A DNA stretch of 61,349 bases, counting the filler. It is 6 parts of 6 records of this genome, joined end to end, with 100 filler letters (N's around TTAATTAATTAA, not from the genome) between each part and the next. Parts side by side here need not be neighbours in the genome. Positions count along the whole stretch, not along the records: positions 14,923 to 35,835 come from SRR20825010_3801; 5 more parts are not named here. One strand, written 5' to 3'. Shown one piece after another: positions 1 to 61,349 of this stretch. How positions within the stretch are numbered: position 1 is the stretch's first letter; the number at the start of each line of letters is the position of its first letter. The translations under genes and the position numbers were made by a program. The notes under the pieces were generated by a model. That model did no database searches. It was given only the letters and a program-made list of their open reading frames with translations, and had not been told where the DNA came from.

Positions 1-12
1 ATTCTGATCCGT

Positions 13-1365
13 GTGTTGGACCGATACCTGCGCATCAGCACCTGGGTCGGGATTGGCCTGCTTGCGGTCATGCTGCTGCAAACATTGCCCATGGTTCAAA
101 CAGAATGGTCAGTGAACAGTGTCTTGCCCAACGAACCACTGGCACAAACGCGCGTGAACCTGTCGCCCGCTGAATTGCTTGCACTTGGGCAGCTTGATAT
201 GAAAAAGTTGCGCGTGGCAAGGGATCAGGAAAGTGCGGTCAAACTGCGCGACGACGACAATGAAGGTGCCGGGCCCGGCAACACCCTGAAAGGCTTTTTC
301 GAACGCCAAGGCAAGGTGGCACTGGCACCTTTCGCGCCCACAAGCCCGCCCGACTTTGATGTAATTGTTCTGCAAATATGCTCCATGTCCTGGGCCGACC
401 TGCAATATGCCAAACAAAGCCGGCATCCGCTTGTCCGGCAAGCCGACTTCATGTTCGAGAACTTCAATTCCGCCACCAGCTATTCAGGCCCTGCTGCCAT
501 TCGGCTGCTGCGGGGCAAATGTGGGCAAACTGAGCACGATTCCCTGTACAAGCGCGCGGACAACAGCTGCATGTTGTTTGATCAGCTTCGCAGTGTGGGT
601 TTCGAAGTGGAAATGGGCTTGAATCACGATGGCCGCTTTCAAAACTTCTCAAAACTGGTAGAAAGCAACCTGGGTGGTGCGACAAAGCAACGTGTTGCAC
701 ACAACGAGGTACAAACCGGTGTGCAGGCATTCGACGGATCACGGGTGGGGCGCGACAGCGACTACCTGCGCACCTGGTGGAAAAAGCGCATCGAACAAAG
801 CGGCCCCGCCGTGGCCTACTACTACAACAGCATTACCTTGCACGATGGCAATCGCTTTCCCAACAGCAATTTAAACAGCCTGGAAAGTTACCCTTTGCGG
901 CTTGAACGCGTGCTGAACGACCTTCAATCCGTACTCGCTGAAATCAAGCGCAGTGACCGAAAAGCACTGGTGTTGGTAGTACCTGAACACGGTGCAGGTT
1001 TAAGCGGAGAATACGGTCAGCTGGTGGGGTTGCGGGAGCTTCCCACACCAGCCATTACCAAAGTACCCGTGTTTGGTTACTGGATTGCACCGGGCTACGC
1101 GGCCTCGCCTTCCGGACCCGTCGCGGTCAAGCAGCCCACAAGCTACACAGCATTGAGTGAACTGCTGAACCGCTGGATGGCCCTGCCTGCCGAGCAGCAG
1201 TTGCGCCCAGCCTGGCCTGTGTTGCTGAGCGATTTGCCCAGCACGCGCTTTGTTTCGCAGCAGGGTAATATTACGGTGATGGAAAACCAGAATTCTTACT
1301 GGATGAAAGCACCGGGCACGGCCTGGAAAATGCTGGGCCCCGTGCAAACCACATCAGCGCCCTGA
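13..1365 (+). CDS. bcsG: Cellulose phosphoethanolamine transferase BcsG (5'-truncated at window edge)
   Basis: Motifs LQICSMSWADL, FNSATSYSGPAAIRLLR, ITLHDGN and VPEHG are typical of BcsG; the frame is open to the window start. Confidence 0.85.
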   Translation: MLDRYLRISTWVGIGLLAVMLLQTLPMVQTEWSVNSVLPNEPLAQTRVNLSPAELLALGQLDMKKLRVARDQESAVKLRDDDNEGAGPGNTLKGFFERQGKVALAPFAPTSPPDFDVIVLQICSMSWADLQYAKQSRHPLVRQADFMFENFNSATSYSGPAAIRLLRGKCGQTEHDSLYKRADNSCMLFDQLRSVGFEVEMGLNHDGRFQNFSKLVESNLGGATKQRVAHNEVQTGVQAFDGSRVGRDSDYLRTWWKKRIEQSGPAVAYYYNSITLHDGNRFPNSNLNSLESYPLRLERVLNDLQSVLAEIKRSDRKALVLVVPEHGAGLSGEYGQLVGLRELPTPAITKVPVFGYWIAPGYAASPSGPVAVKQPTSYTALSELLNRWMALPAEQQLRPAWPVLLSDLPSTRFVSQQGNITVMENQNSYWMKAPGTAWKMLGPVQTTSAP

Positions 1366-1381
1366 GGAACACGGACAACAC

Positions 1382-1594
1382 ATGGCCGCCACATTCGACC
1401 CGCACAATCCGCCTGCCCTGTTCATGCCGCCTGCCGACATGGCGCACGACATTTACGCCTTGAGCGCGCAGCTCACCGGGTTTGACTACAACATGTATCA
1501 AGACATCCAGTACGACCAGGCGGTGTACGATTCCTTCCAGCGCTGGCCATTCCTGTTTGGTATTGCCATGGCCCCACACGTGGGCGAAGATTAA
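1382..1594 (+). CDS. bcsR: BcsR/YhjR-like small cellulose biosynthesis protein
   Basis: 70 aa with DIxAL...YQDI...RWPFL pattern of BcsR; directly follows bcsG. Confidence 0.65.
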   Translation: MAATFDPHNPPALFMPPADMAHDIYALSAQLTGFDYNMYQDIQYDQAVYDSFQRWPFLFGIAMAPHVGED

Positions 1595-1618
1595 GCCACT
1601 CAGCCATCAAGATTCGGG

Positions 1619-2422
1619 TCAGCGAATTTGGCGTTTCGCAAAAGGCATTGCGGGCTGTTTGCTGTTTTTCACCACCGAAATGCGCTGGTTTTTGAAGCCC
1701 AGCAAGCGGCGCTGCCAGCGGCGTTCCTGGGTTAAATGCGCACCTTCATCAATACCGAAAATTCGCTGCAGCATGAACTTGCTCGCCGCGACCGAATCGG
1801 GTGAGCGGGCCAAAATTTCCTGCACAAGCGCCTGTACTTTTTCATCCGCGTTCTCAACAACATGGGTCACCAAACCCAACTCCTTCGCTTGTACGCCGCT
1901 GAAAACACGGCCTGTCATGGTCAGTTCCTTGGCCACATCCACAGGCAACAATTCACGCAACAAAGCACCGCCGCCCATGTCGGGCACCAAACCCCATTTG
2001 GCTTCCAGAATCGACAGTTGTGAATCGGGCGTGCACACGCGAATGTCCGCCCCCAATGCCAACTGAATACCGGCACCAAAGCAGTTGCCATGAATTTGTG
2101 CAATCACTGATACACCCAGGTCGCGCCAGCCCATGCTCCAGGTTTGAAAAATATTGCGCATGGGCAGCCACAAATTGGCATACATCACCACGGCTGTTTT
2201 GGGGTTGCTCATCACCGATTTCACATCAAGCCCGGCGCAAAACGAAGGGCCTGCACCTTTCAAAACAACCGCACGCAGTGTTTTGTGCTTCGCCAACTGC
2301 AGTTGCACTTTGCGCACTGCTTTCAGCATGGGCCAATCCACCCCATTGTGTTTCTCTGGACGATTCAAGGCCACAGTGGCCACAGTGTTGTCGTTGTTGA
2401 ACTGCAGGGATACTCTGTCCAT
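1619..2422 (-). CDS. Enoyl-CoA hydratase/crotonase family protein
   Basis: LNRPEKHN, FCAGLD, HGNCFGAG, EAKWGLVPDMG; start taken at MDRVSL. Confidence 0.9.
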   Translation of the reverse strand: MDRVSLQFNNDNTVATVALNRPEKHNGVDWPMLKAVRKVQLQLAKHKTLRAVVLKGAGPSFCAGLDVKSVMSNPKTAVVMYANLWLPMRNIFQTWSMGWRDLGVSVIAQIHGNCFGAGIQLALGADIRVCTPDSQLSILEAKWGLVPDMGGGALLRELLPVDVAKELTMTGRVFSGVQAKELGLVTHVVENADEKVQALVQEILARSPDSVAASKFMLQRIFGIDEGAHLTQERRWQRRLLGFKNQRISVVKNSKQPAMPFAKRQIR

Positions 2423-2495
2423 GGTACGCTCGGCTGTTTTTTGTTGTCGTAAAGGCTGGTTAGCCATCTTAACCTTGAACATTCTCAAACCCAAT

Positions 2496-3080
2496 ATGAT
2501 CTTTAAAGTGTTGACTCTGGTTTTGGCCTTGCTGGGCTATTACCTTAGCCCGTATGGTCCCAACGCTGCCGAGGAAAGCACGCGCAAAAGCGCAAATGCC
2601 CTGTCGGGAAGTTTTTATCTGGCCACGGTGACCCGTGTGGCCGACGGCGACACCATTACAGTTCGCAACCGCAACGGTGCTACCCATAAAATTCGCATGC
2701 ATGCCGTGGATGCACCCGAATTGAAACAAGCTGGTGGCGAACACTCGAAGGCCTGGCTTGCGCAACAACTCATGAACAAAAACGTGAAAATCGTGGTGAA
2801 CAACACCGACCGCTACAAGCGCCAGGTGGCCAAAGTGGTGCTACCCGTTGAAGGTTGCGAGCAGCGTTTGTGTGAAGGAGAAACCGACATCAACCTGAAA
2901 GCCATTGAAGCAGGGCAAGCGTGGTGGTACCGGGAATATTCCCGCAGTCAAAGCAGTGAAGACCGCGTGTTGTATGAAGCCGCTGAAAACCAGGCCCGCA
3001 ACCAGCGCAAAGGCCTGTGGCAAGGCACAGCCCCACAAGCGCCATGGCAATGGCGCACCGAACAACGCAACCAACGTTAA
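2496..3080 (+). CDS. Thermonuclease (SNase) family protein with N-terminal hydrophobic anchor
   Basis: VADGDT, IRMHAVDAPE, DRYKR, A..ARNQRKGLW, PWQWR. Confidence 0.9.
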   Translation: MIFKVLTLVLALLGYYLSPYGPNAAEESTRKSANALSGSFYLATVTRVADGDTITVRNRNGATHKIRMHAVDAPELKQAGGEHSKAWLAQQLMNKNVKIVVNNTDRYKRQVAKVVLPVEGCEQRLCEGETDINLKAIEAGQAWWYREYSRSQSSEDRVLYEAAENQARNQRKGLWQGTAPQAPWQWRTEQRNQR

Positions 3081-3086
3081 AACCAC

Positions 3087-3479
3087 ATGAAAGAAATCTA
3101 CAACACCACCGTTGCGCTTCGCTGGGGCGATATGGACCAGATTGGCCATGTAAACAACACCGTGTACTTCCGCTGTTTTGAACAAGCCCGCGTTGAATGG
3201 ATCGACCTGTTCCCCGAACATGCAGACGACAACCCCGCCTACGTAGTGATTGTTCACACCGAATGCAGCTTTCTGAAAGAACTGAAAGCACCAGGCATTG
3301 TTGCCATCAAAGTGTTCGCGGGTGACATGGGGCGCAGCAGCCTGGTACAGCAATACGAGATGCGCCGCACCGACGCACCCGATGTGCTGGTGGCCACTGG
3401 CAGCGCCAAAATGGTGTGGGTCGACCCTGCCACAGGCCGTTCAACGCCCATTCCAGATCGTTTCAAAACTGCACTTTAA
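3087..3479 (+). CDS. Acyl-CoA thioesterase (4HBT/YbgC hotdog family)
   Basis: RWGDMDQIGHVNNTVY motif. Confidence 0.9.
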   Translation: MKEIYNTTVALRWGDMDQIGHVNNTVYFRCFEQARVEWIDLFPEHADDNPAYVVIVHTECSFLKELKAPGIVAIKVFAGDMGRSSLVQQYEMRRTDAPDVLVATGSAKMVWVDPATGRSTPIPDRFKTAL

Positions 3480-3615
3480 TTCGGGGAAACCCAAATTCAT
3501 TTCTAGAATTGGCACTCAGTTTTTGCTATTGTCTAGCCGAAATTTTATTGTTACATTGATCAATGTCACGGTTTATCGTGGCAACAACAATAAAACAAGT
3601 GTAGGAGCCAAAACC

Positions 3616-4536
3616 ATGAAAAACATCATGCCTGTTCGCCGCGATGTCAAACTGAATTTGCCTGAAGAAAAGGTATCCAATTGGCATGAGCAAGGTCCCC
3701 ACGTGACCCACTTCATGAACGCCCTGTCGCTGTTCTTCCCGGCAGGCGAGCGCATGTTCATGGACGCCGTGCGCAACTACCGCGATGAAATTACCGATCC
3801 CGAACTGAAAAAGGCCGTGGTGGCCTTCATTGGTCAGGAAGCCATGCACAGCCGCGAGCACGTTGAATACAACGAAATGCTGGACCGCGCTGGTTTGCCG
3901 GCATCGCAACTGGACAATTTCCTGTGGGGTTTTCTGGCCTTACTCAAGAAAACGCTGGGCAAGCGCCTGACACTGGCTGGCACCATTGCGCTGGAACACT
4001 ACACCGCACTGATGGCCGACCAATTGCTGCGCAACCCCGAGGTGCTGGGTGAAAAATCAGACCCCGCCTACAAGCAAATGTGGATGTGGCACGCCTACGA
4101 AGAAACAGAACACAAGGCCGTGGCCTATGATGTGTGGAACCATGTGTTGCCCAACAACATGCGCAACCGTTTTGCGCGCCGCCTGGCCATGGTGCTGGCC
4201 ACCGTACTTTTCTGGCCATTGGTGGCAACCTTCCACATTCGCCTGGTGATGGCCGACAAAAACATCAAGGGTGGGCATCTGAAAGGGTTCTGGACGGTGG
4301 CCAAAATGCTGTGGGGCAAACAAGTGGGCGTGCTGCGCAAGCCCGTGGCCAACGGCGAATTCATGGATTATTTCAAAGCCGACTTCCACCCCTGGTTGCA
4401 CGACAACAGCCGCTTCCTGACAGAGATCGACAACTTCGTTGCGACAGTTGAGGGCTCAGGCCGCAAGCCCAACACCGACATTGCAAATGCCATTCGTACG
4501 CGCATGAACAATCAGTTGAAAGCCAACGCAGCTTGA
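3616..4536 (+). CDS. Predicted metal-dependent hydrolase (ferritin-like di-iron motifs)
   Basis: FPAGE, GQEAMHSREH, ALEHYTA, WHAYEETEHK; AGGAG upstream of ATG 3616. Confidence 0.85.
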   Translation: MKNIMPVRRDVKLNLPEEKVSNWHEQGPHVTHFMNALSLFFPAGERMFMDAVRNYRDEITDPELKKAVVAFIGQEAMHSREHVEYNEMLDRAGLPASQLDNFLWGFLALLKKTLGKRLTLAGTIALEHYTALMADQLLRNPEVLGEKSDPAYKQMWMWHAYEETEHKAVAYDVWNHVLPNNMRNRFARRLAMVLATVLFWPLVATFHIRLVMADKNIKGGHLKGFWTVAKMLWGKQVGVLRKPVANGEFMDYFKADFHPWLHDNSRFLTEIDNFVATVEGSGRKPNTDIANAIRTRMNNQLKANAA

Positions 4537-4543
4537 TTGCAAC

Positions 4544-5683
4544 TTAGGTGCCCTGTCGGTAATACGCACTTTGCTCGTAATGGGCAAAGGCGTGTACATA
4601 CGCCACCTTGCATATCGCGGCCAGTGGCAATGCCAAAAACACACCCACCAAACCGAACAGGGCACCGAAAAAAGCCAGGGCAAAAATAACAGCCAATGCC
4701 GACAGGCCAATTTTGTCGCCCACCACCAACGGTGTCAGCACGAAACCCTCCAGAAACTGCCCGGCAACAAACACAAACAGCACCAACACAATGGGCAAAA
4801 AGCCTTGCAACTCAAGCGCAGCTGTCAGCAAACCCACCAACAAAGCCAGCGCAAAACCGAGATAAGGAACCACGCACAGCACACCGGCCAGCATGCCGAT
4901 TGCCCAACCGCTTTGAAGCCCCACCACGCTTAAGCCGATTGAATAAAAAGTGCTGAGAAACAACATCACGATCATCATGCCCTTGATGTATTCAGTCATC
5001 ACCGAGTCGATTTCGGTGAACAAAGGCTGCGCACGTGTCCACAAGTGCGGCGGGAAAATTTGCTGAAACTGTTTGCCGATCTGGGTCCACCCAGGAAGAA
5101 TGAACAGCGTGGCGATGACGGTGAGGGAAATGAAACCGGTGAATCCCAACACCGACTGGGAACCCGAGCGAAGTATCTTGGTGCTGATTTCAGCCAGCGT
5201 GCCCCGGTTTTCGCTGATGTAAGCGGCAATGCGGTCTTTCATGTCAGGGCTGTCTACAGAAATGCTCAAGCCAAACACATCATTTAACCAAGGCAACACC
5301 GTGCGCTTCACATTCACAATCAGTTGCGGCAAGTTGTTTTGAATCAACTCGAGCTGGGTCAGCACCACGGGAATGAACAACAAACCCACGCTGGAAAAAA
5401 CCAAAAGCAGCATGAAGAATGTAAGCAGCGCGCACACCGGCAAAGGAATGCGCTCACGCAATTTTCGGTGTACCCAACGGCTTGGGGCCGCCAACAAATA
5501 GGCCAACACAAACGCAGCCACGAAAGGTGCCAACACAGGCCACAGGGCGATCACCATTGCCAGCAACAATGCAACGCTCAGCAACAAGCCCCAGTGCTGC
5601 AAATAAAACTGCTTGGCCAAAGCCGACAAACCAAGGGGCTGTAATTCGACTTGCTTCTCAGTTTGTTCTTCGGTTTTTTTCAT
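4544..5683 (-). CDS. AI-2E/PerM family transporter
   Basis: Multiple hydrophobic segments; VPYLG, GQFLEGFVLTP, FGLVGVFLALP. Confidence 0.9.
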   Translation of the reverse strand: MKKTEEQTEKQVELQPLGLSALAKQFYLQHWGLLLSVALLLAMVIALWPVLAPFVAAFVLAYLLAAPSRWVHRKLRERIPLPVCALLTFFMLLLVFSSVGLLFIPVVLTQLELIQNNLPQLIVNVKRTVLPWLNDVFGLSISVDSPDMKDRIAAYISENRGTLAEISTKILRSGSQSVLGFTGFISLTVIATLFILPGWTQIGKQFQQIFPPHLWTRAQPLFTEIDSVMTEYIKGMMIVMLFLSTFYSIGLSVVGLQSGWAIGMLAGVLCVVPYLGFALALLVGLLTAALELQGFLPIVLVLFVFVAGQFLEGFVLTPLVVGDKIGLSALAVIFALAFFGALFGLVGVFLALPLAAICKVAYVHAFAHYEQSAYYRQGT

Positions 5684-5713
5684 CCATCGCCTTTCAAGTT
5701 ACACCGTGAACCA

Positions 5714-6625
5714 TTAACGCTTGGCCCGCAAAACCAGATACACACCACCCAAAGTCATGACCATTGCCACCAGCAAAGTGATGGTGACTGATTCGTTCAG
5801 GAACAACACACCAGCCAGCGCTGCAATTACCGGAACGCTCAACTGCACACTGGCAGCCGACGTGGTGGGCAAGGCAGGCAGTACTTTGTACCACACCGCA
5901 TAACCAATGCCACTGGCCAGGCAACCCGAAGCCAAAGCAAACAAAACACCAGCCAAAGTGGGCGTGGGCAAGTACACCGTGTACAAGGCCAAACCACGCT
6001 CAACTGTAACGCCCGGAATATGAAAGCCCGCCTTGGCGGAGAAATACACCGCCATCCATACCAGCAACATTAAAAACGCCGCACGGGAAAAATTGCCTGC
6101 GGTGTCGGCCAGCGGAAATTTTGACCCCTTGCCCACCACGGAATACACGCCCCAGCAGGCACCCGCCAAGGCCATGCTGACAGCGGCCAGCACCGAAGCA
6201 GGCGTTTGCAAATGTGGCCACACCAACAGCACAAGGCCAGCAGCAGCCACCACTGCACCCAGTGCTCGCAAACCCCTTAGGTGATCGCCCTGCGTGGCGG
6301 CATAGGCAATCATGCTGAGCTGCACACTGCCAAACAAAATCAGCGCACCGGTGCCCGTGCTCATGTACAAATACGCCATCGAAAACAGCACCGCATAACC
6401 AAACAACGCCCAGGCACCTGTCCAGCTGCCTTGCTGCGAGCCCTTGTTTTGAATGCGCAAACACAACCACAAGGTAATGGCACCGCTGATCAAACGAATC
6501 GCGGTGAAACTGGCCGGGTCAATTTGCCCGGCCCCCAAGGCAGCACGGCAAAAAAAGGAATTGGCCGCAAACGCGCACATGGCAAAGGCAGTAAAAATTA
6601 GTGTGTTGACTTCAATTTTTTTCAT
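5714..6625 (-). CDS. DMT/EamA family transporter
   Basis: About 10 TM segments; FAANS, SGIGYAVWY, QLSVPV, LFLNE. Confidence 0.85.
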   Translation of the reverse strand: MKKIEVNTLIFTAFAMCAFAANSFFCRAALGAGQIDPASFTAIRLISGAITLWLCLRIQNKGSQQGSWTGAWALFGYAVLFSMAYLYMSTGTGALILFGSVQLSMIAYAATQGDHLRGLRALGAVVAAAGLVLLVWPHLQTPASVLAAVSMALAGACWGVYSVVGKGSKFPLADTAGNFSRAAFLMLLVWMAVYFSAKAGFHIPGVTVERGLALYTVYLPTPTLAGVLFALASGCLASGIGYAVWYKVLPALPTTSAASVQLSVPVIAALAGVLFLNESVTITLLVAMVMTLGGVYLVLRAKR

Positions 6626-6688
6626 GCATGCAAGCTACTATGTGACAACAACAATTTTCAATTTCAAGACACCGGAGACGCTTCCCCC

Positions 6689-7930
6689 ATGCGCATTGAA
6701 CTTCGCGACCCACTGACACTGCCCTGCGGCGCCACACTTCCCAACCGCTTGGTGAAAGCCGCCATGAGCGAAGCCCTGGGCACCCGCGACAACCGGGTCA
6801 CACCGCAAATTGTGCGCGTGTACCAGCGCTGGACAGCCGGGGGCATTGGTTTGAATATAACCGGGAATGTGATGATCGACCGCCGCGCACGTGCAGAGCC
6901 CGGCAACGTTGTGATTGAAGACGACCGCGACATGCCCCTGCTGCAACAATGGGCCAAAGCTGGCCAGGCCAATGGCAGCAAAATCTGGGTGCAAATCAAC
7001 CACCCCGGCAAGCAGTGCCCCAAAGGCATGAACAAGCAAACCGTGTCAGCTTCTGCCGTGCCATTTCACAAAAGCCTGCAAATGATGTTTGCCACCCCCC
7101 GCGAACTTACCGAGACAGAAATTCTCGACCTGATCGCCCGCTGGGGCCGCACCGCCAAGGTGTGCAAGGAAGCGGGTTTCGATGGTGTACAAATTCACGG
7201 CGCGCACGGCTACCTGATCAGCCAGTTTTTAAGCCCGCTGAGCAACCAGCGCACTGACCAATGGGGCGGCAGCGCCGAAAACCGCCGCCGCTTTGTGCTG
7301 GCCATTTACGACGAAGTGCGCCAACAGGTTGGCGCTGATTTCCCCGTGGGCATCAAACTGAATTCCGCCGACTTTCAGAAGGGTGGATTTTCTGAGGAAG
7401 AATCGTTGGCGGTAATTCAGGAACTGACTGCACGCGGCATCGATATGATTGAAGTATCCGGTGGCACCTACGAAGCCCCCGCCATGACCGGTGCCACCGC
7501 CAAGCCGAAAAAAGAAAGCACCGTGAAGCGTGAAGCCTACTTCATGGACTTCACCGAAAAAGTACGCGCCGTGTGCAAAGTACCCTTGATGCTGACCGGC
7601 GGCTTCCGCACCGTGGGCGGTATGAAAGAAGCACTGAACACCGGCGCAGTTGACTTGATTGGCCTGGCCCGATCCATCGCCATTGAACCCGACCTGCCCA
7701 AGCGGCTATTGGACAACAAGGAAGCACTGCACCCCGTCAAGCCACTGATTACCGGCGTGAAAGCCGTGGACCGCACCGGCCTGCTGGAAATTCAGTGGTA
7801 CACCCGGCAAATTCACCGCATGGGCAAGGGCAAAAACCCTGTCCCGAACGAGAGTGCCCTGAAAGCCCTGTTTTTCTATATTCTTGACAGCAGTTGGGGC
7901 TTGTTCAAAGCCCGCAAGTTGAGGGCTTGA
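6689..7930 (+). CDS. NADH:flavin oxidoreductase (Old Yellow Enzyme family)
   Basis: NRLVKAAMSE, GFDGVQIHGAHGYLISQFLSP, NQRTDQWGGS. Confidence 0.92.
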   Translation: MRIELRDPLTLPCGATLPNRLVKAAMSEALGTRDNRVTPQIVRVYQRWTAGGIGLNITGNVMIDRRARAEPGNVVIEDDRDMPLLQQWAKAGQANGSKIWVQINHPGKQCPKGMNKQTVSASAVPFHKSLQMMFATPRELTETEILDLIARWGRTAKVCKEAGFDGVQIHGAHGYLISQFLSPLSNQRTDQWGGSAENRRRFVLAIYDEVRQQVGADFPVGIKLNSADFQKGGFSEEESLAVIQELTARGIDMIEVSGGTYEAPAMTGATAKPKKESTVKREAYFMDFTEKVRAVCKVPLMLTGGFRTVGGMKEALNTGAVDLIGLARSIAIEPDLPKRLLDNKEALHPVKPLITGVKAVDRTGLLEIQWYTRQIHRMGKGKNPVPNESALKALFFYILDSSWGLFKARKLRA

Positions 7931-7940
7931 TCCAGAGGCG

Positions 7941-8285
7941 ATGATGATTAGAAACAGTTTGTTATTGGCTTTGTTCTTGAGTGCATCAACCGCCTTCGCA
8001 CTGGAAGATACAGCCATTCTTGAACAAGGCCGAAAACTGTTTCAAACTGACGCCGAACCCGCCTGCGCCATTTGCCACACATTGGCCGACGCAGGCACCA
8101 AAGGCAAAGTAGGCCCGGTGCTGGATGAACTGAAGCCCAGTGAAGAACGCGTGCTGAACGCACTTAAAAACGGCAAAGGGAGCATGCCCCCTTTTGTGGA
8201 CCACCTAACTGCGGATCAAATGAAAATTCTGGCGAAGTATGTTTCCACCGTGAGCGGTGGAAGTACTCAGAAAACCGCGCCTTAA
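7941..8285 (+). CDS. Periplasmic monoheme class I cytochrome c
   Basis: Signal peptide, CAICH heme motif, GPVL, distal Met in GSMPPF. Confidence 0.9.
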   Translation: MMIRNSLLLALFLSASTAFALEDTAILEQGRKLFQTDAEPACAICHTLADAGTKGKVGPVLDELKPSEERVLNALKNGKGSMPPFVDHLTADQMKILAKYVSTVSGGSTQKTAP

Positions 8286-8297
8286 GTCAAGGTCACT

Positions 8298-9041
8298 TCA
8301 GTTTCTAAAATCAGGCTGCTCGCGGTCCAGCTTGCGCAACAGCGCAGGCCAGGCAATGTTGCCGCCCAAACCGCGGGTTACTTGCGCGGCTGCCGCCTTG
8401 ATGCCGTTCACAATGGGCTGAGCAATTGGAATCAAGGTGGCACCACCTGATTGCGCTGCAATTTGAACCTCGCAGGCCCGCTGTAAAATGAACATGTTCA
8501 AAAACGCATCAGCCACAGTGGGGCCACAGGTCAGCAAACCGTGGTTGCGCAAAATCATGGTGTTTGCCTCGCCCAGGTCAGCTTGCAGTCGCGCTTTCTC
8601 GTCCTCGCGCAGAGCAAGACCTTCGTAGTCGTGGTACGCCAAACCCGCCAGCGGAAAAAGCGACTGTTGGGAAATGGCCAGCAGTCCCTGTTCTTGAATG
8701 GAAACCGCAACACCCGCCACCGTGTGGGTATGCATCACGCAGTGGGCATCATGCCGAATGGCATGCACAGCGCTGTGAATGGTAAAACCCGCCGGGTTTA
8801 CATCGTAGGGGCTGTTGTCCACTTTCTCGCAATTCATGTTCACCTTCACCAAGCTGCTGGCGGTGATTTCTTCGAACATGAAGCCATACGGGTTGATCAA
8901 AAAGTGGCCGTCCTCGTTCGGCACGCGGGCTGAAATGTGGGTGAACACCAAGTCGTCCCAACCGTGCATAGCCACCAAGCGGTAGGCGGCGGCCAGGTCG
9001 ATGCGGGCCTGCCATTCGGCAGAGGCAATGTGTGTATTCAT
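8298..9041 (-). CDS. Class II aldolase/adducin family protein
   Basis: THISAR, FTIHSAVH, HTHT, LRNHG; start at MNTHIAS after AGGAG. Confidence 0.92.
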   Translation of the reverse strand: MNTHIASAEWQARIDLAAAYRLVAMHGWDDLVFTHISARVPNEDGHFLINPYGFMFEEITASSLVKVNMNCEKVDNSPYDVNPAGFTIHSAVHAIRHDAHCVMHTHTVAGVAVSIQEQGLLAISQQSLFPLAGLAYHDYEGLALREDEKARLQADLGEANTMILRNHGLLTCGPTVADAFLNMFILQRACEVQIAAQSGGATLIPIAQPIVNGIKAAAAQVTRGLGGNIAWPALLRKLDREQPDFRN

Positions 9042-9192
9042 GTCTGTCTCCTGAGCATCAATATGATTTGTATTTTCAGAAAGTGTACCAGTGCGGCGGG
9101 CGGGTACTTGCCAAAAACACTTGAAATTCAAAGCAATCAAGGGCAATCTAACATTACAAAATAATTATCACAGTGCAGGAGACAGTAATACA

Positions 9193-9885
9193 ATGCATGC
9201 CCAAGTCAAACCCAAAGTGCAAAGGGAATCGCAAGACCCAACCGTTCAATCGGTGCGTGCCAACTACCGGGCTGAATTTATATCGACGGGGTACCAAGGC
9301 TATTTGCACCTGGCCATGACCATGACCCTGGGGTTGGGCGTTATCGCCCTGTGCATTTATTGGCTTGAATCACCCAGTTTGCTGGAGTGGCTGACCATAC
9401 CTGCCACCTTCCTGTACGCCAACTTTGCAGAATGGGCCGGGCACAAATACGCCATGCACCGCCCGGTAAAAGGCTTGGGGTTTGTGTACAAAAGGCATTC
9501 ACTTCAGCACCACAAGTTTTTCACCGACACCCACATGGAAATTGACAGCAACCAGGATTTCAAAGCCGTGCTGTTTCCAATCGCCATTGTCGGCTTTTTC
9601 GTGGTCGCGTTTTTCGTGCCCATGGGCTTTTTGCTGGCCTGGCTGTTCAGCCCGAATGTGGCCCTGCTGCTAGTGGCCACCGGCATGGCCTACTACCTGA
9701 ATTACGAACTGTTCCACCTGTCTTACCACTTGAAGGAAGAGCACTGGGTGCACCGCATTCCGGGCTTCACGCGCTTTGCGCGCTTGCACACCACGCACCA
9801 TGATCAACGCATCATGGCGCACAAAAATTTCAACATTACCTATCCGGTCATGGATTGGTTGATGGGGACTTGGGACAGGCGGTGA
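9193..9885 (+). CDS. Fatty acid hydroxylase/sterol desaturase family membrane protein
   Basis: His boxes HKYAMH, HSLQHH, HLSYH, HTTHH with TM segments. Confidence 0.85.
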   Translation: MHAQVKPKVQRESQDPTVQSVRANYRAEFISTGYQGYLHLAMTMTLGLGVIALCIYWLESPSLLEWLTIPATFLYANFAEWAGHKYAMHRPVKGLGFVYKRHSLQHHKFFTDTHMEIDSNQDFKAVLFPIAIVGFFVVAFFVPMGFLLAWLFSPNVALLLVATGMAYYLNYELFHLSYHLKEEHWVHRIPGFTRFARLHTTHHDQRIMAHKNFNITYPVMDWLMGTWDRR

Positions 9886-9941
9886 TCAAACCTGCAATTA
9901 AACCAACTGGTGGCTACCTAACCCAGGGCGATTCATGGGTA

Positions 9942-11027
9942 TTACCCATTCTGCCTGGCTGCCAAGGCTGCTGCATATAAAGAATGCGGGCTAAATTCCC
10001 AAATGACTTCTAACGGTTTACTTTTACACTTGGCGGCCAGCTTTGTTAACCATTCTTCATAAGCTCCGGCACTGGTTTTCTGAACTATGGAAACCTGAAG
10101 ATCCTGAATTCTATTGTTATATGCACTTATACTTTCAACACCAGGAACAAACTCTCCTGAATAATGAGAAGAGGAAGTAAACCTGAATAAATTAGATTCA
10201 GCTTGCGCCCATTTAAGCATTTTTTGAATTTTCTTATAACTGTAAGAATTTTCATCGAATTTATTAATAAAATAACTTTGTTTGGCGACAAGACACTCAG
10301 GGGAAACCGTCCTGGTTAAATTATCCATCGATTTATCTATATTCGCCTTGCTTTCACCAAGACAAACATTCTTCATTACGGCGTATTTAAGAAAGTCACC
10401 ATATATAAAAGCAACAATTCCCCCAAGATCATTTAATTCCACCTCTTTTTCTCGCTCGCATAAAGTTGAGAAAATAGCAGAACCCACATCATTCATCTTT
10501 TTTTCACTCAGATCAGGAAAAATATCAATCAATTTTTTAGTTAATTCAACCCATGTCGAAGTTGTATAAAGATGAGGTTTGACTGAGGGATTTTGAGTAA
10601 TATTTTTCAAACCATGAAATGTTTTTGAGGCCAATCCTTTAACGAGATTTTTCTCAATCTGATCTGGATTGAGAATACGCAAAATGAGCCTTACCGCAGC
10701 ACCTTTCTGTTTAAAATGAACGGCACCACTAGATAATTTATCGGCCAAACCTAGAATCACTTGCGCAATTTCCTGCTGAGCATTCGCACCAATTTCGCTT
10801 TTTACCCCATAATTAACTATGCGATTGACAGCCTGATTTAACTCATGTTTCAAATTCTGCAGTGCATTGTGCTGCAATCGCTCAGTGGTATCTATTCTGA
10901 TTTGGCTTAGCAGCTGAACCGAAAAAGGTTTTGATACCGAATTCTCAACATTGTGCACCTTGCCAGAAAAATTTGAAAAATAGGTATCATGACGAGGTGT
11001 ATTTGTATTGCGCAAACAATCGAACAT
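9942..11027 (-). CDS. Hypothetical protein in AT-rich DNA
   Basis: 361-aa open frame in visibly AT-rich sequence, where long ORFs are unlikely by chance; no recognised motif. Confidence 0.7.
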   Translation of the reverse strand: MFDCLRNTNTPRHDTYFSNFSGKVHNVENSVSKPFSVQLLSQIRIDTTERLQHNALQNLKHELNQAVNRIVNYGVKSEIGANAQQEIAQVILGLADKLSSGAVHFKQKGAAVRLILRILNPDQIEKNLVKGLASKTFHGLKNITQNPSVKPHLYTTSTWVELTKKLIDIFPDLSEKKMNDVGSAIFSTLCEREKEVELNDLGGIVAFIYGDFLKYAVMKNVCLGESKANIDKSMDNLTRTVSPECLVAKQSYFINKFDENSYSYKKIQKMLKWAQAESNLFRFTSSSHYSGEFVPGVESISAYNNRIQDLQVSIVQKTSAGAYEEWLTKLAAKCKSKPLEVIWEFSPHSLYAAALAARQNG

Positions 11028-11525
11028 AGACTTAATCCACTAAAGTGTTATCGATGGGAATATACAAGACGATGGATCGTGATCGCATTTTTATTAAAAA
11101 AGCACACCGGAATTAGGGAAAAACCTTATTATGAAGAAAGTATTTTATTGCACAGAGAAAAAACTTTTTCAAGCTGCATTTCAAATACTTTCTTGACTGC
11201 CTGACCAACAGGTCAGACCCATTGCTTCCAGCATTGCTTTCCGTCCATCATAGACAACGCGCCTTTGTGGGCAAACTTATTCGAAAGTTCCACAGCCAGG
11301 GAATTAACCCGCACACAATTCAGTTGAGTTTGGGGTCATATCAACAAACCCTTTGTCCTGACTTGAAAGGCTGCTGATTGGTAAAATGCAAGCGCATTGC
11401 CCACCAGGTGATACGACCCGATGAAAAATCACCACCGCTTCAAACGGAATCACCGGAATAGAAGCCAGCTTGCGCGACAATCAATCAAGGAAATTTGTTT
11501 TTCAGCCACATGCGTCATTGGGGGA

Positions 11526-11558
11526 TGAATCGTCCACCCAGAACGAGGGGACGATTCA
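11526..11558. terminator. Inverted repeat downstream of the peroxidase gene
   Basis: TGAATCGTCC...GGACGATTCA, 18 nt past the stop codon; no clear U-tract. Confidence 0.4.
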
Positions 11559-11575
11559 AAACGAACATGGAACGC

Positions 11576-13066
11576 TTACAGTTCCGTTACCACCCCAGCC
11601 ACTGTCAACAAATCCACCATCGTGAACTGTCCCAGTTTCTTGCCCAAGGTGGGCGTCCAGTCGGGGTCTTGCGACAGGTAGGAAGTTTTGTCACCTTGCA
11701 ACAAACCAATCATGACCTCGCCCACAATACGCCCGCCAACGGGCCCCAGGCGTTTGCCGTCCGCTGTCACATCTGCTTCCTTCAGGCAGTAGTACCAAAG
11801 CGGTGTGCGGTTGTGCAGGTTGTAGGGCTTCAACTCGGCCAAGTCTTCTTCGGGCAAAGCTTCAATGCCCATGGCCGCTGCAACCCGCTGGCCAGAGGGC
11901 ACTTTGAAAGTAAGGTGGCGCAACAAATTCAACTGTGCCAGCGATTGCGGTCCGCCTGGTGGCAAACCCGGCAGGTCGAACATCACCGATGAAATTCGGG
12001 TGTCAATGCGCTTGTTCTGTCGCGCTTTGTTATCGCCAAAATCAAAAAAGGTTTGCCAATCGATAAAGCGGTTTGGCTCGCGGGTGCCGCCGCGCATGTC
12101 GATGCTGACCGGGTTCACTGCCAGGTTGTCATTAAAGAACAGAGCAAACAGATCCGGATCAGTGCCCTTGCCAAAGTTCACGCGGTAGCTGGGGCGCACC
12201 TGCGAATGTCCAAACCGGTAAGCGGCCACTGAAAACTCAACGGGGATGTAAGGTGCATTGCGCCATTTGTAGAACTTGCGGCCTTTGGTCAAAATATCTT
12301 TCACCAAATTCTTGCCAATTGTTTTGGGCAAAAACTCATTGAGAATGATCCACTGGTAGTGCCAGCGTGTCAGCCGCTGCGCCTCCAGAAAAACTTCGGC
12401 CGGGTTACTCAAACCCAGTTGGGTTTTCAGGTGCGTCACAATCGAATTGTGAAACTTCAGAAAGGCCACCTGCAATTGCGACAGCACCAGGTTTTCATCG
12501 TTGCGCGGATCGCCAATCAGAGGGGTCCCCTGGCTGTTGCGGGGCAAATCAAACTTCATGGAACCATCGCGGGACAAATTTTCCGCACCAGGGTTTTTCT
12601 CCACCAACAAGGTAGTCAAACCATGGTCCACTGTCTGGTCAAACAGATGTGGTGAACCTGCGGGGCCCAGGCCGTACACGCTGTCCAAACCAAATGTTGG
12701 AATGCGGAAATTCTGAATCATTTCCGGGTCAACCTGCTGCTCCAGGCTGGAGGTAATGTCCAGCGTCATGTCGTGGTCCAGAAACTGCCCCAGAAACGTC
12801 ATGCCCGCCGTCAAATCGGGATTGTCCTCGTTGTTCGCCAGCAAGGCTTGCTGAAGAATCAGGTTTTGCGGGGCCTGGGTTAAATCATCTTGCGCGTCCA
12901 TCAAACCATTGCGTTCACCAATCTTCAACAATGCCGCACGCAAAGCGGGGCTGTCGGAAGAAAAAGCGGGCAGGTTCGGGAACAGGCGACCAAACTTGCC
13001 TTGGTCGTAAAACGTGGATGTGGGGGGTGCATCGCCAGAACGATACACATTGCCGTGATGGGACAT
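11576..13066 (-). CDS. Heme peroxidase, peroxidase-cyclooxygenase (animal-type) superfamily
   Basis: Distal GQFLDHD, GDPRNDEN, proximal AYRFGHS, TPLWYY, LGPVGGRIVGEV. Confidence 0.9.
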   Translation of the reverse strand: MSHHGNVYRSGDAPPTSTFYDQGKFGRLFPNLPAFSSDSPALRAALLKIGERNGLMDAQDDLTQAPQNLILQQALLANNEDNPDLTAGMTFLGQFLDHDMTLDITSSLEQQVDPEMIQNFRIPTFGLDSVYGLGPAGSPHLFDQTVDHGLTTLLVEKNPGAENLSRDGSMKFDLPRNSQGTPLIGDPRNDENLVLSQLQVAFLKFHNSIVTHLKTQLGLSNPAEVFLEAQRLTRWHYQWIILNEFLPKTIGKNLVKDILTKGRKFYKWRNAPYIPVEFSVAAYRFGHSQVRPSYRVNFGKGTDPDLFALFFNDNLAVNPVSIDMRGGTREPNRFIDWQTFFDFGDNKARQNKRIDTRISSVMFDLPGLPPGGPQSLAQLNLLRHLTFKVPSGQRVAAAMGIEALPEEDLAELKPYNLHNRTPLWYYCLKEADVTADGKRLGPVGGRIVGEVMIGLLQGDKTSYLSQDPDWTPTLGKKLGQFTMVDLLTVAGVVTEL

Positions 13067-13309
13067 GGGAAATTCCTCCTGATTTTATAAGGATGTTGGG
13101 AACAGACAGGACAGCCTGAAAAAGTTAGCAGCTCTGTTGAACAAATGCCCTGTTCAACTTGCCTGTGCACACCGACCCATCCCATATTCGAGGGGGGGGT
13201 AAAGGCAGGCTATCCAGTGGATAAGCACCTGTTTTCCCTCGCTTTTCGAGCCCTTACCCCGGCAAAGCGAGCAGTAGACTAAATTCATCGTCACCCTGCC
13301 CGTACCACC

Positions 13310-14377
13310 ATGAAACAACTCAGCCTGAAAGCCCACGCCGCAGCCTTCCACGCGGAATTCTTTGGCAACACCACCCAAAAACGCTACGTGCTGGGCATCA
13401 ATGAATTTGCAGATGCCGTGGCCAACAAAGTGAACCTGGACGGCTTTATTGACGAGTACACCACCGCCACCGAATACCGGGGCAAACCCGTGGTGAAGTT
13501 GGGCGACGTGCCCGCGGGCAGCATGGTGATTTCAACTGTTACACAGGCTCGTCCAAAAACAGCCATGAACAAACTGCTGCGCTTGAATGGCGTGGTGTCG
13601 ATGGATTATTTTGCGGTGGCCGATGCCAGCCACTACCAGTTGCCGCAGGTACAAGCCCTGGCGGACACGCAGAAAGAATACGCTGCGCGTCCCGAGAAGT
13701 TTGAATGGGTACGTGAACTGTTTGCCGATCAGGAATCGCGCGAAGTTTTCAACCGCGTCATGGAATTCCGCCTGAACGCCAACTTGCGTGCCATGCGCTT
13801 TTTTGATTACACCGCCGACCAGCAATACTTCGAACCCTTCGTGAAATTCTCCCCAGGCGAAGTGTTCGTAGACGGTGGCGGCTTTGACGGTTACACCACG
13901 GCAGAATTCATCAAGCACTGCCCCCAGTTCGGTGGCGTTCACTTTTTCGAGCCCACAGAAAAAACACTGAATACTGCAAAAGAAAAACTGGCCACCCACC
14001 GCAACATTGAATTTCACCCAGTGGGTTTGTTCAACGAAAAACAAACGCTGTCCTTCGACGCAAGCGCAGGTTCGGCCTGCAGAATTTCAGAAACGGGCAG
14101 TGTGAAAATTGATGTGGACTCGCTGGACAATCGTGTCACCGAATCTGTCAGCTTCATCAAGCTGGATCTTGAAGGCGCCGAGCCCAAGGCCCTGGAAGGC
14201 ATGAAGTGGCACATTCAGGAAGACCACCCAAAGCTGGCTGTGGCGGTGTATCACGACCCGGCACATTTCTGGCAGGTGCCAGAAATCATCTTGGGCGTGC
14301 GTGGCGATTACAATGTTTATTTACGCCACTACACCGAAGGCTGGACCGAAACAGTGATGTTTTTTATACCAAAATAA
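13310..14377 (+). CDS. FkbM family methyltransferase
   Basis: FVDGGGFDG, FEP, FIKLDLEGAE, PKLAVAVYH. Confidence 0.9.
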   Translation: MKQLSLKAHAAAFHAEFFGNTTQKRYVLGINEFADAVANKVNLDGFIDEYTTATEYRGKPVVKLGDVPAGSMVISTVTQARPKTAMNKLLRLNGVVSMDYFAVADASHYQLPQVQALADTQKEYAARPEKFEWVRELFADQESREVFNRVMEFRLNANLRAMRFFDYTADQQYFEPFVKFSPGEVFVDGGGFDGYTTAEFIKHCPQFGGVHFFEPTEKTLNTAKEKLATHRNIEFHPVGLFNEKQTLSFDASAGSACRISETGSVKIDVDSLDNRVTESVSFIKLDLEGAEPKALEGMKWHIQEDHPKLAVAVYHDPAHFWQVPEIILGVRGDYNVYLRHYTEGWTETVMFFIPK

Positions 14378-14380
14378 GCA

Positions 14381-14822
14381 TCACCCACTGTAGGTTTCCA
14401 ACAAATAGGCCACGATAGCCCTGGATTCGAACATGGCTTTGCCCGTGTTCGGGTCTTCCAGATACGGCACCATCATCTTGTTGGTTTTCGCCATGAATTG
14501 TTCGCGTTTGCCACCCTTCACCGGGTTGTACTCGCCCACGGCAGCATGCAAACCATTTAAGCCCATATCAGCCCACTGTTCCTTGCCCAGGTTCACAAGG
14601 TGGTAGGGAATTTCCAGCTCACACAACACATCGCGAACTGGCCGGCAAAAAGGCGATGCCTCGAAACTGTACAGCGTCAGCATTTGTTCAGGCTTTTTCG
14701 ACTTGCGCACCTTCGTGCCCGCCCCAAAACCCAAGGCGCTGTTGGCCAGGCTTGACAACGTTTGCGGCAGGGCAACCTTCACGCGCAAGGGCACCGGGCG
14801 TTTGGCATAGGTTGTGTACAGG
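14381..14822 (-). CDS. Glutathione S-transferase N-terminal/glutaredoxin-like protein (5'-truncated)
   Basis: LYSFEASPFCR, VPYLEDPNTG, FESRAIVAYL; runs off the contig end. Confidence 0.85.
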
Positions 14823-14922
14823 NNNNNNNNNNNNNNNNNNNNNNNNNNNNNNNNNNNNNNNNNNNNTTAATTAATTAANNNNNNNNNNNNNNNNNNNNNN
14901 NNNNNNNNNNNNNNNNNNNNNN
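14823..14922. other. Artificial contig linker (also 35836-35935, 43241-43340, 51024-51123, 57029-57128)
   Basis: N-run + TTAATTAATTAA (stops in all six frames) + N-run, identical five times. Confidence 0.99.
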
Positions 14923-14952
14923 TCGAGGGTTCGAATCCCTCCTTGTCCGCCA
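14923..14952 (+). tRNA. 3' part of tRNA-Ser (T-arm, acceptor strand, GCCA); probable att core
   Basis: GAGGGTTCGAATCCCTC T-arm followed by CTTGTCCGCCA; G discriminator fits Ser; truncated at the contig start. Confidence 0.8.
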
Positions 14953-14959
14953 GTGAAAC

Positions 14960-14984
14960 AAGCGCCCAAGACGGGCGCTTTTTT
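14960..14984 (+). terminator. Intrinsic terminator after the tRNA
   Basis: AAGCGCCC-AAGAC-GGGCGCTT followed by TTTT. Confidence 0.8.
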
Positions 14985-15085
14985 CTCTTCCGCACCAAAT
15001 AACAAAACAAAAACAATGGTTTATGTGGTTGGCATTCGTCGCGCTTGACGTATGATCGCGGTATGAATACCCTCGCGCCTTCGGT

Positions 15086-15119
15086 TTTGGTACACATTTT
15101 GGTACACACTTTGGTACAC
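15086..15119 (+). repeat. Three direct repeats TTTGGTACAC at 12-nt period; probable integrase arm-type sites
   Basis: Copies at 15086, 15098 and 15110, between the att core and integrase start. Confidence 0.75.
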
Positions 15120-15131
15120 GGGGCGGGATTC

Positions 15132-16487
15132 ATGGGCGAGAATGCGCGCAGATATATCACCCGGCGCGGGGTGAAATATTCCTATCGTCGCCGCGTACCA
15201 TCGGATCTTGAGGATGTGCTGGGGCGAGAGGTCAAGATATCGCTTAAGACCGATAGTTATGACATGGCGTGTGACCGTGTCGGCGCGGTCAATGACCGGG
15301 TCATGGCCTATTGGGATGACCTGCGCGCGACCGGCAAGGCGACCCTGATTGCCGAACGTTATGCCAATGCCCGTGCGCTGGCCGGGCGGCTGGGCTGGCG
15401 ATATCGCACCGCCGATGACCTGGCAGTGAACGCGACGGCGGGCGAGGTGATCGAACGCCTTGAAGCCCTTGACGGGGTCGATGACCGGCGGATCACGACG
15501 GCCGTTCTGGGCGCTGCCCCCGAGCCGCAATTGCGCCTGTCGGGGCTGTTTGCCGAATATGAAAGCCTGACGCGCGATCAGCGGGTTGGCAAGTCCGACC
15601 GGCAGATCAAGGTCGCCCTTGGTCCGTACAGGCGATCCGTCGCCAGCCTCATCGATGAAATCGGCGACAAGGTGGTGTCGGAGATCGAGCGGGCCGACGC
15701 GCTGGCGTTTCGCGCCAGATGGTCGCGGCGCATGACCGAGGAAGGGCTTTCGCCCAAATCGGCCAACAAGGAATTCAACAGCCTGCGCGCCATGTTCCGC
15801 ACGATTGGCGATGCCTATCTGGGCGGGCGTGCGAATCCGTTCGTCAATATTTCCTTTGCCACCAAAAAGGCGGGCGGCAAAAAGCGCGGCGCAACCGTAT
15901 CGGCGCAATGGGCCTATGACGTGGTGTTATCGCCGCTTGCGATCATGGCCGGGATGAATGATGAAGCCCGCCTGATTACCGCGATACTGGCCGAAACCGG
16001 GGCACGGCCCAGCGAGATATGCGGATTGCTGCCCGATGATATCCGGCTTGATGGCAAGGTGCCCTATATCCAGATCAGCCCGAACCGGATCCGGCAGCTT
16101 AAGAACGAACCATCAGAACGGCAGATACCGCTGGTTGGCGGGGCGTTGCCCGCGGCGGCGGCATTGATCAATGCGGGCGGGATCGTGCGGTATCTTGGCA
16201 ACAATACCGGGTTTTCCAATGCGGTGAACAAGTTCATGCGCGATCATCATGCGTTCGAGCATGGCAGGCAAAGCCTGTATTCGCTGCGGCATTGCTTCGA
16301 GGATCGGTTAACGGCGGTCGAAGCGCCGGACAAGATCGCCGCGGCCCTGATGGGGCATAAATTCCATCGTGAGAAATACGGGGCAGGGCCGTCACTGGCG
16401 CAAAAGCGCGACTGGCTTTTGAAGATATCGCTTATGCCGATTTCATCAGATCGGACATCAGGTTTTCCAGTGCGGCGGGTTGGCTGA
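15132..16487 (+). CDS. int: Tyrosine integrase with DUF6538-like N-terminus
   Basis: YSYRRRVPSDL N-terminus; catalytic ETGARPSEI, LKN, YSLRH, LMGH, YG. Confidence 0.93.
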   Translation: MGENARRYITRRGVKYSYRRRVPSDLEDVLGREVKISLKTDSYDMACDRVGAVNDRVMAYWDDLRATGKATLIAERYANARALAGRLGWRYRTADDLAVNATAGEVIERLEALDGVDDRRITTAVLGAAPEPQLRLSGLFAEYESLTRDQRVGKSDRQIKVALGPYRRSVASLIDEIGDKVVSEIERADALAFRARWSRRMTEEGLSPKSANKEFNSLRAMFRTIGDAYLGGRANPFVNISFATKKAGGKKRGATVSAQWAYDVVLSPLAIMAGMNDEARLITAILAETGARPSEICGLLPDDIRLDGKVPYIQISPNRIRQLKNEPSERQIPLVGGALPAAAALINAGGIVRYLGNNTGFSNAVNKFMRDHHAFEHGRQSLYSLRHCFEDRLTAVEAPDKIAAALMGHKFHREKYGAGPSLAQKRDWLLKISLMPISSDRTSGFPVRRVG

Positions 16488-16668
16488 TGCGGTTGCGTTC
16501 GTCATAAAGCTTCTTGGCCAGCGCCATCAGTTGCCCGTCTTCAAACAGGTCGCCCTGATCGCGCATGATGCGCGCGAGAATCGCAAGCGCCCTGTCGATA
16601 CGGGCAAGCGTTATCGTGTCGCCCGTATCGATGCGCCGCGCACCTTTCATGGTGATCGCAATGGTCAC
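16432..16668 (-). CDS. Small hypothetical phage protein converging on the integrase
   Basis: 78 aa, starts 2 nt after the upstream stop; last gene of the leftward operon. Confidence 0.6.
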   Translation of the reverse strand: MTIAITMKGARRIDTGDTITLARIDRALAILARIMRDQGDLFEDGQLMALAKKLYDERNRISQPAALENLMSDLMKSA

Positions 16669-16669
16669 A

Positions 16670-16984
16670 TTATCCCCCTTGTTTGCATCGCCCGCGAATC
16701 AGGAGCCGATCCGGGGACAGGATGCTGTCGCTTTGCGAATAGACGCGCCGGTCAATTTCACCAAACCCGTTCGGGCACATGCCATAGCGCGCAACATCTT
16801 CGCGCATCCACCGTTCCCGATCTTCATCGGAGTACCCCAGAAGAACGGTTCCATCCCATACGAATTCGGTATCGCTGACCGGGGTGAAACGGGTGTGGTT
16901 TTGGCGGTCCGTGCTTTCACATGCCGTCATGGTCAATCCCCCGATGATCACTGCGGTGATCGCCATCCATCCGTGTTTTTTCAT
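16670..16984 (-). CDS. Predicted phage lipoprotein
   Basis: MKK + hydrophobic core + MTAC lipobox-like; GGAAGG upstream. Confidence 0.65.
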   Translation of the reverse strand: MKKHGWMAITAVIIGGLTMTACESTDRQNHTRFTPVSDTEFVWDGTVLLGYSDEDRERWMREDVARYGMCPNGFGEIDRRVYSQSDSILSPDRLLIRGRCKQGG

Positions 16985-17807
16985 TGCAACCTTCCTTGAC
17001 AATTATCCCGATCACAACAACGACCGGTCGTACATGGTCGCGCGCTGTTCGCGGATTGGCAAGGTGGCATCTGTCAAACCAGCTTTTGGGGATGGCGGTT
17101 TCGGCGATGGTGAAAATGTCGGGGCCGCTGCCATCCTCGGTATTGATGGCAATCACCTGGTCGCCGGGCCAGTAGGTGGTGGCGGTGCAGTCGGCGGTGA
17201 TATACTGCCCGTCAATCACGAATATCGCATGATCAAAGGGCTTTCTGTCATTGGCGGCGGGCAGGTGGCGAATGCCGTAATCCCGCGCCTGCTTGACGAT
17301 GCCTTTGGCGCGGTCCTGTTTCATCTGGGCGATGATCATGTCGCGGACCGGGTGGAAATGGGCCTGCAGCAAGGCGCTGGCGCGGGAATTGATTTCGCGC
17401 TGTTCGGCGCGGGTCGGGTGCCAGTTGCGCGACGCGGCCGGCAGGATCATTGGCATGCGCCGTTGCCGCCATGCGGTGAAAACCGTGATCACCTCGCGCC
17501 GGACGGCTTGCGCCCGGCTGGTTCTGGCAAACATGCAGATCAGTAAAGCCTGTTCTTCATTCAGCCAGTATTCCTTGACTTCCCGTGTGGCCCTTGACCC
17601 TATTTCGACCATCGCGCCACGGTGGCGCAGTGGTCCGAAGCCCTCAAGTTCTGCGGTGTTGCGTTCGATCAGTTTGCGGATATCGCGCGGGCGGGCCATG
17701 CCAAGGCATTCGCCCAGCCGTTCATCACGGATGCGGGGTTCGTCTTTAGCGATTGATGTATTCAGGTCTGACGCGGACAGAGTCCGGGCGTTGGTTGGTT
17801 CGCTCAT
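16917..17807 (-). CDS. Antirepressor-like protein 1 (Rha/Bro-like N-domain + shared C-terminal domain)
   Basis: EPRIRD..LG..LG.ARPRDIRKLI, EYWLNEEQALLICM..RT.RA; strong AAGGAGG SD before ATG 17807. Confidence 0.75.
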   Translation of the reverse strand: MSEPTNARTLSASDLNTSIAKDEPRIRDERLGECLGMARPRDIRKLIERNTAELEGFGPLRHRGAMVEIGSRATREVKEYWLNEEQALLICMFARTSRAQAVRREVITVFTAWRQRRMPMILPAASRNWHPTRAEQREINSRASALLQAHFHPVRDMIIAQMKQDRAKGIVKQARDYGIRHLPAANDRKPFDHAIFVIDGQYITADCTATTYWPGDQVIAINTEDGSGPDIFTIAETAIPKSWFDRCHLANPRTARDHVRPVVVVIGIIVKEGCNEKTRMDGDHRSDHRGIDHDGM

Positions 17808-17860
17808 GGCGACCTCCTTCTGATAGGGTATAACCCGATCACAGAGAGGCCAATCTCTGG

Positions 17861-17970
17861 TGATCGGACGTGCAGGATTGGCCTTACCGCCAGAAGGAGC
17901 GGCGCACCCGAAGGTGCTCCCACACGCCCGACCATAAGAAAACCGCGCATCAACAGGTTGGGCGCGGTTC
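17861..17970 (-). ncRNA. C4-type antisense RNA, cassette 1
   Basis: Long stem 17861-17876/17919-17934; cUUCGg hairpin 17904-17917; bulged seeds CUCCUUCUGG and GGCCAAUC complementary to sites both upstream (17976-17983, 17993-18000) and downstream (17814-17823, 17848-17855). Confidence 0.8.
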
Positions 17971-18030
17971 GAGCGCCTTCTGACAGACGGGAGACCAATC
18001 CCGGCCATGGATGCGTCCATGACGGCGGGA

Positions 18031-18059
18031 ATGTTACGCCCATCGATTTGCGCGGTCAA
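18031..18059 (-). promoter_or_regulatory. Sigma70-type promoter for C4 cassette 1
   Basis: TTGACC-N17-TAACAT on the minus strand. Confidence 0.7.
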
Positions 18060-18064
18060 GAATG

Positions 18065-18646
18065 TCATGCGGCGCTGCTTTCTTCACCGCTGGCGGCAAG
18101 TGCCGTGCGGTAACTGCCCGGTCGCCAAGACAGGATCGGTTTTGTTTCGGTCAGAATGTCATTGACCTTGGCGATGGCGTCGGCCAGTTCCGGTGCAACA
18201 TCCGACAGATACATGTCTTCGGGCAGGTAATCGTTCCAAATTTCATCGATATCAATGATGGGAGCGTATTCCGGTTCACAGATGACCAGCCGCAGGGTTT
18301 CGGCCCGCAGGTCGTCATTATCGGCAAGATGTTCGCGCAGTTCCTCTTCATCATTAAAGAACCGATCAAGCGTTTGGGAATAGACCATGCCGTCGTCCCA
18401 TTCGGCATAAGGCATCGCGTTGTAGCGTTGTTCCGCGTGCTTTGCCCGGCATTCATCGCAACATGTCCAGTTGCGCTGGTGCTCGTGTTTCCCGCATTCC
18501 TCGCAAAGCTTGTGGGTGCAGCCGTCGTATCGGGCGGTTCGTTCGTCATTGCCATAGAAGCGGCCGGTGGAACTGACCCAGCCGGTGACCTGCCGCAGGC
18601 TTGCGGCTTCCGCGCTGTGATACAGTATTTTCGTTTCGGTTTTCAT
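18065..18646 (-). CDS. Cys-rich hypothetical phage protein
   Basis: TGWVS..GRFYG, GCTHKLCEECG, TCCDEC; tight operon packing. Confidence 0.8.
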   Translation of the reverse strand: MKTETKILYHSAEAASLRQVTGWVSSTGRFYGNDERTARYDGCTHKLCEECGKHEHQRNWTCCDECRAKHAEQRYNAMPYAEWDDGMVYSQTLDRFFNDEEELREHLADNDDLRAETLRLVICEPEYAPIIDIDEIWNDYLPEDMYLSDVAPELADAIAKVNDILTETKPILSWRPGSYRTALAASGEESSAA

Positions 18647-18649
18647 TAC

Positions 18650-18934
18650 TCAATCCTCCCCGATAGCCGTGCAATCCAAGATTTCCCAGCGGGCGATGGA
18701 TGCGTAAATGTGGTCGTATCTCAGAAACTCGTCGAGATCGTGCGACGACTTGATATCGTTGAAGTGCCGGACGGCCTGATCCGCGAATGCGTTGGCAATT
18801 TCCGCCGTGCTATGGTACGCCAGATTGTGGAGTTCATCCGGCGTCATATCCACCTGCCGCGCAAGTTTCTCGCGGTTTCCAGGCTCAATGTCGTCGAGTT
18901 CGAGTGACAGGGTTATCGTAAGTTTGCGTTTCAT
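18650..18934 (-). CDS. Hypothetical phage protein
   Basis: ATGA overlap with the upstream gene. Confidence 0.7.
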   Translation of the reverse strand: MKRKLTITLSLELDDIEPGNREKLARQVDMTPDELHNLAYHSTAEIANAFADQAVRHFNDIKSSHDLDEFLRYDHIYASIARWEILDCTAIGED

Positions 18935-19614
18935 GCTGCAATCCTTTCAAGTGCCCAGCCGCCCCACTGGTCGGCGCAGGCGTCGGCCATGCCGGGAAAG
19001 AACCGGCTGCGTTCCTTTGCCCGTTCCGGGCCGGGTGGCATCCGGTGGACCCGGCACCATTTTTTCCATTCGTCGCTGCCGCGTTCGGGTTCTGGCAGTT
19101 TTTGGGTCGGTGTCAGGCACGGCAGGTTTTTGAGATACCAGCCGGTGTTTTTATATTCCGGGTGCCCGAAATGGTGGGGCTGCACCATCTGCGGGGCTGG
19201 CAGGTCATCGGGCATGTGGGCCTTTGCTATGTCGTGCATTTCCGGGTTCTCGATCGCGATGCGATCAACCGGCGCACGCCAGCAGGCCGTGAACAGGTCA
19301 ACCCCGTCCTTGAATTCCTGTTTCATGCTTTCCCATGTGCGACCGCGCGGCAGCTTTTTGGGTGGGGTCATGAAGCCCTCGCCCGAAAGCCAGCGCCGCC
19401 CGGCCCGGCAAAGGCGGGTGCAAGGCGGGTGGGCGACAATCAGCAAGTCCCAGCCGTCTGCCAGGATATCGCGAATGTCGCCCGTGATATGCTTGTTCGA
19501 TCGATCTTCGGCGGGAAGCAGATCGCACGACCATGCGTCGTGCCCGCGGGCAGCAAAGGCCCGGCGCACGGTGCCGGTAAACTCGCATCCTACGAGTACG
19601 CGCAGGGTTGTCAT
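18931..19614 (-). CDS. Short phage DNA cytosine-5 methyltransferase-like protein
   Basis: VLVGCEFTG, SCDLLP, AHPPCT (PC catalytic), IENP. Confidence 0.8.
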   Translation of the reverse strand: MTTLRVLVGCEFTGTVRRAFAARGHDAWSCDLLPAEDRSNKHITGDIRDILADGWDLLIVAHPPCTRLCRAGRRWLSGEGFMTPPKKLPRGRTWESMKQEFKDGVDLFTACWRAPVDRIAIENPEMHDIAKAHMPDDLPAPQMVQPHHFGHPEYKNTGWYLKNLPCLTPTQKLPEPERGSDEWKKWCRVHRMPPGPERAKERSRFFPGMADACADQWGGWALERIAA

Positions 19615-20138
19615 GCTGCCTGCTCCCGTTCTGCCAGCAGCAGATTAAGTTTTGCCTCGCTGATTTCTTCGCAGCCTTCGGGCACCGGCAGATCGGCGAT
19701 GATTTTCAACTGGTCCTTGACCGACGTTCCGAGCATGTTTTTGTCGGTCAGGAACAGGTAGAAAAGATCGTCCTTATAGCCAAGCTGGCAGCGGCAGGCC
19801 GTGTCGATACCCAGCCAAAGGGCGGGTTCGCTATTGCGGCGGTCATAGCCGGGGATGGGTGGCAGAATGCGAATTTCATCCCAGATATCCATGGCTGCTT
19901 TTTTTCGGCTGTCGCGTGAGGGGTGCCAGTATCCCTGCTTGCGGTCCCGTATCCATTCCGGGCCGGGTTTCCTTACTGCCGTGATGCCGATCAGCCGACC
20001 GTCAAGGCCGGACCAGAAACGGGTGCCGCCATATTTCTTGGCAAACTCGGTGGCGGCGTCAAAGCCGTATTCGTGCCGTGCGCGATAGTCGTTGGCCCTG
20101 TCGAGCATCGGCCCAGATTTGATCATGAAATAGCGCAT
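19611..20138 (-). CDS. Hypothetical phage protein
   Basis: TGATG/ATGA coupling on both sides; start MRYFMIK. Confidence 0.7.
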   Translation of the reverse strand: MRYFMIKSGPMLDRANDYRARHEYGFDAATEFAKKYGGTRFWSGLDGRLIGITAVRKPGPEWIRDRKQGYWHPSRDSRKKAAMDIWDEIRILPPIPGYDRRNSEPALWLGIDTACRCQLGYKDDLFYLFLTDKNMLGTSVKDQLKIIADLPVPEGCEEISEAKLNLLLAEREQAA

Positions 20139-20551
20139 CACGCATTCCCCCGCGCAATCCGGTCCGGGAAGGTGCATTGGGTGATGTGGACCCATGCGCT
20201 TTCGCGGTCTTTGGTGGTGGCGTGGAACTGGAAATCGACCAGGATGCGACCGCCGGGAAGGGCGGCAACGCAGGTGGCGGGGCGGATCATGCCGCGATGC
20301 TGGTGCGGGTGGCCTGCCGGGTCCATCACCACGACGTTAAGCCGTTCGCCCATGGTCGGCAGGGCGTTGTCGGCATGGTCGGCAAGGATTTTTGCCATGC
20401 GGGCGCGGCGGGGGTCGCACAGGATATCGTCGGGCGTGTGAAGGCGAAGCGGGCCTGGGGTGGTGTCGTTGGCTGCGTCGCGAAGGGCCGCGATCTGATC
20501 GTCGCTAAAGGCTGATGCGGCGATGGTGAAAGGCTGAAGTCTGGTAACCAT
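20138..20551 (-). CDS. Hypothetical phage protein
   Basis: AAGGA upstream; coupled to the next gene. Confidence 0.65.
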   Translation of the reverse strand: MVTRLQPFTIAASAFSDDQIAALRDAANDTTPGPLRLHTPDDILCDPRRARMAKILADHADNALPTMGERLNVVVMDPAGHPHQHRGMIRPATCVAALPGGRILVDFQFHATTKDRESAWVHITQCTFPDRIARGNA

Positions 20552-20654
20552 GGGGTCGGTTCCTTTTCTGACTGGCTGATCCTTGCGGCCTGCTGCCCGA
20601 TCGCAATCGCGATCAGGGCGCAGGCGGTGAATTTCGCAAGGGGCAGGATCGGGT

Positions 20655-21845
20655 TCATGCGGCGAAGGTGCCGGACTTCACCAATTCGCTTTCGGCGGTC
20701 CGGTTTTCGTTGGCGGATACGGTTGGAAAGGCGTTGTGTTCGACGCCGTCCAGCAGGCGTCCGGCGGCTTTTTTGCCGACCTTCTGGAATACGGCATGTG
20801 ATTCGCCGTCCGAAACAAATGACAACCCATCATTCCAATTGGGATCGCTTTCCATTTCGCTAGGAAACAGGTTGTGGCCGTCCACGTATGCATCATTTTG
20901 TGACAGCCAGAACGGAGCGTCGGCAGATTCCCATGGCAACCATGCGCCCCACTGCTTAAAGAAGAACGGCACGCTCGCCGCCTTGCATTGATCGCGTAGA
21001 GATCGCGCCCAGTCCGGGTGCATCGTGCGGGCCTTGTGGCCGCTTTCGCCGCCGCAGATGACCCAGTCGATGGTCGCGCCCTTGAAGGCTTCGTCATCTT
21101 CGATATCGAGACCTTCGTTATCGAGGCAATTGAAGCTCCATTCGCCGGTCGGGAGATCGGCAATGATAAGGTTATCCAGTTCCACAGGGCCAAGCAGCGG
21201 CTCCGCGCTGATAAAGCGCACCGCTGCCGGTGTGGTCAACAGGGTCGGGATGCGTTCAATGGCGGTTGCCTGATCCTCGGCACTGGTGCCGATCCAGACA
21301 TTCGGCAGGGGCAGATGAACCGCCAGCCACATCGAAGGATCTTCGCGGGTTCGTTCAAAGTGGATGCGCTGCGCGGCCCCTTCAATCATGGCATCGCGGA
21401 AACCTTCCAGCCTGCCACCGTCGTTATTGTCGATCGATGTCATGTATTGCCGGGTGGCTTCGATCCGTTTTGTCAGAACGATAAAGGTGTGCTGCGGGCA
21501 AAGGGCTGCGATGGCAAAGATATCGTCAATCCATTCGTCGCAGTGTCCCTCGTAAAACAGGTCCGTCATGCTGCACACAAAGATCGTGCGCGGTTTTTTC
21601 CACATCAAAGGCTGCCGGACCACGATAGCGTCAAGGAAGATTTCGACCTGATCGGCATCCTGTGCGGCATAGCGCACCGGGTTTTTGAACCGCTTCTGGA
21701 AGTCGGCGGCGTAACAGTTCTGGCAGCCTGCGCTGACTTTGGTGCAGAAATGGCCGGTGCCGCCGGTTGCCTTGTTCCGCGCCCGGATCGGGTTCCATGT
21801 CTCGCCCTTTGTGCCGGGGCGCTGGGTCCATTCTATTTTGGTCAT
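20655..21845 (-). CDS. Phage Gp37/Gp68 (DUF5131) family protein
   Basis: TKIEWT, TWNP, CTKVSAGCQNCYA, IFVCSMTDLF, LTKR, PNVWIG, SAEPLLG, WVICGGESG, PFFFKQWG. Confidence 0.92.
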   Translation of the reverse strand: MTKIEWTQRPGTKGETWNPIRARNKATGGTGHFCTKVSAGCQNCYAADFQKRFKNPVRYAAQDADQVEIFLDAIVVRQPLMWKKPRTIFVCSMTDLFYEGHCDEWIDDIFAIAALCPQHTFIVLTKRIEATRQYMTSIDNNDGGRLEGFRDAMIEGAAQRIHFERTREDPSMWLAVHLPLPNVWIGTSAEDQATAIERIPTLLTTPAAVRFISAEPLLGPVELDNLIIADLPTGEWSFNCLDNEGLDIEDDEAFKGATIDWVICGGESGHKARTMHPDWARSLRDQCKAASVPFFFKQWGAWLPWESADAPFWLSQNDAYVDGHNLFPSEMESDPNWNDGLSFVSDGESHAVFQKVGKKAAGRLLDGVEHNAFPTVSANENRTAESELVKSGTFAA

Positions 21846-21856
21846 GATGGTTCCTT

Positions 21857-22594
21857 TCACGCCGCCGCAATCAGCCGGGCCATGCGGAGGCTGTTGCCGG
21901 TCAGTTCGGTTGCGGCGGGCTGGGTGATGCCGATGGCGCGGTTCATCGCGTTGGCGATGCGGGTGGCGTAAAACAGGGTGGCATAGGGGCCGATCAGGGA
22001 ATCCATGCGGGTTGATCCCGGTTTGTGTTCGGCGCACCAGGCGATATGCACGGTTTCGCCTGCATCATTTGCCGCGTTGTCGGCGGTTGGCCGGGTGGTT
22101 TCGACGCAAAAGGCGATGCGCGACGGTGTGCAATCGCGGATCTGATGGGCCCTGAAGGTTTCGTGGCCGAACAGTATCCGGTCGATCTTCTTCTGCAGAA
22201 CCACGATATCGCTTGCGATCAGAAGCGGGTTGAAGCCCGCCCCGCATTCGGCGATCTGCTTGCGCCAGCGGGTGGCGTTGCTGATGACCAGGTTGATCGC
22301 TTTGGCTTTGTCACTTTTGAAATCATCTGGATAATCGCCAACGGTCGCCTCGTCGGCGAGGGCAAAGAAATCGCCCAGCGCACGGGTATGCGCGTTGCGA
22401 TCAGACACTTGATCCTGATGATTGCGCAGGCAATCAAGCTGATCAATCACGCTGGCCAGCCAGTCGGTTCTGGCAAGCTGTTCGCGGGCGGTTGCGCGAT
22501 CTTCATCGGATGCGCAACCCTGTTCATGGGCCGCCGCGTAGGCCAGAAAGTTCTGGCGCGCGACCTGATAGGCGGTTTCGTGTGGTTTGAACAT
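21857..22594 (-). CDS. Hypothetical phage protein
   Basis: AAAGGA before ATG 22594; 245 aa. Confidence 0.7.
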   Translation of the reverse strand: MFKPHETAYQVARQNFLAYAAAHEQGCASDEDRATAREQLARTDWLASVIDQLDCLRNHQDQVSDRNAHTRALGDFFALADEATVGDYPDDFKSDKAKAINLVISNATRWRKQIAECGAGFNPLLIASDIVVLQKKIDRILFGHETFRAHQIRDCTPSRIAFCVETTRPTADNAANDAGETVHIAWCAEHKPGSTRMDSLIGPYATLFYATRIANAMNRAIGITQPAATELTGNSLRMARLIAAA

Positions 22595-22610
22595 GGGGGT
22601 TCCTTTCAGG

Positions 22611-23165
22611 TCATGCGGCGTTGGCGACCGGCAGGTCGAGGGCCTTGTTAAGGTCCTGGGTGATGGTCGCGGGGAGTTGAGCCTTGGCCGGTTCTGGCGG
22701 CAGGAAGGGTTCAACCTCGGGCCAGATTTCAAGCAGGCGCTTGGATGAACCAACGCTTTTCAAAACGGCTTCGGCCTTGGCTGCTGCCTGCGATTTCCGT
22801 TCCTTCAAATCCTTGCGGGCGTTTTCCAGTGCGGTCCATTCAAGGGTAAAGGCGTGTTGCGCGTCGTACGCTGTGCCGCGCATGGTCGATCCGCTATAGC
22901 GGTCGATATAGAAGCAGCGCCGTTCGCTGGAAAATTTCAACGTGTCCCGGCACCCGGCGAAGTTGACAAAGGTATCGCGCGTGACCGGCAAAGCGCCGTC
23001 CGGCATGCTGTTCATCAGTTTGCGTGTCGTCGGTCCGTAATAGTCGCAATAGAGTTTGTCGGCGAGCGCGGTTTCCTGCTGCTCAATGGCTTCCTGATCG
23101 GCTGCGAATCGGTGCTTTATCAGGGCTTTGATGATGTTGTCACGGATTTCGTTTGAGAGTTTCAT
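22611..23165 (-). CDS. Nmad5-like (nucleotide-modification-associated domain 5) protein
   Basis: MKLSNEIRDNI N-terminus and L.SV.S.KRLLEIWPE...LP...LN.AL.LP C-terminus, recalled as the Nmad5 pattern. Confidence 0.7.
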   Translation of the reverse strand: MKLSNEIRDNIIKALIKHRFAADQEAIEQQETALADKLYCDYYGPTTRKLMNSMPDGALPVTRDTFVNFAGCRDTLKFSSERRCFYIDRYSGSTMRGTAYDAQHAFTLEWTALENARKDLKERKSQAAAKAEAVLKSVGSSKRLLEIWPEVEPFLPPEPAKAQLPATITQDLNKALDLPVANAA

Positions 23166-23295
23166 GGTTGGTTCCAATCTGGTCTATGGAAACGTCACTT
23201 AGCGCAATTCTGCGGTGAGTGAATTGGTTGTGGCGAAGATCACCACCGGCGCAATTTTGCGCCGGTGCTCCCCTTAAAATTGAGGGCAGTGCGGG

Positions 23296-24084
23296 TCATT
23301 TAACCTCCGCAATGGCGGGTTTGATGATGGTGGCAAGGCGGGTCAGACCCTTGGCCGTGATGCGCACCTGTTCGGTCACCTTTTCCGAGCCGTCGCCGCG
23401 CCAGACCGTTGTCGTCTTGTGTTCCAGAAGGCCCTGCGCGGTTTTCGACTGGTAGCCAAGCCATGCGGCGGAGCCGGGCCGCTTATAGGTCCAGCCATTT
23501 TGCGCCAGCCATGCAAACAGGTCCTTGGGCCGCATCTGCAGGACCTTGGCGGCGTTGGTGATGCACATGGTGCCATCGGCCTGCGCGATGCGGTCGAGTG
23601 CATCCAGCTTTGGTTTGGCTTCCTCGATCTGATGTTCGAGTGCGATGACCTTTTCGGAATAGGTCAGAAGCAGGCCGCGCAATGCGGTCGGATCATTAAG
23701 CTGCTGGTGGATGTCGGTCGGGCTGGTGGTGGTGCCTTCCATCCGTTCGCGAACAACGGTGTTGCACCACATATGGAATTCCGGCGACAGGTACTTGGCA
23801 TAGGCCATGCCGACCTGCCAGTGGGCTGCCGTCGTTCCGGTTCTGCCCTTGCCGATCTCTAAAAGGTGGGAAATTTCCACATTTAAACTGTCAGCCAAGA
23901 ACAAGCAGAATTTTTGCGCATCTGCCGAACGAAGCCATTCCGCCGGTTTACGGGATGGGTCGCTGTCCGCAGCGCGCCACATATCTGTCAGGTTCAGTTT
24001 GTCGTCATTAACCCGAATCGCCGCCCCGTTGTAAGACAGTGTGGTAGCGGAGTTGTCATTGAAGGCTTGAAGTTGTGCATTCAT
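23296..24084 (-). CDS. Antirepressor: KilA-N + ANT/KilAC domains
   Basis: LNLTDMWRA, P.EWLR, YAKYLSPEFH (KilA-N); AKPK..A.DRIA.ADG, AAKVL, DLFAWL, QVRITAKGL (KilAC). Confidence 0.92.
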   Translation of the reverse strand: MNAQLQAFNDNSATTLSYNGAAIRVNDDKLNLTDMWRAADSDPSRKPAEWLRSADAQKFCLFLADSLNVEISHLLEIGKGRTGTTAAHWQVGMAYAKYLSPEFHMWCNTVVRERMEGTTTSPTDIHQQLNDPTALRGLLLTYSEKVIALEHQIEEAKPKLDALDRIAQADGTMCITNAAKVLQMRPKDLFAWLAQNGWTYKRPGSAAWLGYQSKTAQGLLEHKTTTVWRGDGSEKVTEQVRITAKGLTRLATIIKPAIAEVK

Positions 24085-24236
24085 CGCAAAAGCGCCCTTT
24101 GCTGTATTGAACGGGCAAAGGGTGTCGTTAATATTCGTAATTGTCAACGATTAATTAGGATAAAATAACGAATAATAACGGCAGAAAACTGCGCTCAGTG
24201 TCGGAATATCCGATCTTGACTATCTGTTGAGCTAGT

Positions 24237-24261
24237 AAAAGGTCGGGGAATCCGACCTTTT
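24237..24261. terminator. Terminator hairpin at the repressor stop codon
   Basis: AAAAGGTCGG-GGAAT-CCGACCTTTT. Confidence 0.75.
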
Positions 24262-24928
24262 ACGCCGGATAGATGGCGACAATGCGGGCGACGTTGACGA
24301 TGGCGTCGGCTGGTATTGTGATCTTTTTGCCTTCGTTGCTGTAAATCGTGCCGGTGAAACCGTGTTCGTGGCTGTTTTCAAGGCACCGCATCAGGTGTAT
24401 TTCGCCGTCGGTGTCATGGATGGCTGCATCGTCGCCCGGTGCTACGGGGTCATCGGGCGAACATAAAACGGTTTCGCGCATTCTCAGTCGGGGCATGTTA
24501 AGTGTGTTGGCGACCCTTACGGCATAGACATTGCCGGACAGTGTCATGTTCTGCGGTGCCTCGACATAGGCAATCGGAAAGATTGTGGCGATCACCCGCC
24601 CGTTTTGCGCCCTGCCGACCACGGGAACCGCACCGCCAAACATTGGCGGTTCTGCCGATGGTACGCCCGATGATGCGGCAATGCTTGCGGGCGGCGGCGA
24701 CGAAAATCGTTGCGCGGTTTCCCCGAAAATATCAGACAGTTTGGCGTGCTGCGTCTGCGCGATTTTGAGTTTGTTTTCCATGCGCAGGTCACGGGTTTTG
24801 CCGTTCTTGTAATGTCGCAATGCCGATTCATTAATGCCCGCGCGTTTGGCTACCGCCAGTGTGCTTTGCCCGGTTCTTTCCAGCCATCTGTTGAAGCTTT
24901 GGCGCTGGTCTTCAATCGGATCTGTCAT
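24260..24928 (-). CDS. CI-like repressor: XRE HTH + degenerate S24 domain
   Basis: HTH LAVAKRAGINESALRHYKNG; VPVVG, YAVRV, PGDD, ARIV S24 scaffold; AGGAG before ATG 24928; divergent from the Cro-like gene. Confidence 0.85.
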   Translation of the reverse strand: MTDPIEDQRQSFNRWLERTGQSTLAVAKRAGINESALRHYKNGKTRDLRMENKLKIAQTQHAKLSDIFGETAQRFSSPPPASIAASSGVPSAEPPMFGGAVPVVGRAQNGRVIATIFPIAYVEAPQNMTLSGNVYAVRVANTLNMPRLRMRETVLCSPDDPVAPGDDAAIHDTDGEIHLMRCLENSHEHGFTGTIYSNEGKKITIPADAIVNVARIVAIYPA

Positions 24929-25007
24929 TTTCTCCTGCTCCAAATGTCCTGCTGTTTCTTGGTTTTCGGCATTGTGCGCGCAACAGGTTCGCATTGTTAT
25001 CGGCAAA

Positions 25008-25060
25008 TAGTACGAATTATCGTTGACAATAGTTATAAATGCCGAATATGTTGGGTTCAT
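25008..25060 (+). promoter_or_regulatory. Candidate PR promoter/operator; mirror element (PL) at ~24125-24160 on the minus strand
   Basis: Both AT-rich regions contain ATCGTTGACAAT (perfect TTGACA -35) and TACGAAT. Confidence 0.6.
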
Positions 25061-25084
25061 CATCAGAAGAAAAGGCAGTGAACA

Positions 25085-25345
25085 ATGTCGATTGATGCAA
25101 ATCTGAACCGTATCCGGGCATGGCGGCATCACAAGGGCTTTGCGATTTATCGACTGGCCACGATGGCTGGTGTCAATGAGGCCGCAATTCGCAAGATTGA
25201 CAGCCCGGAATGGAACCCGACCGCCAATACAATTCGCAAATTTGAGGCCGTTATCCCCGCCGATTTCATGATGGCGGCGAATGATACCGGTGCCCCGTCG
25301 GCCGCCAAGGCCGACCGGGGTGACGATCAGACCAAGGCGGCCTAG
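25085..25345 (+). CDS. Cro-like HTH protein
   Basis: LATMAGVNEAAIR...WNPTANTIRK; divergent from the repressor. Confidence 0.85.
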   Translation: MSIDANLNRIRAWRHHKGFAIYRLATMAGVNEAAIRKIDSPEWNPTANTIRKFEAVIPADFMMAANDTGAPSAAKADRGDDQTKAA

Positions 25346-25392
25346 CGGGCTACCGACAGCATTTAAGTTCTCATACAACGGGAAATTGTTTT

Positions 25393-25893
25393 ATGGCGAA
25401 TACACCCCCAATTGCCCATGAAGCGGTACAGTCGGTTTTTACCGGCGCGTTCCGCCGCCATGTCGGCACCTATGATGCGGAAAACAAGGCGATCACGCTT
25501 AAGGCTTTGTCAAAGGGTGGTGTGATCAAGCCCCGGACGCTTGAATGTTATCGCGATGGTGAAAGCCTGCCGGGCATGGTCAATTTCCTGACGATTGCAA
25601 ATTTTCTGCCCGCCACGTTTTCCAATGAAATCCTTGCGCTGGCCGGGCTTGGCAAGGCGGAAAAGCTTTCGCCCGGTGCTGTCACCATTCATCAGGCGAT
25701 GGCGCATGCCGCGGAGGTTCTTGCACAACATTCGCAGCATATGGCCGATGGCATCCTTGACCATCGCGAGGCCAAGCAGGACCTTGAGGCGATGATCAAT
25801 CTGCTGGAAACCCTGCAGAATGCCGTCGCGGTCATCAGCAATGTTCATGCATTTCCATCATCGCGATCCAAGCTGGTAGGGGGTGCGGCATGA
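25393..25893 (+). CDS. CII-like regulator
   Basis: Position after cro; HTH-like N-half; ADGILDHRE motif. Confidence 0.65.
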   Translation: MANTPPIAHEAVQSVFTGAFRRHVGTYDAENKAITLKALSKGGVIKPRTLECYRDGESLPGMVNFLTIANFLPATFSNEILALAGLGKAEKLSPGAVTIHQAMAHAAEVLAQHSQHMADGILDHREAKQDLEAMINLLETLQNAVAVISNVHAFPSSRSKLVGGAA

Positions 25894-26135
25894 GCAACCC
25901 CGTCAAAAACGATCCCTATCAGGAACTGATCGATGCCGCGCGCGGTTTGCTGATTGATCTTCTGGCGCGTGCGCCGCAGGAAGCCTTGGCGGGGATGACC
26001 CCGGAGGCGGTTCTGACGGCCCTATGCAATCTGAGCCCGGCGGATGCCGAAAAGGCGATCAATGATCAGCCGGAAGGGGCTGCCAGCGTCCGGCTGGCGC
26101 AGGCGATCAGGCGGGCGGAAAGGGCAAAGCCATGA
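25890..26135 (+). CDS. Hypothetical phage protein
   Basis: ATGA overlaps at both ends. Confidence 0.65.
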   Translation: MSNPVKNDPYQELIDAARGLLIDLLARAPQEALAGMTPEAVLTALCNLSPADAEKAINDQPEGAASVRLAQAIRRAERAKP

Positions 26136-26791
26136 CCGCGATGCGCAAACCCGTCCTGCCTTTGGCGCATGTGCCGGTGCCATCCAACGATGTGTTGCCG
26201 CGCGCAACCATGTCGCTTCCGGCGGTAAAGCAACAGATCGGTTTCGGGGGCCGTCGGCGTAATCTGCCGGTCACGGTCGAGGCCAAGCGACCGCGCCGGA
26301 TCAATGAAATTGACTGTGCCGAAAAGGCGTTTTTCCCGCAGCTGATCTGGTCGATCTATCTGTCCTATGACCAGGACGATGCCGAGAATCGCGCGATTGT
26401 TGCGGCGATGATGGCGGATTTGCAGGTCTGGGCCGATCTGATGCTGCCCGGCCAGTGGTGGGACTTCAAACGCGAGGCCAACCGGGCGGTGATGGCGGCC
26501 CTTGAACCGATGTTCGACAAGAATGCCGGGGGCTGGCAATCGATCAAGGTTCTGATGGTGTCCCTGTTGCTGGTCAAATGGGTCGATACCCATGCGCCCG
26601 AACCGATGTTCACCACCGATTTCGCGCGGCATATCGCCGCCATCGCGGCCCATCTGGACCGGATGTATGGCGATGAATGCGATGCGGTCGAGCCATCGGC
26701 GCACAAGATGCTGGGCAAGGTGATCGCACGGGTCAAGCAATGCGGCCTGTTCAAATGGCTGCCGGATTATCGGAGTGACGATCATGGCTGA
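26132..26791 (+). CDS. Hypothetical phage protein
   Basis: 219 aa, ATGA-coupled. Confidence 0.7.
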   Translation: MTAMRKPVLPLAHVPVPSNDVLPRATMSLPAVKQQIGFGGRRRNLPVTVEAKRPRRINEIDCAEKAFFPQLIWSIYLSYDQDDAENRAIVAAMMADLQVWADLMLPGQWWDFKREANRAVMAALEPMFDKNAGGWQSIKVLMVSLLLVKWVDTHAPEPMFTTDFARHIAAIAAHLDRMYGDECDAVEPSAHKMLGKVIARVKQCGLFKWLPDYRSDDHG

Positions 26792-26984
26792 ACCGCTTGT
26801 TGCGCAATACCGGAACTGGCGGGGCGAGGTTTCGCAGCGCCGCATCACGCCGGAGCGTATCTTTTTCGGGGCCAATAACTGGCACAGGGAGCCGCAATGG
26901 CTGATCGAAGCCTATGACCATGACAAACAGGCCAAGCGCATCTTTGCCTTTGCCGGTTTCATCGATCTTGACGGGGGTGTGTGA
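26784..26984 (+). CDS. Stand-alone WYL-like domain protein
   Basis: YRNWRGEVSQRRITP...WLIEAYD..K.A.R.F matches the WYL fold pattern Y....G....R.I.P...WyL.a.c..r...R.F. Confidence 0.7.
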   Translation: MAEPLVAQYRNWRGEVSQRRITPERIFFGANNWHREPQWLIEAYDHDKQAKRIFAFAGFIDLDGGV

Positions 26985-27838
26985 TGGTGGCCCTTGGTGC
27001 AGCGATGGTTGGCGGGCGGAAAAAATCGCTTACGGTTGTCGGCAACAAACTTATCGAGCCTGTTCGCGACCGGCAGGAAAATGATTTCTATCCGACGCCG
27101 CCCGAAGTGTTCGAGGCGCTGTTTCGCCGGATGCCGCACCTTAAAGGCAAACGCATCTGGGACCCGGAATGCGGTGATGGCGTTCCGGCGCGGGTGATGG
27201 AAAGCCATGGCTGCAAGGTGATCGGGACGGATCTGATTGATCGGGGATATGGCACCGGCGGGGTCAATTTCCTGTCGGTCATGCGGCCGCGCGGATCGAT
27301 CATCATCACCAATCCGGCCTATGACGATGATCACCCGGCGGCGTTCATCGAACATGCGATGCGCATGCATGTTGCCGAGGTCTGGCTGTTGCTGAAATCG
27401 ACCTATTTCCACGCAGCCAACCGGCTTGGCCTGTATCGCCGCCATCGTCCGCACTGGAAGCTTGAGCTGACCTGGCGGCCCGATTTCCTTGGGATAGGTC
27501 GCCCGACGATGGAATGCGCTTGGTTTGGCTGGGATCGGGACTGGACCCGGGCGGAAACCCTGCATGACCTGCTGGCGAAACCTTCGATGGATAACCTTGA
27601 TCTGTTCATGCCGGCACCCGGTGCGCGGGTGGTGAATTACCGCAACGATAATGATGCCTGCGGCGCGCCATCGCTGTTTGATTCTGATGATGCAGGGGAT
27701 GAATTGGGGCTTTTGCGGTGCGGGGCATGTGGCGAGGAATTCCACGACAAATATGCGACCGGCATTGGCACATTGGCCCCTGCGGAATGCCCGCGATGTG
27801 GCGAGGAAAAGGACATCATGCAGATAGATGATTTGTAA
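26981..27838 (+). CDS. Amino (N6-A/N4-C) DNA methyltransferase-like protein with C-terminal Zn ribbon
   Basis: DFYPTP, WDPECGDG, IITNPAY, AWFGW; CGACG...CPRCG tail. Confidence 0.78.
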   Translation: MMVALGAAMVGGRKKSLTVVGNKLIEPVRDRQENDFYPTPPEVFEALFRRMPHLKGKRIWDPECGDGVPARVMESHGCKVIGTDLIDRGYGTGGVNFLSVMRPRGSIIITNPAYDDDHPAAFIEHAMRMHVAEVWLLLKSTYFHAANRLGLYRRHRPHWKLELTWRPDFLGIGRPTMECAWFGWDRDWTRAETLHDLLAKPSMDNLDLFMPAPGARVVNYRNDNDACGAPSLFDSDDAGDELGLLRCGACGEEFHDKYATGIGTLAPAECPRCGEEKDIMQIDDL

Positions 27839-27840
27839 GG

Positions 27841-28430
27841 CCCCGGCGGGTGGGGTGTTGGTGGCTGGGCAGTGCCATCAACAGGACCCGACAGGGATCA
27901 GACGGGCCGTATCCTGATGCAGAAATAACCCCGTCATCCGGTGGAGTGCTGCCTCCAAGCTCTCCGCACTCGCGACCGGACCCAGCCCCGTTACCCCGCT
28001 TGAAGGCAGGGTCGGGGTTTTGGGGTGAAACAGCCGCATCGGGCGGCACGGCCTGAGTTTGGCCGACACGAGCAAAAAGAAAGGGCGGCAAGATGTGATT
28101 TTGATTGCCCTGATCATCCGGATTTTTGCCTGCCTGCGATTGCGGTCGGTGGAAATCTTCACCCCGGTCCATGAATTGGCCGGTTCCGACCCGCCAGCGG
28201 GTCACGCGGGTTGCCGTAACGCACCGAATTGGGCGGTGAATGTGCGCCAATCGGCAGAGAAAGGGCGATACGGATGGTGCCACATGACAGCTTGCCGACC
28301 GGCATCCCATCCGTAGGCGGCGTAACCCGCCGTCCATCCGGCTAGCGACCGGACTGCCACCCGAAAACCTTAACCCCGACCCCGGTTTGAAGACCGGGGC
28401 GGGGTCGCCGCAATAGAAGGCCGTGCGGCG
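27841..28430 (+). ncRNA. Candidate large structured non-coding RNA
   Basis: More than 12 adjacent stem-loops in the only long gap of the rightward operon; G:U pairs favour the + strand. Confidence 0.55.
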
Positions 28431-28510
28431 TTTGATGTGTCAAAACCTTGTTTTCCGCTTGGTGTGCTGCCCGGTCTTCGATCCATTTCTGTTCATGCGA
28501 GGGTGACGAC

Positions 28511-28903
28511 ATGACAAATCCCGTGACCGATATCGAATCAGCCGCCGCGCGCGGATCCGCGCCGCGCCCTGTGACCAGCCCGCTTGACCTGATCGGGCTG
28601 TTGCGGATTGCGGCAAGCAGGCATTCCGCCCAGCCGCCGCACGAAAAGGCATTGAATGTGCTGCGCACCGCAATCGACCGGCGGGCGGAATATATCAATG
28701 GCCGACATGCCTGCCGGGTTTCCGGTGCGGTGATATCCGTGCCCGCGATGGTTGATCTTGCCAATGCGGTTCTGGAAAAGGCCGGTCTGCATGATTTGCG
28801 GCTACCTTATCCCGGTGCCAAATTCTCGCTGGCGGAACATTGCCAGGCGGCAAATGACAACCGCCGCGCCCGGTCGTCATTCGATACGGTCGGGGGTGTG
28901 TGA
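28511..28903 (+). CDS. Hypothetical phage protein
   Basis: GAGGG upstream; coupled to the next gene. Confidence 0.7.
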   Translation: MTNPVTDIESAAARGSAPRPVTSPLDLIGLLRIAASRHSAQPPHEKALNVLRTAIDRRAEYINGRHACRVSGAVISVPAMVDLANAVLEKAGLHDLRLPYPGAKFSLAEHCQAANDNRRARSSFDTVGGV

Positions 28904-29574
28904 TGGTTGCGGAAAAGAAGCAGAAGCCCGCAAAGCAGAGTTTCGCGCAAGTGATGGAAATCACGCTGCGCGAAGCGGCCAATGAAAACCGCCCGGTACC
29001 GGATGTTGTCGACAACCTGATCACCGATCTGACGGTCGCGGGCTTTGCGGTGCGCCGGACTTACGAGCGCGTCGATTATCACCGGGATATCATCGTTCTG
29101 TATGAGCCGGGGCAGGCGGGCGTTTCCGGGGCCAGCCATCATGATGCGATGATGGTTCTGGAAGCGGGCAGCGCGGTCGATCTGCGCGGTGAACATGGCT
29201 GGCTGGTGGTGTGGTCCGAACAGGGGCGCAAGCGTTCCGCCTGGTTCGATGCCGAGGGCAAAAGCCCGATCCTGACCGATTACCGGGTGTCCAATCCGCG
29301 CACGCCGGTCGCCGGTGCGGTCGCGGAACTCAAGCGTGAGGTGGCGGGGCGCGCCAGCAAGGCCACCCGTTTCGGCCTCGACGAAACGCAGCCGGGGCAA
29401 CCGGACGATAATGCTGCCCGGTTGGGCGAAGAAATCGGCGATGTGCTGGTCATGATTGAACTGGTAAAGCGGCACTGCGGCGTAACGGATGCAAGCATAC
29501 AGGTCGGTCTTGAGCGCAAGCCGCGCCAGCTTCGCAAATATATGCAGCATATCCCAGAAGGGCTGGAACTGTGA
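28900..29574 (+). CDS. Protein with C-terminal MazG-like (NTP pyrophosphohydrolase) domain
   Basis: ASKATRFG...N.ARLGEEIGDVLVMIEL pattern; the first acidic motif looks eroded. Confidence 0.6.
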   Translation: MMVAEKKQKPAKQSFAQVMEITLREAANENRPVPDVVDNLITDLTVAGFAVRRTYERVDYHRDIIVLYEPGQAGVSGASHHDAMMVLEAGSAVDLRGEHGWLVVWSEQGRKRSAWFDAEGKSPILTDYRVSNPRTPVAGAVAELKREVAGRASKATRFGLDETQPGQPDDNAARLGEEIGDVLVMIELVKRHCGVTDASIQVGLERKPRQLRKYMQHIPEGLEL

Positions 29575-29968
29575 TGACGGTACATTTTGTCGATGAACTG
29601 ACTGCGCTATCGTTCGAAGAATTGCGGATGCTGAGATTGGCGGAAAATGTCGGTCATAAGCGTCTGCGGAACATCGCCGACGACATCGCGGATATCAATC
29701 CTAAAGCCTGCCTGCGCGCCAGCACCCCGCGTGTTGTTCTTTGTCATTGTGCCAAGTGTCGGGGGCTGTGATGTCCAGATATCCGATAGCCTTTAGTCCG
29801 CGTGTGCTGCATCTGTCCGGTGATTTTGGCAGGTGCATCCTGATGCCGGTCCTGTTCGGGCCGCTGCTGGATTTCTCGGCCCGTCCCGATTTCGCGCATG
29901 TCGCCACGGTGACGGTCAAATCAACAGGCGTTCGGATACTGTTGCTGCGCAGGATCGGGGGTTGGTGA
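29571..29968 (+). CDS. Two small coupled hypothetical ORFs (29571-29771, 29771-29968)
   Basis: Consecutive TGATG overlaps. Confidence 0.5.
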
Positions 29969-30306
29969 TGTGTGATTGTCCGAAGCATGTCCGGGTCGGG
30001 ACGTATGAGAATCAGGTGACGTTCGATGTGCCCGCCCATATGGCGGAGTATCGCGCCCGGCGGATTGCGGCGGGGCTTTCGGGCCTCATCTGCATTGACC
30101 GTTGCCTGGTCGATGAAGTGCTGGCGCTGTGGATGGCGGGTATTCGCACGAATGGATCGTGCTGCGGGCATAACCATGTGCCGCCGATCATCAGCGTGTT
30201 TCCCGAATATATCCCGGCCATGAAGGCGATGGGATACCAGGTGCAGTTCAACCCGTCCCGGCCCTATGCCGAGGATGGCTTTATTCCCAAGACTGTGAGG
30301 GCGTGA
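29968..30306 (+). CDS. Hypothetical phage protein with ID.C...T.GSCCGH motif
   Basis: TGATG-coupled start MCDCPK. Confidence 0.7.
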   Translation: MCDCPKHVRVGTYENQVTFDVPAHMAEYRARRIAAGLSGLICIDRCLVDEVLALWMAGIRTNGSCCGHNHVPPIISVFPEYIPAMKAMGYQVQFNPSRPYAEDGFIPKTVRA

Positions 30307-30311
30307 TGCTC

Positions 30312-30905
30312 TCACAGCGACGCGAGGTTTCCCGGCAGCCGGTTATTCTTGCCCAGTTCGGCTATCTCCTGACGGGATCCAATGACCTTGATCTGGATGC
30401 TGCTCGACACGTTGCCAAGGCCCTTGGTGATGGCGAAAAATCCACGATAGGCGGCGTCGGCTGCAAGGATATCAGACGAAAACGACTGGTTGCCAAGATA
30501 GCAGGCCAGTTCTTTCATGTGGATAACCGCTTTCTGGGCCGTGATGATGCCGGTTACAAAGGTTTCTGTCTCGGTTTCGTCGTCGGCATGGGTAAAAGTG
30601 AAGGCGGCATTTTGCACGGTCGGTTTTTGCTGCGGCGCAAGGGATGCCTCGACGCGTTGCGCTTCGCCGAACAGGTGTGTCGCAGCAATCAGCCAAGCGA
30701 TACCGGGGCTTTTACATCCATTGATCACGAGGCTTGGCGGGTTGGTCCAGACCAGCCTGCCGCCAGAGGCGGTTATGGCTTCTGGTGTGCAAACGGCGGC
30801 GGGATATGTGGTGTCGTCTGGCAGTTCGCTGTTTTCCTCGTGGTAGATTTCAATATCCATCGTGATCACGTTTCTATCCCCCGGTTGTGTGTGGATGGTG
30901 ATCAT
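30312..30905 (-). CDS. Hypothetical protein oriented against the operon (moron-like)
   Basis: 197-aa ORF with natural composition; start may be the Met at MDIEIY. Confidence 0.6.
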   Translation of the reverse strand: MITIHTQPGDRNVITMDIEIYHEENSELPDDTTYPAAVCTPEAITASGGRLVWTNPPSLVINGCKSPGIAWLIAATHLFGEAQRVEASLAPQQKPTVQNAAFTFTHADDETETETFVTGIITAQKAVIHMKELACYLGNQSFSSDILAADAAYRGFFAITKGLGNVSSSIQIKVIGSRQEIAELGKNNRLPGNLASL

Positions 30906-30932
30906 GCGCCGAAGGTTGCATGCACGTCAATA

Positions 30933-30961
30933 TTGACTATCGCGGGCAGGGGGCGTAAGGT
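30933..30961 (+). promoter_or_regulatory. Sigma70-type promoter for C4 cassette 2
   Basis: TTGACT-N17-TAAGGT. Confidence 0.7.
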
Positions 30962-31029
30962 AACGCCCATCGGTGGGAAAAATCCGCCGTGGGGGCCTTC
31001 AAACTCCCTGTTCAAGACGGTTAGCCGTC

Positions 31030-31160
31030 ACGTCAGTTACGGCTATTTTTGTGCCCGGAATCCGGGTGCATCTTCTCGCTTAGGGCGGGAGGGCGGTGAA
31101 TATAAGACCCTTCGGGGGAATAAACCCGCCTGCCTCTTGACAGGTTTGAAGCCTCCCGCC
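31030..31160 (+). ncRNA. C4-type antisense RNA, cassette 2
   Basis: Stem GGCGGGAGG 31084-31092/CCTCCCGCC 31152-31160; cUUCGg hairpin; seeds CCUCUUGA and GUUUGAAG complementary to 30997-31017 and to 31173-31179/31208-31215. Confidence 0.8.
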
Positions 31161-31223
31161 ACCAGCGCGGTCCTTCAAAGCTTCGTTGGTGGTCTGTTTA
31201 ACAGCCATCAAGAGGGCTTTGAC

Positions 31224-31988
31224 ATGACCAAGCATGAAACTGCGCGCGATCTGCCCGCGACGCTGACTTTCCAGAATACTCAAATTTCCATTATTGATCG
31301 TGGCGGTGTGCCTTGGGTGACCGGCCCTGATATTGCGCGGGCTTTAGGTTTTGCGGATCCGCGCAAGCTGTCGAACATGTTCAATCGACACAAGGACGAA
31401 TTTACCGATGATATGGCCCATGTCCTCAAATTGAGGACGGGGCGGCAGGCGGCTCCCGCCAGCGTCCGGATATTCAGTCCGCGCGGCGCGCAATTGATCG
31501 CCATGCTGGCCAAGACGCCACGGGCGAAGGATTTCCGGCGCTGGGTTCTCGATGTGCTGGAAGGGCTGGCACCCGCGCCCGGTAACATGGCCGATGATGC
31601 GGATCTGCGCCGCAAGATCGTGGCGGAGGTCACGCAGCAGGTTATGGCATCGATCACGCCGCATCTGCCGGTGGCTCCTGCGCCGCAGCCCGCCCTGCCA
31701 TTGGCGCGGGGTGATCTGCCGCGCCTGACCGAGGGGCAGGCCCTGTTTATGATCGAGGGGCGGCAGGTGATTGTCGATACCCGCGATGCGGAGCCAGAGC
31801 GCGGCGAGCGTGCGGTTGTGATCCGGGTCGAGGATGGCGCAGGCCCGATTGTGGTCACCATCCTGGGCGATCCGCCGATCAAAACATGGTTCGACCGCTG
31901 CAAGATTTATGATTCCGGCGTCAAATGGCTGATCCCCGTCGGGGTCGTCATCGGGCGCGTTGTTTGGGAGGGTGATTATCGTGGTTGA
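31224..31988 (+). CDS. Antirepressor-like protein 2 (Bro-N + shared C-terminal domain)
   Basis: LTFQN, PWVTGPDIARALGF, RHKDEF, RIFSPRGA, AKDFRRWVLDVL. Confidence 0.88.
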   Translation: MTKHETARDLPATLTFQNTQISIIDRGGVPWVTGPDIARALGFADPRKLSNMFNRHKDEFTDDMAHVLKLRTGRQAAPASVRIFSPRGAQLIAMLAKTPRAKDFRRWVLDVLEGLAPAPGNMADDADLRRKIVAEVTQQVMASITPHLPVAPAPQPALPLARGDLPRLTEGQALFMIEGRQVIVDTRDAEPERGERAVVIRVEDGAGPIVVTILGDPPIKTWFDRCKIYDSGVKWLIPVGVVIGRVVWEGDYRG

Positions 31989-32394
31989 TACTGCCAAAAA
32001 ATCAGAGTGCTGGGTATGTGATGGTGCGCCGCCAGCGATCTTTCGTGGCAAATGCGAAAAGCACGATGTCTGTGACCAATGCGGAACGCCGCGCGCGCAG
32101 CTTGCGGAAATCCCATGGGGAACGCATGGCGGGTTCCTTTGCCAGCCGTGCGACCGGAAAAACAAGGCGGAACTTATTGCCGGTTATGACAGCGATGACC
32201 ACGACGATAGCGAGTGGCGCGATTGTCTGAAATGCCCGAATTGCGGCAAAGAAAGCCACCCGGAAATGGAAGATTATCGGGGTGAGGGCGAGGAATACGA
32301 AACCAATTGCCCGCATTGCGATCTGCCGATGAAGGTCGTTACGACCTATACGGTTGAATGGTCAACAGCCAAGGCTGTGAAAGGGGGTGCGTGA
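31981..32394 (+). CDS. Multi-CxxC zinc-finger phage protein
   Basis: CWVC, CEKH, CDQC, CQPC, CPNC, CPHC. Confidence 0.75.
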   Translation: MVDTAKKSECWVCDGAPPAIFRGKCEKHDVCDQCGTPRAQLAEIPWGTHGGFLCQPCDRKNKAELIAGYDSDDHDDSEWRDCLKCPNCGKESHPEMEDYRGEGEEYETNCPHCDLPMKVVTTYTVEWSTAKAVKGGA

Positions 32395-32807
32395 TGCAAT
32401 CCAACGAGGAACTGGCCCGTTACATTGCGGATGCGACCGGATATCTCAAGGGGTCGTTTCGATATACCAAGGTATTCCTACGCGCCTGCCGGGTGCTTGA
32501 CGTGCTGAATGTCGGGCGGGAAATGGATAGTGCGCCCACGGATGGCACGACGATCCTGTTGCAAACGTCGGATTTCGGCTGGGTCGAAGGATTCTGGAAT
32601 GTCCATGTCGCCAATTTCTACAAGTCGCAAGCCTGTTGTGCCTGCTATGACCCGGACAACGCGCAGGGAGACTGGTGTGCGGTGATGCCGCTTAATCGCG
32701 AGGGTGGCGACCAGCGGCTTTATTGTGGTTTCACGCCGCAACGCTGGTTGCCATGCGCTGAAAAGTGGATCGATCCGGATTGGGCGTGGTCCGGGGATGG
32801 TGATTGA
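32394..32807 (+). CDS. Hypothetical phage protein (DUF551-like)
   Basis: MDSAPTDGTTILL...PQRWLP pattern. Confidence 0.6.
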   Translation: MQSNEELARYIADATGYLKGSFRYTKVFLRACRVLDVLNVGREMDSAPTDGTTILLQTSDFGWVEGFWNVHVANFYKSQACCACYDPDNAQGDWCAVMPLNREGGDQRLYCGFTPQRWLPCAEKWIDPDWAWSGDGD

Positions 32808-33973
32808 TGGCTGAAACCCTCAAACACACCCTTGCGGACATGGCTGATGCCATCAAGGCGCGGTATCGGCCGTCCGAGGTGGTGGAGCCGTTTGTAAAGC
32901 TGAAACGTCATGGGGTGGAGCGGGTCGGATTGTGCCCGTTCCACACCGAAAAATCGGGCAGCTTTACGGTCAATGACCGCAAGGGGATTATCCATTGTTT
33001 CGGGTGTGGCTGGTCGGGTGATCTGATCGGGTTTTATGCCGAAATCCGCAATATCAAGCCGGTCGAGGCGATCCGGATTCTGGCGGCCGACGCCGGGATC
33101 GATGACCCTGTGGCACGCGAAAGGCTCGCACGGCAATCGCGCGAACAGGCGGAACGTCGCGAACGGGAACAGGCCAAGGCCAAGCAAAGCGATGCGGTGA
33201 AATTGCGCAATATCTTTGCCGCCCGCACCCCGATGGTGGGCAGTGCCGTCGAAACCTACCTGCGGTCGCGCAAATGCTGGCCGGGGGTGGAAATCCCGAC
33301 AATCGGGTGCCTGAATGATTATCCTTACTGGCATGACGGCAAGATCATCGGGCGGTTTCCGGTGATGGTGGCGGTGATGCTGATGCCGGATCGCAGTTTT
33401 GCCGGGCTGCATATGACATATTTGCGGGCCGATGGCGGCGGCAAGGCGGAGGTCATCTGCCCGGATACGGGCGAGGTGTTGCCGTCCAAAAAGGTGCGCA
33501 CCGCGATCCCGCTTATCAGCGGGTGCGGCATTTACCTGACGCCATTGCGGGCGCATATAGGGGTGGCGGAGGGTATTGAAAATGCCCTGACATGGATGAT
33601 CCGGCGGCCTGAATGGGGGTTTGTTGCGGCGTATAGTCTTGACAATCTTGCCGGTCATGGCCTGGGCGAGGGGAAGCCAAGGCGCGATGTGCCAAAGCGG
33701 CGCTATCCCTCCAAGGAACCGGCCATGAGCCAGCCGGGATATCGTCCGCCATGGGGCGATGAAATGCTGGCATGGCGGGATGCGGAGGCGGTCCGCGACA
33801 TATCGGTTCTGGCCGATAATGACAGCAAGGATCCGATTGCCGCCCGGTGCCTGTTTGAGCGCGCACGGCGCAAATTTTCAAATATCGGATACCGGTCGCG
33901 GGTGATTTTCCCGCCTGCCGGAAAAGACTGGAATGACGTGATCAGGGGTGAAATGCATGAAAAAGAAGCTTGA
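32807..33973 (+). CDS. Phage DNA primase (CHC2 zinc finger + Toprim)
   Basis: GLCPFHTEKSGSF, HCFGCG, YLRSR, GLHMTYL, VAEGIENAL, LADND, GKDWND. Confidence 0.92.
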   Translation: MAETLKHTLADMADAIKARYRPSEVVEPFVKLKRHGVERVGLCPFHTEKSGSFTVNDRKGIIHCFGCGWSGDLIGFYAEIRNIKPVEAIRILAADAGIDDPVARERLARQSREQAERREREQAKAKQSDAVKLRNIFAARTPMVGSAVETYLRSRKCWPGVEIPTIGCLNDYPYWHDGKIIGRFPVMVAVMLMPDRSFAGLHMTYLRADGGGKAEVICPDTGEVLPSKKVRTAIPLISGCGIYLTPLRAHIGVAEGIENALTWMIRRPEWGFVAAYSLDNLAGHGLGEGKPRRDVPKRRYPSKEPAMSQPGYRPPWGDEMLAWRDAEAVRDISVLADNDSKDPIAARCLFERARRKFSNIGYRSRVIFPPAGKDWNDVIRGEMHEKEA

Positions 33974-35741
33974 TGCCGCGAACGAAAATGACGCATTCGA
34001 CCCGATTGACGATACCGATGCCGATACGCCGTTTATCGACCCGGATACGGATAATGCATCGATGCTGGCTGATGCCGGGCCGTGCCCGGTGCAGTGCCTG
34101 GGCCATAATGACGGGCGGTTTTATTTTGTCACGCCATCCGGGCAGTTGCGCGATCTGGTGGCGAAAAGCCTTGGCAACCGGCAGGAAATCACCGCCCTGA
34201 TGGAGCAAAAAGCCAAATGGGCCGGGCGGGCCTTTCCGAAGTTTAACAAGGATGGTGACTATGTCGGGCCGGATTATCCGCGCACCGGTGAATGGCTGAT
34301 CATGGAATGCGCCAAAAAGGGGATTTTCAGCCCGGACAAGGTGCGCGGGCTTGGCGTGTGGAAAGACGTGCGCGGCGGTTTGATCGTGCATTGCGGTGAC
34401 AAGCTGATGCTGTCAAGTGGGGCGAAATCGATTGATGCGGGTGCGGCCCTTGACGATGGCTGGGTCTATCCGGCACAGCCGCCCTTGCCCGCGCAGTTGC
34501 GCCCGGCGATGTTCGAACCGGCCAATACCGCCCAGATGAAGATGGTCTATGACCATATCAAAAGCTGGAACTTCCTTGAGCCTTCGGGGGCGCAAATCTG
34601 CCTTGGCATCATGGGCCTGATCTGTGTTTGCGGGGCGCTGGATCGTCGTCCGACGCTGTGGCTTACGGGTGATGCGGGCATGGGCAAGACGGAGTTGTTG
34701 AAGCTTCTGACGCAGCCGATTGGCGGGCTTGATTACACATTGCGGTCATCGGATGCATCGGCAGCGTGGGCGCGCGCCGCACTCAAGGGCGCGGCAAGGC
34801 CGATCTTCCTTGATGAAATGGAGCCGGGGCCACGCGCAGCGGCGGCAATGGAACTGGCAAGGCTTGGCTTTTCATCCGATCAGGCAGGCGTTGGCCGTGC
34901 CAGTGCCGATCAGAAAGCGATTTTGCAGCGCATCACCGCGCAGTTTGTCTTCGGATCGATCCTGCATCCCGAACCCAAACCGCAGGATCAGACCCGCATT
35001 CACTTTGTCGAAATGACCCGCCTGACGCCAAATGCGCAGCAGATCGCGGAATTCGAGGCGCGGGAAGCCGCCATTCGTGACCTTGGCCCGCGCATCTGGT
35101 CACGCATGATTTTGGGCTATTCCCGGTTTCTGTCGAACATGCTGGTCTATCGCGGGGTTCTGGGTGCGTCGTCCTATTCCCGGCGCATGACGGACAAGTT
35201 TGCGCCGGTTCTGGCGGCGGTCGAGACGCTTTTGCATGATGAAGTGATCGACCCGGCGGTTGCCGCCGATCAGCTTTCGGAATGGGGGCTTGATACGCCG
35301 GAGGTCAATGACAGCGAATCAGATGAATGCCTGAACCATCTGATGTCCTGTCAGGTGGATACTTGGCGCGGCGGGGATCGACCGACGGTCGGGCAGATGA
35401 TCGAGGATATTCTTGCCAGCATGAATGGCGCTGTCCACGAATACGATGATGGCAAGCGCATGGCCGAAAGGATACTGCCGGCCTATGGACTGCGGCTTGC
35501 CAAGGACAATGACAACGCGCCCGGTGAATTCAAGTGGCTTCTGGTGGCGAACAAGCACACGGCCCTTGCCAAGCTGTTCCGTGATACACGCTGGCAGGGT
35601 GGGGTGCACCGGCAGGCGCTATCGCGCATACCCGGCGCGATCAACGGGGATAAGTCCGGGCGATTTGGCGGGGGTATTTCACGTTTCGTCAAAATCCCGC
35701 TGGACATTCTCAAGGGGGGCGGTCAGGATGGTGATCCGTAA
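33957..35741 (+). CDS. Primase-associated P-loop ATPase/helicase
   Basis: Walker A GDAGMGKT, Walker B IFLDEME; overlaps the primase 3' end. Confidence 0.8.
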   Translation: MKKKLDAANENDAFDPIDDTDADTPFIDPDTDNASMLADAGPCPVQCLGHNDGRFYFVTPSGQLRDLVAKSLGNRQEITALMEQKAKWAGRAFPKFNKDGDYVGPDYPRTGEWLIMECAKKGIFSPDKVRGLGVWKDVRGGLIVHCGDKLMLSSGAKSIDAGAALDDGWVYPAQPPLPAQLRPAMFEPANTAQMKMVYDHIKSWNFLEPSGAQICLGIMGLICVCGALDRRPTLWLTGDAGMGKTELLKLLTQPIGGLDYTLRSSDASAAWARAALKGAARPIFLDEMEPGPRAAAAMELARLGFSSDQAGVGRASADQKAILQRITAQFVFGSILHPEPKPQDQTRIHFVEMTRLTPNAQQIAEFEAREAAIRDLGPRIWSRMILGYSRFLSNMLVYRGVLGASSYSRRMTDKFAPVLAAVETLLHDEVIDPAVAADQLSEWGLDTPEVNDSESDECLNHLMSCQVDTWRGGDRPTVGQMIEDILASMNGAVHEYDDGKRMAERILPAYGLRLAKDNDNAPGEFKWLLVANKHTALAKLFRDTRWQGGVHRQALSRIPGAINGDKSGRFGGGISRFVKIPLDILKGGGQDGDP

Positions 35742-35935
35742 TCCAACACCACCACCCCGCACCCCTGTGATTAAGCGGTGCTTCGCAATTGTTCATGCTG
35801 TGGCAGGGTCTGAATGGTGGAATGTAACGCTGTACNNNNNNNNNNNNNNNNNNNNNNNNNNNNNNNNNNNNNNNNNNNNTTAATTAATTAANNNNNNNNN
35901 NNNNNNNNNNNNNNNNNNNNNNNNNNNNNNNNNNN

Positions 35936-35977
35936 TGCGTGCTGCGTGCTGCGTGCTGCGTGCTGTAGCGTGTAGCG
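35936..35977. repeat. Heptamer tandem repeat (TGCGTGC)x4 + (TGTAGCG)x2
   Basis: Read directly; abuts the contig start. Confidence 0.9.
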
Positions 35978-36001
35978 TGCACCAAGCCTTATACTTTCCC
36001 C

Positions 36002-36715
36002 ATGAACGCATTGATTCGCTACTTTCCCCAAGTTGACTACGATCCCTGCTGGCAAGCCATGCGGGATCTCACTGATCACCGTAATGCCCAACAGAACGAC
36101 GAGCTATGGGTACTGGAACACCCTCCGGTCTTTACCCTGGGGCAGGCCGGCAAGCCTGAACATGTGCTCAATGCGGGGGACATCCCGGTGGTAAACAGTG
36201 ACCGTGGCGGGCAGGTGACTTACCACGGCCCCGGCCAGACGGTGATTTACCTGATGCTGGATATCAAACGCCTGGGCTTGGGCAGTCGCGGCCTGGTGAC
36301 CGCCATTGAGCAAGGCATTATCGATTTCCTTGCCAGCCTAGGCATTGAGGCCGTGAATCGGGATGACGCTCCCGGGGTCTACGTAAACGGAGCCAAGATT
36401 GCGTCCCTGGGGCTGCGCATCCGCCGTGGCGCGACCTACCACGGGCTAGCCATCAACCGGGACATGGATTTGGCCCCCTGGCAGCGAATCAATCCCTGCG
36501 GCCACGTGGGCCAGCCCATGACCACCCTGCAGGCACAGGGGATCAACCTGGATCGCCCTGCTCTGGAGCAACAACTGGTGACGTTATTAACCAAACGTCT
36601 GGGGCTGACACCCCGGACAGCCCCCCCTCCAGACTGGTACAATGCCCTCCAAGAGAACGTCACCACTGGCAGCGATCCTGACAGTGCCCTGACACCGCAG
36701 CCCAAGAGACTGTAG
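36002..36715 (+). CDS. lipB: Octanoyltransferase LipB
   Basis: LEHPPVFTLG, DRGGQVTYHGPGQ, KIASLG, HGLAIN, INPCG. Confidence 0.97.
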   Translation: MNALIRYFPQVDYDPCWQAMRDLTDHRNAQQNDELWVLEHPPVFTLGQAGKPEHVLNAGDIPVVNSDRGGQVTYHGPGQTVIYLMLDIKRLGLGSRGLVTAIEQGIIDFLASLGIEAVNRDDAPGVYVNGAKIASLGLRIRRGATYHGLAINRDMDLAPWQRINPCGHVGQPMTTLQAQGINLDRPALEQQLVTLLTKRLGLTPRTAPPPDWYNALQENVTTGSDPDSALTPQPKRL

Positions 36716-36775
36716 CCCACAGACACAGATGCCTGCCCCACCCTTTCGGCAGCACCCGACGGCAATGGAAACCCC

Positions 36776-37753
36776 ATGAGCGAACAGGCCCAAGCCAAAC
36801 GCAAAGTGCAAATCGGTGACAAACTACGCGGCGCCGACAAGGTCCGCACGATCCCCATGGTTAACGAAGAAAGCGGCTATCAACGCAAGCCGGACTGGAT
36901 TCGTGTGCGCGTTCCCGCCAACGGCGAGATCCAGCGCATCAAGTCGCTGCTGCGCAAACAGAAACTGCACACCGTTTGCGAAGAAGCCGCGTGCCCCAAT
37001 TTGCCGGAATGCTTCGGCGGCGGCACAGCCACCTTCATGATCATGGGGGACATCTGCACCCGTCGCTGCGCCTTCTGCGATGTGGGCTTTGGCCGCCCCA
37101 ATGCCCTGGACGCAGAAGAGCCTTTGCACCTGGCAGAGTCAGTGGAAAACCTGGGCCTGAATTATGTGGTGATCACTTCGGTGGACCGGGATGATCTGGC
37201 CGACGGCGGCGCAGAACATTTTGCCGAATGCATCCGCCAGGTACGCACGCGCACTCCGGACACTCGCATCGAAATTCTCACTCCGGACTTCCGCCCCTGC
37301 CTGGATACCGCCGTGGAGATTCTCAGCGAGACCGCACCGGACGTGTTCAACCACAACATCGAGACAGTCCCGGAACTGTACAAGCACATTCGGCCCGGTG
37401 CCCGATACCAGCATTCACTGGATCTGCTCAAGCGCTACAAGGCGCTGCGCCCGGACGTGAGCACCAAAAGCGGCATCATGGTGGGGCTGGGCGAAACCTT
37501 TGAGCAGGTCATCAACACCATCAAAGACTTGCGCGCCCACGACGTGAACATGATCACCATTGGCCAGTACCTGCAACCGAGCAAGCATCACGCCCCGGTT
37601 GAACGCTTCGTGCATCCGGACGAGTTCCGTGAATACGCCCGCGTAGCCAACGAACTGGGCTTTACCTCGGTGGCTTCCGGCCCCATGGTGCGCAGCTCCT
37701 ATCATGCTGATTTACAACATAAAGGCGTCGATGTGGGGCTGCACAAGCCCTGA
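36776..37753 (+). CDS. lipA: Lipoyl synthase
   Basis: [27 protein letters not shown]. Confidence 0.98.
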
Positions 37754-37757
37754 GCCT

Positions 37758-37784
37758 ACGGCCACGCCCCGGGCGTGGCCGTTT
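37758..37784 (+). terminator. Hairpin after lipA
   Basis: ACGGCCACGCCC-C-GGGCGTGGCCGT then TT. Confidence 0.6.
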
Positions 37785-37909
37785 AAATTTACATTTCCCA
37801 CACTGTCGGTCCACTGACCCGGCCGCGGCTTTGCATTACGCTAGCGTTCAGTTCAACCCGCATTAATCCCGGCGGTTGTTGCCGTTACGATTTTTAAGGT
37901 TCCCGTGTC

Positions 37910-39406
37910 ATGCCGAGAAGTGCAGTCCGCAGACAATCCCCCGCTTTTTTCTTGTTGGTCCTCTCCCTGGTCAGCACCCTGCTTGCCCGCCCCATACAGG
38001 CGGAAGTACCTGCACCGGTGATGGCCCCCGTGCTGGATGTGGCAAAAGAGCTGCAACTGCCCGAAACCGATCTGGCCGTGGCCTCGATTCCACTGGATGG
38101 CCCCGGAAAGGCCCGCTTCATGAACGCCGACATGCCATTGAATCCCGGCTCCATCATGAAGGTCATCACCACCTACGCTGCCCTGGAACTGCTCGGCCCC
38201 ACCTTTCAGTGGCACACCCGCCTCTACACTGACGGCATCATTGAAGGCGAGACGCTGAACGGCAACCTGTACTTTGTCGGCAGCGGCGACCCAAAACTCA
38301 CCGAAGAACGGCTGTGGTTGTTACTGCGTGAGTTACGCGCCATGGGCGTCAAACATATCGCCGGTGATCTGATTCTCGATGGCAGCGTTTTCAACCTGCC
38401 CAATGGCATCGCCGACTTCAACGATGACGGCGACAACCCCAATGCGCCCTTTCTGGTGGAGCCCAACGGCCTGCTCACCAACCTGAATGTCCTGCGCATT
38501 CGCGCTCGTGCAGACAACCGGGGCATCCACACCTGGACCGAGCCCGCGCTGAACGGCATCACCATCGACAACCAGCTGGTGTTCCGCGACTACGGCCGCT
38601 GCCCGCGACGCTATCAATTCGACTATGAACCCGTTGAGGCAGAAAACGGCACCACCACGATTACCGTCACCGGCGTACTGCCCAAAGGCTGCAGCACCAG
38701 CAGCTACCTGTCCGTGCTCAGCCAGCAGAACTATACCGGCGCCCTGCTGACCAGCCTGTGGCAACAGCTGGGCGGCACCCTGGCCGGCACTACCCGGGAA
38801 GGCCTGCGCCCCCGGGAGGAGACCGAACTGCTGGTGACCACCTCCTCGCGGGATCTGGTCACCATGGTCCGCGATATCAACAAATGGAGTAACAACGTGA
38901 TGGTGCGTCAGGTGTTCCTGACCCTGGGCGCCAAACGTCGCCAGCCCGGAGACAAGGATGATCTGGCCGCTGCAGAGCGGGAAATCCGTGCCTGGCTGGC
39001 CAGCAAAGGCATCGATAATCGAACCATGGTATTTGAAAACGGCGCGGGCCTGTCACGGATTGAACGCATCACCGCCCGACAAATGGCGCTGTTGTTGCAA
39101 CATGCCTGGGAAAGTCGCTTTGCCGCAGAACTGATTGCCTCCCTGCCGCTGGTGGCCATGGACGGCACCATGCGCCGGCGCCTGGGCAACGCCGATATGG
39201 CCGGCATGGGCCACATCAAGACCGGCTCACTGCGTAACGTCCGTTCCATTGCCGGCTTTACCCGCGATGAGGACAACACCACCTGGGCGGTAGTCGCCAT
39301 GGTCAACAACCCGCGCGCGTGGCAAACCGAGCCGGTACTGGACGCCTTCATTGAGCAGGTGCACCTGTCGACCCGTCCACCCAGCATCAGTACCGCCAGC
39401 CAATAA
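37910..39406 (+). CDS. dacB: D-Ala-D-Ala carboxypeptidase/endopeptidase PBP4 (S13)
   Basis: PGSIMK, GSGDP, KWSNN, GAGLSR, IKTGSL. Confidence 0.93.
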   Translation: MPRSAVRRQSPAFFLLVLSLVSTLLARPIQAEVPAPVMAPVLDVAKELQLPETDLAVASIPLDGPGKARFMNADMPLNPGSIMKVITTYAALELLGPTFQWHTRLYTDGIIEGETLNGNLYFVGSGDPKLTEERLWLLLRELRAMGVKHIAGDLILDGSVFNLPNGIADFNDDGDNPNAPFLVEPNGLLTNLNVLRIRARADNRGIHTWTEPALNGITIDNQLVFRDYGRCPRRYQFDYEPVEAENGTTTITVTGVLPKGCSTSSYLSVLSQQNYTGALLTSLWQQLGGTLAGTTREGLRPREETELLVTTSSRDLVTMVRDINKWSNNVMVRQVFLTLGAKRRQPGDKDDLAAAEREIRAWLASKGIDNRTMVFENGAGLSRIERITARQMALLLQHAWESRFAAELIASLPLVAMDGTMRRRLGNADMAGMGHIKTGSLRNVRSIAGFTRDEDNTTWAVVAMVNNPRAWQTEPVLDAFIEQVHLSTRPPSISTASQ

Positions 39407-39524
39407 AGGGCCCGCCCCGTCTTGCCATGATGGTCACGGGGTTCTCTGCTATGCTCCCGACACACTGAGACGTCTTGCAGCGCACGATTCAATGCACAAC
39501 GCACGCAACAGGGTGCGCTGAGAC

Positions 39525-40211
39525 ATGGCAGAGAGCCCTACTATGATTACTGTGCATCATCTGGAAAACTCCCGTTCCCTGCGTATCGTCTGGCTGCTTG
39601 AAGAGTTGGGCCTGGACTACGAAATCAAGCATTACGCCCGCAATCCGAAGACCATGCTGGCCCCAGCCGAGTTGCGCAAGATTCATCCTTTGGGCAAGTC
39701 CCCGGTCATCACCGATGGCGACACCGTCATTGCCGAATCCGGCACCATTATCGAATACCTGGTACAGCGCTACGGCAACGGCCAATGGCAGCCCGCGCCA
39801 GAGGATGACCAATGGCTGAACTACCGCTACTGGCTGCATTATGCCGAAGGCTCATTGATGCCCTTGCTGGTCATGAAGCTGATCTTCAGCCATATTGCCA
39901 AAGCCCCCATGCCCTTTTTTGCCAAACCCATCGCCAAAAAAATCAGTGGCAAGGTCACCGGCACCATGCTGGACCCGCAGCTGAAAAATCACCTCGCCGT
40001 CATTGAACAGCACCTGGCAACGCAGACCTGGTTTGCCGGCGACAGCCCGTCCGGGGCCGACATCCTGATGAGCTTTCCCCTGCAGGCGGCCTCTGCCCGT
40101 GCGGACCTGAGCCAGCTGCCTTCGATCCAGCGCTTTGTGGCACAGATGGAAGCACGCCCGGCCTACCAGAAAGCGGTGGAACGGGCCGGCCCGCTGACGC
40201 CGATGCGTTAA
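39525..40211 (+). CDS. Glutathione S-transferase
   Basis: HHLENSRS, HPLGKSPV, AESG. Confidence 0.93.
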   Translation: MAESPTMITVHHLENSRSLRIVWLLEELGLDYEIKHYARNPKTMLAPAELRKIHPLGKSPVITDGDTVIAESGTIIEYLVQRYGNGQWQPAPEDDQWLNYRYWLHYAEGSLMPLLVMKLIFSHIAKAPMPFFAKPIAKKISGKVTGTMLDPQLKNHLAVIEQHLATQTWFAGDSPSGADILMSFPLQAASARADLSQLPSIQRFVAQMEARPAYQKAVERAGPLTPMR

Positions 40212-40221
40212 CAGGACAACC

Positions 40222-40902
40222 ATGACTCAGGCACCAGAAGACGCCATTCTGGCCAGCTGGGCGGCCAATGCCGCCCCCTGGATCGCCCTGCTGCAAGGCT
40301 GTGGCATCGCCAGCCGCCAGACCACCAATCCGGCAATCATCAATGCCATTAATCGCTACCAGCCAGACTCGGTGCTGGATGTGGGCTGCGGCGAGGGGTG
40401 GCTGTGCCGGGCACTGGCCGCAGAAAATAACGCGCCGTCCACCGCGATCACCGGCGTGGATGCCATTGCCGCGTTGGTGGAAAACGCCCGGGCACAGCAC
40501 CCCGGCGGCACCTACCTGTGCGGTGACTATTCGCGATTATCCAGTGCCCTGAACGGCCAGACATTTGCCGTTATCGTATGCAATTTTTCTCTCTTTGGTG
40601 AGCATTCCGTTGCGCAAGTACTCGCAACGCTAAAACAACACCTGCGCGCTGACGGCACCCTGCTGATACAAACCCTGCATCCCCTCATAGCCTGCAACGG
40701 AGACTACCGTTCAGGCTGGCGCACCGGTAGCTGGGCCGGCTGTAGTGACGCCTTCCATGACGCCCCACCCTGGTATTTCCGCACATTGTCGGATTGGCTG
40801 GCACTTCTTCAGCAACAGGGTTTGCGCGTTTACATGGAAGAACCCCTGGATCCGCAAACGCACACGCCCTTGTCTGTTATCTTCCACGCCCGGCAGCCAT
40901 AA
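40222..40902 (+). CDS. Class I SAM-dependent methyltransferase
   Basis: VLDVGCGEGW. Confidence 0.88.
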   Translation: MTQAPEDAILASWAANAAPWIALLQGCGIASRQTTNPAIINAINRYQPDSVLDVGCGEGWLCRALAAENNAPSTAITGVDAIAALVENARAQHPGGTYLCGDYSRLSSALNGQTFAVIVCNFSLFGEHSVAQVLATLKQHLRADGTLLIQTLHPLIACNGDYRSGWRTGSWAGCSDAFHDAPPWYFRTLSDWLALLQQQGLRVYMEEPLDPQTHTPLSVIFHARQP

Positions 40903-41034
40903 ACCCTCCCGCTCCGGCCCGCTACAGTAATCCCACAAGCTATAACAAAGTCACGATGGTTAACCTTGCCCGTGCTTTATAGGATTGCCACAGAATCGTT
41001 CGCACTCCAACAATAATCACAGTGTGGCTGCCCC

Positions 41035-41247
41035 ATGATACTGCTCTATTTCGCTGTCAGTTTTCTTATCGGTCTGTTACTTCTGCAAGGCCTGAACCGG
41101 CTCCTTCGCATCCCTTTTTCAACCACAAAGACTCCGTCGGCCTTTCGCGTTCAGCAACCTGCCGATCGGGGCTGCGACGTTGATAACACCCTTCCCGCAT
41201 TAAACCTGGCGCTGCTCTCCACCCGGCAACCCACACAACACCGTTAA
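41035..41247 (+). CDS. Possible small membrane-anchored protein
   Basis: Hydrophobic N-terminus; no other support. Confidence 0.35.
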   Translation: MILLYFAVSFLIGLLLLQGLNRLLRIPFSTTKTPSAFRVQQPADRGCDVDNTLPALNLALLSTRQPTQHR

Positions 41248-41366
41248 CGCTTCACCGTACCCTGAAGGTGATGAACCAGCACAAATATTCAAAAACTGTT
41301 AAACCAGCGAACCAAACGGCAAAAGCGTATTCTAAGCAGTAATACAGAAGGGAAACCTGCAAGGGA

Positions 41367-41813
41367 GTGATGTTCATGAAGACTTATTTCGCCGCCGCCG
41401 TTCTCGGCTGCACCGTTGCGTTTGCCGGCTGCCAGAGCCAGCCTGAAGCACCGATCAACCCAACCGCCCAGAAAGAGATCTACAGTGGGATGCTTCCCTG
41501 TGCAGACTGCTCCGGTATTCGCACCACGTTAACCCTGTACCGGGATCAGTACGATAGCCCCACCCGCTTCGAGCTGCGAGAAGAGTACATGAGCGGCTCC
41601 ACCGTGAAACTGAATGCCGTGGAACGGGGTGACTGGGCATCGCGCAAATACCAGGAAGGTGTTACCCAGGAAGACGTCTACACTATCAACCCCGAGGCCG
41701 ATGACGACGCCCAACGCCAGTATCTCAAGGACGCGGTCAATGCCATTGAGCAACTGGACCAGTCCGGCAACCGGATCGAATCGAACCTGAATTACCGTTT
41801 GCTCAGCAAATAA
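41367..41813 (+). CDS. NlpE N-terminal domain lipoprotein
   Basis: Lipobox FAGC; YSGMLPCADCSGI; LDQSGNRI...NYRL. Confidence 0.88.
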   Translation: MMFMKTYFAAAVLGCTVAFAGCQSQPEAPINPTAQKEIYSGMLPCADCSGIRTTLTLYRDQYDSPTRFELREEYMSGSTVKLNAVERGDWASRKYQEGVTQEDVYTINPEADDDAQRQYLKDAVNAIEQLDQSGNRIESNLNYRLLSK

Positions 41814-41829
41814 TCCGTATCGGTAGAAC

Positions 41830-41853
41830 AAAAAGGCGCTTCGGCGCCTTTTT
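41830..41853 (+). terminator. Intrinsic terminator
   Basis: AAAAAGGCGC-TTCG-GCGCCTTTTT. Confidence 0.85.
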
Positions 41854-42114
41854 CGTGCCCACTCCCTCGTCAGCCCTTTTACCTGCGGCATTTTGCCGCT
41901 ACCTGTGAATACATCCCAAATAGGAATGACTTGCATTAAGAGAGTAAAACTCTTAGTATTGCGAACCCTATTCAACCCTTGACGCTAATGTAATTGCCGC
42001 GCGCCACCCTGTGACGCCCTGTCATCAGGCTTCCATTATTACGCGGTAGACTACATAAGCCTTTGTGTACCCAAGACCGGGCACCTGATCATTTGCCCAT
42101 AGCTGGAGTTTTCC

Positions 42115-42789
42115 ATGCCCCCAATTTCCCTGCACTTGCCGGAATGGTTTGTCAGTGGCGGCGCCACCATGTGGGTCCTCGCCCTGTTGTCCGTGATTGC
42201 CCTGGCCACGCTGATTTCCAAGATCCTGCAATTTGCCCGTATCCGCCCCGGCAACAGCCGCCAGGCGGACCAGCTGCTCAACGCGCTGCGTCAGGGCAAG
42301 CAACCCGGCGAGCCCGCTGGCAAACTGAACAGCCCCATCGACCGGGTTCTCTGGCAGTGCTGGCAAAACCGTAATCTGGACGAAGCGGCCTGGCAGGAAG
42401 AGAGCCTACGCCTGGCACGCAGTGGTCTGGATGAATTACGCGGCGGTTTGCGGGTGTTGGAAGTAATCAGCGCCATCGCCCCGTTGCTGGGTCTGCTGGG
42501 TACCGTATTCGGCATGATCGGTGCGTTCCAGGCATTGGAAACCGCCGGCTCACAGGTGGACCCGTCCATTCTGTCCGGGGGTATCTGGGAAGCCCTGCTC
42601 ACCACCGCCGCTGGCCTGACCGTGGCGATCCCGACGTTGGCCGCGTTCCACTGGGCCGACCGCACCATCGAGCAATGCCGCGAAAAGATGCAGGACCGCT
42701 TGTCCCGCCTGAAAGTACTGCGCAACAACCACACGGCTCCCGAACCTCTGGAAGAGGATCGCGACCCGTCGGTGTCGCATGCATATTGA
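42115..42789 (+). CDS. exbB: MotA/TolQ/ExbB proton channel
   Basis: APLLGLLGTVFGMI, GIWEALLTTAAGL.VAIP. Confidence 0.88.
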   Translation: MPPISLHLPEWFVSGGATMWVLALLSVIALATLISKILQFARIRPGNSRQADQLLNALRQGKQPGEPAGKLNSPIDRVLWQCWQNRNLDEAAWQEESLRLARSGLDELRGGLRVLEVISAIAPLLGLLGTVFGMIGAFQALETAGSQVDPSILSGGIWEALLTTAAGLTVAIPTLAAFHWADRTIEQCREKMQDRLSRLKVLRNNHTAPEPLEEDRDPSVSHAY

Positions 42790-43159
42790 ACCGGAGCGTC
42801 ATCGCACGCCCTTTATCAGCCTGACACCACTGATTGATGTGGTGTTCATCCTGCTGGTGTTCTTTATGCTCGCTACCCGTTTCGGCCAGTACCACGATCT
42901 GCCCGTGAACGTTCAGCCTGCAGACAGCACCGAGCAGCCAGATGAACACTGGCTGGTGGTTGAAGTGCAGGCCAGTGGCATGCTGACCCTCAATGGCGTC
43001 AGCTTTACCCCGGCTGCCGTGGCCGACCGCCTGGACACCAGCAAGACCAAGGTGTGGGTCACCGTGAATCCGGACGCCACCCTGCAACAGGCACTGACCG
43101 CTGTCGACGCCATGAAAGCCGCCGGCGTTCGCGATGTACAACTGGAGCTGTTGCCATGA
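42779..43159 (+). CDS. exbD: ExbD/TolR family protein
   Basis: LTPLIDVVFILLVFFM. Confidence 0.9.
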   Translation: MHIEPERHRTPFISLTPLIDVVFILLVFFMLATRFGQYHDLPVNVQPADSTEQPDEHWLVVEVQASGMLTLNGVSFTPAAVADRLDTSKTKVWVTVNPDATLQQALTAVDAMKAAGVRDVQLELLP

Positions 43160-43240
43160 TGATCATGGAAACCTCATCACGCAGACCGCCCCTGGAGCCG
43201 GTACTGCCACTGATCAATGTGGTCTTCCTGCTGTTGATCT
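43156..43240 (+). CDS. exbD: Second ExbD-like protein (3'-truncated)
   Basis: VLPLINVVFLLLI. Confidence 0.75.
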
Positions 43241-43340
43241 NNNNNNNNNNNNNNNNNNNNNNNNNNNNNNNNNNNNNNNNNNNNTTAATTAATTAANNNN
43301 NNNNNNNNNNNNNNNNNNNNNNNNNNNNNNNNNNNNNNNN

Positions 43341-43712
43341 GAGCAGGACTATATCGACGCGGCGCGTGCCCGCATCGACGCCGTCGAGCCGCTCGGCAAG
43401 AACGAACTCACGGTGATGACCGGCAAACGCGCCGAGCCGCGCGTCGCCTTCAACGTGCTGATCGAGGCCGGCCATGTCAAACCGGGCGATGTGCTGTTCG
43501 ACGCCAAGCGCAAGCACCAGGCGATCGTCCGCGCCGACGGCACGCTGGCAGCGGGCGGTCAGGCCGGTTCGATCCACAAGGTCGGCGCGCTGGTGCAGGG
43601 CTTCGACGCCTGCAACGGCTGGACCTTCTGGCATGTCGAAACCGCCGACGGCCTCAAGCTGATCGATGATTTCCGCGCCGCGATCCGTCAGGAGATGGCG
43701 CGCGCCGGGTAA
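43341..43712 (+). CDS. ccrM: Cell-cycle DNA methyltransferase CcrM, C-terminal part
   Basis: [31 protein letters not shown]; neighbours mutY as in rhizobia. Confidence 0.9.
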
Positions 43713-43855
43713 TGTCCGGCAAAGAGATCCGGCGGGCGTCAAGTACCTTCAGTCACCGCCGGGGCATGCAGCGCCCGGGATGTGTCGCGCATCCCGGGCG
43801 TCCGCGTTCCGGGAAAGCCTGGTCTCGAATGCAGTGGCTTGCCGCTTGTCCGGGA

Positions 43856-44476
43856 TCAGATCGCGTTCAGCGCCTTGAGGTCCTCGCGCAGTTTCTCCGC
43901 GCCGGTGAAGTGCACCGCCTGCCAGCCGGCGGCAATGGCGCCGTCCACATTCGGCCGGCTGTCGTCGATGAACAGGCATTCGGCCGGATCGAGGTCGAAA
44001 CTCGCCACATGGGTGTCGTAGATCTCCCGGTCCGGCTTGATCATCCCGATCTCGCCCGAAACCGTGACGCCGCGCGGCACCTTGAGAAACGGAAATCGCT
44101 CCTTCGCTTCCTTGAAGGTGTCGGCGGCGAAATTGGTCAGCATCGTCACGTCGCGGCCCTGCTGGATCAGGTCGAGCATGATGTCGACGCTGTCGTCATA
44201 GGCGTGGCTGACCATCTCGTGCCAGTGCAGCCGGAAGGCGCGGATCAGCCCGGCCTTGTCGGGAAACTGCTCGATCAGCAGCGCCTCGGCATCGGGCCAA
44301 CTGCGGCCGCGGTCCTGCTCCAGGTTCCATTCATGGGTGCAGACGGTCTCGAAGAACGCGGTGCGCTCCGCCTCGTCGGGGATCAGCCGGCTGAAAGGAA
44401 TGTTCGGATCGTAATGGATCAGCACCTTGCCGATATCGAACACGATGTGGCTGACTGGCCGTCTTGTCTCGCTCAT
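43856..44476 (-). CDS. HAD family phosphatase
   Basis: VFDIGKVL, LTN, IKPD, FIDD. Confidence 0.9.
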   Translation of the reverse strand: MSETRRPVSHIVFDIGKVLIHYDPNIPFSRLIPDEAERTAFFETVCTHEWNLEQDRGRSWPDAEALLIEQFPDKAGLIRAFRLHWHEMVSHAYDDSVDIMLDLIQQGRDVTMLTNFAADTFKEAKERFPFLKVPRGVTVSGEIGMIKPDREIYDTHVASFDLDPAECLFIDDSRPNVDGAIAAGWQAVHFTGAEKLREDLKALNAI

Positions 44477-45570
44477 GACTTGCCTTTTCTGAACAATGCG
44501 GGGTAGGCGGCGCCAAGCGCCTTTTTCATCACCGTGGGCAACGCTTCGCCGGGCAGCGAATCGCTGTCACTCCACCAGCCCTCATGGTCGGGGATGGCGG
44601 TGACAACCGCATGAAAAACCTCAAGCCGCAATTCAAAATGTGTAAACACATGTGAAATGACGCCCTTGCTGCGCCAGCCGGCCTGAAACGGCGCGGATTT
44701 TGCCCCGGTTTCGCCGTCGGCGCGCACCGTCCAGTTGGTGGTCGGCACCCCGGTCATGCCGCCGAGCAGGCCCTTGTCCGGACGCTTGACCAAGAGCACC
44801 GCGCCATCGCCGCGTTCGGCCACGAAGGCGGCGCCGAGGCGCACGGGTTTGGTCTTTTTCGGAAGTTTGACCGGAAACTGCTCCTGCCGTCCGGATTTTC
44901 GCGCCTGGCAGTCCTTGGTGAGCGGGCACAGCGCGCAGGCGGGCCGCTTCGGCGTGCAGATCGTGGCGCCAAGATCCATCAGCGCCTGGGCGAAGTCGCC
45001 GGGTCGGTCGGCCGGTGTCGCCTCGGCGACAAAGGCACGGATTTCCCCTTTGGCCGAGGGCAGCGGCGTTTCGATCTCGAAAAGCCGTGTGAACACCCGC
45101 TCGATATTGCCGTCGACCACCGCCGCCGGCCGGTCGAACGCAATCGCCGCGATCGCCGCCGCCGTATAGGGGCCGATGCCGGGCAGGCTCAGCAGTCCTT
45201 CCTCGGTGTCGGGAAACCGGCCGTTGTGATCCGCGGCGACCACATCGGCGCAGCGCTTCAGATTGCGGGCGCGGGAATAGTATCCGAGGCCGGCCCAGGC
45301 CTTCATCACGTCTTCGGTCTGGGCCGCCGCCAGATCCGCGACGGTCGGCCAGCGGTCCACGAAGGCGGTAAAATAGGGTTTGACCGCCTGCACGGTGGTT
45401 TGCTGCAGCATGATCTCCGAAAGCCAGACCCGGTAGGGATCGGCGACAACGCCGTGTGCGCGTTCATCCGGGCTGATCCGCCAGGGTAGTGCTCGGGCAT
45501 GCCGGTCATACCAGGCAAGCAGCGGGGTGGCGATACCGGGCGCGGTCTTGGGGAGCTTTGCGGGTGACAT
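44473..45570 (-). CDS. mutY: A/G-specific adenine glycosylase
   Basis: WLSEIMLQQT, WAGLGYYSRARN, LPGIGPYTA, VDGN, C-X6-C-X2-C-X5-C. Confidence 0.97.
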   Translation of the reverse strand: MSPAKLPKTAPGIATPLLAWYDRHARALPWRISPDERAHGVVADPYRVWLSEIMLQQTTVQAVKPYFTAFVDRWPTVADLAAAQTEDVMKAWAGLGYYSRARNLKRCADVVAADHNGRFPDTEEGLLSLPGIGPYTAAAIAAIAFDRPAAVVDGNIERVFTRLFEIETPLPSAKGEIRAFVAEATPADRPGDFAQALMDLGATICTPKRPACALCPLTKDCQARKSGRQEQFPVKLPKKTKPVRLGAAFVAERGDGAVLLVKRPDKGLLGGMTGVPTTNWTVRADGETGAKSAPFQAGWRSKGVISHVFTHFELRLEVFHAVVTAIPDHEGWWSDSDSLPGEALPTVMKKALGAAYPALFRKGKS

Positions 45571-45831
45571 TGAACTCGTTGAATGATGCTCTGGCGGCTA
45601 CCGGGAGATAGCGCGCCGAATGGCTTGCACAAGCCCGGATCATGTCGTGCATATCACTCGCGCGCAATCGATAGAAACTGTTTTCCCGGCGTAACGTTCG
45701 CCAGCGGTTCTCCCGGTATATTCGAGCTGGCGCCCGACTTTCCCGCCGGCCCCGGACGAGTCAAATGCCCGACTGGCGCCATTCAAGGGGCGACAGTCGG
45801 GCACTGCGTTGGCACGGTGCAGTTATGCCTG

Positions 45832-46014
45832 CTAGACCCTGTTGCGTCCGGCGAGCAGCCAGATCAGCAGACCGATCACCGGCAGGAGCAGGATGACCAG
45901 GATCCACACCACCTTCGTGGCGGTGGACCCGCCGCCCTTGATGATCTGAAGGATTGCCCAGATATCGAGGATCAGGATGATGATGCCCAGAATTCCGCTA
46001 TATTCAAAACCCAT
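45832..46014 (-). CDS. Small PLDc_N-domain membrane protein
   Basis: LDIWAI...KVVWILVILLLPVIG; GGAG SD. Confidence 0.85.
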   Translation of the reverse strand: MGFEYSGILGIIILILDIWAILQIIKGGGSTATKVVWILVILLLPVIGLLIWLLAGRNRV

Positions 46015-46285
46015 GTCAATTTCTCCAAGTATGGTCGCGCCTGTATGAAGCGATATGTCAGACAAACTGTCCTGAACGGAAAAGGTTCCATCGTGCGAGC
46101 ACCGCGCATGCGCAAACCCGCGCTTGATCTGCAGGTCGCGCCAAGGGATCTCGTTCGTGATACAGTTGTCCTGGCTGAAACCGGCCCGGGCTTTCCCCGG
46201 GCTTTCCCCGCGCTTTCAATGAGCGTGGTTTCGCGCTATTCCGGGTAGCGTACAGGGGCTGGCCCGGTATTGCGCCGGCCGGCAT

Positions 46286-46813
46286 GTGAGCAGAGGCAGA
46301 GCTGTGGCTAAACCGTTCACCCGCAAGGGCAGCGTCCAGATCGCCGAAATCGCCAACGGCCTGATCGATCCGATCCTGGCCAGGCGCGCCGGCATCAACA
46401 CGCTGCTGCTCGGATCCTGGGACGAGATTGCCGGAGAACAGTTTGCCGGCTGTTCCCGGCCCGAGCGCATCCGCTGGCCGCGTCAGGACGGACCGGACGA
46501 GACCGGCGGCGGTTTCGCGCCCGGCCTGCTGACCATTGCCTGCGAAGGCGCGCGCGCGCTGTTTCTCATGCATCAGGAAGCGGAATTGATTTCGCGGGTC
46601 AACAGCTTCTTCGGCTTCCGCGCCATTTCCCAGATCCGCATCGTCCAGAAGGCGGTCAACATCCCGCCGCGCAAGCCGAAGGCGCGGCCGCTCGATGCGA
46701 AGGAGAAGAACCGCCTTGCCTCGATGCTGGCCGAGGTCGAGGACCCGCGTCTGCGCGCGGCGCTGGAGCGGCTGGGCACCGGCGTCATCGGCCGCTCGCC
46801 AAGGCAGCGATAG
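46286..46813 (+). CDS. DUF721/DciA family protein
   Basis: WDEIAG, RPERIRW, LISRVNSFFG; lies between mutY and dsbA. Confidence 0.85.
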   Translation: MSRGRAVAKPFTRKGSVQIAEIANGLIDPILARRAGINTLLLGSWDEIAGEQFAGCSRPERIRWPRQDGPDETGGGFAPGLLTIACEGARALFLMHQEAELISRVNSFFGFRAISQIRIVQKAVNIPPRKPKARPLDAKEKNRLASMLAEVEDPRLRAALERLGTGVIGRSPRQR

Positions 46814-47012
46814 GAAGCTGGAGCTCGCAGCGCCGGCTGCTGATCACGCCTGCGTGATCATCTTGCACTTGTTTGGCCACATTTGACGTTATAGGACTTG
46901 GAGCAGGACCGGCGTCCGGCTCTTGCGGGCAGACGCCGGGCGCTCGCGCGGCATTTGCGTATCTGTCTTGCGGGCGTTGATGGCCACAATTTCCACAGAA
47001 TGGGTGACTTGC

Positions 47013-47768
47013 ATGTTCCGATTGACCTCCCGACTGACCGCTGCCGCGAGCGTTTCGCTGCTCGCACTGACCCTTACGGCCTGCTCGGACTCGTCGGACC
47101 AGACACCGCAGGTCAGCGACACTTCGGCCCCGGCGGTGTCAACCGAGACCGCGGCTGCGGGAGTATCGGCGGAAACCACCGCCTCCACACCGGCTGCCGT
47201 CGAGGCGCCCAAGCCCGATGGCGAAGTCGACGTGGCCAAGCTGATGGAGCCGGGCCCGCTCAAGGAAATGACGATGGGCGATGAAAACGCCCCCGTCACC
47301 ATCGTCGAATACATGTCGATGACCTGCCCGCATTGCGCTTCCTTCCATGAAGACAATTTCAAGCCGCTGGTCGAGAAATACGTCGACACCGGCAAGGTGC
47401 GGTTCGTGCTGCGCGAGTTTCCGTTCGATCCGCGCGCCGCGGCCGCCATCATGCTGGCCCGGTGCGCCCCTGAAAACCAGTTTTTCCCGATGGTCGATGT
47501 GCTGTTCAAGCAGCAACGGACCTGGGCGACAGCGCCCGATGGCCGCGAAGCACTGCTGCAAATCGCCCGTTTGGCGGGTTTTACACAGGAGTCCTTTGAA
47601 GCTTGCTTGACGAACCAGAAACTTCTGGACGATGTGAATGCTGTAAGAACCAAGGCCGGAAACGAGTTTGGCGTGCAATCCACCCCAACCTTCTTCGTCA
47701 ACGGCAAGCGGTATCCGGGGAATATGTCGATTGACATCATGTCGGCGATCATCGACCCGCTGCTCTAG
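47013..47768 (+). CDS. DsbA family thiol-disulfide oxidoreductase (lipoprotein-like)
   Basis: LTAC lipobox; EYMSMTCPHC; STPTFFVNG. Confidence 0.92.
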   Translation: MFRLTSRLTAAASVSLLALTLTACSDSSDQTPQVSDTSAPAVSTETAAAGVSAETTASTPAAVEAPKPDGEVDVAKLMEPGPLKEMTMGDENAPVTIVEYMSMTCPHCASFHEDNFKPLVEKYVDTGKVRFVLREFPFDPRAAAAIMLARCAPENQFFPMVDVLFKQQRTWATAPDGREALLQIARLAGFTQESFEACLTNQKLLDDVNAVRTKAGNEFGVQSTPTFFVNGKRYPGNMSIDIMSAIIDPLL

Positions 47769-47864
47769 GCGGGCAAGGCCCAGCACTCCCTTGCGGATTG
47801 ACCGCGAGGGATGCTTTGGCGCGCCGATGAATGCCCCTGATGCGCATGACCGGGAGGCCCGGTC

Positions 47865-50800
47865 ATGAAGTTCACCAAGCTTCGGGTCCTGGGCTTCAAG
47901 TCCTTCGTCGAACCGACCGAATTCGTCATCGAGCGCGGCCTGACCGGCGTGGTCGGGCCCAATGGCTGCGGCAAGTCCAATCTTGTCGAGGCCATGCGCT
48001 GGGTGATGGGCGAGAATTCCTACAAGAACATGCGCGCCTCGGGCATGGACGACGTGATTTTCTCCGGTTCCGGCAACCGACCGGCCCGCAACACCGCCGA
48101 GGTCGGCCTCTATCTCGACAATTCCGATCGCACCGCGCCCGCCGCCTTCAATGATTCAGATGAAATCCAGGTCACCCGCCGCATCGAGCGCGAATCCGGC
48201 TCGGTCTACCGGATCAACGGCAAGGAAGCCCGCGCCAAGGACGTGCAGCTGCTGTTTGCCGACGCCTCGACCGGCGCCCGCTCGCCCTCAATGGTCGGGC
48301 AGGGGCGTATCGGCGAACTGATCCAGGCCAAGCCGCAGGCACGCCGGCAGCTGCTCGAAGAAGCCGCCGGCATTTCCGGCCTGCATTCCCGCCGCCACGA
48401 GGCCGAGCTGAGACTGCGCGCCGCCGAGACCAATCTCGAGCGTCTCGATGACGTCACCTCCGAGCTTGAATCCCAGGTCGAAAGCCTCAAGCGCCAGGCC
48501 CGGCAGGCCAACCGCTTCAAGATCCTCTCGGCTGAAGTCAGGCAGGCGGAAGCCACGCTTCTGCATCTAAGGTGGTCGCTGGCAAAGGGCCAGGAGGGGG
48601 AGGCCGAAAGCGCGCTCGCCCAGGCCACGTCGCAGGTCGCCGAACTGGCCCAGGCGCAGATGGAGGCCGCCAAGAACCAGGCCATCGCCGCGCACAAGCT
48701 GCCGGAGTTGCGCGAGGCCGAGGCCGCCGCGGCGGCCGCCCTGCAGCGGCTGCAGATCGCCCGCACCCAGATCGACGAGGAAGCCGAACGCCTTGCCCGC
48801 CGCCGCGAGGAACTCGACCGCCGCATGGCGCAGCTCAAGGCCGACATCGAGCGCGAGGAGCGCCTGATCGCCGACAATGCCGGCATCATGCAGCGGCTCT
48901 CCGACGAGGAGGCCGAACTCAAGGCCGCGCTCGAAGGCAGCGGCGAACGCTCCGCAGCCCTCAAGGCAGCCTTCGAGGCAGCCCAGGCAAAGCTCACTGA
49001 GAGCGAAACCTCGCTCAGTGTGATCACCGCCGAGCGCGCCGAAGCCGCCGCCGAACGCACCCAGCTCGAGCGGGTCATTCGCGAGGCGGGCGAGCGCAAG
49101 GCCCGGCTGGACCGGCAGATCGCCAGCCAGGATTCCGATCTGGCCTCGATTGCCGAGCGCATTGCCGGCCTTCCCGATCCCGCCGCCAAGCGCCGGGAAA
49201 GCGAAACCGCCGAGAAGGCGCTCGTCGACGCCGAAAGGGCGCTGACCGAGATCGAGACGGCGCTGGAGGCGGCGCGCGAGGCTGAAACCGCCGCCCGCCA
49301 GCCGGTGACCGAGGCCAAGGCCCGGCTCAATGCCATCGAGACCGAGGCCAGGACCATTGCCCGCATGCTCAATGCCGGCCAGGGCTCGGACCTGTTCCCG
49401 CCGGTGGTCGAGCAGATCAAGGTCGACCGCGGCTACGAGACCGCCCTTGGCGCCGCGCTCGGTGATGATCTCGACCTGCCGCTCGATCCCGCGGCGCCTG
49501 CCCATTGGGCAAAGATGCAGCCGGCCGGTCAGGACGCGGCTTTGCCCGATGGTGTCACGCCGCTGTCGACCCATGTGCGCGCGCCTCAGGAACTCGCCCG
49601 GCGTCTGGCCCATATCGGGCTGGTTGCCGATGCCGACCATGGCAGGGCCCTGCACGCATCGCTCAGGCCCGGCCAGCGGCTGGTGACCCGCGACGGCGCC
49701 GTCTTCCGCTGGGACGGCTATGTCGCCTCCGCCGATGCGCCGACGCCGGCCGCACTCAGGCTCGAGCAGAAGAACCGCCTGGCCGAGCTCAACGAGGAAG
49801 CAGTCGAGGCCACCAGGGCGCTGCGCCAGGTCGAGGAGGCGCTCACTCAGAGCGAGGCCGCGGTCGTCGCCCGCGTCAACGAGAGCAGGAACGCGCGCGA
49901 CCTGATCCGCGACGCCAGCAAGAATGTCAGCCGCGCCCGCGATGAACTGGCCAGCGCCGAACGCGCATCGGGCGAACTCTCCAACCGCCGCGCGGTGCTG
50001 ACCGAATCCCGCGCCCAGGTCGGCGCGCAACTGGCCGAGACGGTCGAGGCGCTGGAACAGGCCCAGCTTTCGCTCAAGGCCTGTCCGGATCTGGCCGGGC
50101 TTGATGCGGCGCTCACCCGGATCAACGCCCAGGTCGCTACCGATCGCGGCGGTCTGGCCGAAGCCCGCGCCGCCCATGAGGGTCTGGAACGGGAAAACGC
50201 CGCAAGGGCGCGCAGGCTCGAGGCGATTGCTAGCGAACGGGCCAGCTGGCTCGAGCGCGCCGCGAACGCCGAGAACCATCTCGCAGCACTCGCCGCCCGG
50301 TCGAGCGAAGCCGCGGCCGAAGTCGCAGGCATTGCCGAGGCGCCGGATGAAATCGCCGCCCGCCGCCGGCAGCTGATGAACCAGCTCACCGAAGCCGAGA
50401 AGCGCCGCCAGGAAGCCGCCGACGCGCTGGCGCTTGCCGAGACCAAATCACGGGAGGCCGACAAGATCGCCACTGAGGCAATCGGCGCGCTGTCGCAGGG
50501 CCGGGAGGCGCGCGGCCGCGCCGAGGAACGGCTGATGGCCGCCCGGGAACGCCGCGAGGAAGGCGAGGCCCGCATCCGCGAGGCGCTCAATTGCGAGCCG
50601 CATCTGGCCATGCGCCAGACCGGACTGGCCGCCGACGCCCCGTTGCCCGATCCGGCGCAGGTCGAGCGCAATCTCGAACGCCTCAAGATCGAGCGCGAAC
50701 GGCTGGGTGCGGTCAACCTGCGCGCCGAGGAAGAGCAGACCGAACTCTCCGAGCGCCTCGACCTGATCATCACCGAGCGCGAGGATATCATCGACGCGAT

Positions 50801-51023
50801 CAAGAAGCTGCGCGCCGGGATCCAGAGCCTCAACAAGGAAGGCCGTGACCGTCTTCTCGTCGCCTTCGACATCGTCAACGCCCAGTTCCAGCGCCTGTTC
50901 ACCCACCTCTTCGGCGGCGGCACGGCGGAACTGCAGCTGATTGAATCCGATGACCCGCTCGAAGCCGGCCTTGAAATCCTGGCGCGCCCGCCCGGCAAGA
51001 AGCCGCAGACCATGACGCTGCTG
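47865..51023 (+). CDS. smc: Chromosome partition protein Smc (3'-truncated)
   Basis: GFKSF, GPNGCGKSN, Q-loop VGQG, long coiled coils, LGAVNL, PPGKK. Confidence 0.97.
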
Positions 51024-51123
51024 NNNNNNNNNNNNNNNNNNNNNNNNNNNNNNNNNNNNNNNNNNNNTTAATTAATTAANNNNNNNNNNNNNNNNNNNNN
51101 NNNNNNNNNNNNNNNNNNNNNNN

Positions 51124-52272
51124 GACCACTACAGCCTCTGGCGTTGGATCTGGCGCAGGGCTTGGGGGGATGATCGGGCTTGGCGCCGTGTCCGAGACCA
51201 TGGCGATCTCTTGTAGCTCCCGTTCGATGTCCTTGCCCACCGATGCCACAATCGGGGCCACCATGCCGGGCGTGACCACGCTGCCCGGGCGGGCCTGCGG
51301 CCGCAGACTGCGCGTGACTGCCGCCGACGCGACGCGGATCGACTTGGCCCGCGTTCCGGGCATCGGGTCCGACGTCTTGGCCACGACGACCGCGCCTGCC
51401 CCCTTGCCCAGATAGGGCGGAGCCTTGGGCGCGCGTAGGTTGGCCCAAGCCGGGGACTTCTTGAACCCGAGGTCCAAGAGTTCCTCGACACGCGCATTGC
51501 GCGAGGCCGTCGACCGACCGCCAAAGACCGTGGCGATAACGCGTTCTTTGCCGCGCTCCGCCGAAGCCACGAGGTTGAACCCCGCCGCGCGAGTATAACC
51601 GGTCTTGATCCCGTCCGCGCCTTTGTAGGAGTTAAGCAGCCGCGTATTGGTGTGCGACACCTGCCGCACCCCCGCATCCGCCGTCTTGCGTGAGAACAGA
51701 TTATAGTACTGCGGATAGTCATAGATCACATGCCGACCAAGGATCGTCATGTCGCGCGCCGTGGACAAATGCCCGCTTTCGGTCAGACCATGCGCGTTCT
51801 TGAAGGTGGTGCGGGTCATGCCCATGGCCTGTGCCGTGCGGTTCATCCGGCGGGCAAAGGCTGCTTCGGACCCTTCGATGGCTTCGGCCATGGCGGTAGC
51901 GGCGTCATTGGCGGATTTCACCGCCGCCGCCCGAACAAGATAACGCAACTTGATCTTCTGCCCCGCCCGCAGCCCCAGTTTCGACGGCTCTTCGGCGGCA
52001 GCCTTGCGCGAGACGGTGACCAACGTGTCCATGGTGATTTCACCGTTCTGCACCGCCTCGAAGACGACATAGAGCGTCATCATCTTGGTCAGTGAGGCCG
52101 GATGCAGCCGGGTGTCGGCGTTCTGTGCATGCAGAACCTTACCGTTGCGCGCGTCCATCACCATGGCCGCATAGGGTGCGGCGGCCACGCTGAGGGGCAC
52201 GAGTACCAACAGCCAAACAAACATGAAGATGAGCGGGCCAAATTGGCCCGGAGTCCTGCGACGTCCCGTCAC
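51124..52272 (-). CDS. D-Ala-D-Ala carboxypeptidase (S11), 3'-truncated
   Basis: PASLTK, KSAND, NAHGL, GIKTGY. Confidence 0.93.
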
Positions 52273-52541
52273 GATTCACTGCCTTTCTGCCTCGTCCCCC
52301 CGATTTTTCGGTTGGGGTTCTTTTCTATGTCCCGATGCGACTCTGCCAGCACCGTGGTTAAGATCATGCTAACATGAGAACGACTTCAAGAGAAGTCGGC
52401 AATATACTGATTTTGAATGGTTTTATCGCAGGCATGTGTCTACATGTTGCGATCCCGCTTGATCCGCCCCCTAGACCGTCCAATGCGGCGGGATTGTGGC
52501 GAATTAAGGCAGGAATGTGGCGACTCGGGCGCGCCGCGGGG

Positions 52542-53240
52542 TCAGCCGATTTCGGCCACAAGGTCAGGCAGGTCACCCAGGTCCACAACGGTGCGAAAGC
52601 GCGGCGTTTCAGGGGCGTCGGCGTGCTCCAGCGCCCAGGCCAGATCATGCGGCACATGTACGCCCCATGCGCCCGCCGCGATGGCCGGAACCACATCCGA
52701 TTTCATCGAATTGCCGACCATCATCGCCGCACTCGCGCCGCCGGGCGAGGCAGCAAAGATGCGCGCATAGGTGTCCGGCTGCTTGTCCGACACGATCTCG
52801 ACCGCGTCGAACAGCTCGCCCAGCCCCGATTGCGCCAGTTTGCGTTCCTGATGCAGCAGGTCGCCCTTGGTGATCAAAACCACACGATGCGTGCCCGCCA
52901 CCGTCTCGACCGCCTCACGGGCATGGGGCAGCAATTCGATCGGATGGGCCAGCATCTCGCGCCCTGCCTCCATCAACTCAGAGATGACAGAGGCCGGCAC
53001 GCGCCCCTCTGTCACCTCAATGGCCGTCTCGATCATCGACAGAACAAAGCCTTTTACGCCGAATCCATAGTGGCCAATGTTGCGCCGCTCCGATTCGATC
53101 AGCCGGTCGGCCAGATGATCGCGTTCTGCGTAGTCCCGCAGCAGATCTGCGAAACGGTCCTGAGTCAGCACGAAAAAGCGTTCGTTGTGCCACAGGGTAT
53201 CGTCGGCATCGAATCCGATTGTTTGCAGTTTTCCCGCCAT
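52542..53240 (-). CDS. HAD family hydrolase
   Basis: [21 protein letters not shown]. Confidence 0.92.
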
Positions 53241-53362
53241 CCTGTATTCAGCCCCAACGGCCCCCTTTTCGGCAACACGCCTTAGCCTATATAAAGGGAC
53301 CGTACCTGGAAACCCAATGCGCGAACGGTTCGATGACAGACGCCCACATGAAACGGACGTTC

Positions 53363-53689
53363 ATGATGACGGACACCCCGCCCGATGACGGCGAGGGCGA
53401 TGTCGGCGTGGCTGTCCAGACCAAGCCCAAGACCAAACGCCCGCCGCTGTACAAGGTGCTGCTGCTGAATGACGACTACACGCCGATGGAATTTGTCGTT
53501 CATGTGCTGGAACGCTTTTTTGGCATGACCCACGCGCAAGCGTTTGAGGTCATGTTGACCGTGCACAAGAAGGGCGTCGCCGTGGTCGGTGTCTTCAGCC
53601 ATGAAATTGCAGAGACCAAGGTGGGACAGGTGATGGATTTCGCCCGCCGTCACCAGCACCCTCTGCAATGCACGATGGAGAAGGAATAG
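53363..53689 (+). CDS. clpS: Clp protease adaptor ClpS
   Basis: [27 protein letters not shown]. Confidence 0.97.
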
Positions 53690-53710
53690 GCGCCCGCGCC
53701 GTTCCGCCCC

Positions 53711-54700
53711 ATGTCAGCAGATCGCCTCTCCTACGCCCTTGCCACCGGCGGCCTTGTTCTGCCGGACAGCGGGACCATTGCCCTGTTCGGCGCGCCGGGG
53801 GATGCCGTCCTTGATGCGCTTGATCCGTCGCGCGTCGAGGTGGTCCAAGGGTTTTTCCCCGATCATGCCGCGTGGTTGCGTCGCGGCGTAGCCACCCGGA
53901 CCGACCCTGTTGGCCCTTACGCCGCCGCCATCGTGACCTTGCCCCGCGCCCGCAATCTGGCCGAACTCCGCATCGCCGAGGCCTGCGCACTGACGCCGGA
54001 CGGGCTGGTCGTTGTCGATGGGGCCAAGACGGACGGGATCGAATCCATCGCCAAGGCCCTGCGCGCCCGCCTGCCCGTTCTGGGGCAAGTGTCCAAGGCG
54101 CATGGCAAATGCCTGTGGTTTCAGGGCGGTGCCGATCTATCCGACTGGCGCCACGCCCCTGCGCACCTGCCCTCGGGCGATCTGACTGCACCGGGCGTCT
54201 TTTCCGCAGACGGGCCGGACCCCGCCTCACAGGCGCTGGCCGCTGCGTTGCCCGACACCCTCAAGGGCCGCTTTGCCGATCTGGGCGCGGGCTGGGGCTG
54301 GCTGTCAAAACAGGCGCTGACCCGTCCCGGCCTCACTGAACTGCATCTGGTCGAAGCGGACAAGTCTGCGCTGGACTGCGCCCGCGTGAATGTCACCGAC
54401 CCGCGCGCCGCGTTTCACTGGGCCGATGCCACTGAATGGACGCCACCCACCGCGCTGGACGGCGTCATCATGAACCCGCCCTTTCATCAGGGCCGCAAGG
54501 CCGACCCGCAGATCGGTCGCGCCTTTGTCACCGCCGCCGCGCGGATGCTGGCCCCGCATGGGCGGCTCTGGCTTGTGGCCAATCGCCACCTGCCTTATGA
54601 GACCGCCCTCGCAGAGGCGTTCCGCGAAACCACTGAGATCGGCGGCGACACCCGTTTCAAGATCCTTCACGCCGTCAGACCCACGCGACAGCGGCGCTGA
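53711..54700 (+). CDS. RsmC-like (MTS) methyltransferase
   Basis: PGVFSADGPD, DLGAGWG, MNPPFH, VANRHLPY. Confidence 0.88.
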   Translation: MSADRLSYALATGGLVLPDSGTIALFGAPGDAVLDALDPSRVEVVQGFFPDHAAWLRRGVATRTDPVGPYAAAIVTLPRARNLAELRIAEACALTPDGLVVVDGAKTDGIESIAKALRARLPVLGQVSKAHGKCLWFQGGADLSDWRHAPAHLPSGDLTAPGVFSADGPDPASQALAAALPDTLKGRFADLGAGWGWLSKQALTRPGLTELHLVEADKSALDCARVNVTDPRAAFHWADATEWTPPTALDGVIMNPPFHQGRKADPQIGRAFVTAAARMLAPHGRLWLVANRHLPYETALAEAFRETTEIGGDTRFKILHAVRPTRQRR

Positions 54701-54739
54701 ACCCGGCTACCGCGGCCGGACAACCCCAACGAGGCCCAC

Positions 54740-55540
54740 ATGAGTTTTTCCATCCAAGGCAAGACCGCGATTGTCACCGGTGCCGCCAATGGCGTCGGAC
54801 TGGCCATCGCCCGGCACTTTGCCAACAAGGGTGCAAACGTGATGCTGGCCGACATGGACGAGCCGCAGTTGATTAAGGAATGTGGCGACACCTCGGACGA
54901 CAGCACACTCCGCTATTTCGCTGGTGACCTGCGCGAGCGGCTGACCATGGCCAACCTGCTCTCCGCCACGCTGGACGCCTTTGACCGGGTCGACATTCTG
55001 ATCAACGGATCGCGGCAATTGCTGACCTCTGACCCGCTGGATCTTGAGGACGACACCGTCGAACAACTGCTGACACAGAACCTGACGACGTCGTATCGCA
55101 TGACCCAACTGGTGGCGAAGCGCATGATCAAGCAGGCCGAAGGACAGGATGAGGGGCAGGTCGGTGCCATCGTCAACCTGTCATCCATCGCCGCGCGGCG
55201 CACCCATCCGGAACTGCTGGGCTATTCCGTGTCCTGCGCCGCACTGGACCAGATGACCCGCTCGATGGCCGTCGCACTTGCGTCACGTCGCATCCGCGTC
55301 AACGCCGTTGCCTTTGGCTCTGTCATGTCGTCCAGCCTCAAGGACACGCTGCGCGAGCACAAAAGTTACCGCGCTGACATCGAAGAGCACACGCCGCTGG
55401 GCCGCATCGCCGCCCCTCGCGAACTGGCCGATGCGGTCCAGTTCCTGTCTTGTGAAGGCGCAGGCTTTATCACCGGACAGATCATGACCGTCGATGGCGG
55501 GCGCACCCTGCTGGACCCGGTGGCCGCCCCCGCCCACTAA
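54740..55540 (+). CDS. SDR family oxidoreductase
   Basis: TGAANGVG, IVNLSS, IRVNAV, TPLGR, ITGQ...VDGG. Confidence 0.9.
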   Translation: MSFSIQGKTAIVTGAANGVGLAIARHFANKGANVMLADMDEPQLIKECGDTSDDSTLRYFAGDLRERLTMANLLSATLDAFDRVDILINGSRQLLTSDPLDLEDDTVEQLLTQNLTTSYRMTQLVAKRMIKQAEGQDEGQVGAIVNLSSIAARRTHPELLGYSVSCAALDQMTRSMAVALASRRIRVNAVAFGSVMSSSLKDTLREHKSYRADIEEHTPLGRIAAPRELADAVQFLSCEGAGFITGQIMTVDGGRTLLDPVAAPAH

Positions 55541-55579
55541 CGCCCCCTCACATGACATCGCGAAACCGGAGGACACCGC

Positions 55580-56461
55580 ATGATGGACGCCGAAAAGACC
55601 CGTGCAAGCGACTGGTTCCGTCAGTTGCGCGACGACATCGTCGCCGCCTTTGAGGCGCTAGAGGACAGCCACGCCACCGGCCCCTTTGCCGACGGGACAC
55701 CGGGCCGCTTCGACGTCACCGAAACCAAACGCGCCTCGGACGATGGCTCCGACGCGGGCGGCGGCTTGATGAGCGTCATGCGCGGCGGCCGCGTGTTCGA
55801 AAAGGTCGGCGTGAACGTCTCCACCGTTTACGGCACGCTGGGCGAGGCCGCGCAAAAGGCGATGGCCGCGCGCGGCGTTCCGGGGATCGAGGCGGATCCG
55901 CGCTTCTGGGCCTCGGGCATCAGCCTTGTGGCACATATGCAGAACCCGCACGCCCCTGCCGTCCATATGAACACTCGCATGTTCTGGACCCCCGGCGCAT
56001 GGTGGTTCGGCGGCGGATCAGACCTGAACCCCTGCATTGAATACGGTGACGACACCGCGCATTTCCACGCCACCCAAAAGGCGCATCTGGACCCGCATGG
56101 GGACGCCCTCTACCCGGAATTAAAGGCTTGGGCCGATGAGTATTTCTACATCCCCCACCGCCACCGGGCGCGCGGCGTCGGCGGCATCTTTATGGATGAC
56201 CGCAACACAGGCGACTGGGAGGCGGATTTCGTCCTGACCCAAGACATCGGCCGCGCCTTTCTGCCCGCCTATCTGCCCTTGGTGGAAAAACGCCGCGTGC
56301 AAGAGTTCACGGAGGCGGACAAGGACACGCAACTGGTCCATCGCGGCCTTTATGCGGAATACAACCTTGTCTACGACCGGGGCACCAAGTTCGGTCTGGC
56401 GACAGGTCACGACGCAAACGCCGTGCTGATGAGCCTGCCGCCGCTGGCCAAGTGGGTCTGA
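55580..56461 (+). CDS. hemF: Oxygen-dependent coproporphyrinogen III oxidase
   Basis: FEKVGVN, HMNTR, WFGGGSDL, RGVGGIF, YNLVYDRGTKFGL, MSLPP. Confidence 0.97.
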   Translation: MMDAEKTRASDWFRQLRDDIVAAFEALEDSHATGPFADGTPGRFDVTETKRASDDGSDAGGGLMSVMRGGRVFEKVGVNVSTVYGTLGEAAQKAMAARGVPGIEADPRFWASGISLVAHMQNPHAPAVHMNTRMFWTPGAWWFGGGSDLNPCIEYGDDTAHFHATQKAHLDPHGDALYPELKAWADEYFYIPHRHRARGVGGIFMDDRNTGDWEADFVLTQDIGRAFLPAYLPLVEKRRVQEFTEADKDTQLVHRGLYAEYNLVYDRGTKFGLATGHDANAVLMSLPPLAKWV

Positions 56462-56467
56462 CCGGCG

Positions 56468-57028
56468 CTACCAGTACATCACCGCCACCCGCCCGCTGCC
56501 GAAATGGGACATCATGCGCACCCGCAGGATGTACTCCTCCCCTTGCAACAGGCGGATGGCGATTTCCGCGTTGTCTTCGGTGCCCGCGTCGTCTGATCCG
56601 GCCATGAAACGCGTCACCTCGCCGTCCTTGCGGAACAGCACCATCAGCATGTCGGCCCGGCCAAAGGACCGGATGGTGTAATCCCGCGTGGCCGTCGGTT
56701 GCAGCAGAAAGTTCACCTGATCGGCGGGCATCATGTCCAGAACCGCCGATTTGAAAGGCTCCAGCAGCGCGGTCTTTTCCGCCTGCGCCTTGGGATAGAA
56801 CTTCTGCACTTCGGCCTTGTCTGTGTCGCTCAGGCCCAGTTCGGGCCGCAACCCGGTACGGTATTCATCCGGCTCAAGGATCAACCCCGGACCAAATCCA
56901 TAGTGCATGACGGAATCCGGGTCCCATTCCGACCCTTCCACATCGGCAGAGGTCAGCTTGCGCAGCACGTTGTGAAAGGTCTGCTCCCGGCTCCAGTTGT
57001 TCGGCGGACCGGCGAAATAGGCATAAAC
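56468..57028 (-). CDS. Astacin-like (M12A) metallopeptidase, C-terminal part with PPC-like beta domain
   Basis: Frame extends to the contig end (VYAYFAGPPNNWSRE...); Met-turn DPDSVMHY followed by LSDTDK. Confidence 0.75.
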   Translation of the reverse strand, partial: VYAYFAGPPNNWSREQTFHNVLRKLTSADVEGSEWDPDSVMHYGFGPGLILEPDEYRTGLRPELGLSDTDKAEVQKFYPKAQAEKTALLEPFKSAVLDMMPADQVNFLLQPTATRDYTIRSFGRADMLMVLFRKDGEVTRFMAGSDDAGTEDNAEIAIRLLQGEEYILRVRMMSHFGSGRVAVMYW

Positions 57029-57128
57029 NNNNNNNNNNNNNNNNNNNNNNNNNNNNNNNNNNNNNNNNNNNNTTAATTAATTAANNNNNNNNNNNNNNNN
57101 NNNNNNNNNNNNNNNNNNNNNNNNNNNN

Positions 57129-57211
57129 CGTTCGATATGCGCCTCGCCCGTGTTGCGGAATTCGAGCTCGGGCCTTTCTTCCTGGCAGTAGGGACAATGG
57201 ATCAGAAGCAT
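57129..57211 (-). CDS. soxD: Sarcosine oxidase delta subunit, N-terminus
   Basis: Manual translation MLLIHCPYCQEERPELEFRNTGEAHIE. Confidence 0.9.
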
Positions 57212-57225
57212 CGCTTGGTCCTTGG

Positions 57226-57582
57226 TCAGATCTTGGTTTTGATCACGGCGGTTTCAGGGTCGCCGGTGTTGGGTGTGCCGGCAGGTTCTATGATGACGAG
57301 ATGGGTCTCCTCGTCGGCGCGCGGGCAATGCTCGACACCTTTCGGCACCACATACATCTCGCCCGGTTCCAGCTTGACATCGCCATCCCGCATCTGGATG
57401 GTCAGTCGCCCCGACAGCACCAGGAAGAAATCGTCGGTGTCGGGATGCGAGTGCCAGTTGAACTCGCCATTCACCTTGACCACCATCACGTCATGGCCAT
57501 TGAACCCGGCGACGATCTTCGGTGACCACAGGTCGCTGAACGTCGACAGCTTCTCGGCCAGATTGACGGGTTTCTCGCTCAT
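57226..57582 (-). CDS. Cupin domain protein
   Basis: WHSHPDTDDFFLV, VPKGVEHCP. Confidence 0.9.
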   Translation of the reverse strand: MSEKPVNLAEKLSTFSDLWSPKIVAGFNGHDVMVVKVNGEFNWHSHPDTDDFFLVLSGRLTIQMRDGDVKLEPGEMYVVPKGVEHCPRADEETHLVIIEPAGTPNTGDPETAVIKTKI

Positions 57583-57592
57583 CGCCCGTGCC

Positions 57593-58846
57593 TCAATGCG
57601 CCACGGCCGCGGCCGCCGCTTCGTCGATCAGGCGCCCGGTCCGGAAACGCTCCAGATTGAACGGGGCATTGATCTTGTGCGGCTCGTCGCGCGCGATCGT
57701 ATGCGCAAAGACATTGGCAGAGCCCGGGGTCGCCTTGAAGCCGCCGGTGCCCCAGCCGCAATTCACGTAAAGCCCCTTGACCGGAGTTTTCGACAGGATG
57801 GGAGACCGATCCGGCGTCACATCGACAATACCGCCCCAGGAGCGCAGCATTTTCATTCGGGTGAACATCGGGAACATTTCACAGATGGCATCGAGCGTGT
57901 GGCTGAGAATGTGAAGCCCGCCGGTCTGCGAATAGGATGTGTACTGGTCGGTCCCCGCCCCGATCACCAGTTCGCCCTTGTCCGACTGGGAGATATAGGC
58001 GTGCACCGTGTTGGACATGACCACGCAAGGGAAAACCGGCTTGACCGGCTCGGACACCAGCGCCTGCAGCGGGTAGCTCTCGAGCGGCATGCGTACGCCC
58101 GCCATTTCCATGATCACCGACGTGTGGCCCGCGGCAACGACACCAACCTTTTTCGCGCCAATGAAACCGCGGCTGGTATCGACGCCGGAGACAGACCCGT
58201 CCGCTGCCCGGCGCACGCCGGTGACTTCGCAGTTCTGGATGATGTGAACGCCCATGTCGGCCGCAGCCCGCGCATAGCCCCAGGCCACGGCATCGTGGCG
58301 GGCGGTGCCGCCCCGCCGCTGCAACGCCGCGCCGACCACCGGATAGCGTGCTGACTGGTTGATATTGAGTGGCGGGCAATATTCCTTGGCCTCTTCCGGC
58401 GTCAGCCATTCATTGTCGATGCCATTGAGCCGGTTGGCGTGGATATGCCGCTTGAACACCTGCGTGTCGTGAACATTGTGCGCCAGCATCATCACGCCGC
58501 GCGCCGAATACATCACGTTGTAATTGAGGTCCTGCGACAGCCCGTCCCAGAGCTTGAGCGCATGGTCATAAAGCCCGGCGCTCTCGTCATAGAGATAATT
58601 GGAACGGATGATGGTGGTGTTGCGTCCGGTGTTTCCGCCGCCAAGCCAGCCCTTTTCGATCACGGCGATGTTGGTGATGCCGTGTTCCTTGGCCAGATAA
58701 TAGGCAGTCCCCAGTCCATGTCCCCCGGCGCCGACGATGATCACGTCATAGTCTTTTCTCGGCTCGGGCGAGGTCCATTGCGCAGGCCAGCCCTTGTGGC
58801 CACGCATTGCCTCGCGGGCAACGGCAAAAGCGGAATACTTGCGCAT
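57593..58846 (-). CDS. soxB: Sarcosine oxidase beta subunit
   Basis: [49 protein letters not shown] end. Confidence 0.96.
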
Positions 58847-59181
58847 AGCTGTCTGGCTCCAAACGGGTTCGATATGCTTCATCCCAGCAAGAGCAAATTC
58901 AACTGCTCCGCATCGGCTCTTTTGCGACTTCCGGATGGCCCTCGATGTCGCAGTGCGTTTTGTCGCACTTGGATACGCGGACCCGGCCCCGGAAACCGGA
59001 ATGATCTTCAAGGTGAGGAAAAATACGCCGGCACCTGCATTGTCAAGTTGCCGGGGACTGGACTTGAGCCTTCGAAACTGTTATCTGCCACCTCAATCGT
59101 AACGCCCTCGGCCGAACGAACGTAATTTTTGTTTGCCAGGGTTGCTTCAGCCAACCGAAAACTCGAAGGAACGGGATCAAC

Positions 59182-59418
59182 GTGCAGGTACTTGTCCGCG
59201 ATAACAATGTCGATCAGGCGCTCCGCGCTCTCAAGAAGAAAATGCAGCGTGAAGGCATTTTCCGCGAAATGAAGATGCGTGATTTTTACGAGAAGCCGTC
59301 GCAGAAGCGGGCTCGCGAGAAGGCCGAAGCCGTTCGCCGCGTCCGCAAGCTGGCCCGCAAGCGGGCCCAGCGCGAAGGCCTTATCGGTGGCGGTCGCCCG
59401 GCGGCTCCTGCTCGCTGA
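59182..59418 (+). CDS. rpsU: 30S ribosomal protein bS21
   Basis: [25 protein letters not shown]...YEKPS. Confidence 0.98.
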
Positions 59419-59458
59419 TCCAGCCGTTTTTTCGCCCTTTTGGGGTTGCATGAATGAG

Positions 59459-59490
59459 AGGCGGAGACGAATATTCGTCTCCGCCTTTTT
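59459..59490 (+). terminator. Terminator after rpsU
   Basis: Perfect 28-nt palindrome AGGCGGAGACGAAT|ATTCGTCTCCGCCT + TTTT. Confidence 0.8.
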
Positions 59491-59539
59491 CAGTGTGGTG
59501 GACCGGGATGTTCCCGGAAAAGCAGGTGGGGCACAAGCG

Positions 59540-60394
59540 ATGCGGTTGATTGCAGCAATTGAGACAAACGAGCGGCACACAAAAGGTGCGCGTTTTTTGT
59601 TGCTGGCTGCGGTATCGGCTTTGAGCATTTCGCTGGCCGGCTGCAACACCACCACACCGGTTGACACGATCTCCATCGACCGCACCCAGGGCACCGAGGA
59701 AAACATCGCCTCGCTGACCGATGTCATCCGGCGCAATCCCAGTGACCCGGAAGGCTACAATGTGCGCGGTTCCGCCTATGGCCGATCCGGCAAGTACCGC
59801 GATGCCCTGGATGATTTCAACCGCGCCATCCAGCTCAACCCGTCTTTCTTCCAGGCCTATGCCAACCGTGCCCTGATCCACCGGTCGATGGGCAACCTCG
59901 TCGAAGCCGCCAATGACTACAATCGCGCGCTGAAGATCAATCCGCGCTATGACGTCGCCTACATTGGCCGCGGCAACCTTTACCGCCAGGCTGGCAGGAC
60001 GAACGAGGCGATGACCGATTTCAATCGCGCCATCAGCCTGCAGACGACAGATCCGCGCGCCTACCATAACCGCGGGCTGATCAAGCAGTTGCAGAACCAG
60101 CATCCGCAGGCAATCGAGGATTTCTCGGCCGCCATTTCCCTGGCTCCGAATTCACCCGAGCCCTACAATGGCCGGGGCATTTCCTACGTGGCGCTCAATG
60201 ACGACGACAACGCTTTCGCCGACTTCAACCGCGCCATTGAACTCAACCAGCGGGTCGCGGAATCCTGGGCCAACCAGGCGCTGATCTACGAGCGCCGTGG
60301 CGACAAGGCGCGTGCCGCCAAGTCCTATGCGCGGGCCGCTCAGCTTGATCCGAAGTATCGTCCCGCAATCGACGGCCTGGCCCGCGTTCGCTGA
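59540..60394 (+). CDS. TPR-repeat lipoprotein
   Basis: LAGC lipobox; about six 34-aa repeats AYxNRG...A..DF.RAI.L.P. Confidence 0.9.
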   Translation: MRLIAAIETNERHTKGARFLLLAAVSALSISLAGCNTTTPVDTISIDRTQGTEENIASLTDVIRRNPSDPEGYNVRGSAYGRSGKYRDALDDFNRAIQLNPSFFQAYANRALIHRSMGNLVEAANDYNRALKINPRYDVAYIGRGNLYRQAGRTNEAMTDFNRAISLQTTDPRAYHNRGLIKQLQNQHPQAIEDFSAAISLAPNSPEPYNGRGISYVALNDDDNAFADFNRAIELNQRVAESWANQALIYERRGDKARAAKSYARAAQLDPKYRPAIDGLARVR

Positions 60395-60601
60395 ACCGGA
60401 CCCGCGGGCTTCCCGCCTGCGTCAGAATTCCCCGCTTCGACAGATGCTTCCTGCTTGCCGTTGCGCATGCCGGTTCACGCCCCGCGACAAGCCATCATCA
60501 AGCGTGAACGGACCAAATCTCCACTTTCCCAACAGTCGCGGAACGATTCAGTGTCCGCCACGTTGTCATGCCAAACCAACGAAAATGAAAGTGAGTTAGA
60601 C

Positions 60602-61102
60602 ATGATCGGCAAAACCAAAATCACTGCTGCTGCAGCACTCGTCGCAACGGCCGCGCTCAGCGCCGCAACCGTCCCCGCAAAGGCCGACAGCGTCGAACTG
60701 GGCCTGCTTGAATGTGTTGTCGAAGGCGGCAGTGGATTCATCTTCGGCTCCTCCAAGGATCTGTCGTGCGAATACACTCCGGCAAACGACAGCGCCGCCA
60801 AGGAAGCCTATTTCGGTGTCATCAACAAGTTCGGCGTCGACATTGGCGTGACCGGCACAACGGTGATCGAATGGGTCGTCCTCGCCCCGACAACGGATTA
60901 TGAGTATCAGGCCGGATCGCTCGCCGGCGACTACCGCGGCGTCTCCGCCGAGGCGACGGCAGCGGCCGGTGCTGGTGTCAATGTTCTGGTTGGCGGGTCT
61001 GACGACACCATTTCGCTTCAGCCGGTCAGTGTCCAGGCTCAGGAAGGCGTCAACGTCGCCGTTGGCATTGCCGAACTTCAGCTGCGCTCGACCGCCGACT
61101 GA
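60602..61102 (+). CDS. DUF992 family exported protein
   Basis: Signal peptide; G.L.C...GG.GFIFGSSK.L.C, ISLQPVSV..Q.G.NVA. Confidence 0.88.
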   Translation: MIGKTKITAAAALVATAALSAATVPAKADSVELGLLECVVEGGSGFIFGSSKDLSCEYTPANDSAAKEAYFGVINKFGVDIGVTGTTVIEWVVLAPTTDYEYQAGSLAGDYRGVSAEATAAAGAGVNVLVGGSDDTISLQPVSVQAQEGVNVAVGIAELQLRSTAD

Positions 61103-61123
61103 CGGTCACTTCATACGAGACAA

Positions 61124-61154
61124 AAAAAGGCCCGGGTATCGCCCGGGCCTTTTT
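61124..61154. terminator. Bidirectional intrinsic terminator
   Basis: AAAAAGGCCCGGG-TATCG-CCCGGGCCTTTTT between convergent genes. Confidence 0.88.
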
Positions 61155-61175
61155 GCATAATCTGAGACGATCAGG

Positions 61176-61349
61176 TCAGTGCTCCATGGCCTTGACGATA
61201 TCGTCCGTCATCTTCTTCGCATCGCCGAGCAGCATCATCGTGCTATCCTTGTAGAAAAGCGTGTTGTCGATACCGGCGTAACCCGATCCGAGCGAGCGCT
61301 TCACGAACAGGCAGGTGCGGGCCTTGTCGACATCGAGGATCGGCATGCC
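61176..61349 (-). CDS. pntB: NAD(P) transhydrogenase beta subunit, C-terminus
   Basis: Manual translation GMPILDVDKA...KRSLGSGYAGIDN.LF...MLLGDAKK. Confidence 0.95.
   Translation of the reverse strand, partial: GMPILDVDKARTCLFVKRSLGSGYAGIDNTLFYKDSTMMLLGDAKKMTDDIVKAMEH

Follow-up and report, generated by a model that had tools for sequence, protein, structure and literature searches.

Candidate gene-encoded copies of both ends of the host tmRNA tag in early proteins of a Thalassospira-type prophage

Flexible protein tails that end in Ala-Ala can act as degradation signals, as in the natural, ssrA-like 'C-motif 1' substrates of ClpX and in Caulobacter CtrA. The tmRNA tag of E. coli is read at both ends, with AANDENY binding the adaptor SspB and the terminal LAA binding ClpX (PMC10659297, section cited), and the engineered DAS+4-type tags combine a weakened ClpX site with an SspB site to make degradation adaptor-dependent (PMC8138137, section cited). 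Phage substrates of ClpXP include lambda O, recognised through an N-terminal signal, and MuA, recognised through the C-terminal sequence RRKKAI (PMC8138137). The Int and Rep proteins of mycobacteriophages with integration-dependent immunity carry ssrA-like tags (Broussard et al. 2013, summarised in PMC9635641), through which host ClpXP-type proteolysis decides between lysis and lysogeny (PMC9635641). We found no paper describing both ends of the tag encoded in phage early proteins.

The window analysed here is a stretch of 61,349 nucleotides, filler included, in which several contigs are joined by N spacers, with N blocks at 14823-14922 and 35836-35935 on either side of a prophage contig (14923-35835, unstranded), where Pfam and PHROG annotation places an integrase at the left end, followed by an early, regulatory and replication arm. 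It represents the early arm of a temperate phage whose host is a marine, Thalassospira-type alphaproteobacterium. Positions 15132-29346 and 29338-35835 are 100% and 99.98% identical, respectively, to G001, a complete provirus used for whole-genome counts; gene sets come from our own, non-standard codon-score caller, and G001, G156 and G157 are near-duplicates of one another. The tmRNA tag is (A)ANDNNAPVAVAA in four of five Thalassospira-type genomes, among them the one most closely related to the host contigs (the tag of the fifth ends in AAAA), and sspB (PF04386) adjoins ssrA in all five, encoding an SspB homologous to solved alphaproteobacterial SspB structures. The likeness to the host tag suggested in the initial annotation holds at both ends of (A)ANDNNAPVAVAA and in the presence of sspB beside ssrA, with tag and SspB taken from relatives at only 70-79% identity to the host genes of the window.

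Our preferred reading, to which we assign a probability of about 0.45, is that non-virion proteins of the early arm carry encoded copies of both ends of the host tmRNA tag, which would serve as a degron read by SspB and ClpXP. The first element, [A/P]-A-N-[D/E], with N or T as a common next residue, would copy the tag head and tether the protein to SspB, raising its delivery, whilst the second, a C-terminal Ala-Ala, would copy the ClpX-bound end of the tag and be engaged by ClpXP, with ClpAP or FtsH as possible further readers. Such a degron would give Cro, the replication proteins and the DNA-modification proteins short lifetimes tied to host protease load. On this reading SspB binding and degradation by ClpXP are predicted, and a role in timing may follow.

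The head motif lies far above chance in this phage, is selected at the peptide level, has been gained repeatedly and is biased towards early proteins. All eight [AS]AN[DE] motifs of the initial annotation are present in their ORFs, and G001 as a whole has ten AAN[DE] motifs against 0.86 expected, a count reached in none of 1000 within-protein shuffles (mean 0.91, maximum 6). G159 has eight (0.64 expected) and G160 four (0.70 expected), with no enrichment in the sister phage G158 (1 versus 0.66). Under both zero-order and first-order nulls, AAND ranks first among 4-mer outliers in G001 and G159, the top outlier in G160 being PAND with five copies, and control motifs xAN[DE], where x is not Ala, number 7 against 6.44 expected. 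Every six-frame match falls inside a called frame (10/10 in G001, 8/8 in G159), called frames making up 15% of six-frame codons. Nor is the excess found generally, counts elsewhere being close to expectation, with 15 motifs in 235,972 aa of the host relative (~11 expected) and 15 in 66 unrelated DUF5131 loci (13.2 expected). Of 29 distinct contexts, 12 have Asn directly after the motif, matching the AANDN head of the tag. Motif-bearing families comprise 12 of 97 early against 3 of 91 late, and seven or eight early proteins bear the motif.

The [A/P]-A-N-[D/E] core is retained amid variable flanks in six early families, its Ala, Asn and Asp codons differing synonymously among orthologues, and six of the eight G159 motifs lie in proteins or at positions without a G001 counterpart. 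Conservation in the DNA rather than the peptide, raised beforehand as an objection, is the opposite of what these coding-frame matches and varying synonymous and stop codons indicate. A Rha/Ant-like protein (16917-18068, minus strand) carries PAANDRK internally (AAND at 17247-17258), with [A/P]AND in the G156, G159 and G160 orthologues and the motif absent from its paralogue group. A 137-aa protein (20138-20551, minus strand) has DAANDTT near its N-terminus (AAND at 20465-20476), with PAND at the aligned position in G159 and G160. In a 130-151-aa protein (28448-28903, plus strand) with QAANDNR, AANDN (28847-28858) lies 18 residues from a C-terminus ending GGV, and [A/G/S]ANDN persists in all four diverged orthologues, with varying flanks and synonymous codon changes. 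EAANENR (AANEN at 28975-28986) occupies the N-terminal part of an ORF (28900-29574, plus strand) whose fusion results from a 470-bp difference from G001, where this part is a 148-aa protein; five orthologues, including L002, retain [A/V]AN[D/E]N. The primase-associated protein (33948-35741, plus strand; 594-597 aa; phrog_21086) carries DAANEND, with AANEN at residues 7-11 from the ATG at 33957 (33975-33986), and G160 retains the motif between different flanks. The motifs of three late proteins, the 245-aa protein described below and KilA-N/ANT show no conservation in relatives.

Many of these motifs are N-terminal or internal, outside tag-like C-terminal tails. Each genome holds around ten copies, concentrated in the early families and often far from any Ala-Ala end, which would suit a decoy that occupies SspB early in infection or induction, slowing removal of tmRNA-tagged or other SspB-delivered host proteins or shielding phage proteins. 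We consider this quite unlikely, as the pairing of the motif with Ala-Ala-COOH in flexible tails at tag-like spacing suggests delivery rather than blocking, and we know of no benefit from blocking SspB. Loss of SspB is moreover described, in the section of PMC10659297 cited, as having no apparent phenotype in bacteria.

Ala-Ala is the most frequent C-terminal dipeptide among phage family representatives (25 of 188, Gly-Ala coming second with 5). It ends 8 of 32 early proteins, none of 35 late proteins and 22 of 678 host-relative proteins (early versus host, Fisher test, p = 1.6e-5), with 24/97 early against 7/91 late families and 7/61 proteins of G158 ending likewise. The eight ends noted in the initial annotation (18065, 18931, 19611, 20655, 21857, 22611, Cro and 25393-25893) are all present; the concentration of both features in the early arm holds, and its proposal that the early proteome is routed to degradation is overstated, about a quarter of early proteins ending in Ala-Ala. 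Ala is not elevated at positions -12 to -3. Before Ala-Ala the residue is mostly polar or small (E, K or D in Cro-family proteins; G, K or D over the phage families as a whole), where genuine tags have L or V, and ClpX recognition may accordingly be weak.

Some of these ends bear the marks of their gene junctions. Six of the eight in the window read GCN GCA TGA (Cro reads GCG GCC TAG, and 21857 reads GCG GCG TGA), and GCA is over-used as the final codon (12 of 32 ends classed as non-overlapping, against 18% of all Ala codons), which implies that some DNA-level or mis-classed overlap effect persists. The junction of the gene that follows Cro keeps GGTGCG in the DNA while the peptide end changes, and in the host relative itself Ala-Ala ends number 22 where composition predicts 7.7, about a threefold excess. 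These observations would fit elements without function, Ala-Ala being a by-product of tight junctions (ribosome site, GC-rich spacer and ATGA) and AAN[DE] a product of chance, composition or ancestry. However, a start overlap makes no difference to the frequency of Ala-Ala ends (14 of 102 without, 11 of 86 with), so that start-codon overlap does not explain them and the suggestion that they are simply GCATGA gene ends fails. Among 55 host-relative genes ending ...A-TGA, a single one has an Ala-Ala end, and Cro-family ends exchange stop and Ala codon while Ala-Ala stays, without overlap. The frame specificity, outlier rank and shuffle result of the head motif, and the appearance of new motifs in non-orthologous proteins, likewise count against an absence of function, which is largely refuted by the frequency, frame and overlap controls and which we hold to be very improbable.

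In the window, clear ATGA start overlaps are confined to 18931, 19611 and 25393, with 18065 a possible fourth. Both 22611 and 21857 are followed by a gene that begins 11-17 nt downstream, behind a AAAGGAAC ribosome site. The phrog_11053 protein (18065-18646), a DNA methyltransferase (18931-19614) and a further early gene (19611-20195), all on the minus strand, end in GCN GCA TGA, and in G159 the first has an orthologue that ends DTAA behind a different tail. The 245-aa protein (21857-22594, minus strand; ORF 21857-22753) carries NAANDAG (AAND at 22064-22075) and ends IAAA (21860-21865), with no start overlap because the ribosome site of the next gene comes after its stop; its G156/G157 orthologue lacks the motif and keeps an AAA end. 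The Nmad5-domain protein (22611-23177, minus strand) ends NAA (22614-22619), with the next gene 17 nt downstream, and its orthologues end KAA with GCC GCC TGA, Ala-Ala thus being retained though the codon changes. The 166-aa protein after Cro (25393-25893, plus strand) ends GGAA (25885-25890) in an ATGA stop/start overlap; it matches no Pfam or PHROG family, leaving the label 'CII-like' unsupported. All seven of its database homologues end GAA, the G159 and G160 orthologues ending AGAQ and RAGA with Ala-Ala lost, and for this gene the end may reflect either peptide selection or a constraint on junction DNA.

Both elements stand together in a disordered tail in Cro, the DUF5131 protein and several sister-phage proteins. 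Cro is an 86-aa Cro-like HTH protein (25085-25345, plus strand; phrog_7241, E = 2e-6) with MAANDTG (AAND at 25274-25285) and terminal Ala-Ala codons at 25337-25342; as initially proposed, both parts lie near the C-terminus and the Ala-Ala is outside any ATGA overlap (TAG stop, no start overlap), the spacing being AAND-X16-KAA rather than X15. Tail residues 69-86 fall below pLDDT 50 in its AF2 model. The terminal Ala-Ala and N66 are invariant in ten of ten close homologues, the rest of the tail varying, and 49 of 127 distant family representatives (39%) end in Ala-Ala after tails of 7-41 residues. The DUF5131 protein (20655-21845, minus strand; 396 aa from the ATG at 21845; ORF 20655-22037; Pfam) bears VSANENR (SANE at 20706-20717) and terminal Ala-Ala at 20658-20663, again with both parts near the C-terminus, spaced SANEN-X12-FAA rather than X13. 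Its SANENR...FAA tail is confined to close relatives, Thalassospira homologues ending in AAA or DAA at four loci and in S or C at five. An ATG overlapping its stop opens an ORF at 20326-20658, which was set aside in favour of the overlapping, conserved ORF 20138-20551.

Tag-like tails, in which a head motif falls among the final 32 aa of a protein that also ends in Ala-Ala, occur in 6 of 188 phage families and in none of 678 host-relative proteins. This small share, the motifs distant from any Ala-Ala end, the rarity of AN[DE] in Cro-family tails (9 of 127, beside 49 with Ala-Ala) and the Ala-Ala ends of G158 without motif enrichment would fit a different arrangement, in which Ala-Ala is a real, selected protease signal and [A/P]AN[D/E] a short linear motif for some partner that is not SspB, either from the phage or from the host, so that its resemblance to the tag head would be coincidental or only partly relevant. 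We regard this as unlikely, though the least so of the alternatives: the motif equals the first four or five residues of the tag, with Asn next in the 12 contexts mentioned, and to our knowledge the sole reader of the tag-head sequence is SspB, as in E. coli. An unrelated alphaproteobacterial phage, the named and isolated Rhizobium phage 16-3, bears the same motif, with ten [AP]ANDN (0.017 expected), none of them in the virion arm, and with Ala-Ala ending 9/58 non-virion and 1/22 virion proteins.

Encoded mimicry of the tag, as we prefer to read these proteins, resembles the native tmRNA tag in its A-A-N-D-(E/N) head for SspB and terminal Ala-Ala for ClpX (PMC8138137, PMC10659297, sections cited) and in length, the tail AANDTEPQRGAA-COOH having 12 residues against 13 in the host tag. 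Unlike the tag, the phage copies are gene-encoded rather than appended by trans-translation, have spacers of 6 to ~25 residues and a polar residue before Ala-Ala in place of L or V, and include head motifs standing alone at N-terminal and internal positions. C-motif 1 substrates and CtrA share the C-terminal Ala-Ala on a flexible tail; they are, however, single host proteins, whereas about a quarter of the early phage proteins and 39% of the Cro-like family end this way, and the phage Ala-Ala is accompanied by a copy of the adaptor-binding head. The terminal peptides of lambda O and MuA likewise lie on replication and transposition proteins, comparable to the N-terminal motif of the primase-associated protein and of the G159 primase, although the sequences recognised are different and those proteins are not known to carry a head of the SspB type.

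Mycobacteriophage Int and Rep are similarly switch proteins with encoded ssrA-like C-terminal tags, but here Cro and the replication and modification proteins are tagged rather than an integrase or CI-like repressor; its own integrase has the C-terminus ...VRRVG and its CI-like repressor ...IYPA, and no attP lies within a repressor gene. Mycobacteria, the hosts of those phages, are without SspB (PMC8138137, section cited), so that no head motif plays a part there. The DAS+4-type tags would be alike in joining a weak terminal signal to an SspB-binding element further upstream and a lengthened spacer, with the EAA, KAA, DAA and GAA ends of the phage proteins appearing to resemble weakened LAA or VAA signals for ClpX; those tags, however, are synthetic.

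The prophage lies on the contig at 14923–35835, one of six delimited by N blocks (paired 44-N) at 14823–14922, 35836–35935, 43241–43340, 51024–51123, and 57029–57128; genes separated by an N block need not be genomic neighbours, the lipoate genes at 36002–37753 and the prophage being one example. The contig is 100% and 99.98% identical to a 45,614-bp provirus record, G001 (CheckV 97%), with window positions 15132–29346 collinear with 45614–31400 of G001, and 29338–35835 with 30929–24432. Approximately 470 bp of G001 (30929–31400) are absent at window ~29338–29346, joining a 148-aa ORF and a 128-aa MazG-like ORF into a 224-aa ORF (28900–29574), and this gap reflects either a genuine deletion or a collapse during assembly. 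The tyrosine integrase at the left end of the contig (15045–16487) is followed by a leftward block encoding a Rha/Ant-like protein, phrog_11053, a DNA methyltransferase, DUF5131, Nmad5, and KilA-N/ANT, then by a switch region in which a CI-like HTH repressor faces an 86-aa Cro-like HTH protein (25085, hereafter Cro), and by a rightward block encoding a methyltransferase, a BRO/Ant-like protein, a primase, and the primase-associated protein phrog_21086. The virion arm is missing from the window contig and is supplied by G001. The sources of close protein relatives name these as Thalassospira, and the host contigs of the window share 70–79% identity with Thalassospira-type genomes, with the GenBank phage collection yielding no nucleotide match to the prophage and no protein match to Cro. 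Elsewhere in the window, positions 9942–11480 form a low-GC island (0.43, against ~0.55 in its surroundings), the 361-aa ORF of which matches no Pfam family at E ≤ 1e-5.

The initial annotation had proposed that early proteins of this phage carry a head motif, AAN[DE], resembling the start of the tmRNA (ssrA) tag bound by SspB, together with a C-terminal Ala-Ala (AA) resembling the end of the tag bound by ClpX. All eight of the head motifs it listed, which fit [AS]AN[DE], and all eight AA ends (SAA, IAA, QAA, FAA, AAA, NAA, KAA, and GAA with the preceding residue), were found at their ORFs, with only the spacings between the two parts requiring correction, from X15 to X16 in Cro and from X13 to X12 in DUF5131 (20655). 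Genes of G001 were called with our own codon-score, dynamic-programming caller, giving 67 genes and 13,706 residues and recovering the PHROG-supported genes. In this set AAN[DE] has 10 occurrences where 0.86 would be expected, and none of 1000 within-protein shuffles reached 10 (mean 0.91, maximum 6). AAND is the strongest outlier among all 4-mers, with 8 copies against 0.49 expected under a zero-order model and 1.09 under a first-order model, whilst the control motif xAN[DE], where x is not Ala, occurs 7 times against 6.44 expected. The first-order expectation and the shuffles, which always fell below the observed count, rule out composition or dipeptide bias. All 10 six-frame occurrences of AAN[DE] lie within the called frames, which comprise 15% of six-frame codons, and the codons of the motif vary at synonymous sites. 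Because every occurrence lies in a coding frame and synonymous codons differ, the head motif is a feature of the peptide and not a DNA word; a DNA-level motif is thereby ruled out, and with it the DNA-level conservation that had been raised as an alternative.

The enrichment is not shared by a relative of the host. Over 800 kb of a Thalassospira genome used as the bacterial control (678 called genes, 235,972 residues), AAN[DE] occurs 15 times against ~11 expected. Nor do prophages of alphaproteobacteria or DUF5131 neighbourhoods share it in general, with 15 copies against 13.2 expected over 66 DUF5131 loci of other bacteria ruling this out; the sole exception among these loci, with 4 copies against 0.26, is L002, which is a relative of the window prophage from Thalassospira.

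Five related proviruses (G156–G160) were compared. G156 and G157, near-identical to G001 so that the three are near-duplicates, carry 7 and 6 copies, respectively, with an expectation of 0.81 in each. In the diverged G159, the Cro of which is 64% identical, there are 8 copies against 0.64 and AAND is again the top 4-mer, and in G160 there are 4 against 0.70, with five copies of PAND forming its top 4-mer. G158 has a single copy against 0.66 expected and therefore exhibits no enrichment. Orthologue alignments reveal a core [A/P/G/V/N]-A-N-[D/E] kept with changing flanks in six early families (Cro, the 130-aa protein at 28448, the 148-aa protein, the 137-aa protein at 20138, the 16917 family, and a 594-aa protein), with the Ala, Asn, and Asp codons of the motif varying among orthologues; the 28448 family has one database relative. 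The same alignments show the motif not to be kept in three late proteins, the 245-aa protein (21857), or KilA-N/ANT. Head copies have been gained repeatedly, since six of the eight G159 copies lie in proteins or positions without a copy in G001. With proteins clustered into families (BLASTP 1e-5, 60% coverage; 188 families from 397 proteins), the motif is present in 12/97 early families and 3/91 late families. The C-terminal parts of the Rha/Ant-like (16917–18068) and BRO/Ant-like (30303–31988) proteins are paralogous (~26% identity, one BLAST family), and between these paralogues [A/P]AND is kept in the Rha/Ant-like protein only.

The supposed likeness to the tmRNA tag is borne out in relatives of the host. 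The tag ANDNNAPVAVAA, following the charging Ala, is encoded by four of five Thalassospira-type genomes, including G152, the closest relative found for the host contigs, whilst that of the fifth ends AAAA. The tag of these relatives starts (A)ANDNN and matches the phage AAN[DE], with Asn as the next residue in 12 of 29 distinct phage contexts, some of them orthologous. In all five genomes (loci L155–L159, of G002–G005 and G152) sspB (PF04386, above cut-off) lies beside ssrA, on the same strand as the tmRNA gene in the two genomes checked (G002 and G003), and the encoded SspB is homologous to the solved alphaproteobacterial structures PDB 2NYS, 2QAS, and 2QAZ. In E. coli, the sequence of whose ssrA tag is tabulated in Table 1 of PMC8138137, AANDENY is the SspB-binding part and the terminal LAA the ClpX-binding part, according to PMC10659297, which also describes loss of SspB as leaving bacteria without an evident phenotype.

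The AA ends show a similar bias towards early proteins, with 8/32 early and 0/35 late proteins of G001 ending AA. Among phage family representatives AA is the top C-terminal dipeptide (25/188; the next, GA, occurs 5 times), compared with 22/678 (3.2%; composition predicts 7.7) in the Thalassospira control, the genes of which were likewise called by our own method (Fisher test, p = 1e-6), and AA ends occur in 24/97 early families and 7/91 late families (p = 0.0016). The control (G003 contig C1, 1–800000; L094–L133) is itself AA-rich, with 22 ends being ~three times the 7.7 predicted from composition, and its expectation rises to 17.6 with end-position Ala frequencies. Upstream of the two terminal residues there is no excess of Ala (0.119 at positions −12 to −3, against 0.114 overall), which likewise speaks against composition bias.

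It had been suggested that the AA ends would be refuted as a signal if they merely reflected GCATGA overlaps between a stop codon and the next start. This does not hold, with AA ending 14/102 genes without a start overlap and 11/86 of those in which the next start adjoins the stop or is overlapped by it, and only 1/55 host-relative genes that end ...A-TGA. That AA is as frequent in the absence of an overlap as in its presence is the decisive control, and, together with two of six GCATGA ends at which no gene starts, rules out ATGA/GCATGA overlap as the cause. In the window, six of the eight AA ends read GCN GCA TGA. The genes after Nmad5 (22611) and the 245-aa protein (21857) start 17 and 11 nt downstream, respectively, behind a AAAGGAAC ribosome site, and the ORF (20326–20658) that begins at the ATG overlapping the DUF5131 stop is in conflict with the conserved ORF 20138–20551. 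Clear start overlaps are therefore confined to 18931, 19611, and 25393, and perhaps 18065. The consecutive junctions at 21846–21859 and 22595–22613 share one layout, of Ala-Ala, TGA, AAAGGAAC, 3–5 nt, and ATG.

The enrichment, together with the frame and overlap controls, largely excludes that these features have no function. One residue of doubt is left by the over-use of GCA at AA ends classed as 'non-overlap', where it is the last Ala codon in 12/32 cases compared with 18% of all Ala codons. The residue before the phage AA is mostly E, K, D, or G, against the non-polar L or V of real tags. In a further prophage region, L021 (2159–13085, in Thalassospira genome G004), Ala-Ala terminates 12 of the 29 called genes; the region has no AAN[DE], and the tail of its Cro reads PANDQGPDREEAA.

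An AA end is most clearly seen to be kept in the Cro family. All 10 close homologues end AA, with N66 invariant, A65 and D67 near-invariant, and the remaining tail variable, and the ends of Cro loci are encoded as GCG GCC TAG, GCG GCT TGA, GCG GCG TAA, and GCG GCC TGA without a start overlap, which shows the AA end of this family to be under selection as peptide and not as DNA. Small Cro-like HTH proteins form a widespread family (P0017–P0165), with members named 'aMBF1' in some sources. When 1.84 billion representatives were searched with a profile, AA ended 54 of the best 150 matches listed, and 49 of the 127 of these that are no longer than 115 aa, where the next most frequent end, AE, occurs 7 times. 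These listed matches share a core W-N-P-T...I-P-x-[DE]-F followed by a tail of 7–41 residues, and the residue before AA is Glu in 22 of the 49, giving E-A-A tails in many lineages. Of the 127 tails, only 9 contain the head motif, and these belong without exception to the Thalassospira subgroup. The wide Cro alignment has no segment whose conservation would suffice for a search of related loci. A class-wide genome search places the family in 17 of 401 genomes, with two of the six strongest loci inspected ending AA. For Cro, the one protein modelled, the AF2 prediction shows helices to residue 66 and pLDDT < 50 for residues 69–86, and the AA end is thus predicted to lie on an exposed, unstructured tail. 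The protein after Cro (25393) ends GAA in 7/7 database homologues, and AGAQ and RAGA in G159 and G160, at an ATGA or TGATG junction, leaving peptide- and DNA-level constraint on its AA end ambiguous.

Tag-like tails, for which both AA-COOH and a head motif among the final 32 residues were required, are found in 6/188 phage families and 0/678 host-relative proteins, with most motif copies lying elsewhere in the protein. Those of the window are on Cro and DUF5131, and other examples are AANDTEPQRGAA on a 115-aa protein of G159 and G160, PANDTEKKETAA on a 620-aa protein of G160, AANDTEGDESKQEGSAA in G159, AANDSAPDQPKTETAA in L002, and that of the L021 Cro.

The same motifs are shown by Rhizobium phage 16-3 (GenBank record, bases 1–50000), in another alphaproteobacterial host. 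Its six frames contain 15 [AP]AN[DE] hits, 12 of which read [AP]ANDN, with 11 of these in annotated CDS frames; with our gene caller, [AP]ANDN occurs 10 times against 0.017 expected, always outside the virion arm, and AA ends 9/58 non-virion and 1/22 virion genes. The sole AA end in the virion arm belongs to the portal protein (L182, 2202–3392), which ends ...PPTANDNQEDEAEAA, so that here a virion protein bears a tag-like tail. As 16-3 is culturable and shows the same motifs, the hypothesis is directly testable.

The simplest reading of these sequence comparisons would be that the two ends of the host tag were both copied by the phages. ClpXP, or perhaps ClpAP or FtsH, would be engaged by the Ala-Ala end, the head motif would tether the protein to SspB, and tagged early proteins would be short-lived in consequence. 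Many head motifs are N-terminal or internal, and this, together with the lack of enrichment in G158, counts against a pure degron reading; rival explanations are that the head motif is read by a different partner, or that it titrates SspB. In its boldest form this reading, that a temperate phage lineage evolved proteome-wide mimicry of both tag halves through repeated gains in unrelated early proteins, with SspB as a hub for setting the lifetimes of Cro and of replication and DNA-modification proteins and for sensing the host's burden of stalled-ribosome products, is tentative, with a probability of roughly 0.3. If true, it would couple lysis-lysogeny and the replication programme to host translational stress. 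Were the motifs to bind SspB, they would constitute a natural substrate class for this adaptor, give the phages a general, tunable control of protein lifetime via the host, and possibly link ribosome stalling to phage decisions.

A small number of phage switch proteins are already known to have hard-coded ssrA-like ends, with the mycobacteriophage Int and Rep bearing such tags according to PMC9635641. In the Creative Commons PMC and bioRxiv literature we found no description of tag-head motifs in phage proteins, or of the adaptor-binding head being copied, with repeated gains, across approximately ten unrelated early proteins per genome. In the integration-dependent immunity of mycobacteriophages the tag is on the integrase and repressor, whereas in the window the C-termini are VRRVG for the integrase and IYPA for the CI-like repressor. 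By its polar residue before Ala-Ala, the phage end may be comparable to engineered weak SspB-dependent tags such as DAS+4, as described in PMC8138137.

Follow-up and report, generated by a model that had tools for sequence, protein, structure and literature searches.

An intergenic gap in a Thalassospira prophage operon is probably a composite of an extended Proteo-phage-1 RNA, an exchangeable small-gene slot and a structured leader

The window, a stretch of 61,349 nucleotides joined from six parts with filler between them, contains a 670-nt gap (27839-28510) in a rightward prophage operon. Both the gap and the stop/start overlap of the operon genes on either side of it were borne out: a methyltransferase-like ORF stops at 27838, and the next ATG preceded by a Shine-Dalgarno (SD) sequence is at 28511. 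The methyltransferase-like ORF lies outside the RNA element described below, and the gene upstream of the element varies among relatives, an unrelated ORF being found there in loci L014 and L016. The 130-aa downstream gene and the MazG-like gene form a constant pair that accompanies the entire intergenic module in every relative. Features of the locus are collected in Table 1.

Table 1. Features of the gap and its neighbouring genes, in positions of the window
Feature	Position	Strand	Remarks
Upstream gene: DNA-methyltransferase-like ORF, 285 aa, zinc-ribbon-like C-terminal tail	26981..27838	+	phrog_799 DNA methyltransferase, E 5.3e-39; Zn_ribbon_8 match weak
Block A, Proteo-phage-1 RNA (Rfam RF03044)	27841..27939	+	42.8 bits, gathering score 42
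P1 helix	27847-27851 with 27886-27890	+	100% of cells paired; 3/5 pairs changed on both sides, 10 sequences
P1a, hairpin inserted in P1 loop	27856-27865 with 27874-27883	+	
P2 helix	27892-27896 with 27912-27916	+	96% paired; invariant or one-sided changes only
Pseudoknot-type pairing of P2 loop with 3' tail	27901-27906 with 27930-27935	+	
Block B hairpin, beyond Rfam model	27937..27980	+	outer stem 27937-27942/27975-27980; inner stem 27944-27949/27966-27971
CCUCC of B loop, anti-SD-like	27952-27956	+	
Block C, strong GC hairpin followed by TTTT	27986..28021	+	resembles an intrinsic terminator; 10/11 compared loci, absent in L005
Cassette leader (D1, D2, 9-mer, SD)	28033..28085	+	conserved ACGAGCAAA at 28068-28076; SD-like GAAAGGG at 28079-28085
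D1, small hairpin	28033-28037 with 28043-28047	+	
D2 hairpin	28049-28053 with 28061-28065	+	
Cassette cargo, 73-codon GTG ORF	28095..28316	+	hydrophobic N-terminal stretch; invariant GSDPPAG
Block E, nested GC hairpin of high stability, closing the slot	28373..28405	+	11/11 loci, several different inner stems
Block F, 5' UTR of downstream gene	28409..28510	+	long-range stem 28416-28426 with 28469-28479
Downstream gene: conserved, 130 aa, without family	28511..28903	+	followed by MazG-like gene

Comparisons were made through an IMG/VR provirus record (G001), which is identical to the window over the gap, and its relatives; those with the exact motif were located in Thalassospira genomes. A blastn search of the gap against phage and plasmid collections gave no match, and the window-specific part 28203-28372 had none among 37 genomes of the host family. 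No promoter-like site was called for any unit in a promoter scan of 27000-29500. ARAGORN found no tRNA in the gap, and a tRNA-Sec-like match on the minus strand (28351-28422; 16.9 bits against a cut-off of 47) was rejected as hairpin E read as a cloverleaf.

The original prediction had taken the gap to hold a structured RNA of no known family and had named an Rfam match as evidence against its novelty. Such a match was found: Proteo-phage-1 (RF03044) takes the 5' 99 nt (27841-27939), covering the entire model (positions 1-82 of 82) with an E-value of 2.1e-4 in a search of the whole window. The score in the window is only 0.8 bit above the cut-off, and the homologous position in 9 relatives scores 46-66 bits (values given: 45.7, 46.5, 55.2, 60.7, 65.2 and 66.2). 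In the host family, 3 of 37 genomes had an RF03044 score above the cut-off; among 151 sampled genomes of the class one did, namely the centre genome itself, and a metagenome scan returned only 3 loci. In coliphage N4 (EF056009), a scan of bases 1-50000 gave no RF03044 match at the gathering score. The window holds a single copy. Within the densely packed operon, the element directly follows or overlaps the stop codon of the upstream gene, whichever that is.

Rfam files RF03044 as "Gene; sRNA". The motif reportedly comes from a comparative-genomics survey by Weinberg and colleagues in 2017. Proteo-phage-1 is unmentioned in the main text of that survey (PMC5737381) according to a term search confined to that text, and neither "Proteo-phage-1" nor "RF03044" was found in the literature searched; the original description is presumably in the supplements.

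The core of RF03044 consists of two stem-loops joined by a single A. The element in the window shares with the family P1, this single-A junction, P2 with its conserved loop, and a 3' tail that could base-pair with this loop; its host context is likewise a prophage of a proteobacterium. The 10-bp insert in the P1 loop is found in the window and its two nearest relatives. All 10 sequences allow five pairs of the pseudoknot to form; two of the variants are G:U, and no pair in the set is changed on both sides. The loop and tail differ compensatorily from the Rfam consensus line, and the pairing is unmarked in the model's structure line; the pseudoknot may nevertheless be a defining feature of RF03044.

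The conserved RNA differs from the Rfam model in extending about 80 nt past it, through hairpin B with its CCUCC loop and the terminator-like hairpin C. Over 12 variants of the B loop, CCTCC was present in 10 and CTCCC in all, on a stem with at least four sequence versions. Throughout this phage group, the RF03044 motif is trailed by a covarying hairpin whose loop keeps CCUCC. Covariation in blocks A and B was assessed on 10 distinct sequences and 33 pairs. Paired cells made up 94.5%, as opposed to 29-50% with partners slid, and 9 pairs were changed on both sides, a count reached in 3 of 500 shuffles. Four of the 14 pairs of B were changed in this way (94% of cells paired); P2 and the pseudoknot never showed a two-sided change in this set. 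G:U cells in B, P2 and the pseudoknot were compatible with the plus strand only. All these counts rest on few lineages, because the relatives are few and close and represent essentially one phage group in one bacterial genus.

Across loci, hairpin C is changed in the loop only, with a C-A mismatch replaced by G-U in L058, and it has one copy in the window. The run of U after C is only 3-4 long; E lacks a U-tract on the plus strand and has a weak one on the minus strand. A terminator scan of the gap called neither of them.

All stems that had been listed for the gap are present, and eight were recovered by a scan for perfect inverted repeats. The gap contains 10 perfect stems of at least 6 bp, compared with a mean of 6.9 (sd 2.6), and 16% of 607 sliding windows hold as many. 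An excess of folding energy (MFE) over shuffled sequence was seen for the gap as a whole, with z about -3.1 to -3.7 and an MFE below all shuffles (z = -3.66 on the plus and -3.56 on the minus strand with 20 shuffles each; z = -3.14 with 50 shuffles). This goes beyond chance only in part. Fourteen other 672-nt windows of the same sequence gave a mean z of -1.38 (sd 1.44), two of them being as low as the gap or lower (-4.38 and -3.23). When blocks were folded separately (200 shuffles each, both strands), z was -3.2 (plus) and -4.0 (minus) for hairpin C and -3.7 and -4.8 for hairpin E. The Rfam part reached -1.3 and -2.2, and the cassette (28088-28359), at -1.3 and -0.7, folded no better than shuffles. 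The excess is confined to hairpins C and E.

Ten stem groups had been listed. Relatives show conservation or covariation for six of them (P1/P1a, the pseudoknot, B, D1, D2 and E). Two, GCAAAAA/TTTTTGC and CGCCGCA/TGCGGCG, showed no conservation; GACCCG/CGGGTC is confounded with conserved codons, since it spells part of the invariant GSDPPAG, and the TACGGATGG/CCATCCGTA stem is specific to this phage. The reading of G:U pairs as a pointer to the plus strand proved sound in the conserved, covarying structures (P1, B, E and F).

Between C and E lies a slot that varies over the 11 loci compared: at this one junction they carry any of four cargo types, or no cargo. L003 and L004, the closest relatives, have unrelated sequence in place of the middle (28031-28393), with flanks that are 86-94% identical; by blastn, these loci share gap bases 1-192 and 556-672 but not the middle of about 360 nt. 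The window, L006, L014 and L054 carry members of one small-ORF family; L016, L057 and L048 carry a 73-aa protein whose family has 25 database relatives; L058 carries a 76-aa ORF, and L003 and L004 carry mini-ORF sequence. The slot is empty in L005 and L046. The leader and SD stand before three unrelated cassette ORFs, and the D2 stem occurs in five sequence versions, each followed by the same 9-mer. On the minus strand, a 173-aa ORF (27816-28337) without Pfam or PHROG family was rejected as a gene, because it spans sequence absent in L003 and L004.

The gap had been described as non-coding throughout, with a conserved coding signal in a short ORF named as counter-evidence. This description fails for the 73-codon GTG ORF (28095-28316), which is conserved at the protein level, although the signs for and against a gene are mixed. 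A library search identified a relative in another Thalassospira (P0026, 83 aa, annotated as hypothetical protein; E 1.2e-5), with 29/51 identities by BLASTP; no copy of P0026 was found in viral contigs. Twenty-one columns are invariant among three lineages, an indel of 3 nt relative to L006 is in frame, and the substitution score of the ORF frame (-13) is the best of six, the other five ranging from -19 to -47. Conservation reaches 30 residues past the hydrophobic run, including the invariant GSDPPAG, but the C-terminal third is not conserved, and L014 has lost the stop codon. The ORF had no Pfam or PHROG match, and a word-index protein search found no gene-caller product for it; an 85-aa version starting at TTG likewise had no Pfam or PHROG family. 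An ATG-TGA start-stop at 28093-28098 overlaps its GTG.

The slot is followed by hairpin E, in whose outer stem two of seven pairs are changed on both sides, and by block F, which has no Rfam match. The long-range stem of F encloses the conserved TGTTTTCCGC (28450-28459), and an SD (AGGGTGA) lies at 28500-28506. Its 13 pairs are paired in 98.5% of cells over 11 sequences, with one pair changed on both sides, four on one side, and many G:U pairs. The outer stem of E and F together (20 pairs, 11 sequences) gave 97.6% paired cells against 36-62% with partners slid.

Covariation of P1, B, E and F, replacement of the cassette among relatives, protein-level conservation of the ORF and the place of block A in RF03044 are all observed, and the gap is probably a composite of separate parts and not a single large novel RNA. 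Ordinary phage mosaicism and the known Rfam family account for most of the finding.

As we picture it, the gap would be a modular island of three units within the early/accessory operon of a temperate phage of Thalassospira, present as a prophage in this marine bacterium. The first unit (27841-28021) would be an extended Proteo-phage-1 RNA, composed of the pseudoknotted core A, hairpin B and the terminator-like C, and might correspond to the 3' end of the early transcript arriving from upstream; if this transcript ends at C, an RNA of about 180 nt would result. The second unit (28033-28405) would be a moron-like slot, in which the leader (D1, D2, ACGAGCAAA and SD) and hairpin E bracket interchangeable cargo; the present cargo, a small protein with a hydrophobic N-terminus, may be expressed from the prophage. 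The third unit (28409-28510) would serve the conserved downstream gene as its structured 5' UTR (F). Overall, the region would provide a 3'-UTR-type small RNA or leader together with a moron-like small gene.

Morons are extra genes of temperate phages that lie between conserved genes and are independently expressed, typically from their own promoter and with their own terminator, as known from the lambdoid phages. The slot resembles them in that a small gene is present, absent or replaced at a fixed junction between conserved neighbours and that a strong hairpin closes it. It differs in that the cargos share one conserved leader and SD and bring no signals of their own, that no promoter-like site was found, and that the cargo is a 73-codon ORF with weak coding statistics.

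The working part of the first unit may be the single-stranded CCUCC loop, which could pair with GGAGG-like ribosome-binding sites in trans or in cis. The trans version would resemble alphaproteobacterial anti-SD small RNAs, and we put this mechanism forward tentatively, the balance being somewhat against it. The cuckoo (RSs0680 / CcsR-type) small RNAs of Alphaproteobacteria combine, according to PMC4615179, a variable stem with a conserved anti-SD loop; they have 2 to 4 hairpins side by side, and every one of these displays CCUCCUCCC in its loop. As in these RNAs, the stem of B drifts by compensatory changes while a C/U-rich anti-SD loop is kept, the host class is the same, and B loops of the L005 type read CUCCUCCC, with 8/9 letters of the cuckoo motif. 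The full 9-mer occurs in none of the 12 B-loop variants, CUCCUCCC in 3 and CCUCC in 10. In contrast to cuckoo RNAs, the phage-borne element has a single hairpin with a shorter motif (CCUCC in the window), fused to a pseudoknotted 5' domain, and no Rfam family of that kind was matched; it was not counted among them.

Alternatively, the core and B could act in cis within the early-operon transcript, on RNA polymerase or on the folding of C, and so set passage through C and E into the cassette and downstream genes, in the manner of a put-, EAR- or canT-like antiterminator or attenuator. The position of the element in a packed operon, at an upstream stop codon and with no promoter found, is consistent with this, as are the two terminator-like hairpins that in 10 of 11 loci separate it from the constant downstream pair. 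The HK022 put RNAs, about 70 nt long, are described in PMC9378689 as two stem-loops that act on downstream terminators, which they suppress in cis through RNA polymerase; the Proteo-phage-1 core, with its single-A junction, has two stem-loops as well. RNA-only antiterminators are known from other mobile elements, PMC11658703 giving B. subtilis EAR and canT of Tn916 as cis-acting examples. The likeness, a structured RNA in a mobile-element early operon upstream of terminator-like hairpins, with a two-stem-loop core as in put, is one of architecture, and the comparison with put drawn in the original prediction may apply to the Proteo-phage-1 part. A distant, sub-threshold match in L055 (41.2 bits) lies about 65 nt before an ORF; because it is placed in a 5' UTR and has neither a B-type loop nor a terminator, it looks cis-regulatory and unlike a small-RNA gene. 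However, the element is not promoter-proximal, it has one copy only in the window, and C and E are putative terminators. Furthermore, the supposed regulator and its targets separate freely, because each occurs without the other: record G041 (44.7 kb) keeps C, D, cargo, E and F with no RF03044 match at E <= 1, and L005 keeps A and B without C. We regard cis control of read-through as unlikely.

A different reading concerns the second unit (28033-28405), which could encode a type-I-toxin-like hydrophobic peptide silenced by an SD-sequestering fold, or could be a non-coding RNA with an incidental frame. The SD region and codons 4-6 are joined in a conserved stem that would sequester the SD, and a second stem within the ORF shows 3 double changes; because of these stems, an RNA-level role of the cassette has to be allowed for. 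The cassette z is ordinary, though, and covariation contributes only -2.38 kcal/mol to the consensus fold, on what are effectively two lineages. The nearest Atlas models have N-terminal membrane helices, at low confidence, in line with the hydrophobic N-terminus, but the hydrophobic run is short and broken by Arg, and protein-level conservation continues beyond it, GSDPPAG included. Differences in the ORF among L006, L014 and L054 number 4, 8 and 5, with 2, 3 and 0 synonymous, and are thus mostly non-synonymous. In two studies, RNA libraries yielded contigs over 28088-28359 and 28145-28308; these are of low depth (2 and 4), by which transcription is not shown, and are confined to the cassette part of the 1.3-kb stretch compared. 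X15 and X18 have no contigs on 27600-28087 or 28360-28900, and X14, a whole-genome-amplified library that may be DNA, has none on 27776-27948. As low-depth contigs leave holes, these gaps are no evidence on the Proteo-phage-1 part. Type I toxins are paired with an overlapping antisense RNA; no antisense RNA gene or promoter was seen, and no family was matched. On balance, we consider a toxin or RNA cassette improbable.

A single large functional RNA over 27841-28430, as originally predicted by analogy with GOLLD and ROOL, can be almost wholly discounted in spite of the whole-gap MFE and the several conserved or covarying stems, because Rfam assigns its first 99 nt and its middle is replaced in the nearest relatives, holds a conserved ORF and folds like shuffles (z = -1.3), to which are added two unconserved stems, two control windows that fold equally well, no long-range pairing found between modules, and no GOLLD or ROOL match in Rfam at E <= 10 in 27600-28700 or at E <= 1 in the window.

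Within the preferred composite reading, a more far-reaching proposal is that Proteo-phage-1 forms the 5' domain of a longer RNA that works through the hairpin with the anti-SD loop and would reprogramme host or phage translation or, in cis, gate read-through of two terminators into the accessory-gene slot. We consider this full version doubtful. If true, it would give the Proteo-phage-1 family its first function and reveal a reusable architecture of RNA switch plus cassette slot in temperate phages. The pairing of a conserved leader and hairpin with varied small genes is a neat example of accessory-gene swapping at one junction, and the 73-codon ORF represents a further, unannotated family of small proteins in Thalassospira prophages. 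The conserved CCUCC-loop extension offers a concrete and cheap route to testing the function of an orphan phage RNA family.

The claimed gap in the prophage early operon was confirmed: 672 bases (27839-28510) separate a methyltransferase-like ORF from a Shine-Dalgarno (SD)-preceded ATG at 28511, where adjacent rightward genes overlap stop to start. All stems of the original prediction lie where it placed them, and a scan for perfect inverted repeats also found eight of them. Folding energy was better than that of dinucleotide shuffles (whole-gap z = -3.66 for the + strand and -3.56 for the - strand from 20 shuffles per strand, -3.14 from 50), but not exceptional for this sequence, in which 14 control windows of 672 nt had a mean z of -1.38 (sd 1.44) and two reached -4.38 (the lowest, window from 31000) and -3.23. 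The gap contains 10 perfect stems of at least 6 bp, where the average is 6.9 (sd 2.6), and 10 or more occurred in 16% of 607 sliding windows. Block-wise z-scores (200 shuffles per block) were -3.2/-4.0 for 27983-28022 (hairpin C), -3.7/-4.8 for 28365-28440 (hairpin E) and -1.3/-0.7 for the central block 28088-28359. The excess stability is a property of the two GC hairpins.

Relatives were gathered via the methyltransferase, via an invariant 18-mer of the RNA, and via a cassette motif. Counting the window, the region was obtained in 11 distinct versions, along with two further, more distant variants (L047, L048); the IMG/VR provirus record G001 is identical to the window across the gap. Titled genome matches were Thalassospira, indicating an alphaproteobacterial host.

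Conserved blocks of the gap and the upstream gene
Feature	Position	Strand	Remarks
Methyltransferase-like ORF	26981-27838		phrog_799, E 5.3e-39
Block A, Rfam core RF03044 (Proteo-phage-1 RNA)	27841-27939	+	in 10/11 loci
Block B, hairpin outside the Rfam model	27937-27980		covaries
Block C, GC hairpin	27986-28017 + TTTT		in 10/11 loci
Blocks D1 and D2, two small hairpins	28033-28085		conserved leader
Cargo, variable	28095-28316 in window		differs by locus
Block E, very stable nested hairpin	28373-28405		in 11/11 loci, inner stems differing
Block F, invariant 20-mer, long-range stem (28416-28426 with 28469-28479), SD of next gene	28409-28510		in 11/11 loci

Comparison of these loci contradicted a single RNA of about 600 nt. 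In blastn searches, L003 and L004 retained gap positions 1-192 (93-94% identity) and 556-672 (86-93%) but not the intervening 360 bases, and L006 shared only positions 52-364. The modules are also separable, since record G041 (locus L054) has C, D, cargo, E and F without the Proteo-phage-1 core (no RF03044 match at E <= 1 over its whole 44.7 kb), and C is missing from L005, which retains A and B. The middle of the gap is thus a cassette slot rather than part of one RNA. The original observation was partly confirmed, and its interpretation is only partly supported.

The RNA is not novel throughout, as Rfam assigns block A to RF03044. The match is full length and the sole copy in the window, and its marginal score (42.8 bits; gathering score 42) reflects an extra 10-bp hairpin within the P1 loop; relatives lacking this insertion reach 55-66 bits there. 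Among 37 genomes of the host family, 3 scored above the RF03044 cut-off, as did 1 of 151 sampled genomes of the class, the latter being the centre genome itself. The first 50 kb of coliphage N4 (EF056009) gave no RF03044 match at the gathering score. No Rfam family was matched by B, C, D2 with its 9-mer, or F. Aligning 10 sequences over A and B gave 329 cells, of which 94.5% were paired, compared with 29-50% when partners were slid by 1-3 columns, and 9 of 33 pairs had changed on both sides, a count reached in 3 of 500 shuffles. Such changes fell in P1 (3/5) and B (4/14), with none in P2 or the loop-tail pairing; C varied in its loop only, apart from one mismatch that became G-U. In the 11-sequence alignment, 2 of 7 pairs of the E outer stem had changed on both sides, and the F stem was 98.5% paired, with both-side change in one pair and one-side change in four. 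The numerous G:U cells of B and F are compatible with the + strand alone. These counts come from few lineages of one phage group and therefore support local helices, no more: the predicted structured RNA stands for P1, B, E and F, but not for a whole whose middle is exchanged between relatives.

The stem of hairpin B occurs in at least four sequence forms, while its loop retains CCUCC in 10 of the 12 variants and CUCCC in every one, the distant L047 and L048 among them; the L005-type loop is CUCCUCCC. In L054, a different, unassigned sequence of ~150 nt, located ~150 nt before hairpin C, replaces the Proteo-phage-1 core and hairpin B, and may be an alternative RNA module.

The conserved leader of the cassette slot includes D2, found in five stem versions, each followed by ACGAGCAAA and the SD-like GAAAGG. 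Between ACGAGCAAA and hairpin E, L005 and L046 are empty; L003 and L004 carry a short stretch in which a strong SD precedes a minimal frame (3 codons and 1 codon, respectively); L016, L057 and L048 encode a 73-aa protein, for which databases contain 25 relatives (identity down to 44%); L058 has a 76-aa ORF; and the window, L006, L014 and L054 have a small-ORF family. In the window, ATG-TGA (28093-28098) stands at the usual distance after the conserved SD, echoing the minimal frames of L003 and L004, and the GTG of a 73-codon frame comes 2 bases later. The minimal frames may reflect start-stop-type ribosome loading or leftovers of lost cargo. A short sequence of repeated GCAAAT-type half-sites, absent from the window, occurs in the 5' UTR insert of L006 and after hairpin B of L047, different places of the island, and looks like an operator.

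The coding evidence for the 73-codon ORF is mixed. It had no protein family match and none in a word-index protein search, but P0026, an 83-aa hypothetical protein of another Thalassospira genome, emerged when 1.84 billion representatives were searched exhaustively with HMMER (E 1.2e-5; aligned from residue 1 over 51 residues, 29 identities). The family has 21 invariant columns common to three lineages, among them GSDPPAG; an in-frame 3-nt indel separates the window from L006, and the frame shows the mildest substitutions of all six in that comparison. Against coding, differences among three close relatives are mostly non-synonymous, the stop is lost in one, the C-terminus is variable and the predicted structure is of low confidence. 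In the consensus fold, the SD pairs with codons 4-6 and an in-ORF stem has three double changes, with a covariation term of only -2.38 kcal/mol. RNA-library contigs from two seawater studies cover 28088-28359 and 28145-28308 with 100% identity (depths 2 and 4), just a weak hint of cassette expression because DNA carry-over is possible.

Block F, with its 13-bp long-range stem and conserved TGTTGTCCGC-type box in all 11 relatives, may itself be a small regulatory leader. The gene pair 3' of F is constant among relatives, whereas the gene 5' of A, whose last codons are overlapped by A in several relatives, is either a methyltransferase or an unrelated ORF. The zinc-ribbon-like C-terminal tail of the methyltransferase (27653-27831) is missing in L003 and L004 (221 aa vs 285 aa) and skipped in a contig of sequencing run X16.

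Elsewhere in the window, a P1-type immunity RNA cluster lies at 17856-18036 (-), comprising C4 antisense RNA (66.6 bits), isrK (38.3 bits, sub-threshold) and the c4-a1b1 target motif (26.8 bits). The trio of L006, L008 and L009 lies a few kb 3' of the methyltransferase, on the + strand, and the cluster is therefore arranged differently in this phage. An sRNA-Xcc1 (RF02221) match (31084-31168, +, 65 bits) lies within a 561-aa Bro-N/anti-repressor-like ORF (30303-31988). Paired 44-base N runs, 12 bases apart, at 14823-14922, 35836-35935, 43241-43340, 51024-51123 and 57029-57128 are masked stretches, not sequence features.

We tentatively propose, as a possible though rather doubtful reading, that A-B-C would be an RNA of ~180 nt that forms at the 3' terminus of the upstream early transcript and interacts through the CCUCC loop of B. 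The slot is moron-like, with expression signals in common, and F is the leader of the next gene. A promoter scan detected none for any unit. The main alternative, an unlikely one, is a cis-acting role of the A-B-C RNA in controlling how far transcription reads through C and E; it would then resemble HK022 put, two stem-loops of ~70 nt active on downstream terminators (PMC9378689), or the RNA antiterminators canT and EAR (PMC11658703). A simple terminator scan called neither C nor E; C is followed by only 3-4 U, and E by no U-tract on the + strand.

The alphaproteobacterial cuckoo small RNAs, which Hfq binds, are defined by an anti-SD loop (CCUCCUCCC) kept on a drifting stem (PMC4615179). Hairpin B shares the conserved loop and drifting stem and may work in the same way; it is not a member, having one hairpin only and a shorter motif. 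'Proteo-phage-1' and 'RF03044' occurred in no searchable paper, and the main text of the 2017 survey does not mention the motif. The region adds a member to an already known Rfam family, with B and C as locally conserved extensions of its core and D2 with its 9-mer and F as two further conserved elements; the useful lead is an anti-SD loop joined to an orphan phage RNA.
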